IMG/VR virus record: IMGVR_UViG_3300009084_000003
Coordinates: 325 to 64,324 of that record
DNA length: 64,000 bases
Direction: 5' to 3' (one strand)
Origin: a virus
In this document: positions 1 through 64,000 of the stretch, piece by piece
Layout: the number at the start of each line of letters is the position of its first letter
Position numbering within the stretch: position 1 is the first letter of the stretch
The notes under the pieces: generated by a model
Database searches by the model: none
What the model was told of the DNA's origin: nothing
Seen by the model: the letters and a program-made list of their open reading frames with translations, nothing else
Translations under genes and position numbers: made by a program

Positions 1-87
1 AGCATTCAGACGTTCGAGCCACGAAGCCTGGACGCGCAGAGACTCCTTCAACTCAGCCACCATGCCGAGCAGGTCCGTGGCGCTCAC
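1..87 (-). CDS. 5' part of a hypothetical protein running off the window edge (probable member of the tandem paralog array)
   Basis: GTG at 87 overlaps the stop of 84..488; open frame VSATDLLGMVAELKESLRVQASWLERLNA; same junction repeat as neighbours. Confidence 0.5.
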   Translation of the reverse strand, partial: MSATDLLGMVAELKESLRVQASWLERLNA

Positions 88-811
88 GGCTTCACCGCCC
101 GCAGGTGAGCGATGATTGGGTGGGGGTCGTATTGCCCTGCCTTCACCTGGTCTGTTGTCCAAGCCAGGTGGTCGTAGGTTGTCGCCATCACGGCTCGGGC
201 GATGGCGAGCGCACGGAACACGTCCATGCGGCCGTCCGTGCAGTCGGGGCAGGCTCGTCCGTAGTCGGCTTGGGCGGCTCCCGTTGCGGGTCCGAGGTGG
301 CCGATGCCCTCGCATGTCGGGCAGACGGGCAAGGCGCTGGCGATCTGCTGGATGAAAGCTGCCGCCTCCAATGTCAGCAACCTGGATTGCGGCGAGCCGA
401 ATCTGTCGTGCATCCATTCAGCGACCCCCACCAGATGCGCCACCATGTCGGGCAGGCTTTCGCGTTCGGGCAGGTTCGAGGTGCTCACAGCTTCACCGCC
501 CGCAGGCGTTTGAGGCATTCGTTCCAGCCGTACTCCCACTCGAATTCGACATGCCCATCGCATGGGACTTCCTGAGCGGTTGCTGGGTCCATCACGGCGC
601 GGGCGATGGCGAGCGCACGGAACACGTCCATGCGACCTGACTCGCGACAGTCCTGGCATCGCTCCGCACCCTCAGCGCACGTTTCCCAGCCCTTGCCATC
701 GCACGTCGGGCAGACGGGCAAGGCGTCGATGATGCGCTGGATGAGTGCGTCTTCGTCGGCCGTTAGCGACGCATCAAGGAGTTCCAGCAGCGTGGTCACA
801 GCTTCACCACC
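83..811. repeat. gene-junction direct repeats CTCACRGCTTCACCGCCCGCAGG (83-105, 484-506; partial 796-811)
   Basis: 22/23 identity between the first two copies, read directly. Confidence 0.9.
84..488 (-). CDS. hypothetical protein with DnaJ-type CxxCxGxG zinc finger (paralog B)
   Basis: GTG at 488 overlaps upstream TGA; ALPVCPTCEGIG...CPDC...GRMDVFRALAIARAVM. Confidence 0.7.
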   Translation of the reverse strand: MSTSNLPERESLPDMVAHLVGVAEWMHDRFGSPQSRLLTLEAAAFIQQIASALPVCPTCEGIGHLGPATGAAQADYGRACPDCTDGRMDVFRALAIARAVMATTYDHLAWTTDQVKAGQYDPHPIIAHLRAVKP

Positions 812-982
812 CGACGTGTCCATATCGCCCATCGCCTCGCATGTGCTATGCGGGCGTGGGTCGCCGGGCTCTCGAATGTGGTGACACAAGTGCTTGCCTG
901 TGTGGCCCGAAGTGAGGTCGCATTGGCAGTATGGGGGAGGAAAGCCGTAACGACAGCGACCCGGTGCCTCGTCGTCGTTCAT
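485..982 (-). CDS. hypothetical protein with DnaJ-type zinc finger (paralog A; alternative start GTG 799)
   Basis: ALPVCPTCDGKG...CQDC...GRMDVFRALAIARAVM shared with 84..488. Confidence 0.7.
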   Translation of the reverse strand: MNDDEAPGRCRYGFPPPYCQCDLTSGHTGKHLCHHIREPGDPRPHSTCEAMGDMDTSGGEAVTTLLELLDASLTADEDALIQRIIDALPVCPTCDGKGWETCAEGAERCQDCRESGRMDVFRALAIARAVMDPATAQEVPCDGHVEFEWEYGWNECLKRLRAVKL

Positions 983-1188
983 GCTCTCACCGCCGCCAGA
1001 AACAGGCGCTCGTCGAAGTGCGGGTTGTCGTCACGGAGACGTTGGGCGATCCGCTCGGCGCAGCGATGGACAACCCATACAGCGGCGGCTTCGTCGGCGG
1101 CGACCTCGTCGCCGTGTTGTTCGGCGAGGAGGGCGAGGAGTACCGAGTTCAGTGCTCCGGCGACGATCTTGTAGTCTTCCGTTGTCAT
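979..1188 (-). CDS. hypothetical protein
   Basis: SD GGAAAGGAAG before ATG 1188; stop overlaps next start. Confidence 0.7.
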   Translation of the reverse strand: MTTEDYKIVAGALNSVLLALLAEQHGDEVAADEAAAVWVVHRCAERIAQRLRDDNPHFDERLFLAAVRA

Positions 1189-1204
1189 GGCTTCCTTTCC
1201 TGTT

Positions 1205-1217
1205 GACATACTATGTC
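1205..1217 (-). promoter_or_regulatory. GACATAGTATGTC palindromic promoter/operator, copy 1
   Basis: palindromic arms GACATA-N-TATGTC just upstream of the SD of 979..1188. Confidence 0.7.
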
Positions 1218-1510
1218 ATCGGAACTGTCCGGCGCAACACAAGTTCTACAGCGCAAGCGCCGGTTGCTGACCAGTCCTGATCGACTTCGGGCTGTTGGGA
1301 CTCCCCATCCACGAAGGTGTGAACCTGTAGATGTAGAACCCCTGGTGCGGTGGTGGGGAGAATCACCACAGTGATGCCTGTCTCGCTACACCCCAACGAG
1401 ATTGCTGGGGGCAGTTTGTCGGATTCGAGTGGAATGTCGATTTCCAACATCTGGCGAGTTTCGGCGACGCGGCCGTCGACGAACAGTTCAAGGTCACTCG
1501 AATGACTCAT
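1211..1510 (-). CDS. hypothetical protein
   Basis: MSHSSDLELFVDG...; start trimmed to limit overlap with the upstream gene. Confidence 0.6.
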   Translation of the reverse strand: MSHSSDLELFVDGRVAETRQMLEIDIPLESDKLPPAISLGCSETGITVVILPTTAPGVLHLQVHTFVDGESQQPEVDQDWSATGACAVELVLRRTVPMT

Positions 1511-2252
1511 CGCCAGGTCCAATGAAGAGCGCGTTGTTGCCAGGTTCGCGTAGGTTGCGGGGAGGCTGGCGGGCGAGGCTGGGAGGCTGGCGGGCGAGGC
1601 GGGTGATTTCATCGGCCGTGCGGAGGTCTCGCTCTCGGTCTGCGGTGAAGACCCGTGTCCAGTCGAACCGCTCGCGGACGGTTCTCGGTCGCAACGCCTC
1701 CGCCGCCGCCGCCCTCACCGCAGCCGCCCTCGCCGCCGCCGGGTATGGCGCGCCGCAGAAGCTGCATTCGGTGTGTTCGTCGCCGGCGGTGTCGGGGTGG
1801 ATGCTTTGGGCCGCCGAGTATTGAATGAACTCCGCGGTGTTGGTGATGTAGCGCTCGCCGGTATCGGGTTCTTCGTCTTCGAGGAAACTGAGCAGCGATG
1901 AGCGGCCGGGGATGGGGCGTGAGGAATCTCGGTTGGTGGTCATGGTGTTTGCTCGTGGTTGACCTGCCCGAACGTGCCCGAACGGGACGCCAGCATCAGG
2001 GTCGCGTAGGTTGCGCCCCGTCAGTGCCATGAGCCTGGCGACCGCCATAGCGAGATGAAAGTCTCTCTCCATCCCTGAGTAGCCCCTCGATAGCGGAACC
2101 GGGAGAGCACCAGGGTTGGCCGGGACGATTGCGCCCCAACGAGCCGACATCGTGTCCAGCACGATTCGGACAAGTTCGTTGTCGGTAAGCACCACCTCAA
2201 GCATGTGCTCAGGTTCCCCCACCGGGATGACTATTGTCTTTGACATTGGCAT
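1494..2252 (-). CDS. hypothetical protein (CxxC; 21-bp tandem repeat at 1560-1601 encodes LARQPPS/R x2)
   Basis: ORF with purine-rich upstream sequence. Confidence 0.6.
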   Translation of the reverse strand: MPMSKTIVIPVGEPEHMLEVVLTDNELVRIVLDTMSARWGAIVPANPGALPVPLSRGYSGMERDFHLAMAVARLMALTGRNLRDPDAGVPFGHVRAGQPRANTMTTNRDSSRPIPGRSSLLSFLEDEEPDTGERYITNTAEFIQYSAAQSIHPDTAGDEHTECSFCGAPYPAAARAAAVRAAAAEALRPRTVRERFDWTRVFTADRERDLRTADEITRLARQPPSLARQPPRNLREPGNNALFIGPGDESFE

Positions 2253-2270
2253 GTCTCTTTCCTGGGAGGA

Positions 2271-2301
2271 GGGCGGGCGGTGATGATCTCACCGCCCGCC
2301 C
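2271..2301. terminator. 13-bp perfect hairpin (terminator or processing stem)
   Basis: GGGCGGGCGGTGA-TGATC-TCACCGCCCGCCC; no U-tract. Confidence 0.6.
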
Positions 2302-2313
2302 GGTTACCGCTGG

Positions 2314-2634
2314 CTAGGCGGTGATGATCTCGACGGCTGCGGTGGTGCAGTCGACGAGAGCGAAGCCGCTCGGGAAGCGGCGCAGGTTGCGCCGGATGGC
2401 ACGAGCGCGGTCGGCGTAGCCGTCCACTCGGGTGCCGTCGAGGCGGTACACGACGTGCGGGTGCAGGATCGTGAAGGCGGCTGCCGTCGGGGCTGCCACA
2501 CTCCACACGTCGAGCGCGTCGCCGCCGAGGACGACCTCGCCGGAATCGGTCTCGACGACCGTGAAGGTCTCCGAGCTGAACATGACGGTCGCCGTGATGG
2601 TGCCGTCGGTGATGACAATGCCGTTCTCGAACAT
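2314..2634 (-). CDS. hypothetical protein
   Basis: SD AGAAGGAG before ATG 2634 (MFENG...). Confidence 0.7.
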   Translation of the reverse strand: MFENGIVITDGTITATVMFSSETFTVVETDSGEVVLGGDALDVWSVAAPTAAAFTILHPHVVYRLDGTRVDGYADRARAIRRNLRRFPSGFALVDCTTAAVEIITA

Positions 2635-2783
2635 GTCACTCCTTCTGTGTGCTGGCCTGACGCCGGAATTGGCATCAGGTGTTGCGCCTTTCGGCGGTGG
2701 GCCGCCGAGCGATGAAACTCGACGGCCCGCTCCTGATAAAGCTGGCGACACGGGAGGGTTCACCCCCGCCCGGCCAACACTTC
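2635..2783 (-). ncRNA. putative structured cis-regulatory RNA
   Basis: closing stem 2649-57/2772-80 plus four internal hairpins including a GAAA tetraloop. Confidence 0.45.
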
Positions 2784-3743
2784 TTAGGAGACTTGCTTGG
2801 CGTAGCGCGCCCGCATGTAGCTGCGCTGGCGCTCGATGAGCGGCCTCACGGCCGGATCGACTTCGGCCAACGCGTCGACGAACGAATCCATCGTCACCGT
2901 TGGTCGCTTCGTTGGGTGCGGTGCAGTCAGCGTCGACCACGCGGGGCGGATGATCTCACCCCACGGCGAGTCACACCCGACCGGCCACGCCGTCGAGCCC
3001 CGGAGCGAGGCTTCGACGAGTGCAGCGAGAACCGGGGTGGCTTCGACGAACGCCACCGACATCCGGGCTGCGAGTTCGATTCGCCATGCTGAGTTGGTGG
3101 CATTGAACACCCGGAACTCAAGAGTGCCGTACCGGGAGAAGTTCAGGTCAACGTGACGGTCGCGGCCGATTGCCTCGGCCAACGAGTCACCCACGCTCAC
3201 CCGTCCGAGACTCTTCCAGTAGTCGGGTCGGCCCCCTGCGTAGCCGTCGACGACGTAGGAGCGTATCGCTTGCATGAGCGTGGTGTTCATGTCTCGCTTC
3301 TGCTGCGATCGACCAGGCGCGACGATCTCGCTGAAGTACCGTTCGTACGCCAGGTAGGTCGAGGCGACCAGACGGTATGCTTCCCGGTCGCCGCCCGAAA
3401 GCCCGACATGGACATGAAGACCACAACGCGGGCCGGTCGTGGCCCCCGCTGAGGTGGCGGCTTCGGTCAACTGTTTCGTGATTCGCTGGAGGTCATCCCA
3501 GTCGTTGAGGATGCGGCTGATGAACTCGCCGTCGGCTGACGAATCAGTCTGTGCGTGCAGGTCGGGGACAGGTTGATCTCCGCCGTTGTTGTCCCGGACC
3601 CAGCATTGCACACAGTCACAGTGGTATCTGTGGAAGTGGTCCATCTTCACCACGCCTTGACCGTAGAGGTCGCGCAGTGTTGCGTTCGCTCCCGAGGCGT
3701 ACTCCAACTCGAACCCGAACGTGCGGGCTGATGGGTTCGGCAT
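2784..3743 (-). CDS. amidoligase (COOH-NH2 ligase, glutamine synthetase-like fold)
   Basis: FGFELEY, DSSADGEFIS, CGLHVHVG, TLEFRVFNAT motifs. Confidence 0.85.
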   Translation of the reverse strand: MPNPSARTFGFELEYASGANATLRDLYGQGVVKMDHFHRYHCDCVQCWVRDNNGGDQPVPDLHAQTDSSADGEFISRILNDWDDLQRITKQLTEAATSAGATTGPRCGLHVHVGLSGGDREAYRLVASTYLAYERYFSEIVAPGRSQQKRDMNTTLMQAIRSYVVDGYAGGRPDYWKSLGRVSVGDSLAEAIGRDRHVDLNFSRYGTLEFRVFNATNSAWRIELAARMSVAFVEATPVLAALVEASLRGSTAWPVGCDSPWGEIIRPAWSTLTAPHPTKRPTVTMDSFVDALAEVDPAVRPLIERQRSYMRARYAKQVS

Positions 3744-5072
3744 TTATGCTCCTGCCTGGGCGAATCGCCCGGTAAGACGGTTGGGGACCGTCATGGGAAT
3801 GTGGCATGGGTCGAAGTCGATGACCATGTCGCCAGCGGCGGTGACTTCCATCACCGTGCCGGTCAGGTCGAACAACTCGCCCGACCCGACACTGAGCCGC
3901 ACTCCGATTTCGATGCGGTCGCCTTCCTGGCGCTTGCCAGCGGTGTTGCCCGCCGTGATGGCGTAGGGCTGATTCGACTGGATGGGCGTCACGTTGTTGC
4001 GTGCGACCGCCTCGGTCTTGATGGCGTCTGCTCGCTGTTCAGGAGACATCGAGTTGATCTCCCCCGGATACAACGGGCGCACCTTGTGCCAGGTGCCAGC
4101 CGAGTACCGCTGCTGCACCCAACCGTCACCGACGGCGTGCTTGGAACGGATGTCACCCTCAGTCGGGGAGACTCTGGTCTTACCGACGACGACGCCTGCG
4201 GGCGGCGCGCCGCTCCTGACGACTGAGGAGGCTCCGGGCGGTGTTACTTTTCCCGTGACACCACCCCCGCCGCTGTAGCCGGAGGCGTACTCCCAGTCCC
4301 CAGACCACAACCGGGAGCGCTGCTTTGTCGGGTCTTCGACGGCGTGAACGCCGCTGAAGTCGAAGGTCGGGAACTGTTCGAGCTGCCCGTCGGCACCGAC
4401 GCACGCCAGGAACCCCTGAGGCGCTTCGATGACGTCGACTTCCTTGACGTCCTGGGCGATTCCCCCGGCGATGAACGCCGCACCAACAGCCTCTTTCGTC
4501 GAGGCGAACACGGTCGAACCTTCGACGGTGCGGGCGTAGTGCAGGGGGCTTGATCGCCCTCTGGCCATCCACAACGTGCGAGGCTCAATCGCCTGGTCAA
4601 TCCACGCGATTGCCCATGAGGCGTCGATCGCTTTCAACCCGTCAGCGAGCAGCGGGTAGTGGTGAATGGCGGCGAAGATCGCCTCCGAATCCACCTGCGC
4701 CTTGCGGTCCCACTTGAGTGTGTCGAACAGGTCGTCATCGTTGCGGACCATGCCGTTGTGGATGCCGATGATGTTCTCGTACCGAATGGGGTGGTTGTTG
4801 AGAGGATTTATCGGCGAGCCCTGTGTCGACGCTCGGGTGTGGATGAGGGCAGTCTGAGCTGAACGCCCGATGCCTTTCCGCCCGGCGAGGAATACCTCAG
4901 CCTTGCGTGCCTCCTTGCGCAGCTCGACGCGCCCTCGGGGACTGACGGTGCAAACTCCGGTGGCATCTTGGCCACGCTGTTGCATCATCCGTGCGAGAAC
5001 GAGTGTCATGCGTTCGGTGTCGATCTTGCCGAAATCCTTATCGCTGATTACGAATCCAGCTATTCCGCAAAT
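3744..5072 (-). CDS. class II (Ntn) glutamine amidotransferase with C-terminal extension; apparent ATT start
   Basis: CGIAG, RGQDATG, IHTRASTQGS, NNHP, HNGMVRN, VDSEAI; SD AAGGAAGG 8 nt before ATT-TGC. Confidence 0.85.
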   Translation of the reverse strand: MCGIAGFVISDKDFGKIDTERMTLVLARMMQQRGQDATGVCTVSPRGRVELRKEARKAEVFLAGRKGIGRSAQTALIHTRASTQGSPINPLNNHPIRYENIIGIHNGMVRNDDDLFDTLKWDRKAQVDSEAIFAAIHHYPLLADGLKAIDASWAIAWIDQAIEPRTLWMARGRSSPLHYARTVEGSTVFASTKEAVGAAFIAGGIAQDVKEVDVIEAPQGFLACVGADGQLEQFPTFDFSGVHAVEDPTKQRSRLWSGDWEYASGYSGGGGVTGKVTPPGASSVVRSGAPPAGVVVGKTRVSPTEGDIRSKHAVGDGWVQQRYSAGTWHKVRPLYPGEINSMSPEQRADAIKTEAVARNNVTPIQSNQPYAITAGNTAGKRQEGDRIEIGVRLSVGSGELFDLTGTVMEVTAAGDMVIDFDPCHIPMTVPNRLTGRFAQAGA

Positions 5073-5097
5073 GGTGGGTACCTTCCTTTCTTGTTCG

Positions 5098-6024
5098 TCA
5101 GTAGTTGACGAGGTGGTCGTTGAGAAGTTGTGCGGCCTGCTCGAAGCGCGGGCCGACTGGGAGGTAGGCGATGACGGCTCGCTTGAAGTCGTCGATGTGA
5201 GCGGCGTATTCGCCAACCCACCAGCCTCCCGGTCGGGTGGAGTCCATGCGCTCCATGTGTGCGCCCCAGCGGGTCAGGGCGACCGACAGACCCAGGTGCG
5301 CCCATAGGCGCTCAGGGTCACTCGGGGTGTTCCACAGTCGGTGTTCGACGGTGTGGTCGCGTTGCGAAAGCCACGAACCGCTGAAGCCGTAGATGCCGTG
5401 GGTGGGCTTTGTGTTGTAGCCGCGTATCCGCCCGCATCCGCCATCGGCGACGAGGGTCCAATCGTAGGCGGCGTAGGCGGCCTGGATGAGATTGAACCCA
5501 GCACCCGTGAGGTGCTGGACACGGTTGGCGTCGTCGCGGCCGACGTGAATGTGGTTGCCGCACGGGGTGACACCGTCGGGCATCCAATGCCCGTCGGCTT
5601 TCCACACCTCGACGAAAGCAATCCACTCGGCAACCGAATCCATGTCGGTTTCGGAGCGAACGTCGAGGATGCGAGACACCATCTCCACGCCAACCGTGGA
5701 GTCGTTCTGTGTCGCCATCAGCGGCCCACTGCGGGTGTATCTACATTCAACGCACCGGCAGTGGTATTCGTGCGCCCGGCCATGTGCGAGACCCAGGGCG
5801 CTGGCTCGTACGATGTACTCGGGCACACCACCGCTGGATGTCGGTGTGGGTCGCGGGCCGTCGCATTCTTCGCAGCACCAGTCGCCGTCGTCTTCTGTTC
5901 CCCCGTAATAACGGGGGAACATTTCGTACTCGATGCCGAAACGATGAATCGTTTGGATGACATTCGGGTCGGGCTCGTGTCCCCAGATTTTGAGCGCTAA
6001 CGGGGGCGCATCAGTGACTGTCAT
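5098..6024 (-). CDS. second, divergent amidoligase
   Basis: FGIEYE, DSTVGVEMVS, CGNHIHVG, TVEHRLWN motifs. Confidence 0.75.
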   Translation of the reverse strand: MTVTDAPPLALKIWGHEPDPNVIQTIHRFGIEYEMFPRYYGGTEDDGDWCCEECDGPRPTPTSSGGVPEYIVRASALGLAHGRAHEYHCRCVECRYTRSGPLMATQNDSTVGVEMVSRILDVRSETDMDSVAEWIAFVEVWKADGHWMPDGVTPCGNHIHVGRDDANRVQHLTGAGFNLIQAAYAAYDWTLVADGGCGRIRGYNTKPTHGIYGFSGSWLSQRDHTVEHRLWNTPSDPERLWAHLGLSVALTRWGAHMERMDSTRPGGWWVGEYAAHIDDFKRAVIAYLPVGPRFEQAAQLLNDHLVNY

Positions 6025-6045
6025 TCTGTTCTCCTCTGTTGGTTG

Positions 6046-6567
6046 TCAGGCTTCCGCCCAGATCAGGTTGATGCCGTCGAATGTCGCGGTCAGGTCAGGC
6101 GAATCGTCGATGCTGACGATCTCGCCGTCGTCGCCGAAGATCGGGGCGTCGAAGCCCCACCACTCGATGAGGGCGTCCCCGTCGGCGACGGTCAGCATGT
6201 CGCGAATCCATTCGACGAGATCGAAGGCGGTGCCGTCATGCCGGTTGGTGTTGGTCGTGCCGTCGGCATGGGTCACTCTGGCAAACTGCTTCCCGTCACC
6301 CATCGGGGCGGCGGTGGAAGGTCGCGAGATGACCTCCATGTTGTCGGTGATCCATGAGGTGGAGAAATGGAGTTCATACCCGATTTCTCGGGGGTAGGTG
6401 GGGCCGGGGTCAACCAGCTGCATCACCCACTCGCCATACAGCGACTGGGCGGTGGCTACCCAGGTGTCACCGCCGACCTGTTCGCCGTACGCGTTGCGCC
6501 GCGGGAGGCGTCGAAGCTGCGTCCCTACTTCGATTTCCAAGAGAACCTCCAATGACGATGTCGGCAT
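6046..6567 (-). CDS. hypothetical protein
   Basis: ORF in operon orientation with typical codon use. Confidence 0.65.
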   Translation of the reverse strand: MPTSSLEVLLEIEVGTQLRRLPRRNAYGEQVGGDTWVATAQSLYGEWVMQLVDPGPTYPREIGYELHFSTSWITDNMEVISRPSTAAPMGDGKQFARVTHADGTTNTNRHDGTAFDLVEWIRDMLTVADGDALIEWWGFDAPIFGDDGEIVSIDDSPDLTATFDGINLIWAEA

Positions 6568-6628
6568 CCCTTGCAGGGACGCCAGTTCGGTCGATGTGAT
6601 CGTGCGTGGCAGATGCAGGCGTGGAGGC

Positions 6629-6937
6629 TCATGTGGGCACCAGCGTCAGTTTGCGCTCGTCCTTGTCCCACTCGAAGCGCCCTACGCCCTCGGCAAGCCA
6701 GCGCAGGAAGGCCAGGACTTTGCCGATGAGAATGTTCAGGTCGGCAACTGTGTCATGGGGGCGTCCGAAGTCGCCCGTGTACCGACTTTCGCCGGTCTCG
6801 AAAGCGTAGACACAGCGAGCCTCGGGGCCGGACAGGTTGTACCCGTACTCGCGCCCTCGCTTCACGATGTCCAACTCGTTCTCAGCGAACACGCCGGGGG
6901 TGACGAGTGAATTGTCAGCCAGTTCGATCATCGCCAT
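6629..6937 (-). CDS. hypothetical protein
   Basis: MAMIELADNSLV...; start overlaps upstream stop. Confidence 0.65.
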   Translation of the reverse strand: MAMIELADNSLVTPGVFAENELDIVKRGREYGYNLSGPEARCVYAFETGESRYTGDFGRPHDTVADLNILIGKVLAFLRWLAEGVGRFEWDKDERKLTLVPT

Positions 6938-7299
6938 GACTCCCCGTATTCGGCTTGATAGGCCTCGTATTCGGCTTGATAGGCGTCCCAATCCTTGTCA
7001 GCGTCCAGGTGGTCGATGACGGCTTCGTCGAACATGTCCGATGCCTCGAAGCCCCGGTCGAACCGGACAACGGACACGAGTCCAATGTGTGTCTCGGTGA
7101 CCAGATAGTCATGGCCGTAGAAGTCGAGCAGCAGCGCGTGCCAGCACGACCCAGTCCAAGTATCACCACAAGTGTAGGTGTCCTCGAAATGCTTGTCCTC
7201 GGCTCGCTCCATCGCTGCCAGGTAGACGACCATGTCCTTCATCGGAATGGCCTTCATCGGTATGTCTTTGTACTCTGCGGCGATCAAGGTCACCTCCAA
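6928..7299 (-). CDS. acidic hypothetical protein (19-bp repeat with 21-bp period at 6945-6984 encodes YQAEY x2)
   Basis: ORF track plus repeat seen in sequence. Confidence 0.6.
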   Translation of the reverse strand: MEVTLIAAEYKDIPMKAIPMKDMVVYLAAMERAEDKHFEDTYTCGDTWTGSCWHALLLDFYGHDYLVTETHIGLVSVVRFDRGFEASDMFDEAVIDHLDADKDWDAYQAEYEAYQAEYGESWR

Positions 7300-7649
7300 T
7301 CAGTCATGTGGACCCAGGGCACGACAGCCGAGGAGGGAAGCCCCTGCTCTGAATCCACATCACCGATCAAAGGTCTGACCACAACCAGTCCCAATACGTC
7401 GCTAAGAGCATGACGATGGTGGGGATCACGAGTACCGGCCAGCTCATGCGCTGACCTTGTCGGTGAGCTGCAACTCGATCACGGTGAGGTAATAGAAGGT
7501 GCGCTGATACTGACGCAGCAGCCGACTCACCACCGACGTGGGCGTGTGAATCCAAGGCTGCGCCTCACGGGTGCAGCGGATCGCTGAGGCTACGTTTGCA
7601 CGTCGTTTACGGAGCGCCATGAGGTCGCTCGTGAATAGATGGTCTTGAT

Positions 7650-7934
7650 TCACAGGAGCCTCACTCGCTCGACCAGGGCCGCTACTGCGGCCTCGCTCAG
7701 ATATCCGATCACGTTGTCGGTGATGGCGGTGCTGTAGCAGAGACCCCCGTGGTGACGGACTGCGAACTCCCACAGCCCGTGTTGGTTGCCGTAGGAGCCG
7801 CTGAAGCGCACCACGCTCGCCCCGTACCCGTTGGGAAACTCGAATTGGTACAGCATCCCGTCTCCCACTGGGTGCGGCTTTGCAATCGTCGCCGGGTATT
7901 CAAGCGGGAACGGATGGTTTGGAATTGTTGTCAT
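7650..7934 (-). CDS. conserved phage hypothetical protein (FPNGYGASVV family)
   Basis: FPNGYGASVV...GLWEFAV...LCYSTAITDNVIGYL pattern recalled from phage proteins. Confidence 0.7.
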   Translation of the reverse strand: MTTIPNHPFPLEYPATIAKPHPVGDGMLYQFEFPNGYGASVVRFSGSYGNQHGLWEFAVRHHGGLCYSTAITDNVIGYLSEAAVAALVERVRLL

Positions 7935-8050
7935 GCCCTGCACTGTTTCCTCCTCTGAAATCGAGCCTGGGGCGAAACGGCAATCGTCATCGTCTCGTTG
8001 CTTAGCAGCCCCCCGGTCAGCCTTGAAGCTGAGGGAACCCCAGGTAAGAA

Positions 8051-8248
8051 CTACCGGCTCGCTAGGGGCCGGGTGAGATTGTTGGCTGAGTTGACTTCAT
8101 CAGCCCAGTTGACGAGTCGTACCGCCTGAGTTCTACCGCCGATGATGCGGTACAGGTGGGTCTCCCCGTGAATCTGCCGGGCGGCTCGAACCGTCATCAT
8201 CGGCCGACCCTGGTCGTCGATATGAAGGGCTGCGCGTGGCGCTTTCAT
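8051..8248 (-). CDS. hypothetical protein
   Basis: strong SD AGGAGG before ATG 8248. Confidence 0.7.
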   Translation of the reverse strand: MKAPRAALHIDDQGRPMMTVRAARQIHGETHLYRIIGGRTQAVRLVNWADEVNSANNLTRPLASR

Positions 8249-8260
8249 GGTTCCTCCTAA

Positions 8261-8880
8261 GTGTCGATGTGATGACCTTCGGCTGAAGGGATGTTGACAA
8301 ACTCGCCGAACGTCGCTAGCAGACGATCGTCAATAGGTGGCCGTAGTCGTCCCACGCAAAGTAGCGTCGAACGCCGTTGGCGATTTCCATGTCGCACCTT
8401 CAAGTGGCGGAGATCATCCCGCCTTCAAGCTCCCCGACGGTTTCTATGCCGCTCACATGGGGGAGTGCTGAAGGTCATCACATCGAGACTCACGAAGAGT
8501 GCTCGTGAGAGAACACGGGGCGTGGGGCCGTCCCCGTGTTCTCACACCAACACTCGAAAGTCGAGTGGCCCGACACCTGGCCCATAGACCCGGCGTGTTA
8601 TTGGAACCACTTAGAGGCATCCGCTCTAGATCGGCCCTCCCCTCAACCCGGACAGTTCGTTGGATACATAACCTCATCTCTGCCGCATCCCGACTTGTTC
8701 AGGATGTTGGGCGCGGACTATTGGCGTCTTCACTTGAAGCCGAGTCGAGGCCCTCATCGCCCACTATTGAGCCGCTACCCCTCGGAAGGAGCGCATTAGC
8801 TCGGGACAGTCACGCTGTCAGGCGTCGAGACCACTCGTGAGAGCCTTCCAGGGCCGTTGTTTCCCTAGAAGACTCACACC
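8261..8880 (-). ncRNA. candidate large structured non-coding RNA or leader
   Basis: no convincing long ORF; 23-bp long-range inverted repeat and at least five further hairpins; strand inferred from neighbours. Confidence 0.4.
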
Positions 8881-8885
8881 AGCGG

Positions 8886-9188
8886 TCACGGATATACCGT
8901 GACGGTGTGCTGAGAGTAGACGTAGCACTTACCACCCTTGTCGGCTGGCTCCTCACTCAAGAACCGAGGAACCTCCCAAGTCCCTCGCCCATCGGCAATG
9001 ACCTCGATCGGGGAGTGGTAGTTGGCCTTCCGCCCGTTGAGGTGAATGACCACCTCGATCCGCTCTTCCTCCCCTTCCCGCCTGGCCCGCTTCGCGCACC
9101 CAGCGCAACTCCTCGACCTGTATCCGGTCAGAGCCCCATCCTCGCCCAGAGTATGGTCGTGGGTGTATCCGAAGTCGTCAAGACTCAC
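8886..9188 (-). CDS. hypothetical protein (FGYTHxH...CAGC paralog 1)
   Basis: GTGA overlap with upstream gene. Confidence 0.7.
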   Translation of the reverse strand: MSLDDFGYTHDHTLGEDGALTGYRSRSCAGCAKRARREGEEERIEVVIHLNGRKANYHSPIEVIADGRGTWEVPRFLSEEPADKGGKCYVYSQHTVTVYP

Positions 9189-9532
9189 TTCTCCTCCTTC
9201 TCGACCAGTATGGAACTCGAGTAGGCCGTTCGGTAAACAGCGTTGACCCGCTCGGTCCCCACATAGGTGACCACTGGCGGGATGAACTCCCTGGGCTGAT
9301 TGTGATTCTCGTCCCGCTCGTCACACCCAGCGCAACCCGACCTGTAACGCGCCAGAGTCCCATCCTCGTTCAGAGCATGGGTGTGGGTGTACCCGAAGGT
9401 GTCGATCTCGGGCTGGCTCAACTTCCACTGAAGGTAAGCCTCCTGCCCCTGCACCGTCGAAAGGTCAAACCCCGAGGTGCTCACAAACTCCACCCCCAAC
9501 CGCTCGCCGCTCATGGCAACCTCTCGACCCAC
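9185..9532 (-). CDS. hypothetical protein (FGYTHxH...CAGC paralog 2)
   Basis: shares an ~30-aa block with 8886..9188. Confidence 0.7.
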   Translation of the reverse strand: MGREVAMSGERLGVEFVSTSGFDLSTVQGQEAYLQWKLSQPEIDTFGYTHTHALNEDGTLARYRSGCAGCDERDENHNQPREFIPPVVTYVGTERVNAVYRTAYSSSILVEKEEK

Positions 9533-9714
9533 TCGAAAGCTAGGTCTTCGGTCGCAAGCGTGGGGGAACTCGTCCCCTTATTGCCAGTCCAGAAGTAGCC
9601 ATCGCTGGCCACGAACAGAGACAAGGTCTCCCCCGTGGTGCGGTTGTCCACCGCAGAGATTCGCAGGTTCAACCAGCCCGTCGGGTCAGACCCAACAACC
9701 TCCTCGTCGTTCAT
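9511..9714 (-). CDS. hypothetical protein
   Basis: ORF in operon. Confidence 0.6.
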   Translation of the reverse strand: MNDEEVVGSDPTGWLNLRISAVDNRTTGETLSLFVASDGYFWTGNKGTSSPTLATEDLAFEWVERLP

Positions 9715-9717
9715 GGC

Positions 9718-9870
9718 CTACCACCTCACCTTGTGGTCTCGCAGGCGAGCCTCTCGGCAGTACTCCACTGGGGTCAAGGTTCGCACCCCAGCATCGTCGT
9801 AAACAACGAAGTCGCCTTTCTCCTCCATCAACACGATGGTGATGGCCTCCGGCTCGTCCTCGCCGGTCAT
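9718..9870 (-). CDS. 50-aa hypothetical protein (not in ORF track)
   Basis: MTGEDEPEAITIVLMEEKGDF...; ATGA overlap and SD GAGGAG. Confidence 0.65.
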   Translation of the reverse strand: MTGEDEPEAITIVLMEEKGDFVVYDDAGVRTLTPVEYCREARLRDHKVRW

Positions 9871-10040
9871 GGCTGCATCTCCTCAAGCCACGCGTACAGC
9901 GCCCCCTCGAAAGGAGAGCAAGGCTGAGGCTCGCAAGGGGGATCGTAGAGCGAGTACACCCTGCCCGGCTCACAATCTTCTCGTGCAGGTGCCCCCAATG
10001 CGAACATCAGGGTTCTCACCGCCGGCTCGTCCTCGGTCAT
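9867..10040 (-). CDS. 57-aa hypothetical protein (not in ORF track)
   Basis: MTEDEPAVRTLMF...; tight packing. Confidence 0.6.
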   Translation of the reverse strand: MTEDEPAVRTLMFALGAPAREDCEPGRVYSLYDPPCEPQPCSPFEGALYAWLEEMQP

Positions 10041-10042
10041 CT

Positions 10043-10219
10043 TCACTTGAGTGCCATCCTCTCCAAGGTCCGCTCGTACTGAGCGACCCCCACGGCCTCC
10101 TCGACACTTGCGATCGCCTTGCGGATCAAGATGCGATTCCCCAGGTCAAGCTGACCCAGCGCGTCGATCTTGTCAGCCAACGCCCGCAAATGCGTCGTTG
10201 AAACCACTCGCTCACTCAT
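10043..10219 (-). CDS. 58-aa hypothetical protein, first gene of the leftward unit (not in ORF track)
   Basis: MSERVVSTTHLRALADKIDAL...; SD GAGGAGG. Confidence 0.7.
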   Translation of the reverse strand: MSERVVSTTHLRALADKIDALGQLDLGNRILIRKAIASVEEAVGVAQYERTLERMALK

Positions 10220-10330
10220 CAAAGCCCTCCTCAGAGCTAGTAGGTACCCCCTAGAGAGACCTCTCCACAGAAAGGGGAGGGGGGAGGGGGGAGAGGTACC
10301 CCCCCGGATTCCTTACTCATTTCTCCCGGA

Positions 10331-10585
10331 TCGAACAAACGTTCGCTAGGGGTCAATCGAACAAACGTTCGAGACCGCCCTATCGAACAAACGTTCGACG
10401 AGAACAACTAAAGCCGATCGAACAAACGTTCGACTGACAGCGATCGAACGAGTGTTCGATGAGAACAACTAAGTCGATCGAACAGAGGTTCGACCAAAGC
10501 CTATCGAACAAACGTACTGCCGGCCGGAATCGAACAAACGTACGACTGCAACCTAGATGACCTAGGGAATCGAACAACCGTTCGA
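10331..10585. promoter_or_regulatory. tandem array of nine LexA/SOS boxes (TCGAAC-N4-GTTCGA)
   Basis: starts at 10331, 10357, 10383, 10418, 10444, 10478, 10504, 10530, 10570; six perfect, two with one mismatch, one degenerate. Confidence 0.85.
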
Positions 10586-10597
10586 CTGCAACCTTCA

Positions 10598-10623
10598 CCA
10601 TTCGGTAAACAGTGTTGACCGAA
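10598..10623. repeat. 26-bp palindromic direct repeat CCATTCGGTAAACAGTGTTGACCGAA, left copy
   Basis: identical to 12016-12041. Confidence 0.95.
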
Positions 10624-10862
10624 CGCCACGACGCAACGAAGCGCACCGACGACAATGGCGACACCAAGGGCACCGGAACTACGCGGACCGGGGCAACGAA
10701 CGAGCAAGGGCAACGAACGGGCAAGGGGAGAACCGAGCCGCAGGAGCGAGCCGACGAGCAACGAACAGACAATGGCGCGCCTAGGTGCACCGAAACTGCG
10801 CGGCACTCTGATAGCGTTCCGAACTGGTGGTCCGAACAGACGAGGCCCGCCGAGAGGATGAC

Positions 10863-12014
10863 ATGTCGAACCGATCAACACTGACGAGAAACGCAGTCCG
10901 TTTCTCTGAGCAGACAGACCACGAAGCGCGGGTGCTTGAGAGCGAAGAACTTGCCGAGTTGGAATACCGAGGGGTGAACACGCGGAGCTACTCGCTACGC
11001 ACGTCTAAGGCGTTCCGAACGAGCGAATGGGCCTACTTGACCGAACAGGATTTAGTGGACGCTACAGCCGACTACACGGCACGCCTTGAGGCTGTGAAGC
11101 GTGACGTCAAGGCGAAGCGACTGACAGGAGCTACGGCGAAGAGAGCACTCCGCAACGCAGAGCACGCGCTCACCGTTGCCGAGCGTCAGACACTCGACAG
11201 CGTGACCCGCGAGGACGACACTGACTTCGACCCGCTGATCGCTGATCTCATCATCGGCAAGTGTGCTACCGGGCAGTACGTGATGCCCAGTAGCGACGCC
11301 ATCCTGATCACGTCGAAAGACCCGATGGCAGTCACGAAGTGGTCCGCGGACCTTGAACACGCGGCGACGATGTTCCTTCATGCTCATGGCGTGCGCACTA
11401 CTGCCCGACCCGACGTGTTGCCACGGTACGCCACGCGACGTCGTGCGATGAGCGATGACGTCGCATTCAAGGGTACGGCTCGGTATGCCCTTCCCAAGCC
11501 ATGCCGAGTCGGCTCTCTGGGCAATGAGCCCGCGGAACTGGGCAACGTCGAAACGCACGTCACGGAGCTACTCGTCACGCCGCGTTTCGTGCTTGTTGAC
11601 GGTGTGCTGACACTGAACAACGGGCGCGTTCGTAAGGCGTGGCGCGGCCACCGTTCGATCCTCGTTCGACTGTCGTCAAGGCGAAGCGCGAGCGAGACGA
11701 CGCGCAAGGCGAGGCGCGCCCAGTCAGTCGCGACCGACAAGGTGGCGAAGCGTGGCCCGGCCCGCGATCCGTGGAACCTTTCGCCGCGGAGCATTCCCGC
11801 CCGACTCAAGGCGACGACGGGCGCTACCGAACTTGCCCTACGCCTTGAGTCGGTACTGCGCACGTCGACCTACGGCGCGACCCTCTCGCTGAGCGATGGG
11901 ACAACGGTGGCACTCACCGACGTTTCGTTGAGTACAGCCCAGTATCGGGACGTCGCCTATCCGGTCCGCGAACTGTCACGCCGCGCCGCGCTCGCCGGGC
12001 TCACTGTCGAGTAG
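10863..12014 (+). CDS. orphan basic protein (383 aa), function unknown
   Basis: SD GAGAGG before ATG 10863; long ORF; no family recognised. Confidence 0.8.
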   Translation: MSNRSTLTRNAVRFSEQTDHEARVLESEELAELEYRGVNTRSYSLRTSKAFRTSEWAYLTEQDLVDATADYTARLEAVKRDVKAKRLTGATAKRALRNAEHALTVAERQTLDSVTREDDTDFDPLIADLIIGKCATGQYVMPSSDAILITSKDPMAVTKWSADLEHAATMFLHAHGVRTTARPDVLPRYATRRRAMSDDVAFKGTARYALPKPCRVGSLGNEPAELGNVETHVTELLVTPRFVLVDGVLTLNNGRVRKAWRGHRSILVRLSSRRSASETTRKARRAQSVATDKVAKRGPARDPWNLSPRSIPARLKATTGATELALRLESVLRTSTYGATLSLSDGTTVALTDVSLSTAQYRDVAYPVRELSRRAALAGLTVE

Positions 12015-12015
12015 G

Positions 12016-12041
12016 CCATTCGGTAAACAGTGTTGACCGAA
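12016..12041. repeat. 26-bp palindromic direct repeat, right copy
   Basis: identical to 10598-10623. Confidence 0.95.
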
Positions 12042-12080
12042 TAGGGGACCGTTCGCAATCGCGGGCGGTCCCCTATTCGG
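12037..12080 (+). terminator. 15-bp perfect hairpin after the orphan gene
   Basis: CCGAATAGGGGACCG / CGGTCCCCTATTCGG. Confidence 0.7.
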
Positions 12081-12447
12081 GGCCGCGATGGCAGGCGCGT
12101 GCCATTCCCTCTAGTCCCGACCATCCGATGTGTTACACCTTCCACTGTTCCTTCTACTGGTTTGCAGGGGGGGTTTGGCGGTTGCCGACCCTCCTGTCCC
12201 GTCCAGGCCGGTAAACAGGCCGTTTGCGGGCTCTAGAGAGGGGGTTGGGGTGCATGGGTGGGTGCCGGGTTGGCTCTTGCGTGGGTGGGGGCCATGATGT
12301 AAGATGTGTTACACCGTCGGTTCCGTTGTGGACCGCACTAGGGAAGAGGGTTGGAATGGACAGGTTCTGGGTGGGTTGGGCGATAGGTCTGGTCGGTGGT
12401 TTGGCTGGGGTTTTGGCTGGGGTTTACTTCGCTTGGTGGTGGAAGTG

Positions 12448-12792
12448 ATGTGCTGGTCGTGTGTTGTGAGTGAGTTTGTCAATGCCGGGTTGACGCCTGA
12501 ACAGGTGGAGATCACTCCCGAAATGGACCGCTTGGCGGGGGCGATCTGGGCGTGGTATCAGATGCCCGGCAATGAGGCGGGCGGTGTGTTGCACGTCGTA
12601 ACAGACGACTTCAACATCGACGATCACAGCTTGGACTTCTGCTCTACCTTTGAGGCCGAGAGCCTCGACGCCGAATACGCCGAGGCTCGGGACTTCATCA
12701 TCGACGGCATGCGCGTCCTCTCTATCCCAGAGCGCGCTCTGGTTGTGTGGCATGGCTTTGTCTCACCCGAGACGCGCAGGGTGGTGAAGTGA
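12448..12792 (+). CDS. hypothetical protein
   Basis: TGATG overlap; MCWSCVVSEF... Confidence 0.7.
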   Translation: MCWSCVVSEFVNAGLTPEQVEITPEMDRLAGAIWAWYQMPGNEAGGVLHVVTDDFNIDDHSLDFCSTFEAESLDAEYAEARDFIIDGMRVLSIPERALVVWHGFVSPETRRVVK

Positions 12793-13310
12793 TGGGTTCC
12801 CATCTGGACCTGTTGGTGGGGTTGCTCGAAGTGGACCCTTGGGGGCCTGCTGATCATGAGACCGGGGACTCGACCTGTCACTACTGCGGTTCGGGAGTCC
12901 TCGGGACGCGAGTGCAGGGGGAACATGTTGAGTACTTCCACTTCAGCGACTGCGTGTGGGTTCTGGCCTGTGCCGAGGTGGGGATGGCTTTGCCCTCCAC
13001 CCACGGCATCTACGTCCCTCCCCCGCCTGTGGCCTGTGGTGAATGCGGCTACACCTATACCTACGACGATCACGGCCAAGTCACCGGCCACGGTGATCGT
13101 GAGGTCCACGACGCTCACTGGCTCGCAACAGTCCGCGCTGACACTCGGCGCGCAATTGCTGACGCTTTCCCCTTGCTTCGCCCGCGGCGCGGCGCTGTCC
13201 TGCCTCCCCTTCCCGCCTCGGGTGGCAAGATCACCACTTCCGATGGTCAGGTCTACGAGACCAACGAAAGAACCATTCGCGCCGAGATCATCATGCCCTG
13301 GACACCCTGA
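12792..13310 (+). CDS. hypothetical protein with CxxC pairs
   Basis: TGATG overlaps at both ends. Confidence 0.7.
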   Translation: MGSHLDLLVGLLEVDPWGPADHETGDSTCHYCGSGVLGTRVQGEHVEYFHFSDCVWVLACAEVGMALPSTHGIYVPPPPVACGECGYTYTYDDHGQVTGHGDREVHDAHWLATVRADTRRAIADAFPLLRPRRGAVLPPLPASGGKITTSDGQVYETNERTIRAEIIMPWTP

Positions 13311-13549
13311 TGCCAACTCGCATTGGCTCAGGCCAAATCGTTCTCCCCGGTCACCACTACAGCCCACCGCACCTCTGTAGCCCACCTTGCCGCCCTGGGG
13401 CGTGGACAACCCCCGTCCCGGTTCCCGTAGACCTGGACGGGGCCGTTTGGCGCTGCGACTGCGGTTACTACTGGTGGGCGGTTGACAATTACTGGCGTTC
13501 GATCTCCGCTCGCAAGGCCCGGCGTCTCATCCGAAAGGCTCAGAAATGA
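13310..13549 (+). CDS. hypothetical Cys/Trp-rich protein
   Basis: tight packing. Confidence 0.6.
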   Translation: MPTRIGSGQIVLPGHHYSPPHLCSPPCRPGAWTTPVPVPVDLDGAVWRCDCGYYWWAVDNYWRSISARKARRLIRKAQK

Positions 13550-13785
13550 CCAAGCGTTCCAAGGGCGGCAAGCCAGCCGTCAACCCTCCCTCACCGTCCA
13601 AGAGCCAGGCCCGACCGCCCTCAGCCCCCATGCGGTTGTGTTGCTTCCAGCGCCACTTCGGCGTGACCTGCCCCGATGGTCTCACTATGTGCTGTGTGTG
13701 CTTCGAGCGCTTCCCGTACGACCAACTCGCCTCTGACAGTCGCGGCCAGAAGATGGACGTCTGCTCCTCCTGCGGGTGGCCCTGA
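13546..13785 (+). CDS. hypothetical zinc-finger-like protein
   Basis: CPDGLTMCCVC...CSSCG; ATGA overlap. Confidence 0.6.
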   Translation: MTKRSKGGKPAVNPPSPSKSQARPPSAPMRLCCFQRHFGVTCPDGLTMCCVCFERFPYDQLASDSRGQKMDVCSSCGWP

Positions 13786-14102
13786 TGAGCGATCCTGACT
13801 ACGGCCCCATTCAGGTGGATGCCTTCATCCAGATGGCCAAGAACGTCATCTGCCAGCCCGGTCAACCGTGGGTCACCGACGAAACCTGGCCTGCCTCAGA
13901 CCACGGGCACACCCTGTGCTACTTCGTCGGCTCCCTTCTCGCCCTCGTTCTCGCCCAGAGAGCCTGGATCGACCAGGCGTACGACGAACTTGGTGATCTG
14001 AGGAGCCAGAACGGCGATGACTACCTCTACCAGAAGCACAACGAGCGGGTCTTCTGTGAGCTGCGCGACGCCTATTTGCGCATCCACAACACCACCTTCT
14101 GA
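13785..14102 (+). CDS. hypothetical protein
   Basis: TGATG overlap. Confidence 0.65.
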   Translation: MSDPDYGPIQVDAFIQMAKNVICQPGQPWVTDETWPASDHGHTLCYFVGSLLALVLAQRAWIDQAYDELGDLRSQNGDDYLYQKHNERVFCELRDAYLRIHNTTF

Positions 14103-14274
14103 CCACTCTGCGTCAACAGAATGTGTTACAAAGTGGCCCCCACCCACCGTCCGGTAACCCCGAATTGCCCAAATTGACCACTTTCCGTCGACATTTGGCC
14201 CTTTTTGCCTCTTGTCAGCCCGATTTGGGTGTGTTACACTCTATTTCGTCCCCCAAACGCCAAAGGAGCGCCCA

Positions 14275-14463
14275 ATGGGCCTAATGCCCGACGTACACCG
14301 CGGAGCAACCCTCACCCGAGAGCAGTACGCCGCCCTCGAAGCAGCAGGGAAGCTGACTCGCCCGATCAACAGCCCCCCGATGGGCCGTCGCTCCAGCAAG
14401 GTCTCCTTCGTCCCCGACACCCCGACCAAAGGTCGCGACACGAAGTCCGGCAGGCTCTCATGA
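14275..14463 (+). CDS. small basic hypothetical protein
   Basis: SD AAAGGAG before ATG 14275. Confidence 0.6.
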   Translation: MGLMPDVHRGATLTREQYAALEAAGKLTRPINSPPMGRRSSKVSFVPDTPTKGRDTKSGRLS

Positions 14464-14575
14464 GGCCGATGGAGCGGATGCTCTACATCTTCATTGCCAT
14501 GAATCTGGTCACCGACGATGTTTGGAAGGCTCTGGTTGTTTCCGTCCTTCTGGTGGCTGCCTTGCAGGTGGCACC

Positions 14576-14815
14576 ATGACCGCCTTCCGTGATGCCATCT
14601 ACCTCGCAGCGCGTGAAGGCATCGACGCGAACGGGCACTTTGACCGGGAAGTTGCTGACGTCGTGCTCGACATGCCCGAGATGCAGGCCATCAAGACAGC
14701 ATTGCTGGACAGGTTCGCCCCACTCGCATGGTCCGATCCTCAGCCCGACGTCAGCGAGTGGGACATGCGCGTTGCTGGTCTACCCGATTCCATCATCGAG
14801 TGGGTGCTGTCGTGA
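14576..14815 (+). CDS. hypothetical protein
   Basis: ATGA overlaps. Confidence 0.6.
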   Translation: MTAFRDAIYLAAREGIDANGHFDREVADVVLDMPEMQAIKTALLDRFAPLAWSDPQPDVSEWDMRVAGLPDSIIEWVLS

Positions 14816-14912
14816 CCGGCGGGCTGCTGCTGTTGGCGGTGGTGTTGATCGCTGGCCCACTGATCGTGTTCGTGGTGATCTGGCGCGACCAGAAGAACGA
14901 GCGGAGGCGTCC

Positions 14913-15143
14913 ATGAGCATGACCGTGGAAATCAAGGTCAACGGCGAGCTGGTCCACCAGTTGTACATCGTGAACCGCGGTGAGAGCGACCGTGCCGACC
15001 TGATTCCCGACGAGCGCCTCTACCAATGGGAATGTGACCTAGGTACGGTCCAAGGCGTGGTCGCCCACCGTCGCAACGATGGCGCTCTCGCCTTGGTGGC
15101 CGTAGTTGCTGGGCTCGCCCACCGCGCTATGGGGGGTTCATGA
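14913..15143 (+). CDS. hypothetical protein
   Basis: MSMTVEIKVNGELV...; ATGA overlaps. Confidence 0.6.
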   Translation: MSMTVEIKVNGELVHQLYIVNRGESDRADLIPDERLYQWECDLGTVQGVVAHRRNDGALALVAVVAGLAHRAMGGS

Positions 15144-15405
15144 CCTGCCTGGCCCGTTCCCGCTATCACCGCAAGTCAATGCCGCATTCGTTCACCTCGT
15201 CGCTGCGCGTCGGCGACCAACCCAAAGTGATGCACTGTTCCTGGTGCTGGAAGGAAGGAAAAATGAGTGACACAAGCGACCCGCCTATGGCGTCTCTCGT
15301 CGTCAAGCAGATTGTGCGGTTGTCCTGCACCGACTGTGGGCGTGAATTATCCTATGGCGGCGGCTTTTCCGGGCAACGCTGCGCCGCCTGTTCTGGCGGC
15401 GACCT

Positions 15406-15576
15406 ATGAGCTGGCGGGGCATTGAATCATCCAGTGAATGGTGGGACCACCAGGCTCGGGTTCTCAAGCCGCCGATGGCGATTGAGTATCCCGAAATGAA
15501 GGAATGGCGGCAGACGCAAATCGACGCCGGGGCGACCGTCCTGACGCAAGAAGAATGGAGAAAGATTCATGGGTGA
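15406..15576 (+). CDS. 56-aa hypothetical protein (not in ORF track)
   Basis: MSWRGIESSSEWWDHQ...; fills the gap with overlaps at both ends. Confidence 0.6.
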   Translation: MSWRGIESSSEWWDHQARVLKPPMAIEYPEMKEWRQTQIDAGATVLTQEEWRKIHG

Positions 15577-15814
15577 CCGACCGAAATGGGCGAAAGCCAT
15601 CAAGAACTTCGTCACCGACGAAGTGATCGACGAGAAATACAACTACCCGATGGATGGTTCCGATGACGAAATCTTGGACCGCATCGCTGGTGCCGTTCTT
15701 GCCGCTCTTTGGGCTGAATATGGGCACGAGTTCGTGCACGACCATTGTGGCATCCCCGAGCATCGCTTCTGCATTCACTGCGATCAGCGGGCGACCAGTT
15801 TGGGCCTGTCATGA
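15569..15814 (+). CDS. hypothetical protein
   Basis: ORF in operon. Confidence 0.65.
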   Translation: MGDRPKWAKAIKNFVTDEVIDEKYNYPMDGSDDEILDRIAGAVLAALWAEYGHEFVHDHCGIPEHRFCIHCDQRATSLGLS

Positions 15815-16035
15815 GCGCTGACGGGAAGCTGTACGGCAAGTACAACGTCTTCCGCCTCGACAGGGCGGAAGAAGACTCAGAGTCAAAGCACTATTTGGGC
15901 TGCGCCTATTTCGTGCTCGACCTGGACCACGACCCCTACGCCGCCGCTGCTCTCTATGCGTATGCGAACGCGTGCAAAGACACCCACCCCATCCTCTCGG
16001 AAGAGTTGATGAGTAGAGCATTGGAGATGAAATGA
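15811..16035 (+). CDS. conserved phage hypothetical protein
   Basis: LYGKYNVFR...YFVLDLDHDPYAAAALYAYA pattern. Confidence 0.7.
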   Translation: MSADGKLYGKYNVFRLDRAEEDSESKHYLGCAYFVLDLDHDPYAAAALYAYANACKDTHPILSEELMSRALEMK

Positions 16036-16376
16036 GCCACACTTCGGCCGCCCACTGGGGGGCCATCGACGCCGCGCACCTTGACCATCAACGAGCCTGG
16101 TCTCGCGAAACCTTCGGCCCTGGTGCTCGCCTGAATGGAGTACTCGATCACATCCGCAAAGAACTCAGCGAGATTGAGGCCGACCCCACCGATCTGGGTG
16201 AGTGGGTCGACGTCATCATTCTGGCGTTCGACGGCGCGTGGAGGGCGGGCTGGGAGCCGCAGGAGATCATCAACGCCATCAAGACAAAGCAGTTTGTGAA
16301 TGAGCAGCGCACCTGGCCCGACTGGCGCACCATGTCACCCGACCAAGCGATCGAGCACGATCGGAGCGGGGAATGA
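16032..16376 (+). CDS. DUF550 / dATP-dGTP diphosphohydrolase-like (all-alpha NTPase)
   Basis: WSRETFGPG...LDHIRKELSEIEADPTDLGEWVDVIILAFDGAWRAG. Confidence 0.8.
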   Translation: MSHTSAAHWGAIDAAHLDHQRAWSRETFGPGARLNGVLDHIRKELSEIEADPTDLGEWVDVIILAFDGAWRAGWEPQEIINAIKTKQFVNEQRTWPDWRTMSPDQAIEHDRSGE

Positions 16377-16560
16377 CTTGGAGGGAACTACAGGAAGCGG
16401 TGGCGAATGAAGCTGCGCGCCTTGGCGTGTCACTCGACGACGTCGAAGTGTGGCTGAGCGATGACCCCTACTGCGTCCTCGCCGACGTAAGGGTCGACTT
16501 GTGTCGCAATGACTCTCCGCACACAAGGCGTCTGCGTCTCCCGCATATTGAGCTGCTGTC

Positions 16561-16827
16561 GTGAACCTCAAAGTCTCTTGCACCGTTCGTAATCTTGACG
16601 CGGCCATTGAGGACGCTATGTCAAAGGCGTTGCAGTACTTCGGCCCAAACGTCGACGTGAACCTATTCATCGACCAAGCGCAACCTGGGCTGATGGCGAT
16701 GGATGGCACGATCCTCTTGTTCGAGGTCGAGGTCACCGTCCAAGCCGTCTATACCGGGCGCTTGGCCACGGCACGCAACACCGGCCCCGCTATAGACCCA
16801 AACAACAAGGAGCAACACAATGACTGA
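16561..16827 (+). CDS. hypothetical protein
   Basis: GTGA overlap. Confidence 0.55.
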   Translation: MNLKVSCTVRNLDAAIEDAMSKALQYFGPNVDVNLFIDQAQPGLMAMDGTILLFEVEVTVQAVYTGRLATARNTGPAIDPNNKEQHND

Positions 16828-17455
16828 CAAGAACTACACCCACATCACTTTGGTCGTCGACCGTAGTGGTTCGATGTTCACAATTCGGGGTGATGCCGAG
16901 GGTGGCGTCAACTCGTTCATCGACGAGCAGAAAGCTGTTGAGGGGAAGGCCACGCTGGCGCTCTTTGAGTTCAACGAATGGGTGAAGGATTACTACCGCG
17001 AGTTGGTTGACATCGGCAGCGCCGAGAAGTACGCCCTCCACCCGACCGGCAACACCGCACTTTACGACGCCATCGGCACTGCGATTGTTGCCACCGGCAT
17101 CCAACTGAAAGCGCTGAAGCCCATGAACCGCCCGGCAAAGGTGGTGTTCGTGATTGTGACTGATGGTGCAGAGAACGCGTCGAGGGAGTACACCCACCGG
17201 CAGGTCGCCGCGATGATCGCCCACCAGAAGGCCGAGTACTCGTGGGAGTTCATCTTCCTCGCAGCGAACCTCGACGCGGCAAAGGTTGGTGCGGCCATGA
17301 ACATCACCAACAACACCCAGTTCGCCGCGACGTCAAGGGGTGTGGCGGGCACTTATGGGGCGATGTCGTCGACCGTGTCGGCTTACCGCGGGGCCGACAC
17401 CTCAGTGATTCCTCAAATGCCTACGGGTGTCGACGCTGACGGCAATCCGCAGTAG
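16820..17455 (+). CDS. von Willebrand factor A (vWA) domain protein
   Basis: MIDAS DRSGS, GNTALYDAIG, FVIVTDGAEN; SD AAGGAG. Confidence 0.9.
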   Translation: MTDKNYTHITLVVDRSGSMFTIRGDAEGGVNSFIDEQKAVEGKATLALFEFNEWVKDYYRELVDIGSAEKYALHPTGNTALYDAIGTAIVATGIQLKALKPMNRPAKVVFVIVTDGAENASREYTHRQVAAMIAHQKAEYSWEFIFLAANLDAAKVGAAMNITNNTQFAATSRGVAGTYGAMSSTVSAYRGADTSVIPQMPTGVDADGNPQ

Positions 17456-17473
17456 GGTTCAATCACCCACAGA

Positions 17474-17591
17474 CGACGCCTACGAGGGCTAGACCCCGAG
17501 CGTCGACCATCAGCCACCCCAGGTGCCAATTCGGATGCCGGGAAAGCGATGAAGTGACACCTGGGGTGGCCCCTAATGACCTGGAGGTCAT
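17474..17591 (+). promoter_or_regulatory. structured 5' leader with SD-sequestering hairpin
   Basis: stems 17474-79/17500-05, 17513-25/17558-70 (13 bp perfect) and ATGACC-TGGA-GGTCAT over the SD. Confidence 0.5.
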
Positions 17592-17592
17592 C

Positions 17593-18285
17593 TTGAATAC
17601 TACGAAACGATTGGCCCGCGTTCTGACGGTTGTCATTACGAGTGTGTTGCTCTTGGGTTGTACCCCCGAGCAGCTGAAGACATACCAAGCCGTCACTGGC
17701 GACATTCTCTCCCCTCAGCGGGAGGTGGAGTTGTTGGCCCTTGACGATCATCCGATGAAGCTGAGCGACGGCTCGGTCATCGAGCTGAACGGCTCGGTCA
17801 CCCCCCCGACGCCGTGCGACGTGGAGAAGGGGCGCATCAACTCGCTCACCTACAACTACGACGACCCCACTCCGGCGATGGACGCCGCCCGAACGGTAGC
17901 TCGTTGCCGAGGGTGGAACCAGGCTCAGATCGACTCATGGCAGATCGCCCTACAGGACATCATGCGCTTTGAGTCGGGCTTCTGCCCTAACGTCCTCAAC
18001 GGTGCTCGCATGGCGGGCAACGGGGCGGGCTGCGTGTTGTCGCGTCAGGGCCGCAAGGGCGACTCTGGTTTCGGGCAGTTGATCTCGATTCACTACCGCC
18101 CCGGCGCTTGGCTTTGCTCTCAGGAGGGCCTGTGCTCGAAGTGGGACGTCATTGCCACCCCGTGGTCGTCGATGACCGCCTTGGTGGCGATGATCGAGCG
18201 CTCGGGTACTGCTGGGTACTGCTACAACTCGGGGGCTCGCCGCCTCCACCGGGCCACTTGCAACAACCCTGGCCTGGATGTGTAA
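17593..18285 (+). CDS. lipoprotein with lytic transglycosylase (SLT-like) domain
   Basis: TTG start after GGAGG; signal peptide with lipobox LLLGC; IMRFESG and DSGFGQL motifs. Confidence 0.75.
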   Translation: MNTTKRLARVLTVVITSVLLLGCTPEQLKTYQAVTGDILSPQREVELLALDDHPMKLSDGSVIELNGSVTPPTPCDVEKGRINSLTYNYDDPTPAMDAARTVARCRGWNQAQIDSWQIALQDIMRFESGFCPNVLNGARMAGNGAGCVLSRQGRKGDSGFGQLISIHYRPGAWLCSQEGLCSKWDVIATPWSSMTALVAMIERSGTAGYCYNSGARRLHRATCNNPGLDV

Positions 18286-18297
18286 TACACTCTGATC

Positions 18298-18332
18298 TGC
18301 CGGGGCGTGGACTCGTCCCCCACGCCCCGGCA
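18298..18332 (+). terminator. 13-bp perfect hairpin
   Basis: TGCCGGGGCGTGG / CCACGCCCCGGCA. Confidence 0.65.
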
Positions 18333-18351
18333 CCCACCCGAAAGGAAGCCA

Positions 18352-18498
18352 GTGACCCGACCAAAGAACAGCGTGTGGTGGACCGTGCAGTGCTCTACTG
18401 AGGAGCGCGATGCCGTCGACGAGGCGGCCGAACAGGCGAGCATGAACCGCAACGCCTTCGTGCGGGCCTGGATCGCCTCCTTGATGGGCAAGAAGTGA
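18352..18498 (+). CDS. ribbon-helix-helix DNA-binding protein
   Basis: TVQCSTEERDAVDEAAEQASMNRNAFVR; SD AAGGAAG. Confidence 0.7.
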   Translation: MTRPKNSVWWTVQCSTEERDAVDEAAEQASMNRNAFVRAWIASLMGKK

Positions 18499-18740
18499 GC
18501 GGGCAAGGCAAGCAGAAGGCTCTCGCTCGCAGGCTTGAGTCTCAACTAAAGGTTGAGGGTTTGGAGCCATCGGTGAACTTCGGCTGCTCCTGTCGCACTC
18601 TTCAATGCGAGCCTCGCGTTGGTATCGGCGCTCCCATCCTGCGCATCCCGCTCCCCGACTGCGTCATCCATTTCCCGCGCAAGTCGTGGTCGCAGATGAC
18701 CGGGGCCGAGCTGCTCAAGTCGCTGACTCTCCCGTCATGA
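18495..18740 (+). CDS. hypothetical protein
   Basis: GTGA overlap. Confidence 0.5.
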   Translation: MSGQGKQKALARRLESQLKVEGLEPSVNFGCSCRTLQCEPRVGIGAPILRIPLPDCVIHFPRKSWSQMTGAELLKSLTLPS

Positions 18741-18949
18741 CGATGGTCAGCCAGCATGGCCTCGCCGCATACAACAAGGGGCATCGCTGCGACGACTGCA
18801 AGGCCGCCAAGCGCGCCAAGAGCGCGCTGCTCCGCTCGCGGCACTACATGCAGCGCGAGCGGGTCGAAGGCGACCACATGTGCGCTTTCTGTTGCTGCTG
18901 GTTCCACCCCAAAGGCATCAACCGGCACGAGCAGGCTTGCCAGGGGTAG
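18737..18949 (+). CDS. small Cys/His zinc-binding protein
   Basis: HGLAAYNKGHRCDDC...CAFC...HEQAC. Confidence 0.65.
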   Translation: MTMVSQHGLAAYNKGHRCDDCKAAKRAKSALLRSRHYMQRERVEGDHMCAFCCCWFHPKGINRHEQACQG

Positions 18950-18965
18950 ACCGACCGGCCAGCGT

Positions 18966-18978
18966 GACGTAGTATGTC
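18966..18978 (+). promoter_or_regulatory. GACGTAGTATGTC promoter/operator copy
   Basis: 3 nt before ATG 18982 (leaderless). Confidence 0.75.
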
Positions 18979-18981
18979 TAC

Positions 18982-19134
18982 ATGGCTGCTGGTCGACCCG
19001 TTTCTTTCTGGCTCAGGAATGAAGACATTGACGCGCTCGACGCTGCGGCGGAGGAGCGGGGAGAGACGCGCTCCCAGCTCGTCGTGGGTCTCATTCGCGA
19101 CGAAGTGTCGCCCCCTGGGCCTGGCGCTCAATAA
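18982..19134 (+). CDS. 50-aa CopG-like ribbon-helix-helix regulator (not in ORF track)
   Basis: MAAGRPVSFWLRNEDIDALDAAAEERGETRSQLVVGLIRD... Confidence 0.75.
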   Translation: MAAGRPVSFWLRNEDIDALDAAAEERGETRSQLVVGLIRDEVSPPGPGAQ

Positions 19135-19357
19135 CTGCCTGTACCTCGGGCTGACAGATGAGCCAGCGCAGGGCCACGGAGCCCTTGCCGTCAGGGAACG
19201 ACTCGAAGAACGGCAACAGCGCCAGGTACTCGCTCGGGGGCAGCCTGAACGCCACCGTGTGTGTCAGTCGCTCTCCCGTAGCTGCGACATAGAACGTGTT
19301 GTCGTTCAGTTCGGCGACGGTGAATCCTGGTGGCACGGTGATCTTGACGGTGGTCAT
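19091..19357 (-). CDS. hypothetical protein with possible RHH-like C-terminus
   Basis: HTVAFRLPPSEYLALL...SVALRWLI; convergent overlap with 18982..19134. Confidence 0.5.
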   Translation of the reverse strand: MTTVKITVPPGFTVAELNDNTFYVAATGERLTHTVAFRLPPSEYLALLPFFESFPDGKGSVALRWLICQPEVQAVIERQAQGATLRRE

Positions 19358-19525
19358 GGGGCGACCATACACCAACCGCAAACGGTACGCAAACGGCCCG
19401 TCAGCACCCCAAAACGTCACATCCCGCCGAACCCCTTGACAGGGCAGGCGGGATGTGGAAAGGTGGCAAGCGTCGAACCGCCGAGGTCAGCCTAACACGC
19501 TCTCGGCCTCAATGAAAGAGTAGAC

Positions 19526-20506
19526 GTGGCAAATCCAGCATTCATTCGTGACGGCGAAGACTGGGACGATGGTTGGTCCCGCGCCCCGCATGGCCTGTGG
19601 ACCCTCGACATCCCCAACGGGGCCAAAGTGCTACTCGGGTGGCTCCATTCGCACTCCGGCGCGTTCCTGAACGGCGTGACGGTGAACCAAGCACGCCGGG
19701 CTGTTGGGTCGTCCTCGATCAAGGTCTGGTTTGAGTCGCTAGAGGCTGCCGGGTTCATCGAGATCGCCCGCAAAGACAACGGCACGCAGTCTCAGTTCAC
19801 CCTCAAGATGGCCCCCTGGAAGGCCCTCATCGGCAGGCCGGACCGCGCCGAAATTAGCGCGGTAACCGCGCCGAAATCGGCGCGCACAGAAGAACACCTA
19901 GAAGATCACTGTTCTTCTTCACTTCGTTCAGAAGAAGAACTCAACGCGGAAAGTCGCGTAGATACTCAAGAGCGCATCACGCCAACGACGATCGCTCGGG
20001 AATACTGGGACTGGCACGTCGAGGATCGCGGCAAGCCACCCACCCAGACCTTCCTTGCCCTCCAGAGCATCGCGAAAGCACTCACGAAAGCTGGGTATCA
20101 ACCCGATGAGATCATTGACGCGATGAAGGTCGCCAAGGTGATGACCGCCAAAGCCCTCACTGACGTTGCGGCCGAGCAGAAGCACAAGCGCGACGACACG
20201 CCGAACACGCAGGCGATCCCAGCAGCGATCGTCAGGGCGTTCGCGAAGTGTGAGTCGTGGTTCGAGCGGAGGGACTTGATGACCGGGGCGTCGCGGACAC
20301 ACTGGATGCGCCTGTGTGCTTCGCAGGTGAACTTCGGCTACGGGCCGGGTGAGACCATGTTGCGCATGGCGGTCGCGCTTCGCACCGGCAACGCGACCAC
20401 CTTCGCTCTCAGTGATGCGAAGGTCGAGCGTTTCAACGGTGAACTCGCCGACTACCCCGACGCGATGGAACGGGCGTACGTCAACCAGGCTTGGAGCGCA
20501 CGATGA
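19526..20506 (+). CDS. phage replication initiator with N-terminal HTH
   Basis: GWSRAP..LW..DIPNGAKVLLGWL...LEAAGFIE; upstream of helicase. Confidence 0.65.
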   Translation: MANPAFIRDGEDWDDGWSRAPHGLWTLDIPNGAKVLLGWLHSHSGAFLNGVTVNQARRAVGSSSIKVWFESLEAAGFIEIARKDNGTQSQFTLKMAPWKALIGRPDRAEISAVTAPKSARTEEHLEDHCSSSLRSEEELNAESRVDTQERITPTTIAREYWDWHVEDRGKPPTQTFLALQSIAKALTKAGYQPDEIIDAMKVAKVMTAKALTDVAAEQKHKRDDTPNTQAIPAAIVRAFAKCESWFERRDLMTGASRTHWMRLCASQVNFGYGPGETMLRMAVALRTGNATTFALSDAKVERFNGELADYPDAMERAYVNQAWSAR

Positions 20507-20883
20507 GCGACCGGGAACTCCTCATGCGTATCACCGCCAAGGATTTCGAGATCACCGCCATCCGCGGTTCGGGGCCGGGAGGACAACACCGCAACAAGGT
20601 GTCGTCGGGCCAGCGGTTCAAGCACAAGGCGTCGGGCGCTGTCGGGGAAGCCACCGACGACCGTAGTCAACTCGCCAACAAGCAGCAGGCGTTCAGGCGC
20701 TGCGTTGCTACCAAAGAGTTCCAGGCGTGGTTTCGTATCGCCGTTGCTGAGGCGCAGGGTCGCCCGAGCACCGAGTCGCTGGTTACTGCCGCGATGAAGC
20801 CGGGCAACATCGACACCCAGATTCTGGTCGACGATCGTTGGGTCACCATCGACCCCTCCCTGCTCGAAGGCGACGAATCGTGA
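20503..20883 (+). CDS. class I release-factor (RF-1/ArfB-like) GGQ peptidyl-tRNA hydrolase domain protein
   Basis: RGSGPGGQHRNKVSSG...RSQLANKQQA. Confidence 0.85.
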   Translation: MSDRELLMRITAKDFEITAIRGSGPGGQHRNKVSSGQRFKHKASGAVGEATDDRSQLANKQQAFRRCVATKEFQAWFRIAVAEAQGRPSTESLVTAAMKPGNIDTQILVDDRWVTIDPSLLEGDES

Positions 20884-22124
20884 GCGGGAAGATTCCCCAC
20901 AACATCGAAGCCGAGGAGGCGCTGATCGGCGCTGCCCTCTTGCGTCAGTCGATCGTCGGCGATCTCAACGGCTACATCGACGCCAGCGATTTCTACAAGC
21001 CGTTCCACCAACTCGCCTGGGAAGCAATGGTTGTGCTCCACGCGACCGGCCAGCCGATCGACGTGGTGACCGTTGGGATGAGCTTCACCGACCCGATCGC
21101 CCGCCAGTCGTTGATGGCGTGCATGAACGCAACCCCAGCCGTGTCGCAGGCGAAGAAGTACGCCGAAGCAATCGTCGAGCTATCCCGCCGCCGCAGGTTG
21201 CTGCACCACTACTCGTCGCTGGCTCAGGAATGCTACGAGCGCTCTGCCGACGAGGTGCTGGGTATGGACGACCCTCACGCCGACCGCCTGATCGCCCGGC
21301 GTGACGCGGAGACCGAAGGGCTGTTCGGCCTGCCGGATTTCATGGCTCAAGCCTCCACGGTGGAGAGCAGGGGTGAGTGGCTGTTGCCGCACATCTTCCG
21401 GGCGAAATGGCGCGCCATCATGGTCGGCTCAGAAGGAATCGGCAAGGGCACCATCATGCGATACCTCGGGCTGAATGCCGCTGCGGGCCGCGACCCGTGG
21501 AACCCTCGAATGTCCATCACCCCCAGGCGGGTGTTGTACATCGACGTCGAGAACGCCGACTCAACGATCCTGCATCAGATCAACGTCGCCAACATGGACG
21601 TTGACTTCGAGGATGAGTGTGAAGACCGCTACTTCATCTGGCGGCGCGAGGCCGGGTTGAACTTCCGCGACCGGCGCGTGCAGGCCGAGGTCGAGTCGGT
21701 ACTACAGCAGGTGCGTCCCGAGATCGTGTTCGCGGGGCCGCTCTACAAGATGTTCCGCCGCAAAGGCTCCGATGACATGGAGCAAGCCACCATTGAGCTG
21801 CTCGAAGTGTTGGACGATTTCCGCACCCGCTTCAACTTTGCTCTCATGCTCGAACACCACGCACCGAAGGGCGGGCCGGGGTATCGGGAGATGAACCCGT
21901 TCGGCTCGTCCGCGCTGCTTCGTTGGCCGGAGTTCGGCCTGACGTTGGAGCCGGTCGGCAACCCGCTCCCCTACGAGACGACGATGACGTTGGATATCGG
22001 TCGCTTCCGTCGCGACCGCGAGCCAGCCGACTGGCCTCAGTCGATCAAGCGCGGCGAGATGGGGCAACGCGCCGCGTGGACGCCGAGGTTCGCGATGGGA
22101 AGAAACAGACAAGGGTTCGTGTGA
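20880..22124 (+). CDS. DnaB-like replicative helicase (DnaB N-domain plus RecA-fold ATPase)
   Basis: PHNIEAEEALIGAAL; Walker A GSEGIGKGT; VLYIDVEN; HHAPK; GSSALLRWPE. Confidence 0.85.
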   Translation: MSGKIPHNIEAEEALIGAALLRQSIVGDLNGYIDASDFYKPFHQLAWEAMVVLHATGQPIDVVTVGMSFTDPIARQSLMACMNATPAVSQAKKYAEAIVELSRRRRLLHHYSSLAQECYERSADEVLGMDDPHADRLIARRDAETEGLFGLPDFMAQASTVESRGEWLLPHIFRAKWRAIMVGSEGIGKGTIMRYLGLNAAAGRDPWNPRMSITPRRVLYIDVENADSTILHQINVANMDVDFEDECEDRYFIWRREAGLNFRDRRVQAEVESVLQQVRPEIVFAGPLYKMFRRKGSDDMEQATIELLEVLDDFRTRFNFALMLEHHAPKGGPGYREMNPFGSSALLRWPEFGLTLEPVGNPLPYETTMTLDIGRFRRDREPADWPQSIKRGEMGQRAAWTPRFAMGRNRQGFV

Positions 22125-22189
22125 CCGTCTAGCCTGCGGGGAAGTTCCTCCAGAACCGCGTTTGACCGCCCCCTCGACTTTCCCCGTCG

Positions 22190-22714
22190 TCAGGGGGCGG
22201 TCGCGCGTAGCAGCCACGCGCTGAGCGCCCGGCGCACCTCGGGGCTCAACTCTCGTGACGGGAACTGCATCAGCGCACCAGCCGAAACATCGGCTCGCCC
22301 AACGCGACCGTCACGAACAACACCCCGCCATTCCTGCGAGAACAACTTTGAGGCTTTGACCGTGGTGTCGGGGGAGAGCGCACCTGACGCAACGCCCGCC
22401 ATCAGCGCCTCGACGGGCAGTGTCTGGATGGCGTACAGCGCCTGCCACGGCTTCGGTAGCTGCGCTGCGATCTCCTCGGGCAGCTTCTCGTATGCGGCTG
22501 AAATGGCGATGAGTCGTCGGGCCGTCTCGTGGCCGAACGGCAGACATTCCCGAACCCACTCGTCGAACCCTTCTGGGTCGGCTTGCTTCGCTTCTCGCAA
22601 CAAGCGCCCGACACGCAGGGCTGTCCCGTTCAGAATCTCGAGGATTTCCTCACGGAGTCGACTCAGTGTCGACCAGGCGAGAGAGCTACTATGTCCCGAA
22701 TGAACGACCTGCAT
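22190..22714 (-). CDS. DUF3102-like protein
   Basis: LRVGRLLREAK...FDEWVRECLPFGHETARRLI. Confidence 0.6.
   Translation of the reverse strand: MQVVHSGHSSSLAWSTLSRLREEILEILNGTALRVGRLLREAKQADPEGFDEWVRECLPFGHETARRLIAISAAYEKLPEEIAAQLPKPWQALYAIQTLPVEALMAGVASGALSPDTTVKASKLFSQEWRGVVRDGRVGRADVSAGALMQFPSRELSPEVRRALSAWLLRATAP
22683..22695 (+). promoter_or_regulatory. degenerate copy of the promoter/operator motif (GAGCTACTATGTC)
   Basis: 4 nt before ATG 22700, first gene of the head operon. Confidence 0.55.
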
Positions 22715-23137
22715 GGGGTTGAAGGATACGAAGACTGTCGCCTTTGCGGGGCGATGGTCCTCACCCCCGTCGCTCACAGCACTGGGTATTTGTGCATGAA
22801 ATGCTTCAACGACGGGCTGGGTGAGGTGCGGTTCCTTGAGGTGATGCACCGCGGGTCGCGAGTGATGTTGCCAACCGGCGGACGCAAGCGGAAACGTCGC
22901 AAGAAGAACTCAGCAACCCAACGTCAAGCCGAGCACGCCCAGCGGTCTGCGTGGCGGCGTCTGGCGGCGATTCATCCCGAGTTGTACGAGATGCTGTACG
23001 ACGAGGAGCGCCACCTGCGTGGGCTCAACCCGGTCATTCGCCGCAACCGTCAGGACCGCGCCGTTGTCGCATCGGAGACTTTGGACTTCGAGAGCGTCTA
23101 CGATGCCTTGCGATCGTCAGGAGAATCAGATGCGTGA
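22700..23137 (+). CDS. hypothetical protein with CxxC pairs and a basic patch
   Basis: CRLC...CMKC, RKRKRRKK; precedes portal. Confidence 0.7.
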   Translation: MNDLHGVEGYEDCRLCGAMVLTPVAHSTGYLCMKCFNDGLGEVRFLEVMHRGSRVMLPTGGRKRKRRKKNSATQRQAEHAQRSAWRRLAAIHPELYEMLYDEERHLRGLNPVIRRNRQDRAVVASETLDFESVYDALRSSGESDA

Positions 23138-24662
23138 ACGTCACCGGCGCGAACGGGACAGCAATTCGGGGGTTCAGTTCGCCGCCGCGCCCATCGACCT
23201 CGCCAACCCTGACGACGCAAGATACCTGCGGGCCATCCTCCCTGCATCTCAGAGCGGGTCGGCTTCTTCGTGGAGCTGGCACGACAAGATCGGTGAGATT
23301 CACTACGCGGTTGGCCGCGGGGCGCGCATCGGTGGGTACGCCAAACTACGCGTCCACAAGTTGGAGAGGGACGGCAGTATCGGCGAACCCGTCACCACTG
23401 GGCTCGCGGGCGAAATCAGCGACATGCTGTACTCGCCGTATGGCGGACAGCGTGGGCTGATTGAGCGGTTCCTGACGCTGATGAAGGTGCCCGCCGACGC
23501 CTACCTCATCCAGTGCCCCGACAGCGTGGGCGGGTTTGATGGCATCGACTTCCTGTCCGCCGATGAGATCAAGATGGAAGACCCGACGTCACTACGCTCG
23601 GGTGATGAGTTGACTCGCATCACGCTCCCCGGCAACAGCCGAATGGGCGAGGCTCGCCTTGAGGAGCGGCTCACCAAGGCTGATTTCAAGGGCCGCGTGT
23701 GGCGGCCCTCCTCTCGGTATGTCGACCTGCCTGACTCCCCGCTGAAGTCGCTCGATACGACGTGCGAACTTCTCCACCTGTTGACGATGGGTATTCGCTC
23801 GACGCTGATGTCTCGGTTGTTGTCGAACGGCATCTTCTACGTCCCGAGCGAAGTCACTGAAGCGAAGTCGACCGCGCCCTCGGGTGAGAAGAACGAGTTC
23901 CACAACAACGCCGTGCTGAACGAACTCATCAAGGCCGCCGTCTACGCCTCCCGCAGCCCAGGCGAAGCATCCGCTGGGTTGCCGGTGTTCATGTCTGGCC
24001 CTGGCATCCACGGCGAGCAGTTCAGGCACGTCATCATGGAGCAGGTTCTCGCCGAGACCGACATGAAACTGCGTGCCGAGCTGATCGACCGCATTCTCAT
24101 GGGCCTCGACATTCAGCCTTCCCAGGTGAAGGGTGCCGCTGACGCCAACCACTGGGGTTCGTGGTCAGCGACTGATGACGAGCTGAAGGTTTCAATCAAG
24201 CCCGATCTGGAGACCGGGTGCTGGGCGTTGACTCGCTTGTTCTTGTGGAAGCAGATGCAGGACGCCGGTACAAGGCCGGGCACGATCATGAAGCACGTCA
24301 TCTGGTACGACCTCGACGACGCGACTTCGCACATGAACATCTCCGAAGATTCCCGCCAGCTCGTCGATCGCAACCTCATCGGCCCCGCAGCGACGCGCCG
24401 CATGAACGGCATCAAAGAGAAGGACGCGCCGACGCCCATCGAGTACATCCGCCGGTTGGGCATCAAGATGGCCGACCCGTATCTCGCCACGTTCGGCATG
24501 ACCGAAGCTGAGTCGTTCGACTGGGAGAAGATCGGCTCCGCTACCCCTGGCCCGAGCGCCGACTCGCCCGCCGCCCCCGCCGAATCTGCCCCCGGCCAGG
24601 GGAACCCCGGCTCCCCTGGTGATAGTAAGTCCGACACCCCCAAGCGTCTACGCCCGGCGTAG
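23130..24662 (+). CDS. portal protein
   Basis: size, position before protease and capsid; SD AGGAG. Confidence 0.8.
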   Translation: MRERHRRERDSNSGVQFAAAPIDLANPDDARYLRAILPASQSGSASSWSWHDKIGEIHYAVGRGARIGGYAKLRVHKLERDGSIGEPVTTGLAGEISDMLYSPYGGQRGLIERFLTLMKVPADAYLIQCPDSVGGFDGIDFLSADEIKMEDPTSLRSGDELTRITLPGNSRMGEARLEERLTKADFKGRVWRPSSRYVDLPDSPLKSLDTTCELLHLLTMGIRSTLMSRLLSNGIFYVPSEVTEAKSTAPSGEKNEFHNNAVLNELIKAAVYASRSPGEASAGLPVFMSGPGIHGEQFRHVIMEQVLAETDMKLRAELIDRILMGLDIQPSQVKGAADANHWGSWSATDDELKVSIKPDLETGCWALTRLFLWKQMQDAGTRPGTIMKHVIWYDLDDATSHMNISEDSRQLVDRNLIGPAATRRMNGIKEKDAPTPIEYIRRLGIKMADPYLATFGMTEAESFDWEKIGSATPGPSADSPAAPAESAPGQGNPGSPGDSKSDTPKRLRPA

Positions 24663-24674
24663 AAGGAGACCACA

Positions 24675-25943
24675 ATGTTGCGTACTTTCGGAAAGCAGCC
24701 CACCTCACTCCCGGCAGGCTTCTTCAAGGCGATTGAGTTCCCCACGCTCGCCCTGCTCGACACTAAGACCGGCGATCATCGGCTACTCGCGTCAGCGGGC
24801 GCTGGCACGCGAGATTTGCCGTTGACGATCCGTTTCGCGATCGCCGCCTCTGATGGTCACGCTGGTGCTGTGGTCTCAGGTGCGTTGTTCGAGGTCACCA
24901 TCGACCCCGAAGCCAAGCAGGCGTCAGGCAAGGGCTTCCTCCTGAACGACCAGAACGGCCGCGACCACGCCCGCTACGTTCACACCGGGGCCATGCGCGG
25001 CAACTCTGTTGATCTTGCCGAGATCAAGGCCCGTCTCGTCGAAGAGATGGATAGCGACGAATGGTGGATTGAGTTCACTGAGTTCAATCTGTCCGCCACC
25101 ACAGGTGTTGCCACCCCCGCCTTCGGCGCGGCTCACGGAGTCATCCCAGAGGGCATGTCTGACGATGAGCTGACTGCCGCGATGGGTGACGACCCGATGG
25201 TGCCTTTGGTTGTGGCGTCGGGCGGCCAGTTCAGCATCCGCGTCATCGGCGAGCCGACCGTCGATGTCGAGATGACGGCGGGCATGTTGCTCGCTCCGTA
25301 CGACGCGTTCTTTCAGCCCGAGCCGGACGAGCCGCAGAAGACGATCATCTCCTCCGAAGGCTGGGTCGCAGGTCACCTCGGCCTGTGGAACACCTGCCAT
25401 GACGGCCGCACCGACAAGTGCCTCATCATTCCGCGCCCGGCCGACGGCTACGCGTCGTTCAACAAGCCCGGCCCGATCACGGAGAACGGTCGCGTTCAGA
25501 CCGGCCCGATCTTCGCTTTCGGCGGCCACCGCCCGTCGCGTTCCGCAGCAACCATCGAAGACGCCTACGGCGGCATCGAGAATGCGTGGTGCGACGTTCG
25601 TATTGTCGAGGGCCGTCTTGGCCCGTGGATGTCGGGGTTCGTGCGCCCCGGCGTTTCTGACGAGACGATCTACGCAGCCAACGCTTCGCGACTGTCGGGC
25701 CACTGGGTCGGCCCGCGCTTGAAGGCCGTGGTGTCGGTGAATGCCGAGGGCTTCGATGTCCCTGGCTTGTCCGAGGCCGAGCGCGACCTCGTTGCGGGGT
25801 TCGCATTCCACACCAACGATGAGGGTGTCGTAGAGCTGGTCGCCTCGTTCCCGAGCTGCGCTGACGACACGGAGACGCAGACCGAAGAGGCCAGCACCAA
25901 CGATGATCTGTTGCTCGCCCTGTTGATGGACGACGACGACTAA
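24675..25943 (+). CDS. capsid maturation protease
   Basis: position; GHAGAVVSG and WVAGHLGLW motifs; acidic tail. Confidence 0.7.
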   Translation: MLRTFGKQPTSLPAGFFKAIEFPTLALLDTKTGDHRLLASAGAGTRDLPLTIRFAIAASDGHAGAVVSGALFEVTIDPEAKQASGKGFLLNDQNGRDHARYVHTGAMRGNSVDLAEIKARLVEEMDSDEWWIEFTEFNLSATTGVATPAFGAAHGVIPEGMSDDELTAAMGDDPMVPLVVASGGQFSIRVIGEPTVDVEMTAGMLLAPYDAFFQPEPDEPQKTIISSEGWVAGHLGLWNTCHDGRTDKCLIIPRPADGYASFNKPGPITENGRVQTGPIFAFGGHRPSRSAATIEDAYGGIENAWCDVRIVEGRLGPWMSGFVRPGVSDETIYAANASRLSGHWVGPRLKAVVSVNAEGFDVPGLSEAERDLVAGFAFHTNDEGVVELVASFPSCADDTETQTEEASTNDDLLLALLMDDDD

Positions 25944-26019
25944 TCCGTCAGGTGTGGACTTACCGCCCGTCCGGCGGCAACACTGCGACTCACCACTGAT
26001 CTACCGGAGGTTGCCCGCT

Positions 26020-27723
26020 ATGTGGCCCCAGGTTCCCGAAGCCATCAACTCACTCAGCGCCGACGCAGCCCGCGGGCTAGTCAAGGCCATCAAGACTCTT
26101 GCGGTCTCCAAGTTGCGCTCCGGCGTGACTGGCGACGAGCGCAAGGAAGTCGACGCGTATCTCGCGAAGGCTGACGCTCTGTCGGCCTGGGCGATCGACG
26201 CTGACGCTGCCGCCGCGCTGGAAGCCGACAACGCCTCCGCCGACGCCGACGAGGCCGCCGCGGCCGCTACTGCCGAAGCCGCTGCAACTGCTGCTGCTGC
26301 TGCTGCATTGGAAGCCGAGCAGGCCGTCGCCGACGAGGTCGCCGCTGCTGCTGCTGCTGCGGAAGCAACCGCTGCTGCGGAAGCCGCGACTGCCGCCGAA
26401 GAGGCGCTGGCTGGCAAGCCCGGCAAGCTGGTACCGACCACGTTCGGCACCCCCGCCGTGCCGCCCGCCACTGGCACCCCCTCGGTGAAGCGCACCGCCC
26501 CCGAGTACCTGTTCGCCACCTCTGGCGTGCAGGGCAAGAACCCCGGCGACAACTTCGCTTCGTGGTCTGAGGTCGCTGACGCGGCCGCCGACCGGGCGAA
26601 GTCGCTGAACCCCTCGACCAGCGAGCGTTTCGAGATCGCACGCATCCGTGGCAACTACGCCCCGGAGCAGATTCTCGGCGACGACGTGATGTTGAACCTC
26701 GCCAAGTTCGACGATGCCGAAATGACCGCCACCTTGTGTGCCCCGGCCACCCCGCATTACGACCTGGCCTGCGCCAACGTCCTCGACCGCCCGGTGTTCA
26801 ACAGCCTCCCCGGCTTCCAGGCACCTCGCGGCAAGGTGTCGATCATGTCGTCCCCGTCGCTGTCGAGCATCACCACTGGCTACGGCCAGTGGACCGCGGC
26901 CGATGACGCCAACGCCAACGCCGTGAAGGACGCCTGCCAGACCATCGAGTGTGGCAGCCCGACCGAGTACACCATGTACGGCGTGTACCGCTGCCTGACC
27001 GTCAAGAACATGCTGGCGATGACCTACCCGGAACTGGTCGAGGCATACCTCAACCGTCTGGGTGCGGCCCACGCCCGTCTCGCCGAGGAGCTGCTGCTCA
27101 ACGCAATGGCCACCGGCTGCGATACTCTCGCCGCCCCCCGCCTCGGCTACGGCGCTTCGGTCACGATCACCTCGACGATCCTCAACTACCTGGCCTTGTA
27201 CCAGGAGTCGGAGCGCTGGAGCATCAACGGCAACATGCAGGCATGGCTCCCCCGCCACGTGCAGTGGGGCATGAAGATGGACATTCTGCGCCGCCGCCGT
27301 GTCGACGGTGGTTTCAGCATCCCGTCGGACGCTCAGATCAACGGCATGTTCAACGATGTCGGCGTGACCCCCCACTGGTTCATGGACACCCCGACGTACG
27401 CGGTGGCTGTGCCTGGTCCGGGCACGAGCACCCTGAACCGCATCCCCGCCTCGGTGCAGGTGATGATTGCCCCTCCCGGCAAGTTCGCCGCCATCGACCG
27501 TGGCGAACTGGCCATCGGCGTGACCGGCAACAACATCTACCGCGACAACGAGTCGAACCGGCGCAACCAGTTCACCTTCTTCTTCGAGAACTTCGAGGGC
27601 GTCGTTGACACCACGAGCTGCCCGGCTCACATCTTGGACATCCCGGTCTGCTGGAACGGTGCCCAGATCGACGACATCGTCATCAACTGCCAGGGCGGCG
27701 ACGAAGTCGGGTACCAGAGCTAG
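26020..27723 (+). CDS. major capsid (hexamer-type) protein with Ala/Glu-rich N-terminal scaffold
   Basis: SD GGAGG; Ala-rich N-terminus; LCAPATPHYD, APRGKVSIM; downstream terminator. Confidence 0.85.
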   Translation: MWPQVPEAINSLSADAARGLVKAIKTLAVSKLRSGVTGDERKEVDAYLAKADALSAWAIDADAAAALEADNASADADEAAAAATAEAAATAAAAAALEAEQAVADEVAAAAAAAEATAAAEAATAAEEALAGKPGKLVPTTFGTPAVPPATGTPSVKRTAPEYLFATSGVQGKNPGDNFASWSEVADAAADRAKSLNPSTSERFEIARIRGNYAPEQILGDDVMLNLAKFDDAEMTATLCAPATPHYDLACANVLDRPVFNSLPGFQAPRGKVSIMSSPSLSSITTGYGQWTAADDANANAVKDACQTIECGSPTEYTMYGVYRCLTVKNMLAMTYPELVEAYLNRLGAAHARLAEELLLNAMATGCDTLAAPRLGYGASVTITSTILNYLALYQESERWSINGNMQAWLPRHVQWGMKMDILRRRRVDGGFSIPSDAQINGMFNDVGVTPHWFMDTPTYAVAVPGPGTSTLNRIPASVQVMIAPPGKFAAIDRGELAIGVTGNNIYRDNESNRRNQFTFFFENFEGVVDTTSCPAHILDIPVCWNGAQIDDIVINCQGGDEVGYQS

Positions 27724-27741
27724 TCCCCAGCTACACAGCGC

Positions 27742-27771
27742 AAGGCCCCCGGTCGGCAGTCCGGGGGCCTT
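27742..27771 (+). terminator. intrinsic terminator after the capsid gene
   Basis: AAGGCCCCCGG / CCGGGGGCCTT 11-bp stem. Confidence 0.8.
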
Positions 27772-27853
27772 TGCCGTTCTGGGCCAGCATGTAGACCTGA
27801 CGGCCCGCCGGGTGGCAGTATGTTGAACATGACCACAGGGAAGGGCTTTCATC

Positions 27854-28198
27854 ATGGGGCAGGGTAGGGATTGGCGTGGCCGCTTTGCGGGCGGTGGCGG
27901 TGGCGGTGGTCGCAGTAGGCGTGGTGGTGGGTCTCTCGGTCGCAGCGGTGGGGCCAAGGCGCGCTCCACGCGGACCTACGCTGGACGGCCAGCCCTACGG
28001 AACCGTCCGGCTCGGGTCAAGGGGCAGCGCGGGGTCACCCGTGTCGGTCGCCGCGTCACCACCCAGGGCCACGCCCGCGGTTACACGCAGACCTCGCAGA
28101 AGGTGAACGTGCAGCGCATCGGTAGCGGGAGCAGTGCCCGCTCGGTGATCAGCGCTCGCGGCAAGCCCAAGACCTACTCGACCATCCTCCGCCCATAA
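27854..28198 (+). CDS. very basic Arg/Gly-rich protein (putative DNA-condensing core protein)
   Basis: about 22 R and 5 K with one acidic residue in 114 aa; RDWRGRF start. Confidence 0.65.
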   Translation: MGQGRDWRGRFAGGGGGGGRSRRGGGSLGRSGGAKARSTRTYAGRPALRNRPARVKGQRGVTRVGRRVTTQGHARGYTQTSQKVNVQRIGSGSSARSVISARGKPKTYSTILRP

Positions 28199-28208
28199 AG
28201 GTGCCATT

Positions 28209-29093
28209 ATGCCCGTGTCAACAGCCCCCCCCGCCATCTTTCTGCCCCTTGGCCCGCGCCAGCCGCGACGCCTGCTGGACATCGCGTCCCCACTGCCGAC
28301 CCAGGAGGGTGTCAACCCGTTGCGCTGGCTCGACGGGGTCACCTTTGAGCCGTGGCCGTGCCGTAGCCTGCAAGTTGACAGTGAGATCGTTTGCGACGAT
28401 GGCTCATTCGCCGTCGTCCCGTCGGAATGCGTTCCGTGGGTTACTCAGACTCCGTTCCGCATCATCGACGCGATGAAGGGCAGTCTGCTCGATTACCAAC
28501 TCAGCGACGTGCAGCTCATCTTGTCTGTCCGCTACGAACAGATGGTCTCAGCCGCTGTGGCACGCGAACTTCTGGGCGGCACCGGGTCGAGCGGGATGTC
28601 GCTGTCAAGCGAAGCCCATGCGCCTAACGGCGCGGCCTTTGGCGTCGCGGCCACTCCGGTCTGGAATGCACTGGCGATCCTCGAAGAAGAGATCGCCGAG
28701 AACCTCCAAGGCGGCGTGGGAATCATCCACCTCAGCCCTGGCCTCCTCGCCCAGGCGGTCACCTCTTACGGTCTGTCGGTCAACGTCAACGGTATGTGGG
28801 AGACGCCCGCAGGCAATGTCTTGGTCTCCGATGCTGGGTACCTGAACCCCACTCAGCCCACTGGGCAAGCCTCATCGTCGGCCGCAACGGACTGGGTTTA
28901 CGCTTCTGGCCCGGTCTGGTTCGCGACGACCGCACCGGGCTTCGTGGGTGTTGGGGCTGAAACCCTCAACGGCACACTCGCCACCCCGTGGAACCGCAAT
29001 ACGTTCGCCCAGTTTCTTGCTGGCTACGCAATTCTCGTCTTCGACCCCTGCCCCGTCACCGCCGTGCTCGCCTCCTACGCCCTGGAGGGTTGA
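28209..29093 (+). CDS. second capsid-like protein (pentamer/minor capsid type)
   Basis: PLRWLDGVTFEPWPC, LEEEIAE...GIIHLSP; resembles the cluster-B-like actinophage arrangement. Confidence 0.65.
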   Translation: MPVSTAPPAIFLPLGPRQPRRLLDIASPLPTQEGVNPLRWLDGVTFEPWPCRSLQVDSEIVCDDGSFAVVPSECVPWVTQTPFRIIDAMKGSLLDYQLSDVQLILSVRYEQMVSAAVARELLGGTGSSGMSLSSEAHAPNGAAFGVAATPVWNALAILEEEIAENLQGGVGIIHLSPGLLAQAVTSYGLSVNVNGMWETPAGNVLVSDAGYLNPTQPTGQASSSAATDWVYASGPVWFATTAPGFVGVGAETLNGTLATPWNRNTFAQFLAGYAILVFDPCPVTAVLASYALEG

Positions 29094-29094
29094 G

Positions 29095-29553
29095 ATGGCC
29101 ACCGGAGCACTCCCCAGTGGCGGGGCCGGAGGCTCAGCCATTGCCCCAGGCACTGAGTACACCGATGACGCAACCGGTCTTGCTCTACCTGGCGGTACTT
29201 TCGCTTACGAAGCGACTGCAAGCACAGAAGACCTTGGTGGTTGGTGGGACGCCGCCGCAGGCCAGCTACTGCTACCTGCGGGCCTGTACTTCTTCAATAT
29301 TTCGTGGAGTGTTTACCCCACCCCGTACTCAGCCGTGAATTTCTCACTTGAGATGATCTTGACCGAAGGAGACAGCTTCTACATGGAAGTCAAGGGAAGC
29401 CAATCCCCACGTGGAGCGCCCAGTAGCCTGCTGATGACGATTCAAGCGACGATAGCAGTGCCTGAAAGTACCGACGTGCTACTGGAACTCTATAACGGCG
29501 ACTCCCGCACAGGCACATACGGTTACAACATCGCCATTACGAAATACACCTGA
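29095..29553 (+). CDS. C1q/TNF-like beta-sandwich protein (possible capsid decoration)
   Basis: WDAAAGQLLLPAGLYFFNISW pattern. Confidence 0.45.
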   Translation: MATGALPSGGAGGSAIAPGTEYTDDATGLALPGGTFAYEATASTEDLGGWWDAAAGQLLLPAGLYFFNISWSVYPTPYSAVNFSLEMILTEGDSFYMEVKGSQSPRGAPSSLLMTIQATIAVPESTDVLLELYNGDSRTGTYGYNIAITKYT

Positions 29554-29716
29554 AGAACTACGCGATCTACTCAACAATGCCGTCACAGGACTCCCGCCCG
29601 GCGGGTACGTCTGCGGGTTCTCGGTCCGGGGAGCAACCTCCTCGCACTATCCGGCGGCCGCCACGGCGGCATGGACACCCCGCCTGAAATCTGACTGTTG
29701 CGCCGTCAGCCGTGAT

Positions 29717-29729
29717 GACATAGTATGTC
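29717..29729 (+). promoter_or_regulatory. GACATAGTATGTC promoter/operator copy
   Basis: 3 nt before ATG 29733. Confidence 0.75.
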
Positions 29730-29732
29730 TCC

Positions 29733-30734
29733 ATGCCCAACTCGTCGACCGTCATCCAAATCGGTAATTTCCAGCCTGAACATTCGACAGAGAACCACCT
29801 ACGCAGGGCACTGATCGAAAACGGGCACGTCGTCATCCCGATGCAGGAGAACGACCCAGGCACCTTCCTGGCCATGAGCAACAGGCGCACCTGGCCGGGG
29901 AACCCCGACTTCATCTTGTGGACTCGCACCGGCTGGGACTGGAAGTCCATCTACAGGGATGGCGGCGAAGCCATCGCTCACGGCCTACAGCGGGCGATGC
30001 TCGGTCAGGCGAAGCTACTCACCGTGCCGACGGTCAGCTACCACCTCGACATCTGGTTCGGGCTCCCTCGCGTCCATCAGATCAGCGAGCCGTTCTTCGA
30101 GAGTGATCTCGTCATCACGGCCGACGGCGGCCACGATGAAGAGTTTGCCGGGCACGGCGTCAACCACGTCTGGTTCCCACCGGGCGTGTCGCGAGCCGAA
30201 TGCGAGGTGGGGACGTCCCGTGATGAGTACCACTCGAAGCTGGCTTTCGTCGGCTCCCATGACGGCAGCTACCACAAAGAGCATGAGCACCGTCACGAAC
30301 TGGTCGCCTGGTTGAAGAAGAACTTCCGACGCGACTGCTCCTTCTGGCCGCAGCCGGGCTGCCACGCGGTGCGCGGCCGAGACCTGCAAGACCTGTACGC
30401 CTCCGTCGACATCGTCATCGGCGACTCGTGTTTCGCAGGCACTGGCCTGCCCAATTACTGGAGTGACCGCGTGCCGGAAACGCTCGGTCGCGGTGGCCTT
30501 CTCCTTCACCCCGAGGTGCCCGGTCTAGTCGAAGCGTTTCATGGGTCGGTGATTACTTGGCCCGCCTTTGATTGGGAAGCGCTCGGCGCTCTCATCGAGA
30601 AACGCCTCGTCGACCGCTACGGCTACAACTCGGCAGCGACGTGGCGAGGGCGACTTGAAGTGCTTGAACATCACACCTACGAACGCCGCATGGAGCAACT
30701 CGTGGAGCTGCTCACAAGGTCGGCTTGGACGTGA
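29733..30734 (+). CDS. glycosyltransferase (GT-B, Glyco_trans_1_2-like)
   Basis: KLAFVGS, LQDLYASVDIVIGDS, YWSDRVPETLGRGGLLLHP, HTYERR. Confidence 0.85.
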   Translation: MPNSSTVIQIGNFQPEHSTENHLRRALIENGHVVIPMQENDPGTFLAMSNRRTWPGNPDFILWTRTGWDWKSIYRDGGEAIAHGLQRAMLGQAKLLTVPTVSYHLDIWFGLPRVHQISEPFFESDLVITADGGHDEEFAGHGVNHVWFPPGVSRAECEVGTSRDEYHSKLAFVGSHDGSYHKEHEHRHELVAWLKKNFRRDCSFWPQPGCHAVRGRDLQDLYASVDIVIGDSCFAGTGLPNYWSDRVPETLGRGGLLLHPEVPGLVEAFHGSVITWPAFDWEALGALIEKRLVDRYGYNSAATWRGRLEVLEHHTYERRMEQLVELLTRSAWT

Positions 30735-30738
30735 CCCC

Positions 30739-32403
30739 ATGAAGCAGGACACGAGCGGCCCCATTCCCGTCGTCTGGTTCTCAAACCACGACAACATTGA
30801 CGCTCGCGGCCCGTGGGACACCCGCATCCTCGAAGCGTTGTTCAGCGGCACACTGTGGCGGCACGACCTTGAGTTCGAGCATGTCGCCGTCGGGGACGGC
30901 ATCGGTGGCCCGGCGATCGTCGTAGTCCCCGCCCGCCACCACACCTCGCCAGAAGACATCGCAGCGCTCAACGGTCAGCTCGCCCGATATGACGGGGTGC
31001 TGCTGATCTTGTGCGGCGACGAAGAGGGGCAATTTCCGTGGAAGGGAATCAAGCACGACAACATTCGTTTCTGGGTGCAGATGCCAGACCCGAAGCACTA
31101 CGCCGACATGGCCGACTTCGGGTTCTTCTTCGGCAATGGCTGGGGGGCGGCAACCCCCGAGTTGATCGACGAGCATTGGCCGGAGGCAGACCACAAGGAC
31201 ATCTTGTGGTCGTTCGCCGGTCAGATCACCAACACCCGCCGCAAACAGGCTGCAAACGGTCTCAGGAAGGCTCGCGCTCGTGTCGCCGGGCGGTTCCGCC
31301 CAACCAGTGGTTTCGCCCAAGGGCTGCCCGCTGAGATGTACGCCCAGGAGTTGGCCCACACCTGGATTGTCCCCTGCCCGTCGGGGCCGAAGTCGGTCGA
31401 CACGTTCAGGGTGTATGAGGCCCTGGAAGCTGGGTGCATCCCGCTCGTCGACACCGCCACACCTGACGGCGAAACCGACTACTGGTCGTTCGTCTACGGG
31501 AATGTCCCGATGCCCAAGATCATCAACTGGGAAGACGTGGGTGGGGTCATCGAAGCCTCGCTCGCCGACCGTCACCTTCTCGCTGCGAAGTGCTCAGCGT
31601 GGTGGCAGTTGCAGAAGTCGCTGATGCTCGACCAGCTCATTAGCGATCTCACGCAACTGGGTGCCGAGATCGACCAAGCGACCCCCGACTTGCAGGTCGT
31701 CATGGTCACCTCGCCCGTTCCCTCCAACCCGAGCCTCGACATCATCCGCGCAACCCTCGACTCGGTGGAGAGGCAGCTCCCTGGCGTCGACGTTCTCATC
31801 GCTTGCGACGGAGTGCGCCCCGAGCAGGCGCAGATGGCCTGGGACTACGCGCAGTACCTCTACAACCTGTGCATGTGGGCGCGCCGTTACCACAGTGTGT
31901 TGCCGGTGATCGCTGAGTCTTGGGGGCATCAGGCCAACACGACGAAGCGGGCGCTCGTGCGCGTCGTGTCCCCATGCCTTCTGTTCATGGAGCACGACAC
32001 CCCACTCGCCGATGACTTCATCCCCTGGGCCAACGTCGTCGACGTCGTAGCGAACGGGCACCTCGACGTGCTCAGGTTCCACCATGAGTCTTGCATCCTT
32101 GACGTCCACGAGCACCTGATGACCGACCATCGGACGAAAGACATCTTGGGGGTGCCGTTGCGTCGCACGCGTCAATGGTCTCAGCGCCCTCACGTCGCGA
32201 ACACCAACTACTACCGTCGCATTCTGCGCGACCATTTCCCGCTGACATCGCGCACCATGATCGAAGACAAGATGCACTCCGTTGTTCAATGGCAGCCCGG
32301 CCACCGCCTGGCGATCTACCACCCCGAAGGCAGCATCCTGAGGTCCAAGCATCTGGATGCTCGCGGTGACGAAAGCAAGTTCGACATGGAGTTCGGGCAA
32401 TGA
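30739..32403 (+). CDS. bifunctional glycosyltransferase (exostosin/GT47-like plus GT-A)
   Basis: WSFAGQIT, PCPSG...DTFRVYEALEAGCIP; second domain IACDG, LFMEHD, WSQRPH. Confidence 0.8.
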   Translation: MKQDTSGPIPVVWFSNHDNIDARGPWDTRILEALFSGTLWRHDLEFEHVAVGDGIGGPAIVVVPARHHTSPEDIAALNGQLARYDGVLLILCGDEEGQFPWKGIKHDNIRFWVQMPDPKHYADMADFGFFFGNGWGAATPELIDEHWPEADHKDILWSFAGQITNTRRKQAANGLRKARARVAGRFRPTSGFAQGLPAEMYAQELAHTWIVPCPSGPKSVDTFRVYEALEAGCIPLVDTATPDGETDYWSFVYGNVPMPKIINWEDVGGVIEASLADRHLLAAKCSAWWQLQKSLMLDQLISDLTQLGAEIDQATPDLQVVMVTSPVPSNPSLDIIRATLDSVERQLPGVDVLIACDGVRPEQAQMAWDYAQYLYNLCMWARRYHSVLPVIAESWGHQANTTKRALVRVVSPCLLFMEHDTPLADDFIPWANVVDVVANGHLDVLRFHHESCILDVHEHLMTDHRTKDILGVPLRRTRQWSQRPHVANTNYYRRILRDHFPLTSRTMIEDKMHSVVQWQPGHRLAIYHPEGSILRSKHLDARGDESKFDMEFGQ

Positions 32404-32942
32404 CCTACGAATACACCGAGTCGATCACCCGCGTCGCCGTGCGTGAAGCGTTCCAAAACTCAGCCGAAGTGTTCTGCGAATACTGCGGACAGCAGGTGTC
32501 GGGCGACGTCGTCAACACAGCACGCAATAGGGCCACCGGCGACCATCGCATTCCGAAGGCCCGAGGCGGAAGCAACGAGCGAGCCAACATCGCGATCTGT
32601 TGCTACTCGTGCAACAAGAGCAAGGACATGTTGACCGAAGCTGAGTTCCGGGCGGTGATGTCCGACAACTGCGCTCTGGGGATGCTGCGCGGGGAAATCA
32701 GGCGACAGGAACTCCCCAACCCTTCCCGCCCAGCCGATGTTCGCCAGTGGGTGGAAGTGAAAGAGAATCGCCGTCTCGCCCGCCTGATGGGTCGCCTTGT
32801 CGACGCTGACTCCAACTGCGAACTCTGCAACGGTAGTGGTGAATGGCGGCGACGCGACCGGGTTCATCCGTGTCAGTGTCGGGTTCTCGATCGCGAGGAA
32901 AGAGGTGGGGTCAATGCGTCTCGGCCTAATCGCAAGGTGTGA
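32400..32942 (+). CDS. HNH endonuclease
   Basis: CEYCG...DHRIPKARGGSNERANIAICCYSCNKSK. Confidence 0.9.
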   Translation: MTYEYTESITRVAVREAFQNSAEVFCEYCGQQVSGDVVNTARNRATGDHRIPKARGGSNERANIAICCYSCNKSKDMLTEAEFRAVMSDNCALGMLRGEIRRQELPNPSRPADVRQWVEVKENRRLARLMGRLVDADSNCELCNGSGEWRRRDRVHPCQCRVLDREERGGVNASRPNRKV

Positions 32943-33927
32943 GATCGCTCGCGGCATCGCGATCCAAAGCAAGAACTTCTACGACAACATGCCTGTCGAC
33001 CGCGTGTTGCTCGTGCGGATGCCTCGCCCTGATTGCGTAGTAGCTCCCGACTGGTACCAGAACGCCACCTGGGCCAGCTACGACGACAAGAACCACCAAC
33101 TCGACGAGACGCTCGTAAGGGAATGGCTGGACGGCCTCGACGTCGTCTTTACCGTCGAAACCCCGAACGACTGGCGTATGCCGCTGTGGTGTCGCGAGAT
33201 GGGCGTGAAGCTGATCATCCAAGGCAACCCCGAGTTCGTGCGTCACACCACCGACCCTTCGATTCCCCACCCCGACGCATGGTGGTGGCCGACGAAGTGG
33301 AGGCTCGACCAACTGCCAGCCGGGAAGGTGATGCCCGTCCCGATGTCGCCCGTAGCCCCCGCCGCCTCGACCGACGACCACCGGCTCCACCTCACCCACG
33401 TTGTGGGCAAGCGCGCCTACGCCGACCGCAACGGAACCGATTTGCTGGTCCAGATCATGCGGTACGTCCGGGCCGACGTGAAGCTGTCGGTGTTCGGCAT
33501 CGACGGGCAGCTTCCCGAGTTCCGTCGCCAGCGCAACATTGAGTTTGATCTCCACCCAGATGGCGTCGACAACAAGCGGGACTTGTACGCGGGCGCTGAC
33601 GTGTTGGTAATGCCGAGGCGGTACGGGGGGCTCTGCCTTCCCGCATTGGAAGCGGCAGCCTCTGGGTTGGTGGTGATGATGCCCGACTGCTCCCCCAACG
33701 ATGAGTTGGCTGCCGTTCGTCCAGCCATCCAACATCGCCGCCCTATGTCCTTTGCCTGCGGGCCGGTGCTGATCGTCGACGTGAATACCCCCTCCTTCGC
33801 TGCCGAGATAGATAATCTTGCCCAGCCCGCCGCCCTCAAAGCAGCACGCGAACAGCAAAGTTGGATGGTGCCATACTGGGCTGACTGGCGTCAGTGCTAC
33901 CTTGACGAGATGGAGTCCATGCTGTGA
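32914..33927 (+). CDS. glycosyltransferase (GT-B, GT4-like)
   Basis: RNGTDLL, LYAGADVLVMPRRYGGLCLPALEAAASG. Confidence 0.85.
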   Translation: MRLGLIARCEIARGIAIQSKNFYDNMPVDRVLLVRMPRPDCVVAPDWYQNATWASYDDKNHQLDETLVREWLDGLDVVFTVETPNDWRMPLWCREMGVKLIIQGNPEFVRHTTDPSIPHPDAWWWPTKWRLDQLPAGKVMPVPMSPVAPAASTDDHRLHLTHVVGKRAYADRNGTDLLVQIMRYVRADVKLSVFGIDGQLPEFRRQRNIEFDLHPDGVDNKRDLYAGADVLVMPRRYGGLCLPALEAAASGLVVMMPDCSPNDELAAVRPAIQHRRPMSFACGPVLIVDVNTPSFAAEIDNLAQPAALKAAREQQSWMVPYWADWRQCYLDEMESML

Positions 33928-34883
33928 AGATCGACGTTGTCTCTAGCGAGAGCCACTACCAGAGTCATCTCCTGCCCATCTTCGAGGCGCTCCCCGACCA
34001 CCTGCGCGGCAACGTACTTCCGATGGCTCCGCCTGGCGAGGCAACCCGCCCACCGATGGGCCGCATTGCAATGGTCGCTGGATGGCAGGACGTCAACCCG
34101 CTACGTGGTCAGTGCCCGATGATCTACGTCGAGCACGGTGCCGGGCAGGTCTACGTCGACGCACTTCATGACCCGTCGTACTCTGGCTCCGGTGGCCGTC
34201 GGCACTCTGGTGTGATCGGCTTCATCGCCCCCAGCGAAACGGTGGCCGAGAGATGGACGTCGGCCCCGTCAGTGGCGGTCGGCTGCCCAAAGATGGACAA
34301 GTGGCTCAATGCCCCGATGCCCGAGAAACCGTCGATCTGTTTCGCCTGGCACTGGAACGGCTCTACCGCACCCGAAGCGAGGTCGGCGTACCTTCATTAC
34401 GGCCCGCAGCTCCACGAGATCATCAACCTCTACAAGTCGATGGGGTTTAGGGTTTTCGGCCACGAGCACCCGAAGTGGCGCGGGGCAATGAACCGCATGT
34501 GGGAAGACTACGACGTCGAGATTCTCTACACCGATGAAGAGGTCTTCGCCCAGGCGTCGATCTTGATGGTGGACAACAGCTCGCTCGCCTACGAGTTCGC
34601 GCTCATCGGCCGCCCCGTGGTGTCACTCAACGCTCCGTGGTACCGGCGCGACGTCGAGCACGGTCTGAGGTTCTGGGAGTACGTCCCCGGCATCCAAGTC
34701 GAGGGGCCGGAGCGGTTGCTGTCGCTCAACCCGTGGGATTTACTCCACGACACGCGACTGGCGGGTGTCTGCAAGGAAGGGGGCCGACTGGCCGCCGACT
34801 ATGCCTACGCGAAGCCGCCCGCCGGGATGACATCCAGCCAGTGCGCCGCACAGTGGATTACTGACCTTGTGGGTGGGGTGTAG
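33924..34883 (+). CDS. GT-B fold transferase (glycerophosphotransferase or capsule-synthesis-like)
   Basis: YVEHGAGQ, VGCPKMD, HEHP, LMVDNSSLAYEFALIGRPVV. Confidence 0.7.
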   Translation: MKIDVVSSESHYQSHLLPIFEALPDHLRGNVLPMAPPGEATRPPMGRIAMVAGWQDVNPLRGQCPMIYVEHGAGQVYVDALHDPSYSGSGGRRHSGVIGFIAPSETVAERWTSAPSVAVGCPKMDKWLNAPMPEKPSICFAWHWNGSTAPEARSAYLHYGPQLHEIINLYKSMGFRVFGHEHPKWRGAMNRMWEDYDVEILYTDEEVFAQASILMVDNSSLAYEFALIGRPVVSLNAPWYRRDVEHGLRFWEYVPGIQVEGPERLLSLNPWDLLHDTRLAGVCKEGGRLAADYAYAKPPAGMTSSQCAAQWITDLVGGV

Positions 34884-34892
34884 CCTTCCGCC

Positions 34893-35615
34893 ATGCCCGA
34901 ACTAGCGTGCCAATCGTTCGCCACCGTCGTCGACGTCCTCGAAGCGCCGTGCGGCTGCGCGTACACCGACAGCGACCACGGTGCGCTGATTCAAGAGCTG
35001 ATCGACGAAGCCAGCGACTTCTTGTACGTCGCCTCTGGGGGTCGAGTGCATGGGCGGTGTACGCGCACCGTCTATCCGATTTCCAGCGGCTACCCCTGTG
35101 GCCCGGTCGGGTGGATGGGGTTCGGGGGCAACAGCAGTGAAATGCTGCTCAATCCCATCCCGCTGCCTGGACCATCTGCGTCGGTGGCGCAGGTGAAGAT
35201 CAACGGTGTCGCTCTCAACGCGAGCGAGTACGGCATCTACAACGGGAGCTACCTGTTCCGGCGCGTGGGTTCATGGCCGACGTCGAACGACATCACCAAG
35301 GCCAACACCGAAGAAGGCACGTTCACCGTCACCCACTCGTTCGGCAACGCGCCTTCTCGCATCACGGTGATGGCCACTGTCGAGCTGGTCTGCCAGATGA
35401 TGAAAGACCCCACCACCTTGTCGCGACTGCGAGGCGTGACCTCAGCGAACGTCCAAGGGGTCAGCGTGTCGCTCGATGCTGCCGAGGAAGCAGAGGCGCT
35501 TGGCATCCCGGCCGTGGGCCGGTTCCTTGATCGCTTCGCCCCTCGCGGGATGGGGGTGCTGGCAGTGTGGACGCCAGAGCTGGACAACAACTGGTCGCTG
35601 GTGACGGTGTCGTGA
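34893..35615 (+). CDS. head-to-tail adaptor
   Basis: ASDFLYVASG..VHGRC.RTVYP, VTSANVQGVS; leaderless -10 TAGCCT. Confidence 0.75.
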   Translation: MPELACQSFATVVDVLEAPCGCAYTDSDHGALIQELIDEASDFLYVASGGRVHGRCTRTVYPISSGYPCGPVGWMGFGGNSSEMLLNPIPLPGPSASVAQVKINGVALNASEYGIYNGSYLFRRVGSWPTSNDITKANTEEGTFTVTHSFGNAPSRITVMATVELVCQMMKDPTTLSRLRGVTSANVQGVSVSLDAAEEAEALGIPAVGRFLDRFAPRGMGVLAVWTPELDNNWSLVTVS

Positions 35616-35959
35616 GTGGCCCCCCGCAGCCCAAAGGCCCACCCAGAGGCCCGAAGCAGCGTCTGTCGATGCGACGCACCGCCATGAAGCGCAACCCGTC
35701 GAAGTCCAAGGCTGAGTTCCACCCGTCGGTCCGCGCCGCTGTCGAGCGGCGCTCCCTGGGATGGTGTGAGGCTGACGCCCCAGGCTGCACCCGCAGAGCC
35801 ACCGTGATGCACCACCGTCGCCGTCGGTCGCAGGGCGGGGCAGCAGACGCCGAGAATGCCTTGCACGTCTGCAACCCCTGCCACCTATTCATTCATGCAA
35901 ACGTGGAGCTGTCAGTCTCCCGTGGGTGGCTTCTAACCTCAGGGCCGCGTCAACCATAG
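35612..35959 (+). CDS. HNH endonuclease
   Basis: CEADAPGC...HHRRRRSQGG...NALHVCNPCH. Confidence 0.85.
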   Translation: MSGPPQPKGPPRGPKQRLSMRRTAMKRNPSKSKAEFHPSVRAAVERRSLGWCEADAPGCTRRATVMHHRRRRSQGGAADAENALHVCNPCHLFIHANVELSVSRGWLLTSGPRQP

Positions 35960-36017
35960 ACATTCCCCTTGTCGGTCTGCGACGATCTCGGCATCTCGCA
36001 ACAGGAGGATTACAAAG

Positions 36018-36740
36018 ATGGCTACCAACCTTGCCGGTGGAGTGTGTGTAGGTGAGTTGCAAGCGTGCATCTTGCGCGCCGCTCGCCTCGACTCCGACTG
36101 CACCCCCACGGGTGGCGTCAATGGCGGTCTTGTGACCGCTGGCCTCGTGACGCTCACCGCCGACCCCGACGTGGAGGAAGGGACGATCTACGAGCAGAAG
36201 AATGCCTGTGGCGACATCTTGTTCACCTACGAGAAGGACGACAAGATCAAGCGTTACAACCTGTCGGGCGAGCTGGGCTTCTCTGACTTTGAGATGATGG
36301 CTCTCCTCTTCGGCGGCTCGGTCATTCTGGGCAAGGCAGGCGGCGCGTTCGCTGGCAAGGTCATCGGCTACGCCGACCCGCTCTACACCGCAGCGCCACG
36401 CAACGGCGTCTACCTGGAGGTCATCACGACCGCCATCACCGAAGGCGCTGGCTCGTGTGTCGTCGCTGGCTCGGAGGCACCGTTCGCCATCGGCCACATC
36501 TTCGGCAAGGTCAAGCTGCGCCCCGGCTCGAAGGCGTTTGCTGATGACGTGAAGCGCATCGCCTTCAGCGGCAAGGGCACGAACAACCCCAACATCTTCA
36601 ACGGCCCGTGGAATGACTACCCCGGTGCCGGGTACGCCCCGAATAGCGCGAGCATCTCGGTCGGCTACACCGAGGCTCAGTTCAACGCCATCGCGGCGAC
36701 GGTCGACTGCGGGTACCAAGACCTCCCCACCGGGAGCTAG
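36018..36740 (+). CDS. major tail (tube) protein
   Basis: SD AGGAGG; LQACILRAARLDSDC...KNACG; followed by terminator. Confidence 0.85.
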   Translation: MATNLAGGVCVGELQACILRAARLDSDCTPTGGVNGGLVTAGLVTLTADPDVEEGTIYEQKNACGDILFTYEKDDKIKRYNLSGELGFSDFEMMALLFGGSVILGKAGGAFAGKVIGYADPLYTAAPRNGVYLEVITTAITEGAGSCVVAGSEAPFAIGHIFGKVKLRPGSKAFADDVKRIAFSGKGTNNPNIFNGPWNDYPGAGYAPNSASISVGYTEAQFNAIAATVDCGYQDLPTGS

Positions 36741-36766
36741 CCTCCACATTCCTACAGTCATCCGCT

Positions 36767-36794
36767 CAAGCCCTCACCTTCGGGTGGGGGCTTG
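36767..36794 (+). terminator. terminator hairpin with UUCG loop
   Basis: CAAGCCCTCACC-TTCG-GGTGGGGGCTTG. Confidence 0.75.
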
Positions 36795-36838
36795 CTGCGT
36801 TCATCGACCAGTTCACGCCGACCAGCTATGGTTCAGGC

Positions 36839-37375
36839 ATGATTCCTGCGGCCCCATGCGACAACACGCCCGAGCCTTGCTGTGTGAGCCTGTCGGATAT
36901 CGCCAACCACCTTCTCTCCGAGACCTTCGATGCCCTGGCGGAATGCGGGGTCGACGCCTGCGAGGGCATCGTTGCGTACGTGACGATGGGCAACGGCGAC
37001 GATGGCATCTCTGATGCGCTGACGGTTGCGTTCCTTTCGACGACGGCGTCACCGAACACCCGCGCCGGACAGCTCAGCCTGTATCGCGCCACCTTCGACG
37101 TCCGACTGCGAGAGTCGGGCTGGCCGACCGCCGTTGTCGAGGGTAAGGCCATCGTTCTCCCCGACCCAGCGGTCCAGGCCGCCGCAGCGCGCTACATGCT
37201 GGGTCGCGGTGAAGCCATTCACCGTCGCCTCGCACACCTCTCCACCTCCAGGGGTCTCGTCCCGGCTGGCGTTCGCTGCTCGAACGGTTCAGTTGGATCA
37301 CTGTCCCCCCTCGCTCCGCAGGGTGGGGTGGCCGGGTGGACGACACAGGTGACGATCGACTTGCCGTGGAACTGA
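36839..37375 (+). CDS. tail terminator or head-tail joining protein
   Basis: position; C-terminal PQGGVAGW. Confidence 0.55.
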   Translation: MIPAAPCDNTPEPCCVSLSDIANHLLSETFDALAECGVDACEGIVAYVTMGNGDDGISDALTVAFLSTTASPNTRAGQLSLYRATFDVRLRESGWPTAVVEGKAIVLPDPAVQAAAARYMLGRGEAIHRRLAHLSTSRGLVPAGVRCSNGSVGSLSPLAPQGGVAGWTTQVTIDLPWN

Positions 37376-37376
37376 C

Positions 37377-37973
37377 ATGGCCCAAGGCCCAGTACGCATC
37401 ACTCGCTCGCTGAGGGGTAGCTCTGGCTTCGCTCGGGCCGTGGAGGCAGCGGCAGCGGAGCAGGCGTACCGCCAGTTGAAGACCTTGGTCGATGAGGCCG
37501 CTGCCGAGGCGAAGCGCATCGTTTCGTCGGAGCTGGTCAACGACCGCCCGCCTCTGCGCCGCAAGAAGGGAGCCCGTCACCTGTTGGGGGGCATCAAGGT
37601 GGAGTTGGACTTTCCGAACGGCGTCAACACGTTCCCGATCATCATGACCGGCAAGGTCATCGGCGACCAGAAAAAGACTGCGGCGTTGGAGTTCGGCTCC
37701 CCTGGACACCCGATCAACGCCGTGAACGCGCCCTTTCTCGTCTTCCCGTCCTCGGGGGACGCGCGCTCAACGAAGACGGCTGGTGATGGTTCCATCATTC
37801 GGCTGGAGTCCGGCAAAGCGTCCAAGCGCCAACGCGCCCAGGGCCTGGCGAACAACAACCGCCTGTCTCGTCAGAAATTGGTGAAAGCCAAATCGGTCGA
37901 CCACCCAGGCAACCGTCCATACAGGTTCCTCCAGCGCGGCATGGAGCGGGCGATCCGGGCGGCCTTCAAGTAG
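37377..37973 (+). CDS. minor tail/neck protein (HK97 gp10-like)
   Basis: LEFGSPGHPI...VDHPGNRPYRFLQRG. Confidence 0.6.
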   Translation: MAQGPVRITRSLRGSSGFARAVEAAAAEQAYRQLKTLVDEAAAEAKRIVSSELVNDRPPLRRKKGARHLLGGIKVELDFPNGVNTFPIIMTGKVIGDQKKTAALEFGSPGHPINAVNAPFLVFPSSGDARSTKTAGDGSIIRLESGKASKRQRAQGLANNNRLSRQKLVKAKSVDHPGNRPYRFLQRGMERAIRAAFK

Positions 37974-37998
37974 TGGTGCTAGCGCCAGAGCGCTCCGT

Positions 37999-38011
37999 GA
38001 CGTAGTATGTC
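37999..38011 (+). promoter_or_regulatory. GACGTAGTATGTC promoter/operator copy
   Basis: 4 nt before ATG 38016. Confidence 0.75.
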
Positions 38012-38015
38012 GGGC

Positions 38016-38384
38016 ATGGCATCACCGCAGAAGATTCTGGACCTCGACTCACAGCTCGGGTTCGACCTCACTCCCGCCCCCACCAAGACCGTGCGCCTCC
38101 TCGGGGCGGAGTGGACGATCGTGTGTGACATCAACTCGTTCGCCGTTTCCGACATTATGTCTGGCGATTCCGGCGGCATCGCTCGGTTCATCCGCGGGAT
38201 CATCGTCCCAGAGGAATCGGTCGCGTTCGCTGAGGCGCTCTCGAAAGTGCCGAACCTTGATGGTGAGAAGTTGGGCAAGTTGCTCGAAGCGCTGATCGAC
38301 GCTGCGAGCACGCCTGTTCCGCCAGCGCCCGTCCGGCGCACTCCCATCAGCCCAAAGCCTCCGCGCAAGACCGCGACGCGCTGA
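38016..38384 (+). CDS. tail assembly chaperone paralog (no downstream T segment)
   Basis: directly before tape measure; homologous to 49150..49524. Confidence 0.7.
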   Translation: MASPQKILDLDSQLGFDLTPAPTKTVRLLGAEWTIVCDINSFAVSDIMSGDSGGIARFIRGIIVPEESVAFAEALSKVPNLDGEKLGKLLEALIDAASTPVPPAPVRRTPISPKPPRKTATR

Positions 38385-38436
38385 CCCTTTCGGCGCGAAG
38401 CCTCAACCAGCCCTAGTCGTCGGCTAGTCTTCAGCC

Positions 38437-41400
38437 GTGGCTGGGTTCACCGCAAATTCTGACGGCACTGTTTTCATCGGCGCTCAGCTCGACGCGGACT
38501 CAGTCGACGCCATCGCGAAGGTTATTGAGGCGGCCTGCTCTCGTGGCGTCACGCAGGGGTTCGCCGAATTCAAGAAGATTTTCAACAGTTCGGCTACCGC
38601 CGATGGAGTGAAGAAGATTCAAGACGCGGTGAACGCTGCTGGCAAGAGCGCCGTACAGGCTGGCAATGGGGCCAAGGTCTTCTCGAAGAATCTGAATGCC
38701 GCATCGCAGGAGGCGTACAATCTTGGCGACGCGCTTCAGCGGATCGGGCAGCTTGAAAAGGCGATCGCCGCCGCCCAATACCGCGCCCGCTCCACGGAGC
38801 GTCAGGGGGCCATCACTGATCGGGAGCGCTTCTCGCGTGACGCCCAGCTCCGCATCGAGACCCTGAAGGGCGAGAACTCCCGCGCCGCGTCGGGTGCCCA
38901 GGGTGCCGCCCAGCAGCAGGTGGTTGCAGCTCGGTACGCGGGCAAGCAGCGGGTACTGATCGTGCAGGAAGTCTTGCGCACTATTGGGCGGTTGGAGAAG
39001 GCGCTCGGGGCGACCATAGCTGGGATCGCCCGCACCGCGACCAGCGCGATCTCAAAGTCGTTCAGCGGGCTCACCTCAACCCTGAGCAAGTTTGGCAGCT
39101 CTCTGCGCCGTACCGACTCAGGGTTCAATCAGACGCTGCCTCGCGAGTTACGCACGCGCGAGACGTTGATCCGGTCGTCATTCTCGCGCCAGGAGAAGGA
39201 ACTCCGGTCGTCAACTATCCGTCAGCAGCGCATCATCCAGCAGGCGCGAGCTGCCTCGTCGACGGGTGTGCTCGGAGCGGTGAGCGGGCGGGGCGCTGGG
39301 GGCGGAATAGGTCTAGGAGGTCTCGCCGGTGGCGTTGGCATTGGGGCGTTGCTGACCTCTGGCTTCAGGCGCTTCTCTGATCTGGAGCGCATCAACAAGC
39401 AGTTCCTTGCCCTCACTGGCAACATCGACGACACCAACACCCTGCTCGCCCAGGTGAAGCAGTTTGCCAAAGAGACGCCCTTCGATCTCGTTGGTGTCGC
39501 TGATCTCGCCAAGGGCTTCCTCGCCATCAAGACCCCGGTCGATCAGGTTCTTCCTCGCGTCCAGGCCATCGCCGACGCCGTCGCCTTGACCGGCGGCGGG
39601 GTCGACTCACTCAACCGCATCCAGCGAGCGCTTGGCCAGATCGTCTCGACCGGCAGGTTGCAAGGCGACGAACTCAACCAGCTCGCCGAGAACCTGCCGG
39701 GCCTGAACATTCGTCAGATTCTCGCCGACCAGGTCACAGGCGGCGACGTCCAGGCGCTCGTGGCCTTGCAGGAGGCCGGGGAGCTGAGCGCTGACGCCGT
39801 CGTCAACGGGCTCATCACCGGCCTTGCCAGCGACCCCCGCTTGGCGGGGGCGAGCGCCGATCTGGCCAAGACCCTGGGCGGTCGAGTCGCCAACCTCAAG
39901 GAATCGTTCGACGATTTCGGCGCGGCCATCATCGGCACCATCGCAGGGCCACTGAAGGTCGCCGTCTTGGGCGCTCAGACCGTCTTGCAGAGTTTGGCTG
40001 ACTTTGTCAAGGGCGAGGCGCTCAGTGGTCCTCTCCTCATTCTCCGCGAGGCCCTCACCGGGGCGGCTGTCGCGCTCACGGCGGTCGTTGTGGCGAAGGG
40101 TGCGGTGGAGGTCTTCAAGCTGCTGGCCGTTTCCGCCCAGCTCCTCCTCTCGCCGATGGGCCTTCTGCTTGTCGGCGTGGCGACCGTGGGTGCAGCGTTC
40201 AACGTCCTGCGCACCCGCTCTGCCGACTTCCGCGAGGCCATCTCCCTTCTGGGGCGCTACCTCGTCACACAGGGCAGCCGCATCTGGGATGGCATCATCA
40301 CCGCCGTCCATACCGTCATCGACGCGTTCGCGCGGACCAAGGAGGCGGTTGGCGGCACAGCCGACCGCATAGAGCGAGAGGTCAAGCCTGCCTCTCGGTT
40401 CTTCCGCGACCTCGGCGACACCATCAAGCGTGCCCTGTTCACGGCCACCTCTTTCATCGTTGAGAAGGTGATCCCAGCCCTTGCCGAGTTCGCGATCTTC
40501 GTAGGCCGCAACTTCGTCCCAGCCGTCTCTGTCGCCGTTGGCGTGGTGTTGGGGCTCGTTGACCGGGTTGTCGATATTGCCAAAGGCATTTACACCTACG
40601 TTCGTCCGGGGCTCCAGACTGCCATCGACGGTTTCCACGAACTAGCGAACGCCATCGGTGCGGCATTCAGTGGTGATTTCTCGGGCCTTGAGAAGCAGAA
40701 GACGAAGCTACTCATCGCCCTCACCGCCGGGGTGACGGGCCTGGCGATCGGCGGCCCCATACTCGGGGCTGTGGCCGCCGCGGCGGTGCTGGTTGGCCCC
40801 GCCATCGGCAAGGCGCTCCAGCCGATCGGGCGGCGGGTTGCGGAGTTCTTCACTGAGCTGTTCTCCGGCCCGAACATCAAGCGGTACATCTCCGGTGTTC
40901 TCGACTTCGTGGAAGCGGTTGGCCGCACTATCGGCACAATCGTGTCCAGCCCGTTGTTCTTGAAGGCCGTCGCCGCCATCGCTGCCGCTGCCGTGGTGAT
41001 CGGCTTCCGCTTCGTCAAGGGCTTCATTGAGGGTGTCGCATCCAACCTCCCTTCCTTCGGCGACGTCCTTCAGGCTGGGCTGGGGCTCATCTTCGACAAC
41101 CTCGGGGTGGTCCTTGGGATCGCCCTCGCTGCGGCTATCTTCGGTCCACGCCTGCTGGGGCTGTTCCGTACTGGCGGGGCTACTGCGGGGACGTCGTTCG
41201 CATCGGGGCTGAAGGCGTCATTCGGCCGCGGTGGCGATTTCCTCAGCAGCCTGTTCGGTGGGGCTGGGGCCGCCGACCGACGGGCGATCGGCAACCTCTT
41301 CAGGGGGGCGGAGAGGGAGGCGCGAGGGTTGGCCAACCAACTCCGCGTTCTAGGGGAACCTCGCCAAGTATTCGGCAGCCCCACCTCCATGAGGGAGGCG

Positions 41401-44400
41401 ACCGATCGTATCCGCGAGCTGAGCACCGGGCTTACCGCCGCTCAGATAAACGGGCTTCGGCTGCGAGACACGTTGCAGCAGGGTGGCCTTGCCATCAGGG
41501 GCGTCTTCGGCGGGCTAGTCCAGGCCAGCAAGGGTCTCGGCCCCGCTTTGGCGGCACCAGTGAAGGGGTACATCGCAGCGCTCAATGCGACCAACGCCTA
41601 CATCGGCCCCGGCACGTCGGGGGGCAAGGCATTCGTGAAGGCTTTCGCCGAATCCTTCCGTGCTGGCGGCGGTGCGATCAAGGACGGGTTTCGGTCGGCG
41701 TTGTCGGCGGTTGAGCAGTTCTCTATTTCGCAGGGGAAGTCCATCGGCCGCACGTTGGTCAACGGGCTGCGGACAGGCGCTGAAGCGGGGCTGGCGGCAC
41801 TAGGTGGATTCATGGCTGGCCGCGCCGAGGGCGCGGCTGGCGGAAGTGGGCTACTAAGCGCCGCTACCGCCGGGCTGACGGCGGGCCTGATTACCCAGAA
41901 CCCAGTGATTGGCGTCGCCGCCGCGGGAGCCTCCCTGCTAGGCACCCAGCTCGGCAAGGCTGAACGGGCCGCGAAACTGTTCAAGGAGCGGTTGGCTGAA
42001 ATTGGGTCCGTCATTCGTGGCAAGTTGGAAGCGGCGCTCAAAGCGGGCAAAGATGCAGTACTTGACCTGCGCGACGCGTTCAGTCTGGAAGGGGAGGCTG
42101 GACTTACCGACGAGATCACTAAGCTGCTGAAGCCTGAGACGCTGAAGACCCTTCTGGACGCTGGGGTCAACAGTCGAGAGTTGTTCGCCGCTTTTCGTGA
42201 AGGCCAGCCAGCCGTGGAGCGTCTGCTCAGCTCAATCGGCGGGAGTAAGGGCTCTGGAGAGTTCGGCAAACTCACCGACATCCAAAAGGCTGCCTTTGAT
42301 GTCGGTACCGTGTTCGTGGGCGTGGCCAAGGAGATCGAGTCTGTCAACGTCAAGGCGCAGTTCGGTGCTGACGGGCCGATAAAGCGCTGGTCTGCTGCCG
42401 CCTTCCTCGCCCTCGGCGGGCCAGGCACCACCGACACCTTGGGCCGGATGAAAGATGCCATAGAGACTCTCGACCCGGCCTTTCAGAGGCATATCGACGA
42501 CACTAAGAGGTTGGCCGACGGGTACGACGGCGTCGCCGCTGCGGTCAAGGGAGCGCAAGACAACATCAACGCCGCGTTCGGCCCCAAGGGCGGGTCGCTT
42601 GGTTTGCAGATCGACACGGCAGTCGTTGGGGCGAAGAGTCAGGGCGCTCAACTCGCAGAAGCACTACGGTCGGGGGCTGGCAGCTCTGAGTTCAACCTGG
42701 CGCTGAACGACATCAGTAGCAGGATTGGGACAATTGTTTCGGAGGGCGTCGGGAGCGGGGCGATCCTAACCCCCGAGGCGGCGGCATTCGCTACCGACTC
42801 GTACAAGAGCGCGCTGTTGGCGGCAGTGAAAGACAACCCAGAAGCCACCGCCGCGATCCGCGCGTTGTTCGACAGCATCCCCGCGACAATCAAGCCCGAG
42901 TTGGACAAGGTCAAGCTGAAGAGGGACGCCCAGTCCGCCCTGGAAGGCGTCACCCTGTTCGGCGTTGGCAAGGGGAAGTTCAATCGGCCGATTGGCGATA
43001 TTGAGGCCCCCAAGGCCCCCAAGGTCGACATCCCTTCCTCCTCAAAGACGCAGGGTGAATGGTGGAGGTTTGGTTCCGACATCGCCACGGGGGCGGCGAG
43101 GGGCGTCACCGCCAACACCTACAAGCCGGTGACGGCAGCCGTGATTATGGCGTCGAAAATGGCCATCGCGGCGCGCAAACAGTCGGGCATCGCGTCGCCG
43201 TCGAAGGTGTTCAGGCAGATCGGCGTGTTCATGGGCGAGGGTCTCGCCGTCGGCCTCCAAAGCACGGCCGCCTTGGTGTCGGGCGCTGCCACTCGTCTCG
43301 TCGACCGCGTCGTCGCTGCGGCTCGCTCCGCTGGTTCTGGTGCGGCTGACGCGTTGAAGGGTGTCGGGTCGGACATCTTCGCTGGGATGGTTGGGTCGGG
43401 CGCTGAACTCAACACCGGCAACTCGTTGCTGCAAGCCCGCGGCGCGCTCACTACAGCATTCAGCAGCCTGCGCGACTCACTGTCGGGTGAGGGGGCGACG
43501 ACAACGCTGGACATCAACGACGCCCTCGGCGTGGCGAACATCCAACAGTTGACCGGCGCGTTCGACGCGATCGCTGAGTTCGGCCAGGTGATGCTTAGCC
43601 AGGGCGTCGACGCGTCAACGGTCGCCATCCAGCTCCAACAGCAGGTGGACGTACTCACCCAGCTTGCTGTGTCGATGGGTTTCGATCAGGCCGGTGTCGC
43701 GGGCCTGGCTGATTCGCTCGGCCTTTCGGGCGCTGCGCTCGGGCAGTTCGTCTCCACTGCCGCCGACGCCGCAGCGCAGATCAGGCAGATCGCCGCCGAC
43801 CTGGCAGCCACCGACTTGTATCAGAAGTCGTTCGGCTCTCAGGCGACCGGCCCCAACGGCAACGCAGGCGCTCTTGCTTCAGCGCAGGCCGGGGTGACGA
43901 CCGCCGTGCAGTCGGTGTTGTCCAACTTCGACACGCAGATCGGCCAAGTGTTCACACTCGGCGCGTCTGATTACTCGAAGCTGAACGCTGCCGATAAGGC
44001 ACTCTTCGATGAGATCAAGGCTGGCAAGGCGCTCTCAACTGACACGACGACGGTGCTCGGTTCGGCGAACCTGGCGTCGCTGACCGGCGCGTTCGACGCG
44101 ATCGCGAACCTCGGCCAAGTGATGATCAGCCAGGGTTCCTCTGCCGCTGACGTGGCGGCCGAACTGAAGAAGCAGACAGCGGCAGCTACAGCGAAGGCCA
44201 CTGCCCTCGGCTTCAGCGTCAGCACTGTTGCTGGTGTCGCTGCTGGGCTCGGACTGTCGAACGTGGCAATCGACGGCTACGTCACTGGTGCCGCTGCCGC
44301 TGCCGCTGCTGCCGCCGCTCCGGCCCCCGGCGCTGCCGCCGCCACGGCGGCCGTGTACGCACTGCCCCCAGCCGCCATTCCCGTGTACCGTCCGCCTGTC

Positions 44401-44631
44401 GCGCCTGCCGCCGCCGCTCCGTCCGGCCCGTTCACCCCGTCCACCGCCGCTGAAGACGCTGCGTCCGCGGCAGCGAACGCAGCCTTCGTCGCCCAGTTGA
44501 TCAACTCTGGGATGCTCACGACGAGCGGGGGCTCTGGCTTGTCGGGCGGCCCTGACCCGCAGGCGTTCATCAACGCTGTCGGCCCAGGGTTGGCTAAGGT
44601 GATTCAGCAAGCGATACGGGCAGGTGGGTGA
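38437..44631 (+). CDS. tape measure protein (2064 aa)
   Basis: size, Ala/Gly-rich, FAKETPFDL...GRLQGDELNQLAE tape-measure domain. Confidence 0.95.
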   Translation: MAGFTANSDGTVFIGAQLDADSVDAIAKVIEAACSRGVTQGFAEFKKIFNSSATADGVKKIQDAVNAAGKSAVQAGNGAKVFSKNLNAASQEAYNLGDALQRIGQLEKAIAAAQYRARSTERQGAITDRERFSRDAQLRIETLKGENSRAASGAQGAAQQQVVAARYAGKQRVLIVQEVLRTIGRLEKALGATIAGIARTATSAISKSFSGLTSTLSKFGSSLRRTDSGFNQTLPRELRTRETLIRSSFSRQEKELRSSTIRQQRIIQQARAASSTGVLGAVSGRGAGGGIGLGGLAGGVGIGALLTSGFRRFSDLERINKQFLALTGNIDDTNTLLAQVKQFAKETPFDLVGVADLAKGFLAIKTPVDQVLPRVQAIADAVALTGGGVDSLNRIQRALGQIVSTGRLQGDELNQLAENLPGLNIRQILADQVTGGDVQALVALQEAGELSADAVVNGLITGLASDPRLAGASADLAKTLGGRVANLKESFDDFGAAIIGTIAGPLKVAVLGAQTVLQSLADFVKGEALSGPLLILREALTGAAVALTAVVVAKGAVEVFKLLAVSAQLLLSPMGLLLVGVATVGAAFNVLRTRSADFREAISLLGRYLVTQGSRIWDGIITAVHTVIDAFARTKEAVGGTADRIEREVKPASRFFRDLGDTIKRALFTATSFIVEKVIPALAEFAIFVGRNFVPAVSVAVGVVLGLVDRVVDIAKGIYTYVRPGLQTAIDGFHELANAIGAAFSGDFSGLEKQKTKLLIALTAGVTGLAIGGPILGAVAAAAVLVGPAIGKALQPIGRRVAEFFTELFSGPNIKRYISGVLDFVEAVGRTIGTIVSSPLFLKAVAAIAAAAVVIGFRFVKGFIEGVASNLPSFGDVLQAGLGLIFDNLGVVLGIALAAAIFGPRLLGLFRTGGATAGTSFASGLKASFGRGGDFLSSLFGGAGAADRRAIGNLFRGAEREARGLANQLRVLGEPRQVFGSPTSMREATDRIRELSTGLTAAQINGLRLRDTLQQGGLAIRGVFGGLVQASKGLGPALAAPVKGYIAALNATNAYIGPGTSGGKAFVKAFAESFRAGGGAIKDGFRSALSAVEQFSISQGKSIGRTLVNGLRTGAEAGLAALGGFMAGRAEGAAGGSGLLSAATAGLTAGLITQNPVIGVAAAGASLLGTQLGKAERAAKLFKERLAEIGSVIRGKLEAALKAGKDAVLDLRDAFSLEGEAGLTDEITKLLKPETLKTLLDAGVNSRELFAAFREGQPAVERLLSSIGGSKGSGEFGKLTDIQKAAFDVGTVFVGVAKEIESVNVKAQFGADGPIKRWSAAAFLALGGPGTTDTLGRMKDAIETLDPAFQRHIDDTKRLADGYDGVAAAVKGAQDNINAAFGPKGGSLGLQIDTAVVGAKSQGAQLAEALRSGAGSSEFNLALNDISSRIGTIVSEGVGSGAILTPEAAAFATDSYKSALLAAVKDNPEATAAIRALFDSIPATIKPELDKVKLKRDAQSALEGVTLFGVGKGKFNRPIGDIEAPKAPKVDIPSSSKTQGEWWRFGSDIATGAARGVTANTYKPVTAAVIMASKMAIAARKQSGIASPSKVFRQIGVFMGEGLAVGLQSTAALVSGAATRLVDRVVAAARSAGSGAADALKGVGSDIFAGMVGSGAELNTGNSLLQARGALTTAFSSLRDSLSGEGATTTLDINDALGVANIQQLTGAFDAIAEFGQVMLSQGVDASTVAIQLQQQVDVLTQLAVSMGFDQAGVAGLADSLGLSGAALGQFVSTAADAAAQIRQIAADLAATDLYQKSFGSQATGPNGNAGALASAQAGVTTAVQSVLSNFDTQIGQVFTLGASDYSKLNAADKALFDEIKAGKALSTDTTTVLGSANLASLTGAFDAIANLGQVMISQGSSAADVAAELKKQTAAATAKATALGFSVSTVAGVAAGLGLSNVAIDGYVTGAAAAAAAAAAPAPGAAAATAAVYALPPAAIPVYRPPVAPAAAAPSGPFTPSTAAEDAASAAANAAFVAQLINSGMLTTSGGSGLSGGPDPQAFINAVGPGLAKVIQQAIRAGG

Positions 44632-45017
44632 CGGTGGCTGAAATAGATTTCACACGGGTGTGGTTCCATCTGGCGTCTGATTTGTCGGACAGCCTGGAGC
44701 TAGACCTCGCCTCGAACGGCTGGAACTCGCCGCTTGTCGGGCAAGGGCAGGCCCGCGGCTTGGCGGCAGGGCGCACCGTGTGGGTCTCGCGCCCCGGCAC
44801 CACTCGAATGGCGACCATTGCTGTGATTCTCACCGACCGCGATCAGGTGTCCTGGCTGGAGGAGAAGGTCAACCGCCAGGTGTTGATCCGCTCCCCGCGT
44901 GGCCAGCGGCTGTGGGGGTCGTATGCGCAGGTCGAGGTGGCCGAACCGAACGGTCGCACGTACGCCGTGGTCTCGACGCTGTCGGTGTCCGAGGTGTCGC
45001 ATAGTGAGATCGTCTGA
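44628..45017 (+). CDS. minor tail protein (distal-tail-like)
   Basis: position after tape measure. Confidence 0.55.
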   Translation: MTVAEIDFTRVWFHLASDLSDSLELDLASNGWNSPLVGQGQARGLAAGRTVWVSRPGTTRMATIAVILTDRDQVSWLEEKVNRQVLIRSPRGQRLWGSYAQVEVAEPNGRTYAVVSTLSVSEVSHSEIV

Positions 45018-46102
45018 TGAGTGTCATCACACTGATCCAGTCCCCCGTCACTGAGGTTTCTGCTGGCCTCGACCTGCTGACGTCGGGCAACGTGTTCGTC
45101 GAAGACATCTCCGCCGACCTCCAAGTTGATGGCTCATCGGTGACGCGCAATATGAGCAACAAGATTCACGGCACCTGTGATCTGTCGATGCAACGTCAAC
45201 TGGCGTGGGGAAAGGACAGGGTGCGCCCGTGGGTGGAGATATCCGCTGATGGCGAGACGACGACGCGCTGGAACCTTGGGGTGTACGCGATGACCACCCC
45301 AACCCGTGAGGCTGGCGAAACTCCGGCCATCTGGAGGGTTCAGGGTTACGACCTGTTGACGGTGTTTGATTCCCCGTACGGGTCCACCTATTCCGCTGCG
45401 GCCGGGTCGGTGCCGTTGACGTTGATCGCTGCAATTCTGACGGCAGCCGGGGAAACGAACGCCATCAGTCAGGCTGCGATCGCCACGACCCTCCCGGCGG
45501 CGATGACCTGGCCGATCGACCAGGACAACACGACGTTGAAGATCATCAACGACCTATTGGAGCGCATTGGGTATGGGCCGTTGTGGTGCGACCGCGAGGG
45601 AAGGTTTCGCTCCGACCCGATTGTGGTGCTGTCGACGAAGGCCCCGATGTGGGCATACGACGCTGATGCCGGGTACACCACCACTGTCGGCGAGAGCCGC
45701 ACCGCCTCCGCTGACTTCTTCTCCACCCCGAACCGCTGGGTGTTCATTCGCGACGACGCTGGGGAGGCCATCGGCGCTGAAGGTTCCGGCATCTACACGG
45801 TGTCCAACGCCGCTTACGGCCCGACGTCGGTCGCTGGTCGTGGCCGGACGATCAACAAGGTGGAGCGCTTGCAGGCCGCCTCGCAGGCAGCGCTGGTCGC
45901 GCAGGGCGACAAGATCGTCGCAGCCGACATCCGCGTCGCGGCCTCCGTTGACCTATCCACCCAGACCAACCCCGAGCACTGGCATGATGATGTGGTGACA
46001 TACGTGGACGCTCAGCTCGGGGCGAGCGGGAGTTGGGCTGTCGCTGAGTGGCGGCTCGACCTTGGCGGCGCGCTGGAGACAATCAAGCTGGAGTCGATAT
46101 GA
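45017..46102 (+). CDS. minor tail / baseplate hub protein
   Basis: WNLGVYAMTTP, LWCDREGRF, PNRWV. Confidence 0.7.
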   Translation: MSVITLIQSPVTEVSAGLDLLTSGNVFVEDISADLQVDGSSVTRNMSNKIHGTCDLSMQRQLAWGKDRVRPWVEISADGETTTRWNLGVYAMTTPTREAGETPAIWRVQGYDLLTVFDSPYGSTYSAAAGSVPLTLIAAILTAAGETNAISQAAIATTLPAAMTWPIDQDNTTLKIINDLLERIGYGPLWCDREGRFRSDPIVVLSTKAPMWAYDADAGYTTTVGESRTASADFFSTPNRWVFIRDDAGEAIGAEGSGIYTVSNAAYGPTSVAGRGRTINKVERLQAASQAALVAQGDKIVAADIRVAASVDLSTQTNPEHWHDDVVTYVDAQLGASGSWAVAEWRLDLGGALETIKLESI

Positions 46103-46302
46103 CCGTCCCTTTGTCGAAGATTGGACTGACTTGGGGGTCGGTGACGCAGGTGACCCCGTTGCAGGTTCGCATCAACGGCGACACAGGCGACACCCCGATC
46201 GCCCTCATGGATTCGGGGATGACGTTCTCGGTTTCCGACAAGGTCGGCTTGGTGTTGCTCGGCTCGCAGTGGGCTGTCTTCATGAAGGTTGTAGCAACAT
46301 GA
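46099..46302 (+). CDS. small minor tail protein
   Basis: GSVTQVTPLQVRINGD; ATGA overlap. Confidence 0.6.
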   Translation: MTVPLSKIGLTWGSVTQVTPLQVRINGDTGDTPIALMDSGMTFSVSDKVGLVLLGSQWAVFMKVVAT

Positions 46303-46315
46303 GGGAGGCGACCTA

Positions 46316-48352
46316 ATGGCCGTCACAATAAATGCCACCACGACGGGGGTTATCTCGTGGGCCGGTCACGACCTTCAGGTCACCTCGGCCGGTCGTTGGT
46401 GGGTGGCCATATGGGACACCGCCACCGCCAGGATCGAAATGTGGTACTCCGACAACAGCGGGGCAACGTGGGCTGAGAACACGGCAGCGCGGTTCTCCTC
46501 GGTGGGCGTCTCCACCAACTTCGCCTTCTACATCGACGCCGACGACCACGCTCACGTCGTTTACTGCGTGACGGGGACAGTCTCGCTGTCGTACCGTCGG
46601 AACAAGTCAATCTCCACCACTTCCGCATGGTCGTCGGCGACGACGGTCGACAACGCTGACCTGGGCTACTCCGACTCAGACCTTGTCGTCCATCGCGAGG
46701 GCACCGGATGGGTCGCCCACGTCGTCGCCACCCACAACGTGACCGGGCCGGATGAAGCGGTGGTGTGGACCACCGTCACCATCAGCTCTACTGATGTCGT
46801 CGCCGTTGGCACAAGGACCACCATTGAGTCAGCGACCGGCCCGCCCCGTCGCGGGACCATTGACTTCCACCACACTTCCACCGACGAAAAAGCCATCCAA
46901 GGGGCAACTCCTCACCTTTACATAGTATGGACGAGGAGCCTTGACCTCAAGTTTGTGAAATGCACCTATTCGGCAGGGTCATGGACGAAGGGGACGACGC
47001 GCACCATCCGTTCGGCGGCGAGTGCCCCGTCCGCGCTGTCAGTGTTCGATGGCTCCAGGGTCATCATCGCCTCGCAGGAAGCGGGCGATCTCAACCTGTA
47101 CGAACGCGATGCAGCGGACACCACCACCACCACGCGAGCAGCAGGTGGTGCCACGTTCACTGCTGGCGGGCTCGGCGCGGTCACCTATGACGCCAGCGGA
47201 AACGTGTGGGTTGTTGGTGTGTCTGTCGGCGATCTGAAGACTCGCATGTTCATCCGGGCGACCCTGCTGTGGGACGTCGCACTCACCATCGACACCGACG
47301 ATGCCGACGGGTGGGCCTTCCGCCGCTATGCCGGGAATGACATCCCGGTGATCTTCGACTCGGTGACAGCGTCGAGAATACGAGCAGACAGCACCTCCGT
47401 CAATGTCGCCCCGTCGTCGCCGACCTGGGTGAATGTCGACAATGCCGGGGCGGACGTCGGGGCTGCGCTAGTTCTTGACTGGAACTTCGTCGACGCAAAC
47501 CCGTCCGACACTCAAACCGCCTACACGTTGCGCCGCCAAATCGGAGCTGGGGCCTACGCGTATTGGCGGGCCTCGGATAGCACTTGGCAGGCTGGCGTCC
47601 AGAAAGTTAGCACCGCGACCTCTGCGGTGACGTTGGCTTCAGCGTGGGGACTTGACGCCGACGCCAACCACAAGTTCGCAGTCCTGACCTACGATCTTCT
47701 CGACGTTGTCGGTCCATACTCGGCTGAGCTGACCGTCACCCCCTCGACGCCGTCGCCGCCGACGATCACCACCCCGGTGAATGCCGGAGTGGTGGCCTCA
47801 GCATCGCTCACTGTGGTGTGGACGTGCGCAAGCCAGTCCACCCTCCGGGTGCAACTGTTCGACCCGTCCGGGTTCTTCCCTTACTGGGACTCAGGTGTGG
47901 TTTCGGCGGCGGCGACCCGGTCGCAGACGATCCCGTACGCGCTCGTCAACGGCACCTCCTACAAGGTGCGTGTCACCACAACCAACGCCGAAGGGTTGGC
48001 GGCCACTCCGACCACCCATGACTTCTCCGTGTCCTACACGCTGCCAGCAACACCCACATTGGTCGTCGCCCCCAGCATCACGTTCGCCAAGGTCACCATC
48101 GCCCCCACTCAACCGACCCCCGGCGTCGGCCAGCCGACCGTAACGTCCATCGACGTCCTCGTGCGCTGCGTCGCGGGCCGCAGCTATCCAGATCGCGAGC
48201 GTCCCGTCGGCGGGGATGGGATTCGGGTCGCCACCGGCCTGCCACCGTCAACGGTCTGGGTGGACTACCCGAGTGCTGGCGTGGCCTACGAGTACAAGGT
48301 CCGGGCGTGGGGCGACAACATGACCTACTCCGATTCGGCGTGGACCGCTTGA
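46316..48352 (+). CDS. minor tail / receptor-binding protein (beta-rich, FN3-like C-terminus)
   Basis: Thr/Trp-rich; DTQTAYTLRR, YEYKVRAW. Confidence 0.7.
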   Translation: MAVTINATTTGVISWAGHDLQVTSAGRWWVAIWDTATARIEMWYSDNSGATWAENTAARFSSVGVSTNFAFYIDADDHAHVVYCVTGTVSLSYRRNKSISTTSAWSSATTVDNADLGYSDSDLVVHREGTGWVAHVVATHNVTGPDEAVVWTTVTISSTDVVAVGTRTTIESATGPPRRGTIDFHHTSTDEKAIQGATPHLYIVWTRSLDLKFVKCTYSAGSWTKGTTRTIRSAASAPSALSVFDGSRVIIASQEAGDLNLYERDAADTTTTTRAAGGATFTAGGLGAVTYDASGNVWVVGVSVGDLKTRMFIRATLLWDVALTIDTDDADGWAFRRYAGNDIPVIFDSVTASRIRADSTSVNVAPSSPTWVNVDNAGADVGAALVLDWNFVDANPSDTQTAYTLRRQIGAGAYAYWRASDSTWQAGVQKVSTATSAVTLASAWGLDADANHKFAVLTYDLLDVVGPYSAELTVTPSTPSPPTITTPVNAGVVASASLTVVWTCASQSTLRVQLFDPSGFFPYWDSGVVSAAATRSQTIPYALVNGTSYKVRVTTTNAEGLAATPTTHDFSVSYTLPATPTLVVAPSITFAKVTIAPTQPTPGVGQPTVTSIDVLVRCVAGRSYPDRERPVGGDGIRVATGLPPSTVWVDYPSAGVAYEYKVRAWGDNMTYSDSAWTA

Positions 48353-48353
48353 C

Positions 48354-48366
48354 GACATAATATGTC
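48354..48366 (+). promoter_or_regulatory. GACATAATATGTC promoter/operator copy
   Basis: immediately after the tail gene stop, upstream of 48410. Confidence 0.7.
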
Positions 48367-48409
48367 TGGGTGTAGCATCCCCTCCATCAACCTTCACAAA
48401 GGAGCACAC

Positions 48410-48784
48410 ATGAAACGCATTATTGCCCTGATTGTCGCAGCCATTGCGGCACTCACCCTCATTCCCGCCCCAGTCAGCGCCGGGTCGAATGTGGCCGAAA
48501 TCAACAACGTCGCCACATCGTGCGCCGCCCCCGACGGCACCTACACCGTCACCTGGCGGGCAGACATCTTCGCCCCGTCGAGGGTGCAGCGTGGCGTGAC
48601 GGCTTGGTCACTGACTGGCACGGCCGAAGTCTCGGTGGCATCGTCCATCTACGTCGTGACGACCCACAGTCGGATCACGCCCGGCTTCCCGGTCCGTGAG
48701 CCCCGCATCGCTATCCAGGCGCAGATCGGTTCTGCTCGTCCGATCTTGACCGACGACGCGAACATCCCGGCCTTCTGCCCCTGA
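48410..48784 (+). CDS. secreted protein with signal peptide
   Basis: SD AAAGGAG; MKRIIALIVAAIAALTLIPAPVSA. Confidence 0.75.
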   Translation: MKRIIALIVAAIAALTLIPAPVSAGSNVAEINNVATSCAAPDGTYTVTWRADIFAPSRVQRGVTAWSLTGTAEVSVASSIYVVTTHSRITPGFPVREPRIAIQAQIGSARPILTDDANIPAFCP

Positions 48785-48790
48785 GACCTG

Positions 48791-49233
48791 CTAGGTAGTT
48801 GGGTGGTGCAAGCCCTGACGGCCTCCAACGCCAGGGCTTGCACCATCGTCGCGTTTGATGGGAGGGCGGGGCTTCCCGTTGGCGAGGAGCGCCTTCAGCT
48901 TTGACATTTCCTCAGTGGATGCCGTGGCTGTCGAGGGGGCAGTCGAGCCCCCAGCCTTGCGCTTGGGGGCTGTGTCGTCGTAGCGGTCCTTCACCTGCTT
49001 GATGGTCTCTGCCGAGTAGCCGAAGGCGACGTTCATCAAGTCGCGATACTCGAACGGGTTCATCATCGCGCCCGACACGCGCACCTTCAGAGCCCACACG
49101 CAGTCCAGGTACTCAGACAATGAGAGGTCGCGCAGGCGCAACCCAGAACCTAGGAGGAGTGTGCCGCTGATTTCTGCCCTGATGTCCGCTTGCTCACCGA
49201 CCGCGATGAGGTGGAGGGCAGTACGGTAGGGCG
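48791..49233 (-). CDS. tail assembly chaperone T segment reached by a predicted -1 frameshift
   Basis: -1 frame open from CGCCCTAC (49226-49233): PYRTALHLIAVGEQ...LRDLSLSEYLDCVW. Confidence 0.65.
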
Positions 49234-49524
49234 TTCCGACGCAACCTCCACAAGTGCGTTGACGAGTTTGCCCAGCCTGTCGGCGTCCATGTTCGGCTGT
49301 GCCGACAGGGCGCTTGCGAAGTCATCGCGTTGCGATGCCACTACGACGTTGCTGAGGAACCTGGCGACAGCGCCGTTGTCGCCAGCACCAATCGACGACA
49401 ACGTGAAGAAGTTGAGACCACACACCACGTCCCACTCGCGGCCGAATAGGGTGACAGGCTTGGTGAGGATGGGCTCTTCCTCGCCGAGAAGATCGTCAAG
49501 GTTGGTTCGTTTGGGGTTTGCCAT
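49150..49524 (-). CDS. tail assembly chaperone G
   Basis: paralog of 38016..38384; ends ERPT...SS, typical of frameshifting chaperones. Confidence 0.75.
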   Translation of the reverse strand: MANPKRTNLDDLLGEEEPILTKPVTLFGREWDVVCGLNFFTLSSIGAGDNGAVARFLSNVVVASQRDDFASALSAQPNMDADRLGKLVNALVEVASERPTVLPSTSSRSVSKRTSGQKSAAHSS

Positions 49525-49528
49525 GCCA

Positions 49529-49541
49529 GACATAGTAGGTC
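49529..49541 (-). promoter_or_regulatory. GACCTACTATGTC promoter/operator copy
   Basis: 4 nt before ATG 49524. Confidence 0.7.
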
Positions 49542-49604
49542 GGGGGGGCGTGCGATGCAAGGATGCGCGTGCTCGCCGCGCGCGGCGCAGCTATGGTTGC
49601 GGAT

Positions 49605-50387
49605 ATGACCGTCACTTTCTACGACTGGCAGGCCGGGCTCCAACCTGGGAAGCCGTACGACTACCTGTCGCCCAATCTGGTGGCCGTTCGTAATGAGCTG
49701 GCCGTGCGTTTCGGGGGAACGCCGCTCGGCGACTTTGTTGTCCGAGCGATCCGGGCCGGTTTCACATGGTCGAGCCATTCGTTCGGGTCTGCGATCAACT
49801 GGCGCATCGAAGACGCCAAGGCCCGCCGGGCGGCGATGGACTGGCTGATTGAGCATCATGTTCTGCTCGGCATCCAGGTCATCCACGACTATGTCGGCTG
49901 CCGCATCTGGCACGCCAACCGCTACCCCGGCAAGGACGCCCAGACGTGGTGGAGGCCGCAGCCCAAGAACCCGAGGAACGGGATGGGGCAGGCGTGGGCG
50001 AAGTACCTGCATATCGAAACCGACCGCAGCAACTGGTTGAACAGCACCCCGGTTTACATGCGCGGTCAGGTCGCCCCCGTCACCCCCCCGACGACCGTAT
50101 TGTTCGATCCGGCGAAAGGCATCTGGGGTTTGTACCCACTGGACAGGAACAAGAACACCATCCGCGAAGTGACGAGCGTCGCAGCCTCCGACAACGACCG
50201 GGCGTTGTGCAGGTACTTGCAGGGGGTGCTGCGCCTCAAGGCATCACAGGACGTCAAGGTCGACGGCGACTTCGGCCCGTCGACGGGCGATGCCGTTGAG
50301 CGTTTCCAGCGCTACTTGGGGTTGAAGCCCGACCGTGTCGTCGGCCCGGTCACCTGGGGCTGGATCGACCGGATGACGAGGGGCTGA
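49605..50387 (+). CDS. endolysin: M15-like peptidase domain plus peptidoglycan-binding domain
   Basis: SSHSFGSAIN, YLHIET; VDGDFGPST...FQ...LKPDRVVGPVTW; -10 TATGGT 7 nt before ATG. Confidence 0.8.
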   Translation: MTVTFYDWQAGLQPGKPYDYLSPNLVAVRNELAVRFGGTPLGDFVVRAIRAGFTWSSHSFGSAINWRIEDAKARRAAMDWLIEHHVLLGIQVIHDYVGCRIWHANRYPGKDAQTWWRPQPKNPRNGMGQAWAKYLHIETDRSNWLNSTPVYMRGQVAPVTPPTTVLFDPAKGIWGLYPLDRNKNTIREVTSVAASDNDRALCRYLQGVLRLKASQDVKVDGDFGPSTGDAVERFQRYLGLKPDRVVGPVTWGWIDRMTRG

Positions 50388-50388
50388 C

Positions 50389-51027
50389 ATGCCTGGGTCC
50401 ATCACCGCCTGCGCCGTCAGGGCGACGAGGCTCGACTCCAACGGGGAGGCTGCCTCGGGGACCAACGCCTACATCGTCTCCGATGGGCTCATCCGTCTCG
50501 TCGTCTCGCCTCGCTACACCGAAGCACCGAGCACCATCCTGTTGGATATCTGGGGTGATGTTGTTGTGAACGCCCCGGAGAACCCAGAGATGCTCGGCAT
50601 CGACCTGGCGATTTCGTTGTCGGGCGTGGACCCGGCCCTCGTAGCCTTTCTCGCCGAGGGCTGCTCCCGCATCGACCGCATCGTCCCGGTTGGCCTGCGT
50701 CTGCGCTCCGGCCGCGACCTCAACGCCCGGTATGCGCTGGAGACGTGGACCATCGCCGTCGACAGTGACGGTGCCTGCATAAACGACAAGTGGCACTACT
50801 GGGTGTTCTCGCGAGTGCGCGCCGGGGCCTTGACGGCATGGTCGTTCGAGAACGCCCCGCTGGAGTTCGGCCTTTCCGGCTCAGCCCAGGCAGGTCTCGC
50901 CTCTTGGAGTCAAGGCCCTTACACTCCATTCCCGAGTGACGAAGTGATAACTGCGGGGGACTTCGCTGTTCATGCCCTCACTTCTGTGCCTCCCCCGGTT
51001 GCTACTTTGGGCTTGGCGTCGCTGTGA
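50389..51027 (+). CDS. second tail-tube-like protein (paralog of the major tail protein)
   Basis: ACAVRATRLDSNG vs ACILRAARLDSDC; shared GP(Y/W) C-terminal motif. Confidence 0.7.
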   Translation: MPGSITACAVRATRLDSNGEAASGTNAYIVSDGLIRLVVSPRYTEAPSTILLDIWGDVVVNAPENPEMLGIDLAISLSGVDPALVAFLAEGCSRIDRIVPVGLRLRSGRDLNARYALETWTIAVDSDGACINDKWHYWVFSRVRAGALTAWSFENAPLEFGLSGSAQAGLASWSQGPYTPFPSDEVITAGDFAVHALTSVPPPVATLGLASL

Positions 51028-51112
51028 GAAGGGGACGCGCGCTGCGGTCGTGTGCCATGCTGGTGGCGAACGAACCGCAAGGGTTCTCTACTAACTGGGA
51101 GACAGCCCGCCG

Positions 51113-51424
51113 ATGACGCAGCTCGCCTACTTCTCGCCCGCCGACGCGTCTGTGATCGTTGCTGTGATCGTCGCCGTAGCTGGTGCGATCGCGCAGCGGA
51201 ACCGGCGTGACATCAAGCAGATCAACCGGGCCGTGAATCATCAGGGGGCGGATCAGCCGACGCTGATTCAGCGGGTGATCCGCCTTGAGGCCAACCAGAC
51301 GATCCACACGACGTGGACCGCTGATGCGCTGGTGGCTGTCGCTGACCAGATCGGCGTGACCCTACCTATCCGCCCGAAGTCGCTGACCGAGTACGAGCCG
51401 ATCCCGCCCAACGAGTCCACATGA
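51113..51424 (+). CDS. membrane protein of the lysis module
   Basis: one TM helix then a coiled segment. Confidence 0.55.
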   Translation: MTQLAYFSPADASVIVAVIVAVAGAIAQRNRRDIKQINRAVNHQGADQPTLIQRVIRLEANQTIHTTWTADALVAVADQIGVTLPIRPKSLTEYEPIPPNEST

Positions 51425-51501
51425 CCCGCTCTGAGATCGCTTACATCATCGACGGTTGGTGGTACCGACTGTTTCGATCATCAACTGAAAGAGGTAACCC
51501 A

Positions 51502-51852
51502 ATGAAACCTGAATACCTGAACTCCCTGAAGGCTGGCATCAAGACGGCTTTCGTCACGTTCATCACGACGATGGTTGCTGGTCTCGTCATGCTGATGGAC
51601 GCCCTGCGCGCCTGGACGGTCGACGGTGACCCACCCGACATGGACATCGTGCAGAAGTTTGCGCTGGCGGCAGTATTGGCCTTACTGATCGGCCTCGGCA
51701 ACACGTTGCTGCGTTTCGCGCAGGCCGCCGCTGTCCCGTTTGTTAGCGCCCTGTTGGACAAAGTCTTGGGCGCTGCCCCCACCTATGCCCCCCTGCCCCA
51801 AGCCCCCGTGGACCGGGTGGGCGCACCCCCCAACGCGAGGGAGGGCGACTAG
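51502..51852 (+). CDS. holin (two TM helices)
   Basis: SD GAGG; two hydrophobic helices; near endolysin. Confidence 0.65.
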   Translation: MKPEYLNSLKAGIKTAFVTFITTMVAGLVMLMDALRAWTVDGDPPDMDIVQKFALAAVLALLIGLGNTLLRFAQAAAVPFVSALLDKVLGAAPTYAPLPQAPVDRVGAPPNAREGD

Positions 51853-52323
51853 ATGGCCACAGGACATATGCCCACCAACCGAGGGAAGCTGCTCATTGCG
51901 CAGGGGGCGTGGGACGACCATGCCGCCACGTTGATCAGGTGTGGGTTGCTCAAGGTGCAGGGAGCGGCAGCCGATACCTTGGTTGAGGTCGCTGACCTAA
52001 ACACAGTGAATGACCTGATCGTCACCAGCGGCTGCACTGAGTGCGACTTCACAAACTACGTGCGCAAGAACCTAGTCCGCACGCCCTGGGCGGAAGACGA
52101 CGCCAACGATCGCGTGAACGCTGTCGCTGCGCTGATTGCGTGGGCTGCGGCTGGCGGAGCCTCAAACAACACCGTGGTTGGTGCGTTCTTCTACGACGCC
52201 AGCACGGACACGAACGACACCACCCGCCTTCTCCTCTCGGTTGACTGGTTCGCCGCGGGTTTCCCCACAAACGGTGGCACCATGAATTACGACCCATCCG
52301 CAGCGTTCTATAGGTTGGCCTAA
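51853..52323 (+). CDS. minor virion protein
   Basis: conserved tail-region pattern (CDFTNYVRKNL, TNGGTMNY). Confidence 0.55.
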   Translation: MATGHMPTNRGKLLIAQGAWDDHAATLIRCGLLKVQGAAADTLVEVADLNTVNDLIVTSGCTECDFTNYVRKNLVRTPWAEDDANDRVNAVAALIAWAAAGGASNNTVVGAFFYDASTDTNDTTRLLLSVDWFAAGFPTNGGTMNYDPSAAFYRLA

Positions 52324-52727
52324 TGCCCATTGCAACTACCCCCTCATTCGCGATCACGCCAAGGATTGGCGTTGCCTCCGTATCGACAGCGAACACGGCC
52401 CGAGATGGCTCGGGCACGATGGCGACGATTCTGTCGGCGTCGGGCGGGTTGGTGATCAAGGTGTCGCGCATCACGATCCAAGCCACGGGCGACCCGGCCG
52501 ACTCAATCGTCACCATGTTCCTGCATGACGGTGCCACGGCTTGGCTGTTCGACGAGTTTGACCTTGGTAACCCCGCTGCTGCGTCGAATACCGTGGCAGG
52601 GTTCCGCACTGAACGTCGTTATGACGACCTGATGTTGCCTTCGGGTTGGTCGCTGCGCGCTGCGATCACTGTTGCTTTGACATCTGGTGTGTGCAACGTG
52701 TTCGCGTTCGGTATGGAAACGACATGA
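52323..52727 (+). CDS. minor virion protein
   Basis: TANTARDGSGT...LPSGWSLRA. Confidence 0.55.
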   Translation: MPIATTPSFAITPRIGVASVSTANTARDGSGTMATILSASGGLVIKVSRITIQATGDPADSIVTMFLHDGATAWLFDEFDLGNPAAASNTVAGFRTERRYDDLMLPSGWSLRAAITVALTSGVCNVFAFGMETT

Positions 52728-53635
52728 TCCTGCCGGGCGGTGAGCCGGGCGTCCCCGGCCGGTTCCTGTCCACCGAGCTGTTCGAGCCCGGCGCAGCAAC
52801 GACAGAGTTTGTGTGGGTTGTGCCCGAGTACGGGTCGCTGTTCCTGCTTCACATCCGCGGCTCGGGAGGAGGCGGAGGCTCAGGTCGCAAGGGAGCGAAC
52901 CTCTCCCTGAAGACGGGAGGCGCTGGCGGCGGAGCGGGCAACTACGTGGAGGTGATGCTTCGTCGCGAGGAGGTGATGCGCAGCGGTGGGCGATTCATGT
53001 TGTCAGTTCCCAGAGGCGGTGCGGGTGGCGCGTCGCAAACCACCAACAGTACAAATGGGCTTGCGGGTGCAGCGGGTGCAGCGGCGTCGCTATTGGAGCT
53101 ACAGAATGGTGCGTGGGTTGCAGCGTTGACGGCGGGTGGAGGTTCAGGCGGTGCAGCAGGCAACACTGGTGCCGCCGCTGGAGGGGCCGGATCGACGATT
53201 GGTATGGACGCAGCGCGCGCGGGTGCCGCAAACAGTGCAACAGGGCTTGTGGGGATTGCGCCTACAGCCGCAGCGAGCGTGCGCAGCTTTGCCATAGGTG
53301 GAGCATCAGGCGGCGGGATCACATCAGGCGGCGCTGTTGCCGCTGGCGGCCCGACTGGCCGCCCCACCTACTATGCGAACTCGCCTGGCGTGGGCGGGAC
53401 AGCCAGCTCAAGTCTGCCAGGGTCTGACGCGACGGTATTCGGAGGTTGCTTGGGGGTTATAGCCGCAGCGTGCGGAGGTGGAGCCAGGTCTTCCGGAGCC
53501 CCTGCCGGTGCGGGCGGTAACGGGACTTACGGTTCCGGCGGTGCAGGTGGTGGCGCTGGCGAAGATTCCTCCAACGATTCCGGCTCCGGCGGTAGCGGCG
53601 GAGACGGCTTCATTCTGATCCAAACCTGGGACTGA
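52724..53635 (+). CDS. glycine-rich tail fibre-like protein
   Basis: GSGGGGGSG and GGAGGGAG repeats, C-terminal GGDGFILI. Confidence 0.75.
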   Translation: MILPGGEPGVPGRFLSTELFEPGAATTEFVWVVPEYGSLFLLHIRGSGGGGGSGRKGANLSLKTGGAGGGAGNYVEVMLRREEVMRSGGRFMLSVPRGGAGGASQTTNSTNGLAGAAGAAASLLELQNGAWVAALTAGGGSGGAAGNTGAAAGGAGSTIGMDAARAGAANSATGLVGIAPTAAASVRSFAIGGASGGGITSGGAVAAGGPTGRPTYYANSPGVGGTASSSLPGSDATVFGGCLGVIAAACGGGARSSGAPAGAGGNGTYGSGGAGGGAGEDSSNDSGSGGSGGDGFILIQTWD

Positions 53636-53637
53636 CG

Positions 53638-54339
53638 ATGCAGGTTCGCCAGGTCACAGGCGACGCCAGCCGCCGCTATGTCATCTGGCCCGCCGGTACG
53701 ACCGGCCCCCGCACGTCAGCCGGACTGATTGTTCTCGATGTCGACGACATCGCACCAGTCACGATCGACGCGCAGGTCGCGACGTTCACACTGACGCCGG
53801 TCGCTGGCGCGGTCACTGGCGAGTCGGTCACGATCGACGCGCAGGTCGCGACGTTCACGCTGTCTGCCGTCGCTGGCGTGGTCACTGGTTCGGCCACCGT
53901 CGACGCGCAGGTCGCGACGTTCACGCTGTCTGCCGTCGCTGGCGCGGTCACTGGCGAGTCGGTCACGATCGACGCGCAGGTCGCGACGTTCACACTGACG
54001 CCGGTCGCTGGCGCGGTCACTGGCTTCGTCACGATCGACGCGCAGGTCGCGACGTTCACACTGTCTGCCGTCACTGGCGTGGTCACTGGCTTCGTCACGA
54101 TCGACGCGCAGGTCGCGACGTTCACGCTGACGCCGGTCGCTGGCGCGGTCACTGTCGAGTTGATGGGGGTTGGCTGCGCCCACTCCACGATTGCCGCAGC
54201 GTCCGCCCTCTCTGCATTGGCGGCCGCCCGCGCCCACTCCACGATTGCCGCAGCGTCTGCCCTCTCTGCATTTACTGCGGCTACCGCTGACACTAAGATC
54301 ACTGCGGCTACCGCTGTCACGACAATGAGGGATTGCTGA
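53638..54339 (+). CDS. repeat protein with six 22-23-aa (V/A)T(I/V)DAQVATFTL... units
   Basis: DNA tandem repeat 53758-54153. Confidence 0.75.
   Translation: MQVRQVTGDASRRYVIWPAGTTGPRTSAGLIVLDVDDIAPVTIDAQVATFTLTPVAGAVTGESVTIDAQVATFTLSAVAGVVTGSATVDAQVATFTLSAVAGAVTGESVTIDAQVATFTLTPVAGAVTGFVTIDAQVATFTLSAVTGVVTGFVTIDAQVATFTLTPVAGAVTVELMGVGCAHSTIAAASALSALAAARAHSTIAAASALSAFTAATADTKITAATAVTTMRDC
53758..54153 (+). repeat. six 66-69-bp tandem repeats
   Basis: core GACGCGCAGGTCGCGACGTTCAC recurs six times. Confidence 0.95.
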
Positions 54340-54653
54340 TGAACACTGACGAACTACCGATCATCTCATACCCGAACGGCACGCGCCCGGTCATATCTAC
54401 GCCGTTTCTCAACGCTGCGAACGTCCCGGCTGGGCCGAGCGCCGTCACGGTGTCCACTCTGTCGCCCGCCGGGGTGCGAACCAACTACACGAGCCCGGAC
54501 GCCACCATCGCGCTCGGTACCACCGTCGTGTTTACGTTCCCGGCCCCGCTCACCGTGGCCGGTGACTGGATCGTTCGCGTGGTGGGCACCGCCGGGGTCC
54601 AGGCGGCAGCCTCTGACTTCTCGTTCAACATTGAAGCCACCCAGCTACCCTGA
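54339..54653 (+). CDS. small Ig-like virion protein
   Basis: beta-rich; AGDWIVRVVGTAG. Confidence 0.55.
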   Translation: MNTDELPIISYPNGTRPVISTPFLNAANVPAGPSAVTVSTLSPAGVRTNYTSPDATIALGTTVVFTFPAPLTVAGDWIVRVVGTAGVQAAASDFSFNIEATQLP

Positions 54654-54759
54654 TCTGATGGGCGTCTCTGTGAAATCTGACTGGTGGCCCCGAGTGGGGC
54701 GCTTGCGCCTCTTAGGTACCCGTTTGCATACCGCAAACAGGTGTGTCATGATGGGTGGC

Positions 54760-54933
54760 GTGACCACTTCCACTGATCGCTTTGCGCTTGTCCCTGCCGG
54801 GCAGCTCGACGACCTGTTGGAGCTGTCGCGCATGGCCGTGGACCGCCTCCCCGATACCGACCCGCTGACCTCCGCCCTTCGCGGTGCCGCGGCGCAGGTG
54901 CGTGCTGTCGCCGTCCTCGAGCCTGGCCGGTGA
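54760..54933 (+). CDS. hypothetical protein
   Basis: leaderless GTG after -10 CATGAT. Confidence 0.5.
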   Translation: MTTSTDRFALVPAGQLDDLLELSRMAVDRLPDTDPLTSALRGAAAQVRAVAVLEPGR

Positions 54934-55226
54934 ACCATTAGCTGCAACTGCGGCAGGCGAGCGACCAGGGTCGAGACGCTACGCACGGCGCGCTCCGTGC
55001 CTACTCGCAATGGGGGCTACCTTCTCGCCACGTTCCCAGACTGCCAAGAACTACACCTTGGGGCGTGGGAGGGGACGAGCGTTTACGTCGTGGGCCGCAA
55101 CACTGAGTTTGAGCGGCTGTTCAAGCGCACCGACCTGACTGAAGCCTCGGCGTACGCACGGGAAGTGAGGCAGACGATTGAGAACCTGCCGACCAGCGCA
55201 CTATGCCACCTCGCCGTGATCGCTGT

Positions 55227-55448
55227 TTACGGCTGACGCTCTGACATCAGGTGACTGATGAGGCCGAAGCCTTCAAGGCAATCCAGCATTCGGCCGAGCT
55301 GATCGTCGTCGAGGTCTTTCCATGAAGAGACGTCGCGCCGTAGCACCATTTGCGTCAGCGAGATGCGCTCCTCGCGGGCGAGTTGGTAGAGGTCGCAGTA
55401 GTGGTGCGCCTTCCTTAGTTTGACTGTCCTACTGGTCATGGGGTCCAC
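55227..55448 (-). CDS. hypothetical protein (weak Mu GemA-like pattern)
   Basis: RDVSSWKDLDDDQLGRMLDCLE. Confidence 0.5.
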   Translation of the reverse strand: MDPMTSRTVKLRKAHHYCDLYQLAREERISLTQMVLRRDVSSWKDLDDDQLGRMLDCLEGFGLISHLMSERQP

Positions 55449-55466
55449 GCTGCTATTCTACGCGCA

Positions 55467-55889
55467 ATGGCGAAGGAGCGGAATACCGAAGGCAACATCG
55501 ACGATCTCGGTGTTCTGATAACTGCGGCCATTGGCCTTGATCGGGAATGGATGGAGCAGGGGGCGTGCTACGGGTGGGGCTCGCAGCGTCCCGGCCAGCC
55601 GACCCCGTGGCAGGTTTCGCCGGGCCAAAACGTCAACGGCATCTCGGGCGCAGAGATGGCGCGGTATGCGCAGATGATCTGCTTCTCCTGCAAGGCACAG
55701 TACGACTGCCTGGAGTTCGCCATTGAGGGGAAGATGCTCGCCGGGACATGGGCGGTGCGAGCCAAGACGCTGTACTGGTTGCAGTCACAGGACGATGCGC
55801 TCGACCTCGTGGCGATGGCGCGCCGGAACAAAGTGCCAGTGCAGACCATCGCGTCGAGCGTCATGGCGGAGCGGCTCAACGCGACGTAG
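55467..55889 (+). CDS. WhiB-family Fe-S transcription regulator
   Basis: WMEQGAC...AQMICFSCKAQYDCLEFAI...GTW; four Cys. Confidence 0.85.
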   Translation: MAKERNTEGNIDDLGVLITAAIGLDREWMEQGACYGWGSQRPGQPTPWQVSPGQNVNGISGAEMARYAQMICFSCKAQYDCLEFAIEGKMLAGTWAVRAKTLYWLQSQDDALDLVAMARRNKVPVQTIASSVMAERLNAT

Positions 55890-55895
55890 TATGTC
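55883..55895 (+). promoter_or_regulatory. GACGTAGTATGTC promoter/operator copy
   Basis: 3 nt before ATG 55899. Confidence 0.75.
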
Positions 55896-55898
55896 GAC

Positions 55899-56204
55899 AT
55901 GCAGTCGCAGATCGGCCCCGTCAACGTCAAGGTGTTCTCCGGCCTCGAACCTGACGGTGAGGAGTACAAGCGCTGCCGCATCTCGTTCCTGGGATCGAAC
56001 CCAGTGACAGCGAAGATGTGGAAGATGTGGGACGGCCGCTGGCTTGAAGTCGACACGCTCACCCACGCCTCGGTCGTTGAGAAGGGTAAGGATTCCATGA
56101 TTGTGGGTACATCAAAGGCGCTGACCGTCGAGGTCGGTCTCAGTTCTAGCAACGCCCAGGTGCGTTGGGAAGTGGAGTACGTCGGGTGTCGCAACTGCAA
56201 CTGA
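55899..56204 (+). CDS. hypothetical protein
   Basis: leaderless start behind the motif. Confidence 0.65.
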   Translation: MQSQIGPVNVKVFSGLEPDGEEYKRCRISFLGSNPVTAKMWKMWDGRWLEVDTLTHASVVEKGKDSMIVGTSKALTVEVGLSSSNAQVRWEVEYVGCRNCN

Positions 56205-56491
56205 CCATCATTCTGTCGTTGGCCTGCTATCGGGTCACCCGGTTCATCGTCGAGGACACGCTCATCGCCGGGTTTCGTATCTGGCTGCACACCGTCATCC
56301 TGGGCAGGAAGCCCAGACTGTGGCGCGAGAAGCTACAAGAACTGATCTCGTGTCAGTTCTGCATCTCCGTGTGGATCGCCGGGGCCTTGGTGTCCATCGC
56401 CGACTACTTCGGCCCCGTCGCCCTGCCGGGTATTCAGTGGGCCGCGGTTGCTGCTGGTTCCATAATCATCTGGCAAGTCGTTGAGGAGTAG
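56186..56491 (+). CDS. DUF1360-like membrane protein
   Basis: LACYRVTRFIVEDT...LISCQFCISVW. Confidence 0.75.
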   Translation: MSQLQLTIILSLACYRVTRFIVEDTLIAGFRIWLHTVILGRKPRLWREKLQELISCQFCISVWIAGALVSIADYFGPVALPGIQWAAVAAGSIIIWQVVEE

Positions 56492-56500
56492 GGTCCACCC

Positions 56501-56935
56501 ATGAGCGAGACAGTCACCTTCGATGAGCTGATGGGCCGCGAGTTGTTCGTTGAGCTGGTCGCGGGCGGGGTTGCGCCGATCAACGCTGGCATCCAGGTGG
56601 GGTGGACGCCACGTCAGTTGAAGCGAGAGCTGGCCGACCGTGATTTCAGGGAGCTGGTCGACGCCGCGTCTGAGCGCCTGATCGGGTCGGTGGAGGAGAC
56701 GCTGGTCGCCGTTGCGAAGCGGGGGAATGTCGCCGCCATCACCCTGTTCCTCTTCAACCGCGCCCCCGACCGCTGGCGCGACGTGAAGCGCATCGAGATA
56801 AAGAACGACCTCACCATCAGTCTCGGCATGGTCGCCTCCGTGAAACAGGGGGCGCTGGAGCTACTGCGCGAGCAGGGCGTTGGGGCTATCCAGGCCCTAG
56901 AGCCGCCGATCATCGACGCGGAGGTCGTGGAGTGA
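56501..56935 (+). CDS. terminase small subunit (putative)
   Basis: HTH-like N-terminus, GNVAAITLFL; directly before TerL. Confidence 0.7.
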   Translation: MSETVTFDELMGRELFVELVAGGVAPINAGIQVGWTPRQLKRELADRDFRELVDAASERLIGSVEETLVAVAKRGNVAAITLFLFNRAPDRWRDVKRIEIKNDLTISLGMVASVKQGALELLREQGVGAIQALEPPIIDAEVVE

Positions 56936-58485
56936 CGCCCGAACAGGAGCACCTTCAACGCATCGCCCTACCCTCGAAGGTCGGCCAGCACATCGGCCAA
57001 GAGGTCTTCGGTGAGCCGTACATCATGTTCCCGTTCGTCGCTCACGCCGAGCAACGCATCGTCGACGCGATCATGGACACCGAACACGAACGCTACGTGA
57101 TCGTGAACGCCCCACCGCAGGTCGGCAAGTCGACCTACTGCGGCATCCTGCTGCCATTCTGGGTCACCGGCATGTTCCCACAGTGGCAGGTCATGTACAT
57201 CTCGTACTCCGACGACTTCTCGACCGCTCGCGGCAAAGACGTTCGCACCCTCCACAACTTGTACGGCAATGAGTTGTTCGGTTCGCGCATTGACCCTGAC
57301 TTCACGATGGCAACCGACTGGCGGGTGTCGGGCGGGCGAGGCGGGATGCTGTCGGTCGGTGTCGGTGGTCTTATCACTGGCCGACCGGGCCACGTCATCA
57401 TCATCGACGACCTCATCAAGAATGCCCAGGAGGCAGCGTCCGCAGCGACGAAGAGGGCGCACTTGGCGGAGTGGGATGGAACAATCAACCGCCGCATCCA
57501 GCCGGGCGGCACCGTCATCATTATTGCTACCCGCTGGGCAGAGGATGATCTGTCGGGCGCGCTGATTGAGCGCATGAAAGAGCCGGGCTACTCCGGCCCA
57601 CAGTGGGAGATCATTGAGTTCCCTGCGTTCGCTGAACCCGCCGACGACGTCGAGCTGACCGACGAAGAGTTGGAGCAGTGGCGTGACGTCATTGGCCGCG
57701 AGAACGGCGAAGTGCTCGACTGTCGGTTCTCTCGCATCCCCTCGCGTCCTCCCGAAGACTTCTTCACTCTCGTGCGCGCAGGCATGGACGGATTCGCCTG
57801 GTCGTGTCTTTACCAGCAGAAACCCTCCGCTCGTGAGGGCGGCATGTTCCCTGTCGTCAATTGGCAGTTCTACGAACACGCCGAGCTGCCGCAGATGGAC
57901 AAGCAGGTTCGCATCTGGGACTTGGCCGCGACCGAGGGGGGTGGTGACTGGACGGTCGGCACGCTGATGGGCAGGGCGGGTGACAAGTTCTACGTGCTCG
58001 ACGTCCAGCGGTTCCGCAAGAGTGCTGGCGGGGTGCAGGATGAGGTGAAGCGCGTCGCAGCGAGGGACGGCTTCAACATCAAGATCAAGTTCGAGGAAGA
58101 GAAGGGCGGCTCGGGCAAATCAGTCACCGAGGCGTACCGCCGCCTGCTCGTTGGTCACACCGTCGAACCCTCGAAGGCTGAAGGCGACAAGGAATCCCGC
58201 TGCACCCCGTACTCGTCGGAGCAGAACAAGAGGCGAGTGTTCCTTCCTCGCCCTGGCACTGCCGATTGGGATGTCAAGGTGTTCATCGAGGAGCACCGCA
58301 AGATGATGGGTGACGGTCGCCGCCCCAAGCACGACGACCAGATCGACACCGCCGCCTACTGCGTGTTGGAGCTGCTCGGCGCTGGCACTGTCGAGATGTG
58401 GTCCCCGACGTCAGGGTCGAACTGGATGACCGCTCAGCAGCAGATGGACCGACTAATAGAGGAGCGCTTCCCGTGGGAGGGGTAG
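56932..58485 (+). CDS. terminase large subunit
   Basis: NAPPQVGKST, IIIDDLIK, IATRWAEDDL, WDLAA, HDDQID. Confidence 0.95.
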   Translation: MTPEQEHLQRIALPSKVGQHIGQEVFGEPYIMFPFVAHAEQRIVDAIMDTEHERYVIVNAPPQVGKSTYCGILLPFWVTGMFPQWQVMYISYSDDFSTARGKDVRTLHNLYGNELFGSRIDPDFTMATDWRVSGGRGGMLSVGVGGLITGRPGHVIIIDDLIKNAQEAASAATKRAHLAEWDGTINRRIQPGGTVIIIATRWAEDDLSGALIERMKEPGYSGPQWEIIEFPAFAEPADDVELTDEELEQWRDVIGRENGEVLDCRFSRIPSRPPEDFFTLVRAGMDGFAWSCLYQQKPSAREGGMFPVVNWQFYEHAELPQMDKQVRIWDLAATEGGGDWTVGTLMGRAGDKFYVLDVQRFRKSAGGVQDEVKRVAARDGFNIKIKFEEEKGGSGKSVTEAYRRLLVGHTVEPSKAEGDKESRCTPYSSEQNKRRVFLPRPGTADWDVKVFIEEHRKMMGDGRRPKHDDQIDTAAYCVLELLGAGTVEMWSPTSGSNWMTAQQQMDRLIEERFPWEG

Positions 58486-58923
58486 CCACTTCGTCACTCG
58501 CTGGCCGTTGCGGGCCGTCTCCCATACCGGGGAGAGCAGCACGGACATCTTGTTCGGTCGCAGGTATGGGGTGTAGGCGTCGTCCCCGTCACCCCATGCA
58601 GGTATCTCCAACGCCCACCAGCCGAGAGCGCCCTTGCCTATCAGGGCTGGGTGGGTGTCGATGTAGTTCAGCGCCTTCGTGATTGAACGCAGAGCGAGAA
58701 CATACCTGCCTGCGACCTCGGCGCGCTTGCCCCCGTGCGGCCCGAACGAGTGGTCGATGAGTCGTTTCTGGATGTGGAGCCAGCAGGCATAGCTGACCTT
58801 GACGTCCACCCGCTCGCCTACCCATCGCACGTTCTGGCCGAGGGCCTCAACAAGAGCCGAGTCGTCGCCTGCCATCTCCATCACTGCGGCGTAACCGCGG
58901 CGGGTGAGGCGCACCCACTCCAT
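58453..58923 (-). CDS. hypothetical protein
   Basis: TGATG overlap. Confidence 0.6.
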   Translation of the reverse strand: MEWVRLTRRGYAAVMEMAGDDSALVEALGQNVRWVGERVDVKVSYACWLHIQKRLIDHSFGPHGGKRAEVAGRYVLALRSITKALNYIDTHPALIGKGALGWWALEIPAWGDGDDAYTPYLRPNKMSVLLSPVWETARNGQRVTKWLPLPREALLY

Positions 58924-59111
58924 CACCACCTCATCGCTTCCATCTCTTCGTACAGGTTGTCGAAGACCTCCGGCATGAAGCGAGCAAGGTGTCCAATGCT
59001 CGGCTGGTTCTCGGCCCCCAACACCACGCCGATCATGATGCCAATGTCCTTGTCTTTCCGCCCCCAGTCGCGCAGCCTCGACACCGCAGGGAGACGCTCG
59101 TCCTCGGTCAT
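58923..59111 (-). CDS. hypothetical protein (MTEDERL...)
   Basis: ATGA overlap with 59108..59296. Confidence 0.6.
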   Translation of the reverse strand: MTEDERLPAVSRLRDWGRKDKDIGIMIGVVLGAENQPSIGHLARFMPEVFDNLYEEMEAMRW

Positions 59112-59296
59112 GTGCGCCACCGCTCGAACCGGCGCATCGTTGAATGCTTCTGCGCTCGCTCGATCCTGTCGCCCAAGGCATTCAGATGGAGAACCCAGCA
59201 GCCGTACGCCAGCTTGCGCAGGGCGGTTTCGTACCAGACGGGATGGAAGATGTCGAACAACAGGCGTTCCTCGGCGGCATGGCTGAGGCCCTCCAC
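59108..59296 (-). CDS. hypothetical protein
   Basis: abuts the lexA-like gene. Confidence 0.55.
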   Translation of the reverse strand: MEGLSHAAEERLLFDIFHPVWYETALRKLAYGCWVLHLNALGDRIERAQKHSTMRRFERWRT

Positions 59297-59536
59297 TTAG
59301 ACCGCCTCCGTCAGCGCCGCCATCCCAGCGGCGGTGATCGTGATGGCGCGGGGTGCGTCGGGGTACATGGTGATGAGGCCCTTCGCCTGCAACAGCTTCA
59401 AGTTCGCGTTGGTGCTTGCCGGGGACGCCAGCCCGCAACCTTTGGCGATCTCACGCTGTGATGGAACGAAGCCGCGGGTGTCGACTGATTCTTTGATGAT
59501 GCGAATGATGTCCCGTTCGCGCTGCGTGATGGTCAT
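59297..59536 (-). CDS. LexA-like winged-HTH DNA-binding domain only (no peptidase)
   Basis: TQRERDIIRII...RGFVPSQREIAKGCGLAS...LQAKGLI...PRAI; 79 aa. Confidence 0.85.
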   Translation of the reverse strand: MTITQRERDIIRIIKESVDTRGFVPSQREIAKGCGLASPASTNANLKLLQAKGLITMYPDAPRAITITAAGMAALTEAV

Positions 59537-59838
59537 GTGTTGATCTCCTGTTCGGCGTGTGTGGTCGGAACGCTAGCGGGTTCAAGAAGCCGGTAGCAGT
59601 AGATGGTCAGGTCGTCCGTCTGGGTGACAACCTGCGGGGCGGGTGCTGTGTACAAGCGAACGTCCAAGAGTTCCCCGTCATGGGTGGAAAGTGTGGCTTC
59701 GAGAATCGCCGCCGTCCACGGCATCCGGTACACGGCGCTCCCGTTGTTGAGGTTGAGGCTGATGGGGAACAGATCGAACCGCCTGCCGCCTGTCGTCCTT
59801 ATCGTCAGCACGGGGGCGGTGAAGTAGTTGATGCTCAC
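59533..59838 (-). CDS. hypothetical protein
   Basis: GTGA overlaps. Confidence 0.6.
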   Translation of the reverse strand: MSINYFTAPVLTIRTTGGRRFDLFPISLNLNNGSAVYRMPWTAAILEATLSTHDGELLDVRLYTAPAPQVVTQTDDLTIYCYRLLEPASVPTTHAEQEINT

Positions 59839-60614
59839 ATCTTCACCTTCCGGGGCTTCGGCTTGCGGAAGACGAAGCACACGCTGTAGTTGTTGCGTGC
59901 GTGCTTCACCTTGCGCTCGATGCGGCCGGTGCCCTTGCACTTGTGGCAAACCTGCACCCCGACGACCTCCCCGACGACAACAACGGCCGTCTCTCCGCTG
60001 CCTCCGCACGCTTTGCATGGGCCGTCCTTTGGTTGGGCGCGCACGTCGCCGATATGGATGAGCATGTCGTGGATCGTCAACCCCATCGCCAGCGCAGCGT
60101 CACGCGCCCACCAGTCGCCGTCCTTACGGACGCCCGATGAGATGTACGGGGCGCACTTGGCGAGAATCAGCCCGCCGGGCTTCGTGATCTTCATGGCCTC
60201 GCGGAGACCGAGTTCGTTGTCGGCCTGCAATAGCTCGGGTGTGGTCGCTGCGTTCTCCAGCCCGTAGCGGCCCATGAAGTCCGGCAGCCCCGACGTAGCC
60301 CGACCCCCCATTGAAACGTAGGGCGGGTCGAAGACCACCACGTCGAACTGCTCGGTGTAACCGAAGGACGGGATGAATACATCGCGGTAGTCGGGCAACA
60401 CGCACAGCCATGCTGCCTGCTCATCCTGCGTTGTTTGCTCGGGAGTTTCGACGCACCCGATGAAGTCGCCAGGGTGCGTGTAGTGCGTCCACCACTTCCC
60501 ACCCCCGTAGGTGAGGTCGATCACTCGGTCGGTGGGTTTGATGTAGCCCAGCTCAACGATGTCCACGATCATGTCGGCGTTTGTCGGCCATTTCGTGGCT
60601 GCGGTGACGGTCAT
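59835..60614 (-). CDS. amino (N6A/N4C) DNA methyltransferase with zinc-finger insert
   Basis: VIDLTYGGG, VVFDPPY; CKACGGSG...CHKCKGTG. Confidence 0.8.
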   Translation of the reverse strand: MTVTAATKWPTNADMIVDIVELGYIKPTDRVIDLTYGGGKWWTHYTHPGDFIGCVETPEQTTQDEQAAWLCVLPDYRDVFIPSFGYTEQFDVVVFDPPYVSMGGRATSGLPDFMGRYGLENAATTPELLQADNELGLREAMKITKPGGLILAKCAPYISSGVRKDGDWWARDAALAMGLTIHDMLIHIGDVRAQPKDGPCKACGGSGETAVVVVGEVVGVQVCHKCKGTGRIERKVKHARNNYSVCFVFRKPKPRKVKM

Positions 60615-60835
60615 TTCAACCCCCGATCTTTCGGGTCACTCGACAGGGCGTATCTTGCGAGCCTCAGGACGCCGACGAACGTGATGAAAAGGCCAAGCTG
60701 CCAATGCCAAAACCACACAAACGTCCAGCCAACGACTGCCGACACCGCCGCGATAAGGACAAGTGAAGCTGCGGCCAATGCCCGACTCTCGCTTCTGCTA
60801 TCCAGGTTCCTTGTGAGTTGTTCTTTCCAGTTCAT
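60611..60835 (-). CDS. small two-TM membrane protein
   Basis: two hydrophobic segments. Confidence 0.55.
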   Translation of the reverse strand: MNWKEQLTRNLDSRSESRALAAASLVLIAAVSAVVGWTFVWFWHWQLGLFITFVGVLRLARYALSSDPKDRGLK

Positions 60836-60887
60836 TCCTTGGCCTCCCGGGTCAAAGTTATACACAGCGAGTTGGCTGCGGTGACGG

Positions 60888-61169
60888 TCATGGGATCACT
60901 TTCCTGCTGGTGTGAGCTGGGCGCTCCATCTCGACGATCGCATCTGCCAAGGCCATCAGCCGCCCCTTCGCCTTCGAGCCGGTGATCTGCACCGTAGAGC
61001 GAGCGGCACTGCCGAAGTAGATGAAGCCAATATTGTTGGTGTTCAACGACACGGACATGGCCGAGCGCGGCATGGCGAGAATCAGCATCCCGTCAGGGCT
61101 TCCAAGGAACAGTTTGCGTCCTTGCCACACCTCAACGGTCGAGTAGTCGTCTATCTGGATGAGTCTCAT
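60888..61169 (-). CDS. hypothetical protein
   Basis: ATGA overlap with RusA stop. Confidence 0.6.
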   Translation of the reverse strand: MRLIQIDDYSTVEVWQGRKLFLGSPDGMLILAMPRSAMSVSLNTNNIGFIYFGSAARSTVQITGSKAKGRLMALADAIVEMERPAHTSRKVIP

Positions 61170-61552
61170 TCCTTGGCCTCCCAAGTGAGCGTGATCGACA
61201 GCGAGCTGGCTGCGATGTCGGTGGTGAATGTTGGCTCGACGGTGTGGACGTGCTTCGAGTCGTCGTCGGGCCAGACGGCCGCATCGGTGAACCCATCGCA
61301 AATTGCTTTGACCGTCGGAAAGAAATTGTGAGGGTCGCGCCGTTGGTCCGGCTTGTCGGTGCCGAACGCCACCCATATCTCGACGGTGGCGTCGGGTGCG
61401 GTGTGACAACGGATGCGATGCTGTTTCGCCCACCAGAACGCTGCAGCGCGCCAGACAGAAACAGACCCGGCACGCTCGGACCAGTGGCCGCGATCATTCA
61501 TGTTGAGCAGCTTGTCGGGCTTTGGGACGGTGATCGAAAGGGTGGTGAGCAT
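61166..61552 (-). CDS. RusA-like Holliday junction resolvase
   Basis: RRDPHNFFPTVKAICDGFTDAAVWPDDD. Confidence 0.85.
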   Translation of the reverse strand: MLTTLSITVPKPDKLLNMNDRGHWSERAGSVSVWRAAAFWWAKQHRIRCHTAPDATVEIWVAFGTDKPDQRRDPHNFFPTVKAICDGFTDAAVWPDDDSKHVHTVEPTFTTDIAASSLSITLTWEAKE

Positions 61553-61932
61553 TAGAACGCCACCCCATCGTGATGTTGGAGTTGGTCCACCAGCCACAAC
61601 ACATGTGCCGCCGCGTCGGTGTCCATATCGCGCAGCACCACGTTCGTTGCTTCCTTCGTGCCGACCACCAGAGGGCTCGCGCCCGCCACGGTTGAGTGGC
61701 CCATGATGGTGACGCCGGAGGCATCCACGCACACTCGCCGTCCGGGCATGATGTCGTGGTCAGGGAGCATCCAGAACCGTCGTATGGCTGCGTTCAGATT
61801 CCACTGCACCCACGTTTGGGTACGAGGCCCGTACTGGTGGGTGATGATCCACGGCCCGACCGACTCGTACTCGAACGACGGTGGGGTGGGAAGGGGAAGT
61901 TGCGCTCGGTCGGTCATTGGAGAATCCCCCAA
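61552..61932 (-). CDS. hypothetical protein
   Basis: TAATG overlap. Confidence 0.55.
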   Translation of the reverse strand: MGDSPMTDRAQLPLPTPPSFEYESVGPWIITHQYGPRTQTWVQWNLNAAIRRFWMLPDHDIMPGRRVCVDASGVTIMGHSTVAGASPLVVGTKEATNVVLRDMDTDAAAHVLWLVDQLQHHDGVAF

Positions 61933-62002
61933 AGCCCCCAGCCGATCACAAGGATGCAGGCGGCCATCAGGGCGACCATTGCCTTGCGGATGTACCTGAC
62001 GG

Positions 62003-62503
62003 TCATAGCTCTACTCGTTTCAGTGTGTAGCCGGTGTGTTGTTCCTCGAAGACGGCATCGAACTCGACGCCCAGCTCTTTGACCCCACCGACCTTCGGCA
62101 TGGTGGATGGGGAGACATACAGCCCCTCCATCAGTTCGACGGCTTTCGCCACCGCTTCCATCGGGCTGACGTCGCCAGTGTCGCGGTCCAACACCGCGTC
62201 GATAGCGACCTGATTGACGAGCAGGCGAATGGCTGGCATGTTTGGGCGTTTCTTGAACTCTGCCTTCTTCGACCACGCAGTCGTGTTGCCCTTGCCGTCG
62301 GAGACAAGGATGGGCTGTTCGATCTGCGAGATCGCCCGAGATTCAAGGAACGCAATGGTGTTGCCGAGCGCCTTGTAGACCTCGCGTGCAGCGTCCAACA
62401 GGACCACCGACTGCTCGGCCGAGAGCGTGCCCGACAGGTCGGTCAACCCTTCGGCCACGTCTTTCATGGCCAGCAGGTCAGCGACCCCGATGTCGTAGCT
62501 CAC
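62003..62503 (-). CDS. hypothetical protein
   Basis: coding-like composition; GTG start at 62503. Confidence 0.65.
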   Translation of the reverse strand: MSYDIGVADLLAMKDVAEGLTDLSGTLSAEQSVVLLDAAREVYKALGNTIAFLESRAISQIEQPILVSDGKGNTTAWSKKAEFKKRPNMPAIRLLVNQVAIDAVLDRDTGDVSPMEAVAKAVELMEGLYVSPSTMPKVGGVKELGVEFDAVFEEQHTGYTLKRVEL

Positions 62504-62585
62504 GACGCCACCATCCTGACTACGAGCATCAAGACGAGGCCCATCAGGGCGGCACCGAAACACATGGAGGCGAAGGAGATGCGGC

Positions 62586-62954
62586 TCACTGCTTCTCCCG
62601 TTCGATGCGATCAACAACCGCAGTTGCCCAACGCAACGACACGCCGACCTCGTCAGCGACGAGCACCAGCTTCGAGCGTTTCTTGCCGGTGTCCTTGTCG
62701 TCCCACTCTTCCTGCTTCACCCGGCCGGTGCAAACCACCCGAGTGCCTTTCGCGCAGGAAGCGGCGACGTTCTCAGCGAGAGCGTTCCAGACGGTGACGT
62801 CCCACCAGGCGGTCTCTTCGACCCACTCTTCCTGCTTCTTGTAGCGGTGAGACACCGCAACAACGAGAGACGCAATCGCGTGCCCGTTGTTCGTGAACCG
62901 TAGCTCCGGGTCTTTGCCCAGCGATCCGACGATGGTGACCATTGAGTCACTCAT
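62586..62954 (-). CDS. ssb: single-stranded DNA-binding protein
   Basis: VTIVGSLGKDPELRFT...KGTRVVCTGR...ADEVGVSLRWA. Confidence 0.95.
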   Translation of the reverse strand: MSDSMVTIVGSLGKDPELRFTNNGHAIASLVVAVSHRYKKQEEWVEETAWWDVTVWNALAENVAASCAKGTRVVCTGRVKQEEWDDKDTGKKRSKLVLVADEVGVSLRWATAVVDRIEREKQ

Positions 62955-62966
62955 GTTGCCTTCTTT

Positions 62967-63173
62967 CTATTCGTGGTAGGTGTTGAAGCCGTGGTCGAAG
63001 TCGGCCTTGTCGTCGACGTCGGGCCGCAAGCGGACGAGGGCGGGTTTGTCCAACATCGCGACGATCATCCGAGCCGCCGTGTAGTCGGGGTGTGGCCCGC
63101 CGGACAGGTACTCGTTCTTGAGGGCGACGACGATGATGTTGACCTCGTCGTCGGTGAGGTTGTAGAAGTTCAT
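62967..63173 (-). CDS. hypothetical protein
   Basis: SD AGAAAGAAGG-like region downstream; ATGA overlap. Confidence 0.6.
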   Translation of the reverse strand: MNFYNLTDDEVNIIVVALKNEYLSGGPHPDYTAARMIVAMLDKPALVRLRPDVDDKADFDHGFNTYHE

Positions 63174-63334
63174 GATTTCTCCAACTGGAACTCGATGTCG
63201 TCCAGGTAGGGGCTGAGCCGATGGAGGAAGTGTTCGTAGCCCCCGTCGGAGAGGCCCATGTCATGGGAGAGGTCGATGTGTTCCTCTTCCCACCCGTCGG
63301 TGTCGATGATCGCTGTGACTTTTATGCGTGCCAT
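63170..63334 (-). CDS. 54-aa hypothetical protein (not in ORF track)
   Basis: MARIKVTAIIDTDG...; overlaps at both ends. Confidence 0.6.
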   Translation of the reverse strand: MARIKVTAIIDTDGWEEEHIDLSHDMGLSDGGYEHFLHRLSPYLDDIEFQLEKS

Positions 63335-63516
63335 TAGAAACATTCCTCCTTGTCAGCGTGGTTCGTGCAGTAATACTCGGTGCCGCCTACACAGATGGGG
63401 GCTGGCAGGTTGCAGAGCGCCCCGTCTTCTAGTTCGGCGTCGCAGGCTGCTGCGACGCCGTTCTCGTTGCGGGGGAGCGGCAGCCACTCGTAGTGGGTGT
63501 GCTTGTACTTCGTCAT
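63334..63516 (-). CDS. small Cys-rich protein
   Basis: CDAE...CNLP...YYCTNH. Confidence 0.6.
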   Translation of the reverse strand: MTKYKHTHYEWLPLPRNENGVAAACDAELEDGALCNLPAPICVGGTEYYCTNHADKEECF

Positions 63517-64000
63517 TGGAGGGCCTCTAATCCCAATTCGTCCGCGGTCGGCTCCGGGGTGGAGCCAGCGGTGAGTTGGATGAAGGCGAGCAGGTCGTCG
63601 GCCTTGTCGCCGGAGCGCATCACGTTGCCGACGCCGAGGTTGTCTTTGGCGTGGGTGCTGACGATCTTCTTCGTGTCGGCGTCGAGCGTCGAGAACAGGG
63701 CTGCGACTTCCTGGGCGGGCGAGAGTTCGCGTGGCCCCTCGATATCGGCGCGAGCGCGGTCACGGTCGCTGGCGGCGCGAGGCCGGTCGCCTGCGGCGTC
63801 ACGTTCGTGGGTGATGCCGTCCGTGTCGTCGTCGGGGTCACCGATGCAGAGCAGACGTAGGAGCAGGTTCTTGAACGCCCCTGTCATCGCCTTGTTGTAC
63901 CCCTTGTCGGAGTTGTCTCGCCCCCACCCTTCGGTGCAGGCTTCAACCATCGAGCCGTTCGGGCCGTAGACCGCCCACTTGACGGTGACGAACGTGTCGC
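63513..64000 (-). CDS. ERF-family ssDNA annealing recombinase (5' end outside window)
   Basis: GWGRDNSDKGYNKAMTGAFKNLLLRLLCIGDPDDDTD. Confidence 0.8.
   Translation of the reverse strand, partial: DTFVTVKWAVYGPNGSMVEACTEGWGRDNSDKGYNKAMTGAFKNLLLRLLCIGDPDDDTDGITHERDAAGDRPRAASDRDRARADIEGPRELSPAQEVAALFSTLDADTKKIVSTHAKDNLGVGNVMRSGDKADDLLAFIQLTAGSTPEPTADELGLEALQ

Follow-up and report, generated by a model that had tools for sequence, protein, structure and literature searches.

Eight operons of an uncultivated phage with a 67-kb genome are headed by one 13-bp palindromic promoter-like motif. It is best explained overall as a host sigma-A promoter class that also carries a dyad operator for a phage dimer, with the ribbon-helix-helix (RHH) protein RHH2 as the favoured binder; this combined reading, drawn from sequence, is about as likely as not. 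The window, that is, the whole stretch of DNA analysed, comprises 64,000 nt; the 3.3 kb of the genome beyond it hold no additional copy. The exact motif, GACNTAVTATGTC, is present at seven sites (1205, 18966, 29717, 37999, 48354, 49529 and 55883), against 0 expected (0 matches in 100 dinucleotide shuffles). Those at 1205 and 29717, being perfect palindromes, count on both strands. The eighth copy, at 22683, has one mismatch to the motif. Copies and adjoining features are as follows.

1205..1217, minus strand: copy GACATAGTATGTC, perfect palindrome, heading a 69-aa ORF (1188..979) via a 16-nt gap containing a Shine-Dalgarno (SD) sequence
1232-1237, minus strand: -35 hexamer TTGCGC of the 1205 copy, 18-nt spacer
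18966..18978, plus strand: copy GACGTAGTATGTC, 3 nt before the ATG of RHH2; -35-like TAGACC at 18947-18952
18982..19134, plus strand: RHH2, 50-aa CopG/Arc-type RHH protein, first gene behind the 18966 copy
22683..22695, plus strand: degenerate copy GAGCTACTATGTC, 4 nt before the ATG of the gene for a 145-aa CxxC protein (22700..23137)
29698-29703, plus strand: -35 hexamer TTGCGC of the 29717 copy
29717..29729, plus strand: copy GACATAGTATGTC, perfect palindrome, 3 nt before the ATG of a glycosyltransferase gene (29733..30734)
37980-37985, plus strand: -35-like TAGCGC of the 37999 copy
37999..38011, plus strand: copy GACGTAGTATGTC, 4 nt before the ATG of a tail assembly chaperone-like gene (TAC; 38016..38384)
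38437..44631, plus strand: tape measure gene, next after the TAC-like gene
48354..48366, plus strand: copy GACATAATATGTC, 43 nt before an SD-led gene for a signal-peptide protein (48410..48784)
49529..49541, minus strand: copy GACCTACTATGTC, 4 nt before the ATG of a chaperone paralog (49524..49150)
49555-49560, minus strand: -35 hexamer TTGCAT of the 49529(-) copy
49563..50387: endolysin gene, divergent from the chaperone paralog
55883..55895, plus strand: copy GACGTAGTATGTC, 3 nt before the ATG of p101 (101 aa; 55899..56204)

Every copy faces a gene start (8/8), and the non-palindromic copies are all oriented toward the adjoining gene. Gaps to the ATG are 3 nt at 18966, 29717 and 55883 and 4 nt at 22683, 37999 and 49529(-). 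Two of the eight copies precede SD leaders: AGGAAAGGAAG at 1205(-) and AAAGGAG at 48354. The 48354 copy also lies within the spacer of a promoter-like pair, TTGACG(48349)-18-TAGCAT(48378). Behind RHH2 comes a replication module, with the gene for a protein of 326 aa, one for a protein with an RF-1 domain and that of a DnaB-like helicase. The CxxC gene is followed by those for the portal, capsid maturation and the major capsid protein. After p101 come genes for a membrane protein, a TerS-like protein (56501..56935) and TerL (56932..58485).

The central hexamer is TAGTAT, TACTAT or TAATAT in all eight copies (TANNNT type). Counted strand-wise, TAnTAT occurs 16 times, with about 29 expected, and 12 of the 16 are motif sites. 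Sequence conservation ends abruptly at motif positions 1 and 13, information content falling sharply outside; the eight copies share no similarity beyond these edges. Matches with two mismatches at 17679-, 19286- and 24619-, and an orphan TACATAGTATGGA at 46919-46931, are intragenic, lack a start codon downstream and are not taken as regulon members. The ATG internal to the motif is not taken as the true start; a 4-nt gap puts it in frame with the downstream ATG, whereas a 3-nt gap does not. A literature search found no description of the 13-bp motif. The original prediction is borne out on the eight positions, the spacing of six copies before an ATG and the -10 hexamer within the palindrome; the motif is significant against shuffled sequence. 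The targets it names (RHH, head, glycosyltransferases, two chaperone paralogs, a secreted protein and terminase) are correct. The 69-aa protein at 1205(-), of no assigned function, is a target beyond them.

The eight sites are very probably sigma-A-type promoters. A T[TA]G[CA]NN hexamer lies 16-18 nt upstream of five of them, against a background of 3% (P 1.4e-6, post hoc). The five -35-like hexamers (TTGCGC twice, TTGCAT, TAGCGC and TAGACC) stand 17-18 nt upstream; the other three copies are without one. The start codon follows the hexamer by 6-7 nt in six copies, which leaves no room for an SD sequence. Judged by this geometry, six of the eight should be placed for leaderless mRNAs that start on the A of the ATG. 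Unarmed TAnnnT-N6-ATG promoters are also present in the genome, e.g. at 19357(-). None of the eight sites is called by a promoter scan with the E. coli consensus; a terminator scan (E. coli-type) gave no terminator enrichment. Among the genes scanned, none for an integrase, a sigma factor or a phage RNA polymerase was seen. The transcription start site (TSS) map of Mycobacterium tuberculosis describes a TANNNT -10 a few nt before an ATG or GTG that is itself the TSS; the -35 there is weak or variable, and leaderless transcripts are typical of small regulators and of toxin-antitoxin-type RHH genes (PMC3898074).

The 13-mer would thus be the core of one promoter class read by the host sigma-A RNA polymerase, with TA[G/C/A]TAT as -10 and a TTGCGC-like -35 17-18 nt upstream. 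In six of the eight copies, the A of the ATG would itself be the transcription start, 6-7 nt past the hexamer, and the mRNA would be leaderless. The operons so headed would be those for RHH/replication, head, glycosylation, tail, tail-chaperone-b, secreted protein, p69 and terminase.

The predicted promoters agree with the original prediction in geometry and -10 hexamer. The reading is well supported by sequence because the class recurs in relatives of only 35-50% protein identity, before the same three genes: that of the 50-aa RHH protein, the tail chaperone gene and the gene that opens the terminase operon. At the TAC promoter, the 13-mer is kept in G003, G004 and L023 (40-52% protein identity) and the flanks diverge. 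In a distant 65-kb relative (G006:C5), TAnTAT occurs only three times, each time as a CCTAATATG site; the ATG of the RHH2, TAC or p101 ortholog follows 3-5 nt later. Sites of this type, written CCTAATATGCC, have no dyad beyond C3/G11. TAnnAT is kept at all orthologous sites in relatives, and the family-wide invariant part is limited to C(-14), TA..AT and G(-6). TAC homologs P0002-P0008 and RHH2 homolog P0009 have mis-called N-termini (MSGM, MSVM, MSRM, MCVM), a hint of an upstream ATGTC/ATGTG-N4-ATG.

Among GenBank phages, megablast with 20 kb gave no match, and the capsid protein matches only Gordonia, Arthrobacter and Microbacterium phages at about 25% identity; no annotated relative is therefore usable. 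Searches for related loci yielded none with portal and a single 4.3-kb fragment with TerL. In the whole MAG that holds G006, matches to the degenerate arm pattern equalled the control. The host of the lineage is probably a member of the Actinomycetota.

A role other than transcription signal in the first place, as a site of methylation or restriction avoidance, recombination, or replication or packaging at gene starts, is highly improbable. The site is palindromic, and a DNA methyltransferase-like protein is encoded at 59835-60614. Set against such a role are the constant 3-4 nt to start codons, the gene-aligned orientation, the -35 at 17-18 nt, the location at operon heads and a TAnnnT core that every relative keeps, variable as the arms are.

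The GAC/GTC arms and the inner TA/TA form a 6-1-6 dyad. Five of six position pairs, T8/A9 included, are complementary and invariant. Because the -10 needs T at position 4, where only three of eight copies have A, the dyad is imperfect there. Neither the arms nor T8/A9 are required by sigma-A, and chances are about equal that the motif doubles as the operator of some phage factor. Readings of the arms as NrdR or BldD sites, as an extended -10 or as a discriminator were rejected, since spacing or bases do not fit. In the alternative reading, which is doubtful though of some weight, the motif is a promoter only, the strongest host-type promoter of the lineage, bound by no phage protein; the arms would persist through copy descent or tune contacts of RNA polymerase or a host factor near the -10. 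Promoter geometry at every copy is consistent with this, as is the limited family-wide invariant part. Depletion of TAnTAT elsewhere marks the hexamer itself as a strong signal. GAC-N7-GTC without the core is not enriched (36 seen, 36.2 expected). Arms are lost or asymmetric in some relatives while the promoter remains: at the p101 promoter ortholog, G005 has TGC in place of the left arm and G003 has neither arm (CGC...GGA), and G006 sites are weak in dyad.

Other features argue for a reader of the arms and against a promoter alone. Exactly 13 bp are common to the eight copies, unlike the traces of recent duplication. The arms are mutually reverse complementary (1/64 by chance), and T8/A9 mirror T5/A6. 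They are also unlike known actinobacterial extended -10 or discriminator preferences (PMC3898074). Motif likeness is 7.9/10 within a genome and 6.6/10 between orthologous promoters (permutation P<0.0002); the sites are not phylogenetically independent. In G002, both sites are GCGTAGTATGC, a symmetric A2>G/T12>C change. This change, and the likeness across non-homologous promoters of one genome, need a genome-specific reader. The predicted operator superimposed on the -10 is plausible: the dyad, the sharp edges, the within-genome likeness, the G002 change and the RHH gene behind the promoter speak for it, and the arm losses, the weak G006 dyad and the unenriched arm-only sites against it.

RHH2 is the best placed of the candidate binders; its identity as the factor that binds the motif is possible rather than probable. 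Alone, it gives a sub-threshold match to Pfam RHH_1 (E 0.054), which is matched by 19 of 35 relatives from the RHH2 profile search. Its AF2 model (pLDDT 88.8) has beta-alpha-alpha topology, and the top PDB folds are all RHH (VapB, Arc, CopG and Mnt; TM 0.7-0.78). The family matches, the model and the fold matches together mark RHH2 as a true RHH protein. Sequence searches of the PDB with RHH2 and RHH3 gave no match, and no similarity of RHH2 to Arc or CopG is detectable in sequence. An RHH gene stands behind such a promoter in the present genome (G000), G004 (GGCATATCATGTC) and G006 (TTCCTAATATGGG), the link being based on these three genomes. The dyad of its own promoter is clear in G000, at the 18966 copy 3 nt before RHH2, and weak in G006. 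Further candidate regulators are as follows.

18307..18498, plus strand: RHH1, 63-aa NikA/RHH-like protein, in the upstream operon
19091..19357, minus strand: RHH3-like gene, convergent with and overlapping RHH2, RHH-like by eye only
55467..55889, plus strand: WhiB-like protein with C-terminal extension, directly upstream of p101 in G000, G002, G003 and G005
59297..59536, minus strand: 79-aa protein with a LexA DNA-binding domain (63.6 bits) and no peptidase domain

A promoter with an operator for one of these (the LexA-type wHTH, RHH1, RHH3 or the C-terminal domain of the WhiB-like protein) is improbable. All four genes are present. With a binder expressed from an unarmed promoter, a real delay between early and late genes, or silencing of the prophage type, would result, and a regulator with a different promoter suits timing better than an autoregulated one. 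GAC-N7-GTC loosely resembles GAAC-N4-GTTC boxes, and the recognition helix of the LexA-like protein reads SPASTNANL in G000 and SPSGANGML in G003, against TPSSALRFV in G002, where the arms differ (n=3). The actinobacterial LexA/SOS box consensus is TCGAAC-N4-GTTCGA; the motif, GAC-N7-GTC with a TAnTAT core, differs in half-site and spacing. No LexA-like gene was found in G004, an incomplete contig of 42 kb with armed sites. For RHH1 and RHH3, the RHH assignment is sub-threshold or by eye only; the RHH3-like protein has no Pfam match. The RHH3-like gene has a plain armless promoter in G000 (TTGCGT-17-TATGGT-6-ATG), and the G004 homolog has the armed GACCTAACATGTC. Four genomes share synteny of the WhiB gene and the p101 promoter, and the TAG of the -10 in the 55883 copy doubles as the stop codon of that gene. 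Wbl proteins act via sigma-A region 4 near the -35, not at the -10, which speaks against a WhiB binder. Among the binders named by the original prediction, an RHH protein is best placed, a LexA-like wHTH is possible, and the WhiB gene is real, reading of a palindrome at the -10 not being expected of its product.

In the favoured mechanism, a phage-encoded dimeric DNA-binding protein would most likely occupy the -10 via the arms and silence all copies together. The favoured binder, RHH2, would itself be the first product of one such promoter, an arrangement that would give negative autoregulation and a common set-point, or shut-off, for the virion operons. Expressed from a promoter that it represses, RHH2 could not alone delay late genes. 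The promoters form a conserved set before the RHH/replication, head, glycosylation, tail and terminase operons, and its proposed part in late-gene timing is speculative; the set is not purely late, since it includes the RHH/helicase operon. It is unlikely that virion, terminase and replication operons all lie on constitutive host-type leaderless promoters, with a tiny autoregulated RHH protein that reads a dyad over the -10 as sole control. If so, late-gene output would be set by RHH titration against rising genome copies, with no transcription cascade. Each sister phage would then have its own private code (GAC/GTC, GC/GC, CC...G), in which promoter and RHH evolve together.

The motif provides a ready transcription map of eight operon starts, mostly leaderless, for a lineage without a cultured or annotated close relative. 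The 13-bp site and the 50-aa RHH protein form a compact candidate pair, possibly a small regulatory part for actinobacterial genetics. By the comparative pattern, a phage-private cis code can drift, flanking bases shifting in concert within each genome; the same three genes retain the promoter class during that drift.

P22 Arc/Mnt and plasmid CopG are small autoregulating RHH repressors with operators that overlap promoter elements, and in P22 immI the arc and mnt genes face one another. Here likewise, an RHH protein of about 50 aa is encoded directly behind a promoter with a short dyad, the arms are one helical turn apart, and a second RHH-like gene faces RHH2. In contrast to these systems, the sites span eight operons, virion genes included, rather than one local switch, and the putative operator coincides with the -10 and leaderless starts. 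Early promoters of phiC31 have conserved inverted repeats, and BPs has a 12-bp palindromic operator, CGACATATGTCG; in such systems one promoter sequence with a repressor palindrome is reused for many operons, as putatively here. The present sequence differs, its palindrome is centred on the -10, and structural operons are among the controlled genes. Leaderless promoters of M. tuberculosis likewise have a TANNNT -10 just before the start codon; the phage differs in that it repeats one near-identical 13-mer, dyad arms included, eight times within 67 kb, and ACN precedes the hexamer in place of the mycobacterial extension SRN/TGN (PMC3898074). Cluster A stoperators (L5 gp71 type) are asymmetric 13-mers at more than 20 sites, mostly in intergenic gaps and not on -10 elements; a two-domain HTH repressor binds them as a monomer, and elongation is blocked there (PMC9283540). 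They too are 13-bp, phage-specific, genome-wide repeats, oriented with transcription and varying between related phages with the regulator. The present site is not a stoperator as there defined, being a dyad in eight copies, each itself a promoter. Since phage promoters that recur with built-in operators are already well known, as are RHH autoregulators, no new kind of mechanism is proposed; the circuit is familiar in type and new in sequence.

The repeated element is a 13-bp near-palindrome with a central TAnTAT hexamer, taken as the -10 element, between outer GAC and GTC arms. The exact form GACNTAVTATGTC was confirmed at the seven predicted sites (0 in shuffles), as were the degenerate eighth copy at 22683, which differs by a single base, and the position of six copies 3 or 4 nt before an ATG, read from the sequence contexts. 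No further copy is present in the rest of the 67,272-bp genome outside the window (bases 325-64324 of the IMG/VR virus record). Non-palindromic copies are all oriented toward the adjoining gene. Leaders after 1205(-) and 48354 are 16 and 43 nt, respectively, both with an SD. The genes headed are:

1205 (-): 69-aa protein, function not assigned
18966: 50-aa ribbon-helix-helix protein (RHH2), then 326-aa protein, RF-1-domain protein, DnaB-like helicase
22683: 145-aa CxxC protein, then portal, portal/protease-like protein, major capsid protein
29717: glycosyltransferases
37999: tail-chaperone-like protein, then 2064-aa tape measure protein
48354: signal-peptide protein
49529 (-): chaperone paralog, divergent from endolysin gene
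55883: 101-aa protein (p101), then membrane protein, TerS-like protein, TerL

The RF-1/GGQ-domain protein of the RHH2-headed operon (130 aa, 20491-20883; PF00472, 54 bits) resembles peptidyl-tRNA hydrolase or an ArfB-type ribosome rescue factor. The CxxC gene (22700, +) and a DUF3102-like gene (22714..22190, -), both kept in the related contig G004, are divergent with 5' ends overlapping by 15 nt, so that the degenerate copy lies inside a minus-strand coding sequence. An orphan near-palindrome, TACATAGTATGGA, at 46919-46931 within a 678-aa tail gene, also found in the related contig G001, carries the TAnTAT core on both strands but heads no gene, and may be either an antisense promoter or a chance occurrence.

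The record is complete (CheckV), with a GC content of 63%. No close relative was found among GenBank phages by nucleotide search. The virus is probably an uncultivated phage of Actinomycetota, because its capsid protein is ~25% identical to capsids of Gordonia, Arthrobacter and Microbacterium phages, it has a WhiB gene, and a related contig (L032, DAORTY010000080.1) is binned in an Ilumatobacteraceae MAG, a weak host hint. Another related contig (L033, CAZHNI010000005.1), binned in a 'Gammaproteobacteria' MAG, is probably mis-binned (68% GC, WhiB-type family). Integrase, sigma factor and phage RNA polymerase were not seen among the genes scanned, so that an operator could serve lysogenic silencing or lytic timing. 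The terminase operon (TerL, 56932-58485) lies ~33 kb from the portal/capsid operon (23019-27723) in this record; genes for lysis and tail separate the two. Siphovirus-like genomes do not usually order their modules this way.

The 13-mer is very probably a promoter. In the alignment of the eight copies, positions 1-13 are fully conserved with an abrupt drop on either side, and a second conserved block, T-n-G, lies at -35 distance. TTGCGC (twice), TTGCAT, TAGCGC or TAGACC stands 17-18 nt before the hexamer in five of eight copies (background rate 3%; binomial P 1.4e-6, for a pattern picked post hoc). Hexamer-to-ATG spacing of 6-7 nt places the expected transcription start at the A of the ATG. 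The same architecture is seen in leaderless promoters of Mycobacterium tuberculosis, where TANNNT is centred 7-12 bp upstream of the TSS without a strong -35 and 26% of genes are leaderless (PMC3898074). TAnTAT occurs 16 times strand-wise against ~29 expected, 12 of these in motif copies; observed and expected numbers for relatives are 2 vs 9.5, 2 vs 13.8 and 3 vs 14.2. The depletion against shuffles is two- to seven-fold (G000, the phage under study, and relatives G002, G003, G004 and G006:C5), survivors being mostly the promoters. Such scarcity would be expected of a hexamer that the host reads as a strong signal, and suggests that spurious strong -10 elements have been purged. A strict promoter scan with the E. 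coli consensus did not call the motif sites, because TTGCGC agrees with TTGACA at just three positions; at 48354 it calls TTGACG-18-TAGCAT instead, whose spacer contains the palindrome.

Bare TAnnnT 6-8 nt before the starts at 34893, 36839, 38437 and 56501 (adaptor-like, 'MIPAAPC...', tape measure and TerS-like genes) is kept in five or six diverged genomes, with variable inner bases (orthologs compared in G002, G003, G004, L023 and G006). These are either very common internal leaderless promoters or partly just the upstream stop codon (TAG). A 73-aa gene (-; GTG 55448) and the WhiB gene (ATG 55467) stand back to back, 18 nt apart (55446-55469); a single TATTCTA could act as -10 in either direction, giving TAGAAT-6-GTG on one strand and TATTCT-7-ATG on the other.

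Searches with the chaperone and its homologs yielded G001 (near-identical), G002, G003, G004, L023 and the 65-kb contig G006:C5; a TerL search yielded fragment G005.

Probable orthologous promoters (gap in nt to start codon)
Chaperone, G000 37999: GACGTAGTATGTC, gap 4, ATG
Chaperone paralog, G000 49529(-): GACCTACTATGTC, gap 4, ATG
Chaperone, L023: GACCTAGTATGTC, gap 5, ATG
Chaperone, G003: GACCTACTATGTC, gap 4, GTG
Chaperone, G004: GACCTAACATGTC, gap 4, ATG
Chaperone, G002: GGCGTAGTATGCC, gap 3, ATG
Chaperone, G006: TTCCTAATATGCC, gap 5, ATG
p101, G000: GACGTAGTATGTC
p101, G005: TGCATAGTATGTC
p101, G003: CGCATAGTATGGA
p101, G002: CGCGTAGTATGCA
p101, G006: CGCCTAATATGCC
RHH2 ortholog, G004: GGCATATCATGTC-3-ATG
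RHH2 ortholog, G006: TTCCTAATATGGG-3-ATG

Farther upstream of the motif, sequence of the chaperone genes cannot be aligned among these genomes. The p101 promoter always directly follows the WhiB gene. In G006 (65 kb, both strands), TAnTAT occurs nowhere but at the chaperone, p101 and RHH2 sites. A core set (RHH2, tail chaperone/tail operon, p101/terminase operon) thus retains the promoter class across proteins only 35-50% identical. Annotated N-termini of several chaperone and RHH2 homologs in databases read, for example, MSGM, MSVM, MSRM or MCVM, the yield of an upstream ATGTC/ATGTG-N4-ATG, so the arrangement probably reaches additional relatives.

The original prediction was of a palindromic promoter/operator. 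Its promoter part is well supported by sequence and by comparison with relatives; the chances of a putative phage operator superimposed on it are evenly balanced. For an operator, five pairs of positions (1/13, 2/12, 3/11, 5/9 and 6/8) are complementary in G000 and never vary there; they include T8/A9, not needed by sigma-A. The sharp motif edges argue against remnants of longer duplications. The hexamer is preceded by ACN, which matches neither extension (SRN or TGN) of mycobacterial promoters (PMC3898074). Armless TAnnnT-N6-ATG arrangements exist in G000, most clearly TTGCGT-17-TATGGT-6-ATG before the RHH3-like gene, 19357(-); orthologous bare TAnnnT precedes several structural genes family-wide, some perhaps mere upstream stop codons. 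Of ten positions not fixed by sigma-A, 7.9 are shared within a genome, 6.6 between orthologous promoters and 5.6 between unrelated pairs. The within-genome likeness was reached by 0/5000 permutations, which, as sites are not independent, is only indicative of a motif evolving in concert within each genome. Both G002 sites are GCGTAGTATGC, with the symmetric change A2>G with T12>C. Against an operator, the p101 site has lost its left arm in G005 and both in G003, the dyad is reduced to C3/G11 in G006, and A occupies position 4 in only 3/8 copies. Coreless GAC-N7-GTC is at chance level (36 vs 36.2); the arms thus have no existence apart from the core.

With its arms 10 bp apart, such a dyad fits a pair of RHH dimers or an HTH dimer. 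RHH2 (18982-19134) by itself is below threshold for Pfam RHH_1; its profile search gave 61 relatives, and RHH_1 is matched by 19 of 35 aligned. The family alignment has a beta-strand, helix A, G-x-[ST]-R-[ST] turn and helix B. Top PDB fold matches of the AF2 model (pLDDT 88.8) are all RHH proteins: VapB, Arc, CopA, CopG, Mnt, NikR. An armed promoter precedes RHH2 in 3/3 genomes where it was found, the classic layout of autoregulated RHH repressors. If RHH2 is such a repressor, a shared set-point or shut-off would follow, not a delay.

Other candidate regulators, from unarmed promoters (RHH1, RHH3-like, LexA-type, WhiB-like), would suit a timing switch better. RHH1 is NikA-like (E 9.5e-5). The RHH3-like gene, assigned to RHH by eye only, is convergent with RHH2 (44-nt overlap, 19091-19134); in G004 both homologs stand behind armed promoters that point head to head, an arrangement resembling a convergent two-regulator switch. 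A protein of 79 aa with a LexA DNA-binding domain (63.6 bits) has a different recognition helix in G002, the genome with altered arms (n=3). The WhiB-like protein scores 23.7 bits (cut-off 23.6); Wbl proteins, however, act via sigma-A region 4. The WhiB-like protein has 140 aa (55467-55889) with a C-terminal extension of ~50 aa that by eye resembles a helix-turn-helix. The -10 of site 55883 begins with the TAG stop codon of the WhiB gene, and the WhiB-p101 order recurs in G002, G003 and G005.

Identity with an SOS box was rejected. Identity with cluster A stoperators (PMC9283540), similar in genome-wide spread, was also rejected: the present motif is a dyad with eight copies, all promoters. 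The proposed working would resemble Arc/Mnt and CopG RHH-operator circuits. The motif, of which literature searches found no description, appears new in sequence and well delimited; the promoter-operator kind to which it would belong is already known.

Follow-up and report, generated by a model that had tools for sequence, protein, structure and literature searches.

The class II (Ntn) glutamine amidotransferase (GATase) gene of the window, the whole 64,000-nucleotide stretch of viral DNA that was analysed, almost certainly begins at the rare codon ATT, judging from the position of its catalytic Cys and from the recurrence of ATT or ATC at this site among its relatives. As an overall reading we favour, with a confidence somewhat above even, a real ATT initiation in which a weak codon combined with a strong Shine-Dalgarno (SD) sequence would keep the enzyme low compared to its neighbours.

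The GATase gene and its start site

The virus record comprises 67,272 bp with 62.7% GC, is classed as linear and estimated to be complete, and the window covers most of it. A protein of its head region matches almost only Mycobacterium, Gordonia, Microbacterium and related phages, and from this we infer an actinobacterial host for what is probably an actinobacterial phage. As shown in Table 1, the GATase gene follows an amidoligase-like gene and precedes an Amidoligase_2 gene, the ATG of which directly abuts the GATase stop codon. The upstream gene had no match of its own in the Pfam search, and its product is 28% identical to that of the downstream amidoligase gene (pairwise E=5e-9).

Table 1. 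Features around the start of the GATase gene, in window coordinates
Feature	Position	Strand	Remarks
Downstream Amidoligase_2 (COOH-NH2 ligase) gene	2784..3743	-	PF12224, E=1e-9
Class II (Ntn) glutamine amidotransferase gene, 442 codons	3744..5072	-	GATase_6, E=1e-15
Catalytic Cys codon TGC	5067..5069	-	Aligns with GlmS Cys1 and position 1 of TIGR01135/TIGR01134
Putative non-canonical start codon ATT	5070..5072	-	ATT/ATC at the same position in 10 other lineages
Strong Shine-Dalgarno AAGAAAGGAAGG	5081..5092	-	8 nt before ATT
6-bp hairpin TCGTCA/TGACGA	5095..5111	-	-6.8 kcal/mol, z=-3.2 versus dinucleotide shuffles
Upstream amidoligase-like gene, 308 aa	5098..6024	-	ATG start; stop 25 nt before ATT

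The frame is open from ATT to its end at position 3744, and Pfam GATase_6 was found above its cut-off in the product, with the GATase domain occupying about residues 1-240, followed by a C-terminal region. No convincing Pfam match was found for the C-terminal 200 residues (window 3744-4350, minus strand), a region whose length varies widely among relatives, with proteins of 291-530 aa overall. In class II GATases, Met removal exposes the catalytic Cys1, and we infer that the Cys encoded here would likewise become Cys1 after removal of fMet. Indeed, Cys2 of the translated frame falls on Cys1 in an alignment with E. coli GlmS (PDB 1xff), in agreement with the earlier note, which had placed the catalytic Cys directly after the start. 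In the same alignment the RG, HTR, HNG and DSE motifs are intact, and R33-G34, H78-T79-R80, H105-N106-G107 and D128 are invariant or nearly so among relatives. The GlmS and PurF equivalog models match residues 1-195 only, not over a full length with the synthase domain, and with 42 and 31 bits, respectively, well below their curated cut-offs of 418 and 350. By its domain and motifs the product is a class II glutamine amidotransferase, with a predicted glutaminase/amide-transfer activity. The GATase of phage SU10 was detected by proteomics with 9 peptides, with no N-terminus given (PMC4281155).

On the minus strand, the sequence reads AAGAAAGGAAGG (5092-5081), an 8-nt spacer TACCCACC, ATT (5072-5070) and TGC GGA ATA GCT GGA (CGIAG), and re-reading of the coordinates confirmed exactly the succession of SD, ATT and CGIAG that had been noted before, including the strength and spacing of the SD. 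Within AAGAAAGGAAGG lies a AGAAAGGA core that can pair with the anti-SD at the 3' end of 16S rRNA of the actinobacterial type, the SD duplex having a predicted energy of -13.9 kcal/mol. The sole in-frame canonical start upstream is TTG at 5216, 48 codons up and deep inside the preceding gene, also as previously described, whereas the first ATG in the GATase frame corresponds to residue 22, so that a start there would delete the catalytic Cys. The public gene call in the window's genome (P0002) begins further in and lacks this Cys. An SD followed by a near-cognate codon is by itself not rare in a GC-rich genome, as a scan gave hundreds of chance matches, and the evidence rests therefore on the Cys constraint and on conservation. 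Both support the claim of the earlier note that the GATase initiates at AUU, and we consider it very probable that translation starts at ATT 5072-5070. An 81-codon overlapping ORF (5305..5060) was also considered and rejected, as it is not preceded by an SD and its stop hangs on an ATA codon missing in most relatives.

Conservation of the start codon among relatives

Three other assemblies (ENA, JGI and Logan), 99.98% identical over 4.8-5.7 kb, likewise have ATT, although they possibly derive from the same underlying sample and may share reads. Beyond these, ten other lineages, 35-76% identical, have ATT or ATC before the Cys, in every case with an SD at initiation distance: ATT in L003 (71%), L008 (56%), L012 (53%), L253 (52%) and L098 (46%), and ATC in L001 (76%), L254 (48%), L256 (46%), L121 (35%) and L258. 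With the window, this makes 11 distinct phage lineages, six with ATT and five with ATC. Whether homologs keep ATT, a check that had been proposed, is answered by these lineages, the others having ATG, GTG or TTG in nearly all cases. L098 appears to be the contig of protein P0027.

In a first pass over about 245 loci, the codon before Cys1 was start-capable in nearly all of them (ATG in 179, TTG in 30, GTG in 19, ATT in 12, ATC in 4 and TTT in 1), and ATA, a single transition away from ATG, was never seen before the Cys. Among the 120 best database matches, 14 are not called from Met-Cys, all 14 within the top 37, in such a way that these phage GATases look dead. Once the window's own cluster was excluded, DNA look-ups of relatives whose database proteins lack the N-terminal Cys gave ATT or ATC in 8 out of 8 cases; these truncated proteins were picked on purpose, which inflates the share of ATT/ATC among the loci with DNA. 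ATT accounts for 6 of the 11 starts in the ATT/ATC lineages and for 22 of 260 internal Ile codons of the same genes (binomial p=1e-4, with lineages not fully independent), and the codon is therefore unlike an elongation codon. Codons 2-21, which lie upstream of the first ATG, differ among relatives chiefly at the third codon position, as coding DNA does (90/63/153 differences by position), and, unlike them, the region 5' of the SD contains indels.

Three side observations came from these searches. The locus with TTT before the GATase Cys, L221 from a Gaiellaceae MAG, has no canonical in-frame start back to a stop about 29 codons up, and its TTT may be an error of the MAG or one more unusual start. 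An out-of-frame ATG is contained in the GGTGATG extended SD of both L098 and L254, 7 nt before ATT/ATC. A single-sequence viral search gave no match, while alignment-based searches succeeded.

Start codon or processed propeptide

Two explanations would make the ATT something else than a start codon. One is an error of sequencing or assembly, or a recent change of ATG to ATT that inactivated the gene, the alternative that the earlier note had set beside its own reading. The three matching assemblies would be compatible with an error if they share reads, but the two closest relatives with DNA (76% and 71%), from unrelated samples, have ATC and ATT, the gene is intact, and ATT/ATC persists down to 35% identity. 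Conservation has thus effectively refuted this explanation, the chance of which we take as negligible. The other is translation from further upstream, either from TTG 5216 or out of the amidoligase gene through a frameshift or a read-through, to give a precursor that self-cleaves at Ile-Cys. Ntn hydrolases are capable of self-processing, and the PurF of Bacillus has a propeptide that is self-cleaved. Furthermore, one relative, P0004, is called as MATICG, with a canonical in-frame codon three codons before the Ile, which reflects either a start wrongly called within the SD or a short propeptide. The GATase frame is also often +1 to that of the upstream gene, with a stop-to-start gap of 1 mod 3 (such as 13, 16, 19 or 25 nt) in 8 of the 11 ATT/ATC lineages versus 15 of 56 canonical loci, a comparison that is post hoc and drawn from related lineages (Fisher p=0.006).

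Against a precursor, an in-frame stop is found 1-2 codons ahead of the ATT/ATC of L098 and L254, which excludes a propeptide there, and 8 of the 11 ATT/ATC lineages lack any canonical codon in frame from the upstream stop up to the Cys. In addition, the stop-to-start gaps, of 5-48 nt, represent all three frames across the 11 lineages, so that no single read-through or frameshift event fits. With these stops, the missing canonical codons and the indels before the SD, no translated conserved propeptide was found ahead of the nucleophile, and the residue before the Cys always comes from a start-capable codon with a conserved SD at initiation distance. A protein that starts elsewhere and processes itself, raised before as what would overturn the ATT start, can therefore be excluded for at least two of the relatives and finds no support in the rest, and we regard it as very unlikely for the window.

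Evolution of the start codon

A tree of the GATase domain with 72 rows was built with a quick IQ-TREE run, the state of one row (P0038) being resolved by a separate DNA look-up. The ATT/ATC starts are concentrated in a supported clade of 32 rows (SH-aLRT 98), in which 11 rows have ATT/ATC or Ile before the Cys, 3 are truncated calls with an undeclared codon and 18 have a canonical start; among the 40 rows outside, only L121 has ATC. We propose this as a new GC-rich, actinophage-like clade in which about 35-45% of the members would use ATT/ATC, a rough frequency because the rows were picked from the best matches and truncated calls were looked up on purpose.

The ATT/ATC lineages are interleaved with ATG lineages, the AU test rejects a tree with just one ATT/ATC clade (p=7e-52) and the start codon needs 9 state changes on the tree. 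Even near-identical sisters differ, L012 having ATT and L013 having ATG. On this tree, lineages are seen to have moved repeatedly between ATG and ATT/ATC, and such switching among relatives argues that the ATT of the window is no sequencing error.

The preference seems confined to this gene. GTG starts 17 of 115 other called genes in GATase-bearing phages but is nearly absent at the GATase start, with one case among 59 canonical phage loci with DNA. Across 17 related loci, mostly covering small-gene arms, no other window gene with a homologue needed a non-canonical start, and a genome-wide relaxed initiation was rejected for the comparable genes. Avoidance of CATG was also rejected as the cause, as this tetranucleotide is only mildly depleted (0.73) and present at other starts, and a T stands before several of the ATT/ATC starts.

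The leader of the GATase gene

In the hairpin of Table 1, the 3' arm carries the upstream stop codon, and 3 nt separate the hairpin from the SD. It is the same in L001 and altered yet paired in L003 and L008, and of the 9 ATT/ATC loci examined, 6 have a predicted stem that overlaps this stop codon. When phage loci were compared, ignoring relatedness, ATT/ATC starts came with a stronger SD, with a median of -12.9 against -9.3 kcal/mol (p=0.002; p=0.1 at GC>55%), and with stronger 5' hairpins, at -10.7 against -2.2 (p=0.0005; p=0.005 at GC>55%). Leader hairpins are common in the clade, but they do not follow the codon there, as the ATG members L095 and L097 have strong hairpins and the ATT members L012 and L098 have none; a strict link between hairpin and ATT was thus rejected, and the hairpin is at least in part a feature of the clade. 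Compensation in ATG lineages by a start-occluding hairpin was unsupported too (occlusion z p=0.18).

Possible role of the weak start codon

In the mechanism that we propose, the strong SD would position the 30S subunit, the initiator fMet-tRNA would decode AUU, and deformylase and Met aminopeptidase would expose Cys1 to give an active Ntn glutaminase. The enzyme would then probably supply ammonia to the flanking amidoligases, a role that, as the Met removal, is deduced, here from the gene order. A weak codon behind a strong SD is expected to give a low glutaminase output compared to the ATG-started neighbours, and the host IF3 could discriminate against this AUU-driven output. That AUU tunes down expression, as suggested in the earlier note, stands as the best-supported function, the support coming from measurements of other genes. 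In S. aureus, non-canonical starts with an extended SD give about 10% of the AUG output (PMC13009471). AUU was the most IF3-sensitive codon tested in vitro and the most depressed by excess IF3 and poor medium, but the AUU-started infC is nonetheless well expressed (PMC5499595), so that low output is not guaranteed. It is also relevant that more than half of the clade members still have a canonical start, which indicates that the weak codon is dispensable. On balance, we lean to a lowered dose as the selected effect.

The same data allow a regulatory reading, in which GATase synthesis would sense host IF3, nutrient state or cold, as infC and sigR do. The Streptomyces infC starts at ATC, and IF3 represses the GTC-started sigR in this genus (PMC5472188). 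AUU is documented to be sensitive to IF3 and to nutrients (PMC5499595, PMC5472188), and a coupling of GATase expression to IF3 is plausible. Only codons of the infC type, discriminated by IF3, occur here, even though these phages often use GTG, another codon that would weaken initiation, and the effect is gene-specific. On the other hand, no IF3 gene was found in the phage genome, and the frequent exchange with ATG is hard to reconcile with an essential regulatory link, so that sensing is in our opinion rather unlikely. Equally doubtful is the broader idea that phages have repeatedly and independently wired the glutaminase of an amidoligase cluster to host initiation fidelity through AUU/AUC. 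If true, it would represent a family-wide translational sensor of phages, of which no description was found in the literature searched, with GATase levels following the IF3, nutrient or cold state during infection. A further possibility is near-neutral drift, with the strong SD letting ATG decay at no cost to ATT/ATC and the codon toggling freely. The 9 changes on the tree, including those between very close sisters such as L012 and L013, and the canonical starts in most of the clade would agree with it. However, drift should also yield ATA, ACG and GTG, all single transitions, whereas the phage loci with DNA had ATT and ATC with no ATA or ACG, and GTG just once. Because of this restriction and of its limitation to the GATase gene, selection is favoured over drift, which is improbable also given that ATT/ATC is held across lineages 53-76% identical. 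Limitation of the glutaminase dose remains the explanation that we prefer, with the same restrained confidence as above, over both sensing and drift.

Relation to known systems

The trait is not new, as GenBank already has a precedent among enzymes of this family, and the window gene taken alone is a case of an ordinary kind. The annotated CDS phi32_83 of coliphage phiEco32 (GenBank EU330206, ABY52884), a class II GATase in a phage ligase cluster, starts at ATT directly before the Cys codon. It differs in being about 30% identical to the window GATase, 676 aa long and from a phage of an enterobacterial host, with a weaker SD, a short upstream ORF in its leader and an ATP-grasp neighbour, while the window clade is GC-rich and actinophage-like, has two amidoligases and uses both ATT and ATC. 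In the cultured Arthrobacter phages Ottawa and Laroye, a class II GATase whose sequence begins with C-G-I-A likewise comes after an amidoligase gene, but it has an ATG start and about 34% identity, and ATG is the GATase start in the three proteobacterial phages checked.

Among bacterial genes, the same codons and a strong SD are found in infC (ATT in E. coli, ATC in Streptomyces; PMC5472188) and in E. coli pcnB (AUU; cited in PMC13009471). The window GATase shares with them an AUU at initiation distance, the lack of a usable canonical start and the conservation of the codon, and discrimination by IF3 would be expected for it too. In contrast to infC, it does not encode IF3 and so forms no autoregulatory loop, and the codon is not fixed in the GATase family. 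Conserved non-canonical starts with a strong or extended SD are also present in S. aureus cvfC1 (AUU) and ccpN (AUA) and in Streptomyces sigR (GTC), with a reduced and sometimes condition-dependent output (PMC13009471, PMC5472188). These are host regulatory genes with experimentally proven starts, whereas the window gene encodes a phage metabolic enzyme whose putative start is supported by comparative evidence.

No paper on non-AUG starts of phage amidotransferases, or on their recurrence, was found in a literature search of incomplete coverage. What is added here is a clade with frequent exchange of ATG, ATT and ATC, close sister pairs, and arguments against both a propeptide and a strict association of hairpin and ATT. 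Few bacterial genes are known to initiate at AUU/AUC, and here a phage gene family converges repeatedly on such starts, which hints that the glutaminase dose matters in phage amidoligase clusters. The near-identical ATG/ATT sisters constitute a natural experiment on the purpose of non-canonical starts. In practical terms, gene callers cut the enzyme short and lose the catalytic Cys, making phage enzymes appear dead that are probably intact.

Other features of the genome

A stand-alone RF-1-domain gene with a GGQ motif (PF00472, E=2e-14) is located at 20503-20883 on the plus strand of the window and was found in relatives L008 and L009 too. It is a translation-related gene in a phage with a non-AUG start, and we take it to resemble the ArfB ribosome-rescue hydrolase. 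In genome G000, TTAA was observed 0 times versus 17 expected, counting both strands, and CTAG and AATT are likewise under-represented, which suggests avoidance of restriction sites. Internal repeats of 30-49 bp occur among the small left-end genes (window 114-961), where ORFs 982..485 and 659..84 share partial similarity. Finally, in the contig of P0005 (SRR20217191), a close relative with a canonical start, antisense HNH endonuclease genes flank the cluster, one just upstream of the GATase gene and the other just after the downstream amidoligase gene.

Follow-up and report, generated by a model that had tools for sequence, protein, structure and literature searches.

The gene-free region and its setting

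The window, by which we mean the whole stretch of DNA analysed, covers 64 kb of a 67,272-base IMG/VR virus record. A gap between minus-strand genes at 8249–8885 sits in a leftward arm made of small minus-strand genes, upstream of an amidotransferase and amidoligase-like block. An earlier note on this DNA had described it as the longest gene-free stretch of the arm; the gap is there, but a control region at about 10223–10860 is equally long. The portal and capsid of the phage match PHROGs 776 and 777, its closest cultured relatives, phages of Gordonia, Arthrobacter and Microbacterium, are distant (24–28% capsid identity), and a WhiB domain is encoded; from these features together we infer an actinobacterial host for this uncultured phage. 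Since neither the anchor gene used below nor the element E3 was found in the prokaryotic genomes searched, no host is named. The elements of the region, hereafter the cassette, and its flanking gene are:

8886–9188, minus strand: early gene upstream of the gap, encoding 100 aa of no family, with a stop codon that runs into the base of H1
8826–8890, minus strand: H1, a 28-bp hairpin with an RNase III-type motif (U8881-A8835, G.G mismatch)
8562–8837, minus strand: D1, a conserved fold of about 276 nt
8837–8819/8579–8562, minus strand: P1, the 18-bp closing helix of D1, which competes with the base of H1
8819–8805, minus strand: small hairpin of D1
8802–8769, minus strand: variable hairpin of D1, with three double changes
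8750–8740/8651–8641, minus strand: 11-bp long-range helix of D1, with two double changes
8667–8662/8622–8617, minus strand: candidate pseudoknot of D1, an invariant 6-bp pairing
8497–8555, minus strand: H2, a second RNase III-type hairpin (U8549-A8503, G.G)
8467–8498, minus strand: 5′ strand of the 32-bp D2-enclosing stem
8268–8480, minus strand: D2, about 210 nt, the best-supported fold of the cassette
8252–8283, minus strand: 3′ strand of the D2-enclosing stem, including the Shine-Dalgarno sequence of the next gene (8257–8253)

Long stems and folding energy

The stems that the earlier note had listed were all found, several as parts of longer ones. The 8261–83/8467–89 stem, with 21 Watson-Crick pairs in 23, extends to 8252–8283/8467–8498; the 8509–43 stem forms the top of the 24-bp hairpin 8497–8555; the bulged stem at 8837–78 belongs to the 28-bp hairpin 8826–8890; and both of these hairpins have as their 3′ strand the 10-mer found at 8502 and 8834. 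The small stems at 8489–8509 and 8551–67 are present too, but cannot coexist with the longer stems because they overlap them, and L026, one of the related lineages introduced below, lacks most of their sequence.

The 661-nt region folds better than its shuffles: z is −6.2 for the minus strand and −3.4 for the plus strand, each against 20 shuffles. In a 150-nt scan of the minus strand the signal peaks at 8401–8625 and 8776–8925, with the middle (8551–8850) at background. The folding signal of the gap comes from the long stems; stripped of their closing stems, the D1 and D2 cores do no better than shuffles (z +1.5 and −1.1, respectively), and the case for the cores therefore rests on conservation and covariation.

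Homologous loci and conservation

Homologs were recovered using the upstream 100-aa gene and a 308-aa gene at 5098–6024 as anchors. This gave two identical copies of the region, a strain variant (L023/L037; L023 is 96% identical to the window) and the lineages L026, L027/L038, L032/L033 and L039/L049, with the homologs occupying the same position. In a quick protein tree the cassette lineages form one weakly supported clade (SH-aLRT 89), and the corresponding gene of L048 falls in a sister group (80). No D2 or E3 match was found in the more distant relatives L030, L034/35, L036, L040 and L046, so phages of the wider family can do without the cassette. Two further relatives, outside the sequence comparison, have a gap at the same position.

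Identity to L026 is 83.5% for D1, 79% for E3 and 66% for D2, and 60–76% for four neighbouring genes. Rfam 15 at gathering threshold gave no match in the window, and searching up to E 10 returned weak, unrelated matches only; in six homologous loci no match lay over the cassette. ARAGORN made no tRNA or tmRNA call at the cassette, and BLAST against cultured phages found no match. DNA patterns for D1, D2 and E3 run against IMG/VR gave none, one AT-rich chance match (L045) and at least 116 matches; 80 of the latter were scored with the D2 model, and all scored as chance. Relatives by capsid or anchor gene were searched over their whole virus records, most of which are fragments, with no notable DNA or model match. 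As no further copies appeared among the IMG/VR matches listed or in prokaryotic genomes, the RNA family is, judged by these searches, either rare or too divergent for pattern searches.

The proposal of a new structured region was thus borne out: it is conserved and non-coding, has no Rfam match, and its stems are conserved and covary across lineages. We regard it as almost certain that real conserved non-coding structure lies in the gap.

Differences between L023 and the window cluster in two minus-strand hairpins, at 8769–8802 and about 8345–8385, and the remainder is almost identical. In the loop of the 8769–8802 hairpin the window has the same sequence as the more distant L026. The clustering and the shared loop suggest exchange between phages.

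A family of stems with an RNase III signature

A stem scan found similar 24–32-bp hairpins between ordinary early genes, both in the window and in its relatives. The example in the window is:

7292–7374, minus strand: third intergenic hairpin (U7362-A7304, G.G), flanked by ordinary early genes; its 3′ strand contains the next Shine-Dalgarno sequence

Across 15 intergenic hairpins from five lineages a motif recurs at fixed spacing: a U-A pair (15/15), then the G.G mismatch (14/15), then a G-C pair five columns on (15/15) with an A-U pair adjoining (11/15). The A-U position lies seven columns from the U-A, and is a G-U wobble in three further hairpins; a G stands at the next inward position on both strands. 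The hairpins share a 22-bp core, with 89.7% of cells paired, and enclosing stems are 25–37 bp long. Because the hairpins were taken from the stem scan they had to be paired, and the information lies in the fixed motif alone. In the 64-kb window the motif occurs three times, always on the early minus strand, with no occurrence on the plus strand or in five shuffles.

The motif resembles a pair of RNase III half-sites. An A-U pair lies at the Q157 contact of such half-sites (PMC6212723, PMC1540722), and the two A-U pairs of the motif span eight positions, which equals the spacing of the two Q157-contact pairs in an RNase III double cut. Aquifex RNase III prefers A-U / G-C / A-U (PMC3074117), a preference that the inner G of the motif matches. 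The stems are near-continuous duplexes of about two turns, as expected of RNase III substrates, and show the proximal-box preferences on both half-sites (8-bp span), more weakly in the D2-enclosing stem; the consensus used is that of the E. coli, Aquifex and Bacillus enzymes, from which the host's own may differ. From this consensus H1 is predicted to be cut at 8877|8876 and 8838|8837, and H2 at 8545|8544 and 8506|8505. The motif register thereby places the predicted 3′ cut of H1, 8838|8837, at the first base of P1. Based on these observations, we consider RNase III processing of the cassette stems to be probable.

D1 and its competing closing helix

The 5′ strand of P1 is at the same time the lower 3′ strand of H1, and both of these mutually exclusive pairings are kept in all five lineages. 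P1 contains two compensatory changes, C-G to U-A at the first pair and U-A to C-G at the fifth. When the closing stems are left out, the D1 core is still homologous to its counterparts in L026 (z 36) and L039 (z 4), and has no demonstrable homology to the RNAs in the D1 slot of L027 and L032 (z under 1).

H2, D2 and the enclosing stem

H2 is missing from L026; it occurs in L032, and in L027 it stands ahead of the second element. The 32-bp stem that follows is predicted to mask the ribosome-binding site of the next gene. It fits the RNase III consensus in two conserved registers, so the ends of D2 are uncertain by about 8 nt.

D2 is composed of a variable 5′ hairpin, a hairpin at 8423–8406 with a GAUC loop, two stacked helices, and a three-way junction from which a G.G-containing arm and a CUAG-loop hairpin (8321–8315) extend. 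In an alignment of five sequences from four lineages, 32 of 54 pairs are changed on both sides, compared with 5–8 in slid controls, and 87% of cells are paired, compared with 37–47%. None of 500 shuffles did as well, a count that is not a p-value since the alignments, covering four to five lineages for the cassette as a whole, are small and the sequences related. The D2 core, again without closing stems, is homologous to those of L026 (z 15), L032 (z 6) and L048 (z 4.5), and the first D2 of L027 is linked weakly, through L032 (z 2.8) and by shared motifs and fold.

The GAUC loop is kept in five lineages. The bases flanking the CUAG loop stay complementary (G/C, U/A, U/G), and L048 lacks this loop. 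Self-association of D2 through its two palindromic loops is a tentative idea, which we hold to be rather unlikely; the closing pair of an intramolecular tetraloop may explain the CUAG flanks equally well. The CUAG loop was also considered as an amber anticodon loop and rejected, position 33 being G in three sequences and a tRNA body being absent.

E3 and the variable slot

Downstream of D2 lie a slot of variable content and a third conserved RNA:

8051–8248, minus strand: 65-aa ORF in the variable slot, absent in L026 and L032
L023:4247–4340: slot insert of 97 nt replacing the 65-aa ORF, with a T-arm-like hairpin and an acceptor-like strand at its end
7950–8045, minus strand: E3, a covarying three-way junction of about 96 nt

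E3 is present in all five cassette lineages, adjoins D2 in L026 and L032, always lies just upstream of a ribosome-binding site, and has no Rfam match. The L023 insert is possibly a decayed tRNA; ARAGORN makes no call on it, and it folds no better than shuffles. An 11-nt motif is common to this insert and the second L027 element, and a 22-nt copy of the 5′ end of E3 lies at L023:2883–2904.

Modularity

The contents of the stems are exchanged between lineages. L048 has a D2-like RNA and no D1; in L039 a D1 homolog is accompanied by another RNA where D2 would lie; in L027 a stem of this kind also encloses a second, unrelated RNA. RNAs in such stems elsewhere are:

L027:7297–7575
L048:3255–3480 and 4130–4360
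L039:1381–1614

The second L048 element repeats the layout of a hairpin with a competing closing helix, around an unrelated core. No covarying helix joins D1 to D2. At the sequence level, H1, D1, H2 and D2 are independently varying modules. The earlier note's suggestion of a single large RNA like ROOL or GOLLD is not supported, given this independence, and several of its strongest stems belong to a putative processing-site family. The gap is probably not one large RNA; it appears to hold two folded RNAs bracketed by RNase III-type stems.

Proposed mechanism and alternatives

We propose, with a probability of roughly 55%, that the region is a T7-like, RNase III-processed cassette of the early transcript that releases two stable trans-acting RNAs. 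A leftward early transcript, expected from the gene layout, would run through the region. H1 would fold first and be cut by RNase III, and the freed strand would pair with the 3′ end of D1; were the cut late, P1 could form at the expense of the base of H1, and the site would be lost. D1 would then start at about 8837, sealed by its own 18-bp helix. Cutting of H2 and the D2-enclosing stem would next free D1, with a short tail, and D2, and the cut in the latter stem would unmask the ribosome-binding site of the next gene. Being compact and having paired ends, D1 and D2 should be stable. They would act in trans early in infection, most likely on a host RNA-binding protein or complex that they bind or titrate; D2 might do so as a homo-oligomer held together through its two palindromic loops. 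As guide or antisense RNAs against the phage's own genome they find little to pair with (longest match 13 nt, not above shuffles), and since such a match and conserved peptides are both lacking, a structural role is the most likely.

A more far-reaching version, in which pre-rRNA-like RNase III stems serve as a platform for exchangeable RNAs, with D2 a protein-free oligomer built through its two palindromic loops and D1 a pseudoknotted catalytic RNA or mimic of a host machine during early takeover, strikes us as doubtful. A purely cis-acting role is likewise unlikely. The stems would then be processing sites, and D1, D2 and E3 leaders that stabilise the downstream early mRNA or control its translation, in keeping with the sequestration of the next Shine-Dalgarno sequence by the D2-enclosing stem and several hairpins and with the position of E3, which always ends just 5′ of a ribosome-binding site. 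However, D2 is kept although the following gene differs or is absent between phages, a cut on both strands would separate D1 and D2 from any mRNA, and D1 is more conserved than the neighbouring genes.

That the region is one RNA of 630–730 nt (H1 to D2, or to E3), folding as a unit like ROOL, GOLLD and OLE, is improbable. The order D1, D2, E3 is kept in five lineages, the three are contiguous in L026 and L032, and the size is near that of ROOL (about 550–600 nt; PMC12990946); yet D1 and D2 share no covarying helix and are separated by H2, E3 can be preceded by inserted genes, modules are swapped or occur singly, and Rfam gives no match. We give equally little credence to the idea that the motif stems are bound and not cut, the binder being an antitermination or dsRNA-binding factor of the phage or its host and the switch between H1 and P1 a co-transcriptional timer. 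Such a switch would account for a strand that has kept, in all five lineages, two partners with which it cannot pair at once, and RNase III binding is separable from cleavage (PMC1540722); but the motif has the two-fold symmetry and the spacing of RNase III half-sites, and P1 starts just where the cut is predicted. Small peptides, encoded by a 24-codon ORF inside D2 or by 74- to 113-codon ORFs on either strand, are very improbable and largely refuted: the 24-codon ORF has a Shine-Dalgarno-like sequence in the window and an equal-length counterpart in L032, but its frame is interrupted by a stop (codon 16 of the L023 version, codon 5 of the L026 version), it shows no residue conservation with the L032 ORF, and reading frames elsewhere across the region are broken by indels.

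Comparison with known systems

Processing of early phage mRNA by RNase III has a precedent at R1.1 of T7 (PMC8708148), and RNase III sites are also described in phage SP82 and B. subtilis scRNA (PMC4838370). Like the T7 sites (R1.1 and its neighbours) and those of SP82, the cassette stems are long intergenic hairpins of an early polycistronic transcript, with symmetric proximal-box half-sites and often with the downstream Shine-Dalgarno sequence within the stem. They differ in bracketing conserved structured RNAs, where the T7 and SP82 sites merely separate cistrons, and in their near-invariant G.G mismatch. With pre-rRNA leader-trailer helices and the B. subtilis scRNA precursor (PMC11404451, PMC4838370) the cassette shares a long helix around a stable RNA and release by RNase III, the latter predicted here; unlike in those systems, the enclosed RNAs are 200–290 nt long, are encoded by a phage, can be exchanged and belong to no known family.

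ROOL, GOLLD, OLE, ARRPOF and manA RNAs are structured, ligandless as far as is known, and self-associate by kissing loops or palindromic pairing (PMC12990946; bioRxiv 10.64898/2026.07.01.735769). The two palindromic loops of D2 may be a likeness at the level of sequence, whereas the cassette has no Rfam 15 match and consists of two small RNAs in place of one of 550–830 nt. Mycobacteriophages L5 and D29 make abundant early non-coding RNAs (PMC5712189). The cassette resembles those of L5, D29 and StarStuff (PMC5712189) in being non-coding and in its actinobacteriophage setting on a presumed early leftward transcript; however, those RNAs are promoter-proximal, and nothing in the phage collection matches the cassette.

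D2 is also similar in layout to large SRP RNA of the Bacillus scRNA type, with a closing helix, two 5′ hairpins, a long helix, two terminal hairpins and an RNase III-type precursor, but it lacks the GNRA-capped helix 8 motif, a conserved 5′ loop pairing and an Rfam SRP match. This candidate was rejected because the symmetric loop and GNRA tetraloop of helix 8 and the Alu loop-loop pairing are absent from the D2 alignment. The 3′ end of D1 is similar to RNase P RNA by eye, and was set aside for want of a consistent P4 pairing across lineages or an Rfam match. A tRNA or tmRNA was rejected on the absence of an ARAGORN call and of conservation in the small ORF, and group I intron and HDV-like readings were dropped by eye, their signature motifs being absent. 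On sequence criteria, then, the cassette falls outside ROOL, GOLLD, SRP, RNase P, tmRNA and any Rfam 15 family.

The cassette thus adds two covariation-supported RNA folds (three with E3) that are new to Rfam 15; a prior listing in a survey of viral structured RNAs (PMC10690425) is possible. The predicted ends of D1 and D2 are precise enough for synthesis and testing. The findings suggest that uncultured actinophage-like viruses may release stable early RNAs as bacteria release rRNA, and swap them like accessory genes, which bears on the role of the abundant non-coding RNAs that phages make early in infection. Further such cassettes can be sought with the G.G-containing stem motif as a marker.

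Neighbouring genes and repeats

The two genes upstream of H1 (8886–9532, minus strand) are tandem paralogs that have in common a repeat of 66 nt (80% identity). A palindromic element, about 30 nt long, occurs in three copies (9217–9248, 10589–10620 and 12007–12038), two of which flank a 383-aa gene, and a near-palindromic repeat array lies at 10320–10594, within a divergent control region. The 383-aa gene (10863–12014, plus strand) has no family and is conserved: all relatives whose sequence extends that far have a counterpart of 330–400 aa in the same place. Because its single-sequence structure model is poor (pLDDT 44), we make no claim of it as a partner. At 20491–20883 (plus strand), 12 kb away from the cassette, a 130-aa PrfH/ArfB-like protein with an RF-1 domain and a GGQ motif (Pfam E 1.8e-14) is encoded, which is a possible ribosome-rescue factor.

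Follow-up and report, generated by a model that had tools for sequence, protein, structure and literature searches.

LexA-controlled elements and the present locus

Among temperate elements, a few are known to be governed by host LexA, GIL01, CTXphi and coliphage 186 being examples. In GIL01, host LexA serves as the repressor, and the phage also encodes gp6, a LexA-domain-only protein that binds a palindrome differing from the SOS box and activates a late promoter (PMC6182141). The tectiviruses GIL01 and Bam35 possess neither a dedicated CI repressor nor an integrase (PMC4551915, PMC6182141), and the same applies to the phage described here. In both tectiviruses, LexA boxes occur in sets of two or more at phage promoters, to which the candidate boxes of the present phage, lying without a mapped promoter, can be likened. 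Similarly, gp6 and a 79-aa protein of the present phage are both LexA homologues reduced to the DNA-binding domain. The two systems differ in other respects. GIL01 carries two to four boxes that overlap mapped promoters, whereas the present phage carries eight to nine; the gp7 LexA co-repressor and the plasmid-prophage functions of GIL01 have no recognised counterpart here; and GIL01 is a tectivirus, while the present virus is a 67-kb tailed actinophage. Control of a phage by host LexA is thus already known from GIL01, and what is likely to be notable at this locus is the number of putative operators, the family of integrase-less tailed actinophages that carries them, and the accompanying protease-less LexA domain. 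No case of LexA control in integrase-less tailed actinobacterial phages was described in the literature searched.

In Mycobacterium tuberculosis, TCGAAC(N4)GTTCGA is the LexA consensus, as defined by mutagenesis and ChIP, and in the genome of 4.4 Mb only 24 sites come within one mismatch of it, with a maximum of three boxes per locus (PMC3381160). The recA and dnaE2 operators start with aTCGAAC, and LexA binding was observed at 1-4 nM (PMC8607333). The initial annotation had recognised the repeated motif of the phage as the mycobacterial LexA consensus, and these publications bear this out: the SOS boxes of lexA, recA and dnaE2 are the identical 16-bp palindrome, often with the leading A (PMC3381160, PMC8607333). 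The consensus of the phage array agrees with that of M. tuberculosis at 12/12 positions and shares the leading A of the recA and dnaE2 operators, although this consensus may not be the one used by the phage's own host. Multiple boxes per locus occur in M. tuberculosis too, with one three-box site and two peaks between lexA and Rv2719c. These host loci, however, have one to three boxes that overlap promoters, against eight to nine boxes within 255 bp in the phage, with a conserved asymmetric centre (A..C).

Doubled boxes are found in colicin operators, where two LexA boxes share an end base, giving tighter and cooperative repression. They resemble the boxes set at a 15-bp step in four relatives of the phage (L093, L094, L095 and G012, see below). 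Colicin operators are enterobacterial, are built from CTGT-N8-ACAG and contain two boxes, whereas the boxes of the present array lie at least 10 nt apart and do not overlap. Another parallel is the 'lytic deferment' of phages of Alphaproteobacteria, which reportedly carry CtrA sites together with CtrA homologues. The shared concept is a lytic programme timed by the sites of a host master regulator and a copy of that regulator; the regulator, the motif and the host phylum are different, and the CtrA sites are dispersed at promoters, not arrayed. Finally, the datA locus of E. coli titrates DnaA, is chromosomal and has a role that was shown experimentally. As a cluster of regulator sites with a copy-number-dependent effect, it is the model for reading the present array as a LexA sponge.

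The box array and its control region

The window, that is, the whole stretch of 64,000 nucleotides analysed, belongs to a 67,272-bp virus record from a freshwater metagenome, with a CheckV completeness estimate of 100%; no RNA sequencing run is listed as containing it. Nine copies of the 16-bp palindrome TCGAAC-N4-GTTCGA were found there in a single orientation (Table 1). The nine sites first noted, six of them perfect, were all recovered; of the other three, two have one mismatch and the ninth is decayed, with three mismatches. The recomputed start-to-start distances (26, 26, 35, 26, 34, 26, 26 and 40 bp) were identical to those given initially. We consider the ninth site to be a decaying copy, since its counterpart in L091, a 94% identical relative, has only one mismatch.

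The array is genuine and non-random. None of the dinucleotide-preserving shuffles of the window (0/100) matched the observed site count, and base composition predicts ~0.10 sites with at most one mismatch per 64 kb, or 0.0004 per 255 bp, against the eight such sites observed in 255 bp. No perfect site lies outside the array in the whole 67,272-bp record, and no open reading frame spans it. Identity between boxes is 91% at the 12 core positions and 34% in the five 10-nt spacers, which argues that the boxes are kept by selection and are not merely recent copies. The spacer centre is asymmetric, with A at position 1 in 21/24 boxes and C, not T, at position 4 in 18/24. A longer unit of a spacer and two boxes is also repeated, and its copy with boxes 4 and 5 is absent from the close relatives L091 and L092.

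Table 1. Mapped features of the divergent control region and the LexA-domain gene (positions are those of the window).
Feature	Position	Strand	Description
SOS-box array	10331..10585	.	Consensus aTCGAAC-A-N-N-C-GTTCGAc; site scan and shuffles
Perfect boxes, n=6	starts 10357, 10383, 10418, 10444, 10478, 10570
One-mismatch boxes, n=2	starts 10331, 10530
Decayed box	start 10504		Left half intact, right half with three mismatches
Higher-order unit, two copies	10407..10519	.	60/61 bp: spacer GAGAACAACTAA.. and two boxes; repeat family D1, spacing 60-61 bp
Leftward arm, first gene	10043..10219	-	58-aa orphan
Rightward arm, first gene	10863..12014	+	383-aa orphan; kept in relatives at 94-34% identity
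G-run, C-run, GGATTCC element	10274..10312	.	Conserved in L091-L095
CGAAC half-site tract	10620..10837	+	Six half-sites, one orientation, partly as CAACGAACG repeats
Candidate rightward promoter	10809..10817	+	TGATAGCGT, extended -10-like, preceded by AAACTGCGCGG
LexA-domain protein	59297..59536	-	79 aa; PF01726, 63 bits; winged helix-turn-helix and conserved C-terminal tail

The array lies within a 640-bp non-coding region (10220-10862) that is the origin of both divergent gene arms. It had been placed between two divergent transcription units, and the gene layout, obtained from a codon-usage gene call and family scans, agrees, with an orphan gene on either side. The 58-aa orphan had no match in Pfam or PHROG, and the 20 neighbouring proteins gave almost none in the same two collections. 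For the 383-aa orphan, the AlphaFold model has a mean pLDDT of 56; the fold search returned helical-hairpin matches only, and the Atlas search nothing usable. The leftward arm comprises early, recombination and replication genes (orphans, a glutamine amidotransferase, an amidoligase, a weak lambda O-like protein, Erf, SSB, RusA and a DNA methyltransferase). It passes through the record ends, its continuity being seen from synteny in a relative. The rightward arm comprises early, helicase, structural and lysis genes, in the order 383-aa orphan, DnaB-like helicase, portal, capsid, glycosyltransferases, tape measure and lysis genes, with the terminase last.

On the left side of the array, the G-run, C-run and GGATTCC element is located 18 nt from the first box in three lineages, and in G012 a G8TTGGG run adjoins the boxes. 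The element may serve as a 5' hairpin in the leader of the leftward arm, or as a tract able to form a G-quadruplex. The gap of 18 nt between GGATTCC and the boxes is conserved, a hint that the leftward start region may adjoin the array. On the right side, the six CGAAC half-sites compare with 0.56 expected, and none is found in the opposite orientation. The stretch 10640-10760 is nearly T-free on the plus strand (AT skew 0.8-1.0), and (GAAC)n-like runs occupy the equivalent place in L093 and L094. Further to the right, TGATAGCGT lies ~45 nt before the ATG at 10863 and is the sole promoter-like element common to the relatives (same place in L093, L094 and L095). A consensus scan gave no canonical sigma-70 match anywhere in 9900-11100 and no leftward promoter, and no promoter overlapping the boxes was found. 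Occlusion as the mode of operator action is therefore weakened, the sole conserved promoter-like element being 227 bp to the right of the last box. No Rfam match was obtained in 9900-12400, and no tRNA gene is present in the window.

The host is very probably an actinobacterium, judging from the WhiB gene and the relatives of the capsid protein. The WhiB gene scores above the Pfam cut-off, which only Corynebacterium attains among the control genomes, and 29/30 capsid matches belong to actinobacterial phages (by name, phages of Gordonia, Arthrobacter, Microbacterium or Actinomycetia). Scanning genome contigs with the LexA-domain alignment gave no host clue. Only distant LexA and short LexA-like proteins were matched, from Chloroflexota, the Geobacter group (Geobacteraceae, Trichlorobacter), Verrucomicrobiota and an unclassified bacterial MAG, and they were matched through a pattern outside the recognition helix. 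Neither an S24 protease (PF00717) nor a tyrosine or serine integrase (PF00589, PF07508) is encoded in the complete record. Likewise, no recognisable CI was found, although the many orphan genes could include a novel repressor, and no plasmid-maintenance, partition or plasmid-replication families were noticed among the proteins scanned. DNA similarity and orphan-protein searches of the phage isolate collection gave no match.

Relatives and similar arrays in other records

Relatives were reached through homologues of the 383-aa orphan, encoded on metagenomic contigs in which this intergenic region is included. G012 is a distant relative with a 50% identical large terminase subunit, and its genes are likewise arranged in two arms. 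The same 12 conserved positions are found at the same place in L091, L092, L093, L094, L095 and G012, while spacers and flanks differ. Seven boxes are present in L091/L092 (94% orphan identity), three in L093 (64%), four to five in L094 (51%), two to three in L095 (41%) and four to five in G012. Their spacing is 15 (overlapping boxes), 23, 26 or 30 bp, the 15-bp step being found in L093, L094, L095 and G012; in the latter, the overlapping boxes sit behind the G-run. The elements follow each other in the order G-run, C-run and GGATTCC, boxes, CGAAC-rich repeats, one to three copies of AAACTGCGCGG, and TGATAGCGT ~45 nt before the start codon. L094 and L095 have one extra perfect box in the terminator loop behind the orphan gene. 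In ~73 kb of the relatives' sequence outside the control region, no site with at most one mismatch was found.

Motif and position are thus conserved, whereas copy number and phase are not. On this comparison, the ancestral state is best read as two to four boxes, and the nine boxes with their 26-bp phase as a lineage-specific expansion. Two points of the initial annotation are weakened by it. Nine boxes are not a defining feature, as relatives have two to seven at the same place, and an ordered nucleoprotein structure of 2.5 turns, proposed from the 26-bp period, finds no backing in a phase that is not conserved (15, 23, 26 and 30 bp in the relatives).

The initial annotation knew of no other nine-box array, but the array is not unique: the unrelated L055 has a non-coding array of 10 boxes. 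Our survey of IMG/VR identified genuine non-coding arrays in L055, L065, L006 and L038, and two of these records carry WhiB. No LexA-domain gene was found in L055 (G001; 10 boxes, 87% complete) or in L038 (G007; 4 boxes, 99% complete). The exact 17-mer gave single, unclustered matches only in IMG/VR. The 21-bp-period arrays in L050, L059, L064, L068 and L082 were rejected as operator arrays: they are coding heptad repeats (EQVFEKx) in the gene of a DUF1376 replisome-organiser-like protein, in which the sequence recurs seven times. The 'LexA_DNA_bind' match of G004, a weak 27-bit winged helix, was likewise rejected as LexA.

Candidate binders and possible functions of the array

The explanation that we tentatively place first, with confidence a little short of even, is that the array is an expanded LexA-type operator set that would couple early transcription, and perhaps origin firing, to the SOS response. 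Operators are argued for by the identity of the motif, its location where the arms diverge, its conservation and the example of GIL01, and from these we infer that LexA binds, that it represses and in which direction the effect goes. The most likely binder would be the LexA of the actinobacterial host, since the boxes match the LexA consensus. As long as the cell is undamaged, ~250 bp would be covered by LexA dimers, which would keep leftward early transcription, and possibly also the firing of the origin, in check. During the SOS response, RecA-stimulated self-cleavage of LexA would lift the block; alternatively, release could come from the dilution of LexA across many replicating phage genomes. 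On this reading, the seven to nine boxes arose by tandem duplication of the 26-bp and 60-bp units, and their occupancy should be tighter and more switch-like. The 79-aa protein would be a probable modulator, acting either as an uncleavable competitor at the boxes or, like GIL01 gp6, as a regulator of another site.

If LexA does bind, apparently lytic freshwater actinophages would tie their start-up to host DNA damage, for example by sunlight. Such a deferral of lysis would fall outside classical lysogeny and would bear on the counting of 'virulent' phages in aquatic ecology. The family would also lend itself to relating switch shape to operator number, which naturally ranges from 2 to 9 among its members, and it would provide a naturally occurring pairing of a host LexA that can be cleaved with a phage LexA domain that cannot.

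Several points count against LexA operators. Neither the single orientation of the boxes nor their asymmetric centre is required by a symmetric LexA dimer. The gain for an apparently lytic phage from a block by a host repressor is not obvious, and no genes for plasmid maintenance, which would permit a carrier state like that of GIL01, were found. Moreover, the DnaA-box clusters that touch the boxes in G012 and L055 point to an origin context. The LexA-silenced switch without a cleavable phage repressor that had been proposed initially is supported in part: the consensus motif, the probable actinobacterial host, the position between the divergent units and the lack of a recognisable integrase, S24 repressor or CI agree with it, but no promoter overlapping the boxes was found.

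It is less probable, and on balance unlikely, that the boxes are operators of the phage's own 79-aa protein, with host LexA irrelevant or incidental. A LexA-like protein of the phage had been mentioned in the initial annotation, and a LexA domain without protease is indeed encoded. Its gene is the third-last of the leftward arm, the S24 protease domain is absent, and the product aligns with residues 4-68 of E. coli LexA. Made near the end of the leftward arm, this protein could shut off or re-programme early transcription, providing SOS-independent timing or an autoregulatory loop, and at the SOS boxes of the host it might mimic LexA in an uncleavable form. It is a genuine winged helix domain of the LexA type, and its synteny is kept in all relatives whose available sequence includes that region. 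The homologues are 65-91% identical, and in the close family the helix SPASTN is as invariant as the boxes. In addition, the six CGAAC half-sites in one orientation, together with the box asymmetry, would suit a monomeric DNA-binding domain better than the symmetric dimer of LexA.

The distant relative G012 weighs against the phage protein, as the recognition helix of its homologue reads SPNTGHALV instead of SPASTNANL, yet its boxes are unchanged. Across the wider family of ~80-aa LexA-domain proteins, the helices are highly variable. The RKG motif, essential for LexA DNA binding (PMC8607333), is not kept either: this position reads AKG in the 79-aa protein and varies across the family. The GIL01 gp6 precedent binds a palindrome unlike the host SOS box, and a phage-specific protein needs no operator that matches the host consensus at 12/12 positions. 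Boxes also do not follow the protein family. In mycobacteriophage Wildcat, which has the nearest isolate homologue (41% identity), we counted 6 box matches against 7 in the reversed control, that is, no enrichment, and boxes are missing from three phages, complete or nearly so, that encode other LexA-domain proteins. Conversely, the unrelated non-coding arrays of L055 and L038 come without a LexA-domain gene in their records, which also leans towards host LexA. The helix pattern of the phage is encoded by no species-representative genome, and the search for a second palindrome co-varying with the recognition helix gave nothing usable in G012. The different helix and same boxes of G012 mildly favour host LexA over the phage protein as the primary binder, which we would put at roughly twice as probable, and both may bind. 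The GACATA-N-TATGTC promoter palindrome or the GGTAAACAGTGTTGACC palindrome might be an alternative target of the 79-aa protein.

That the region is, or contains, a replication origin, with the boxes as origin-gating or iteron-like sites for a phage initiator or for LexA, is rather more doubtful. The box array of G012 adjoins five DnaA-box-like sites and a GTCGAC tandem repeat, and the non-coding block of L055 consists of eight boxes, six to seven DnaA boxes and two more boxes. In the other phage group, the sequence occurs seven times within the DUF1376 replisome-organiser-like gene, the classic place of an in-gene origin. Such arrays beside DnaA boxes hint at SOS-gated phage origins. In the present phage, the region is the largest of the non-coding stretches next to the replication and recombination arm and has a strongly strand-asymmetric T-free tract. 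However, the combination of phased direct repeats, an AT-rich element and DnaA boxes that marks an iteron/DnaA origin was not found in the window. There is one weak DnaA-box match and no cluster, and no AT-rich unwinding element, the lowest GC (60-nt windows) being 45% and due to the boxes themselves. The sites are palindromes with irregular spacing (26, 34-35 and 40 bp), unlike direct repeats in helical phase, and this spacing varies among relatives. The sole initiator-like gene, the weak lambda O match, is ~11 kb away, and the 383-aa orphan beside the array is without an assignable fold.

Similarly doubtful is a self-titrating LexA gate, in which host LexA would silence incoming genomes until a rising ratio of boxes to LexA draws the repressor off the phage as well as off the host regulon. 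Damage or leaky replication would raise this ratio, and with eight to nine sites per genome the outcome would be an all-or-none switch with host SOS turned on. The uncleavable LexA domain of the phage would then re-occupy the boxes and end the early phase. If true, this would amount to lysogeny-free waiting of a lytic freshwater phage in undamaged cells.

The LexA sponge of the initial annotation, in which eight to nine sites per genome copy would soak up host LexA and de-repress host SOS, with local control secondary, is improbable. No specific support for it emerged, as the ancestral two to four boxes look like ordinary operators; indeed, their conserved position in the relatives, beside conserved leader and promoter elements, is an operator pattern. 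A decoy could sit anywhere, but the boxes occur here only. Titration would fit the rise in copy number from 2-4 to 7-9 in the present lineage, and also the fact that no overlapping promoter was found. With ~24 comparable sites in a mycobacterial genome, a few dozen phage genomes would exceed the host sites. Against this, the phage's own Erf, SSB and RusA make the need for host SOS functions unclear, and the uncleavable phage LexA domain would oppose de-repression if it binds the same boxes.

Finally, it is very improbable that the palindromes act as RNA (nine 6-bp leader hairpins) or are a neutral tandem expansion: each box can be folded as a 6-bp stem with a 4-nt loop and copy number varies between close relatives, but no Rfam family matches, the stems never co-vary (GTACGA, GTTCGC, GTACTG and ACGAAC break pairing uncompensated), and the same 12 bases are kept although the flanking proteins are 41-50% identical and the spacers drift to 34%.

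Sequences flanking the SOS-box array and the orphan gene

The features mapped are listed in the table. The G-run, TACCCCCCC and GGATTCC element to the left of the SOS-box array is kept in all relatives, and in three lineages it lies exactly 18 nt from the first box. This element may fold as a G-quadruplex or as the hairpin at the 5′ end of the leftward leader. CAACGAACG repeats were found within the T-poor tract, and the relatives carry (GAAC)n-like runs at this position.

The palindrome GGTAAACAGTGTTGACC is present in four copies in L091, a metagenomic relative sharing the 383-aa orphan, and was not found in the relatives L093-L095. Behind the orphan gene, the conserved non-coding stretch is kept in L091-L094; in the window, GATGTGTTACAC occurs twice within it, along with a strong terminator hairpin (GGGGACCG...CGGTCCCC). 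In L094 and L095, the loop of the terminator behind this gene carries a perfect SOS box.

Positions of the features (window coordinates unless a record is named)
Feature	Position	Description
G-run/GGATTCC element	10274-10312	G4-A-G6-A-G6-AGAGG, TACCCCCCC, GGATTCC, in this order
T-poor tract	10640-10760	~120 nt; plus strand nearly without T; AT skew 0.8-1.0
Palindrome GGTAAACAGTGTTGACC	9232, 10604, 12022	brackets the 383-aa orphan gene
Conserved non-coding stretch	12060-12310	~290 bp; 3′ of the 383-aa gene
13-bp palindrome GAC[AG]TA[GC]TATGTC	1205, 18966, 22683, 29717, 37999, 48354, 49529, 55883	
Large terminase gene and leftward-arm end	56932-58485 and 59108-59536	convergent; terminase last of the rightward arm
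G012 block	L185:15598-15900	G-run, 4-5 overlapping SOS boxes, five DnaA-box-like sites, GTCGAC/GTCGTC repeat, in this order

SOS boxes and DnaA boxes in other records

In L055, an unrelated IMG/VR contig, a single non-coding block (359-770) holds, in this order, eight SOS boxes, six to seven DnaA boxes (TTTCCACAG, TTGTCCACA) and two further perfect boxes. This looks like a phage origin that would be both SOS-gated and DnaA-dependent. In G012, a distant relative, the tabulated block with its long GTCGAC/GTCGTC tandem repeat lies upstream of the first rightward gene.

SOS-box sequences were also found in coding DNA. Seven perfect or near-perfect copies with a 21-bp period (L068:6192-6355) encode the heptads EQVFEKx/EQLFxxx of a 390-aa DUF1376 replisome-organiser-like protein, and similar coding repeats occur in L082, L064, L059 and L050. 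These repeats may be an in-gene origin also serving as putative LexA sites.

Promoter-like palindrome and arm layout

The 13-bp palindrome was also detected in the relatives L087, L090, L093, L095 and G011, and was not found in the 27 kb of G012. Because it contains a -10 hexamer and its 3′ end lies 3-5 nt upstream of ATG codons, it looks like a promoter of leaderless genes. Finally, the large terminase gene converges on the leftward-arm end, far from the portal gene (23019); the ends of the virus record are therefore probably arbitrary.
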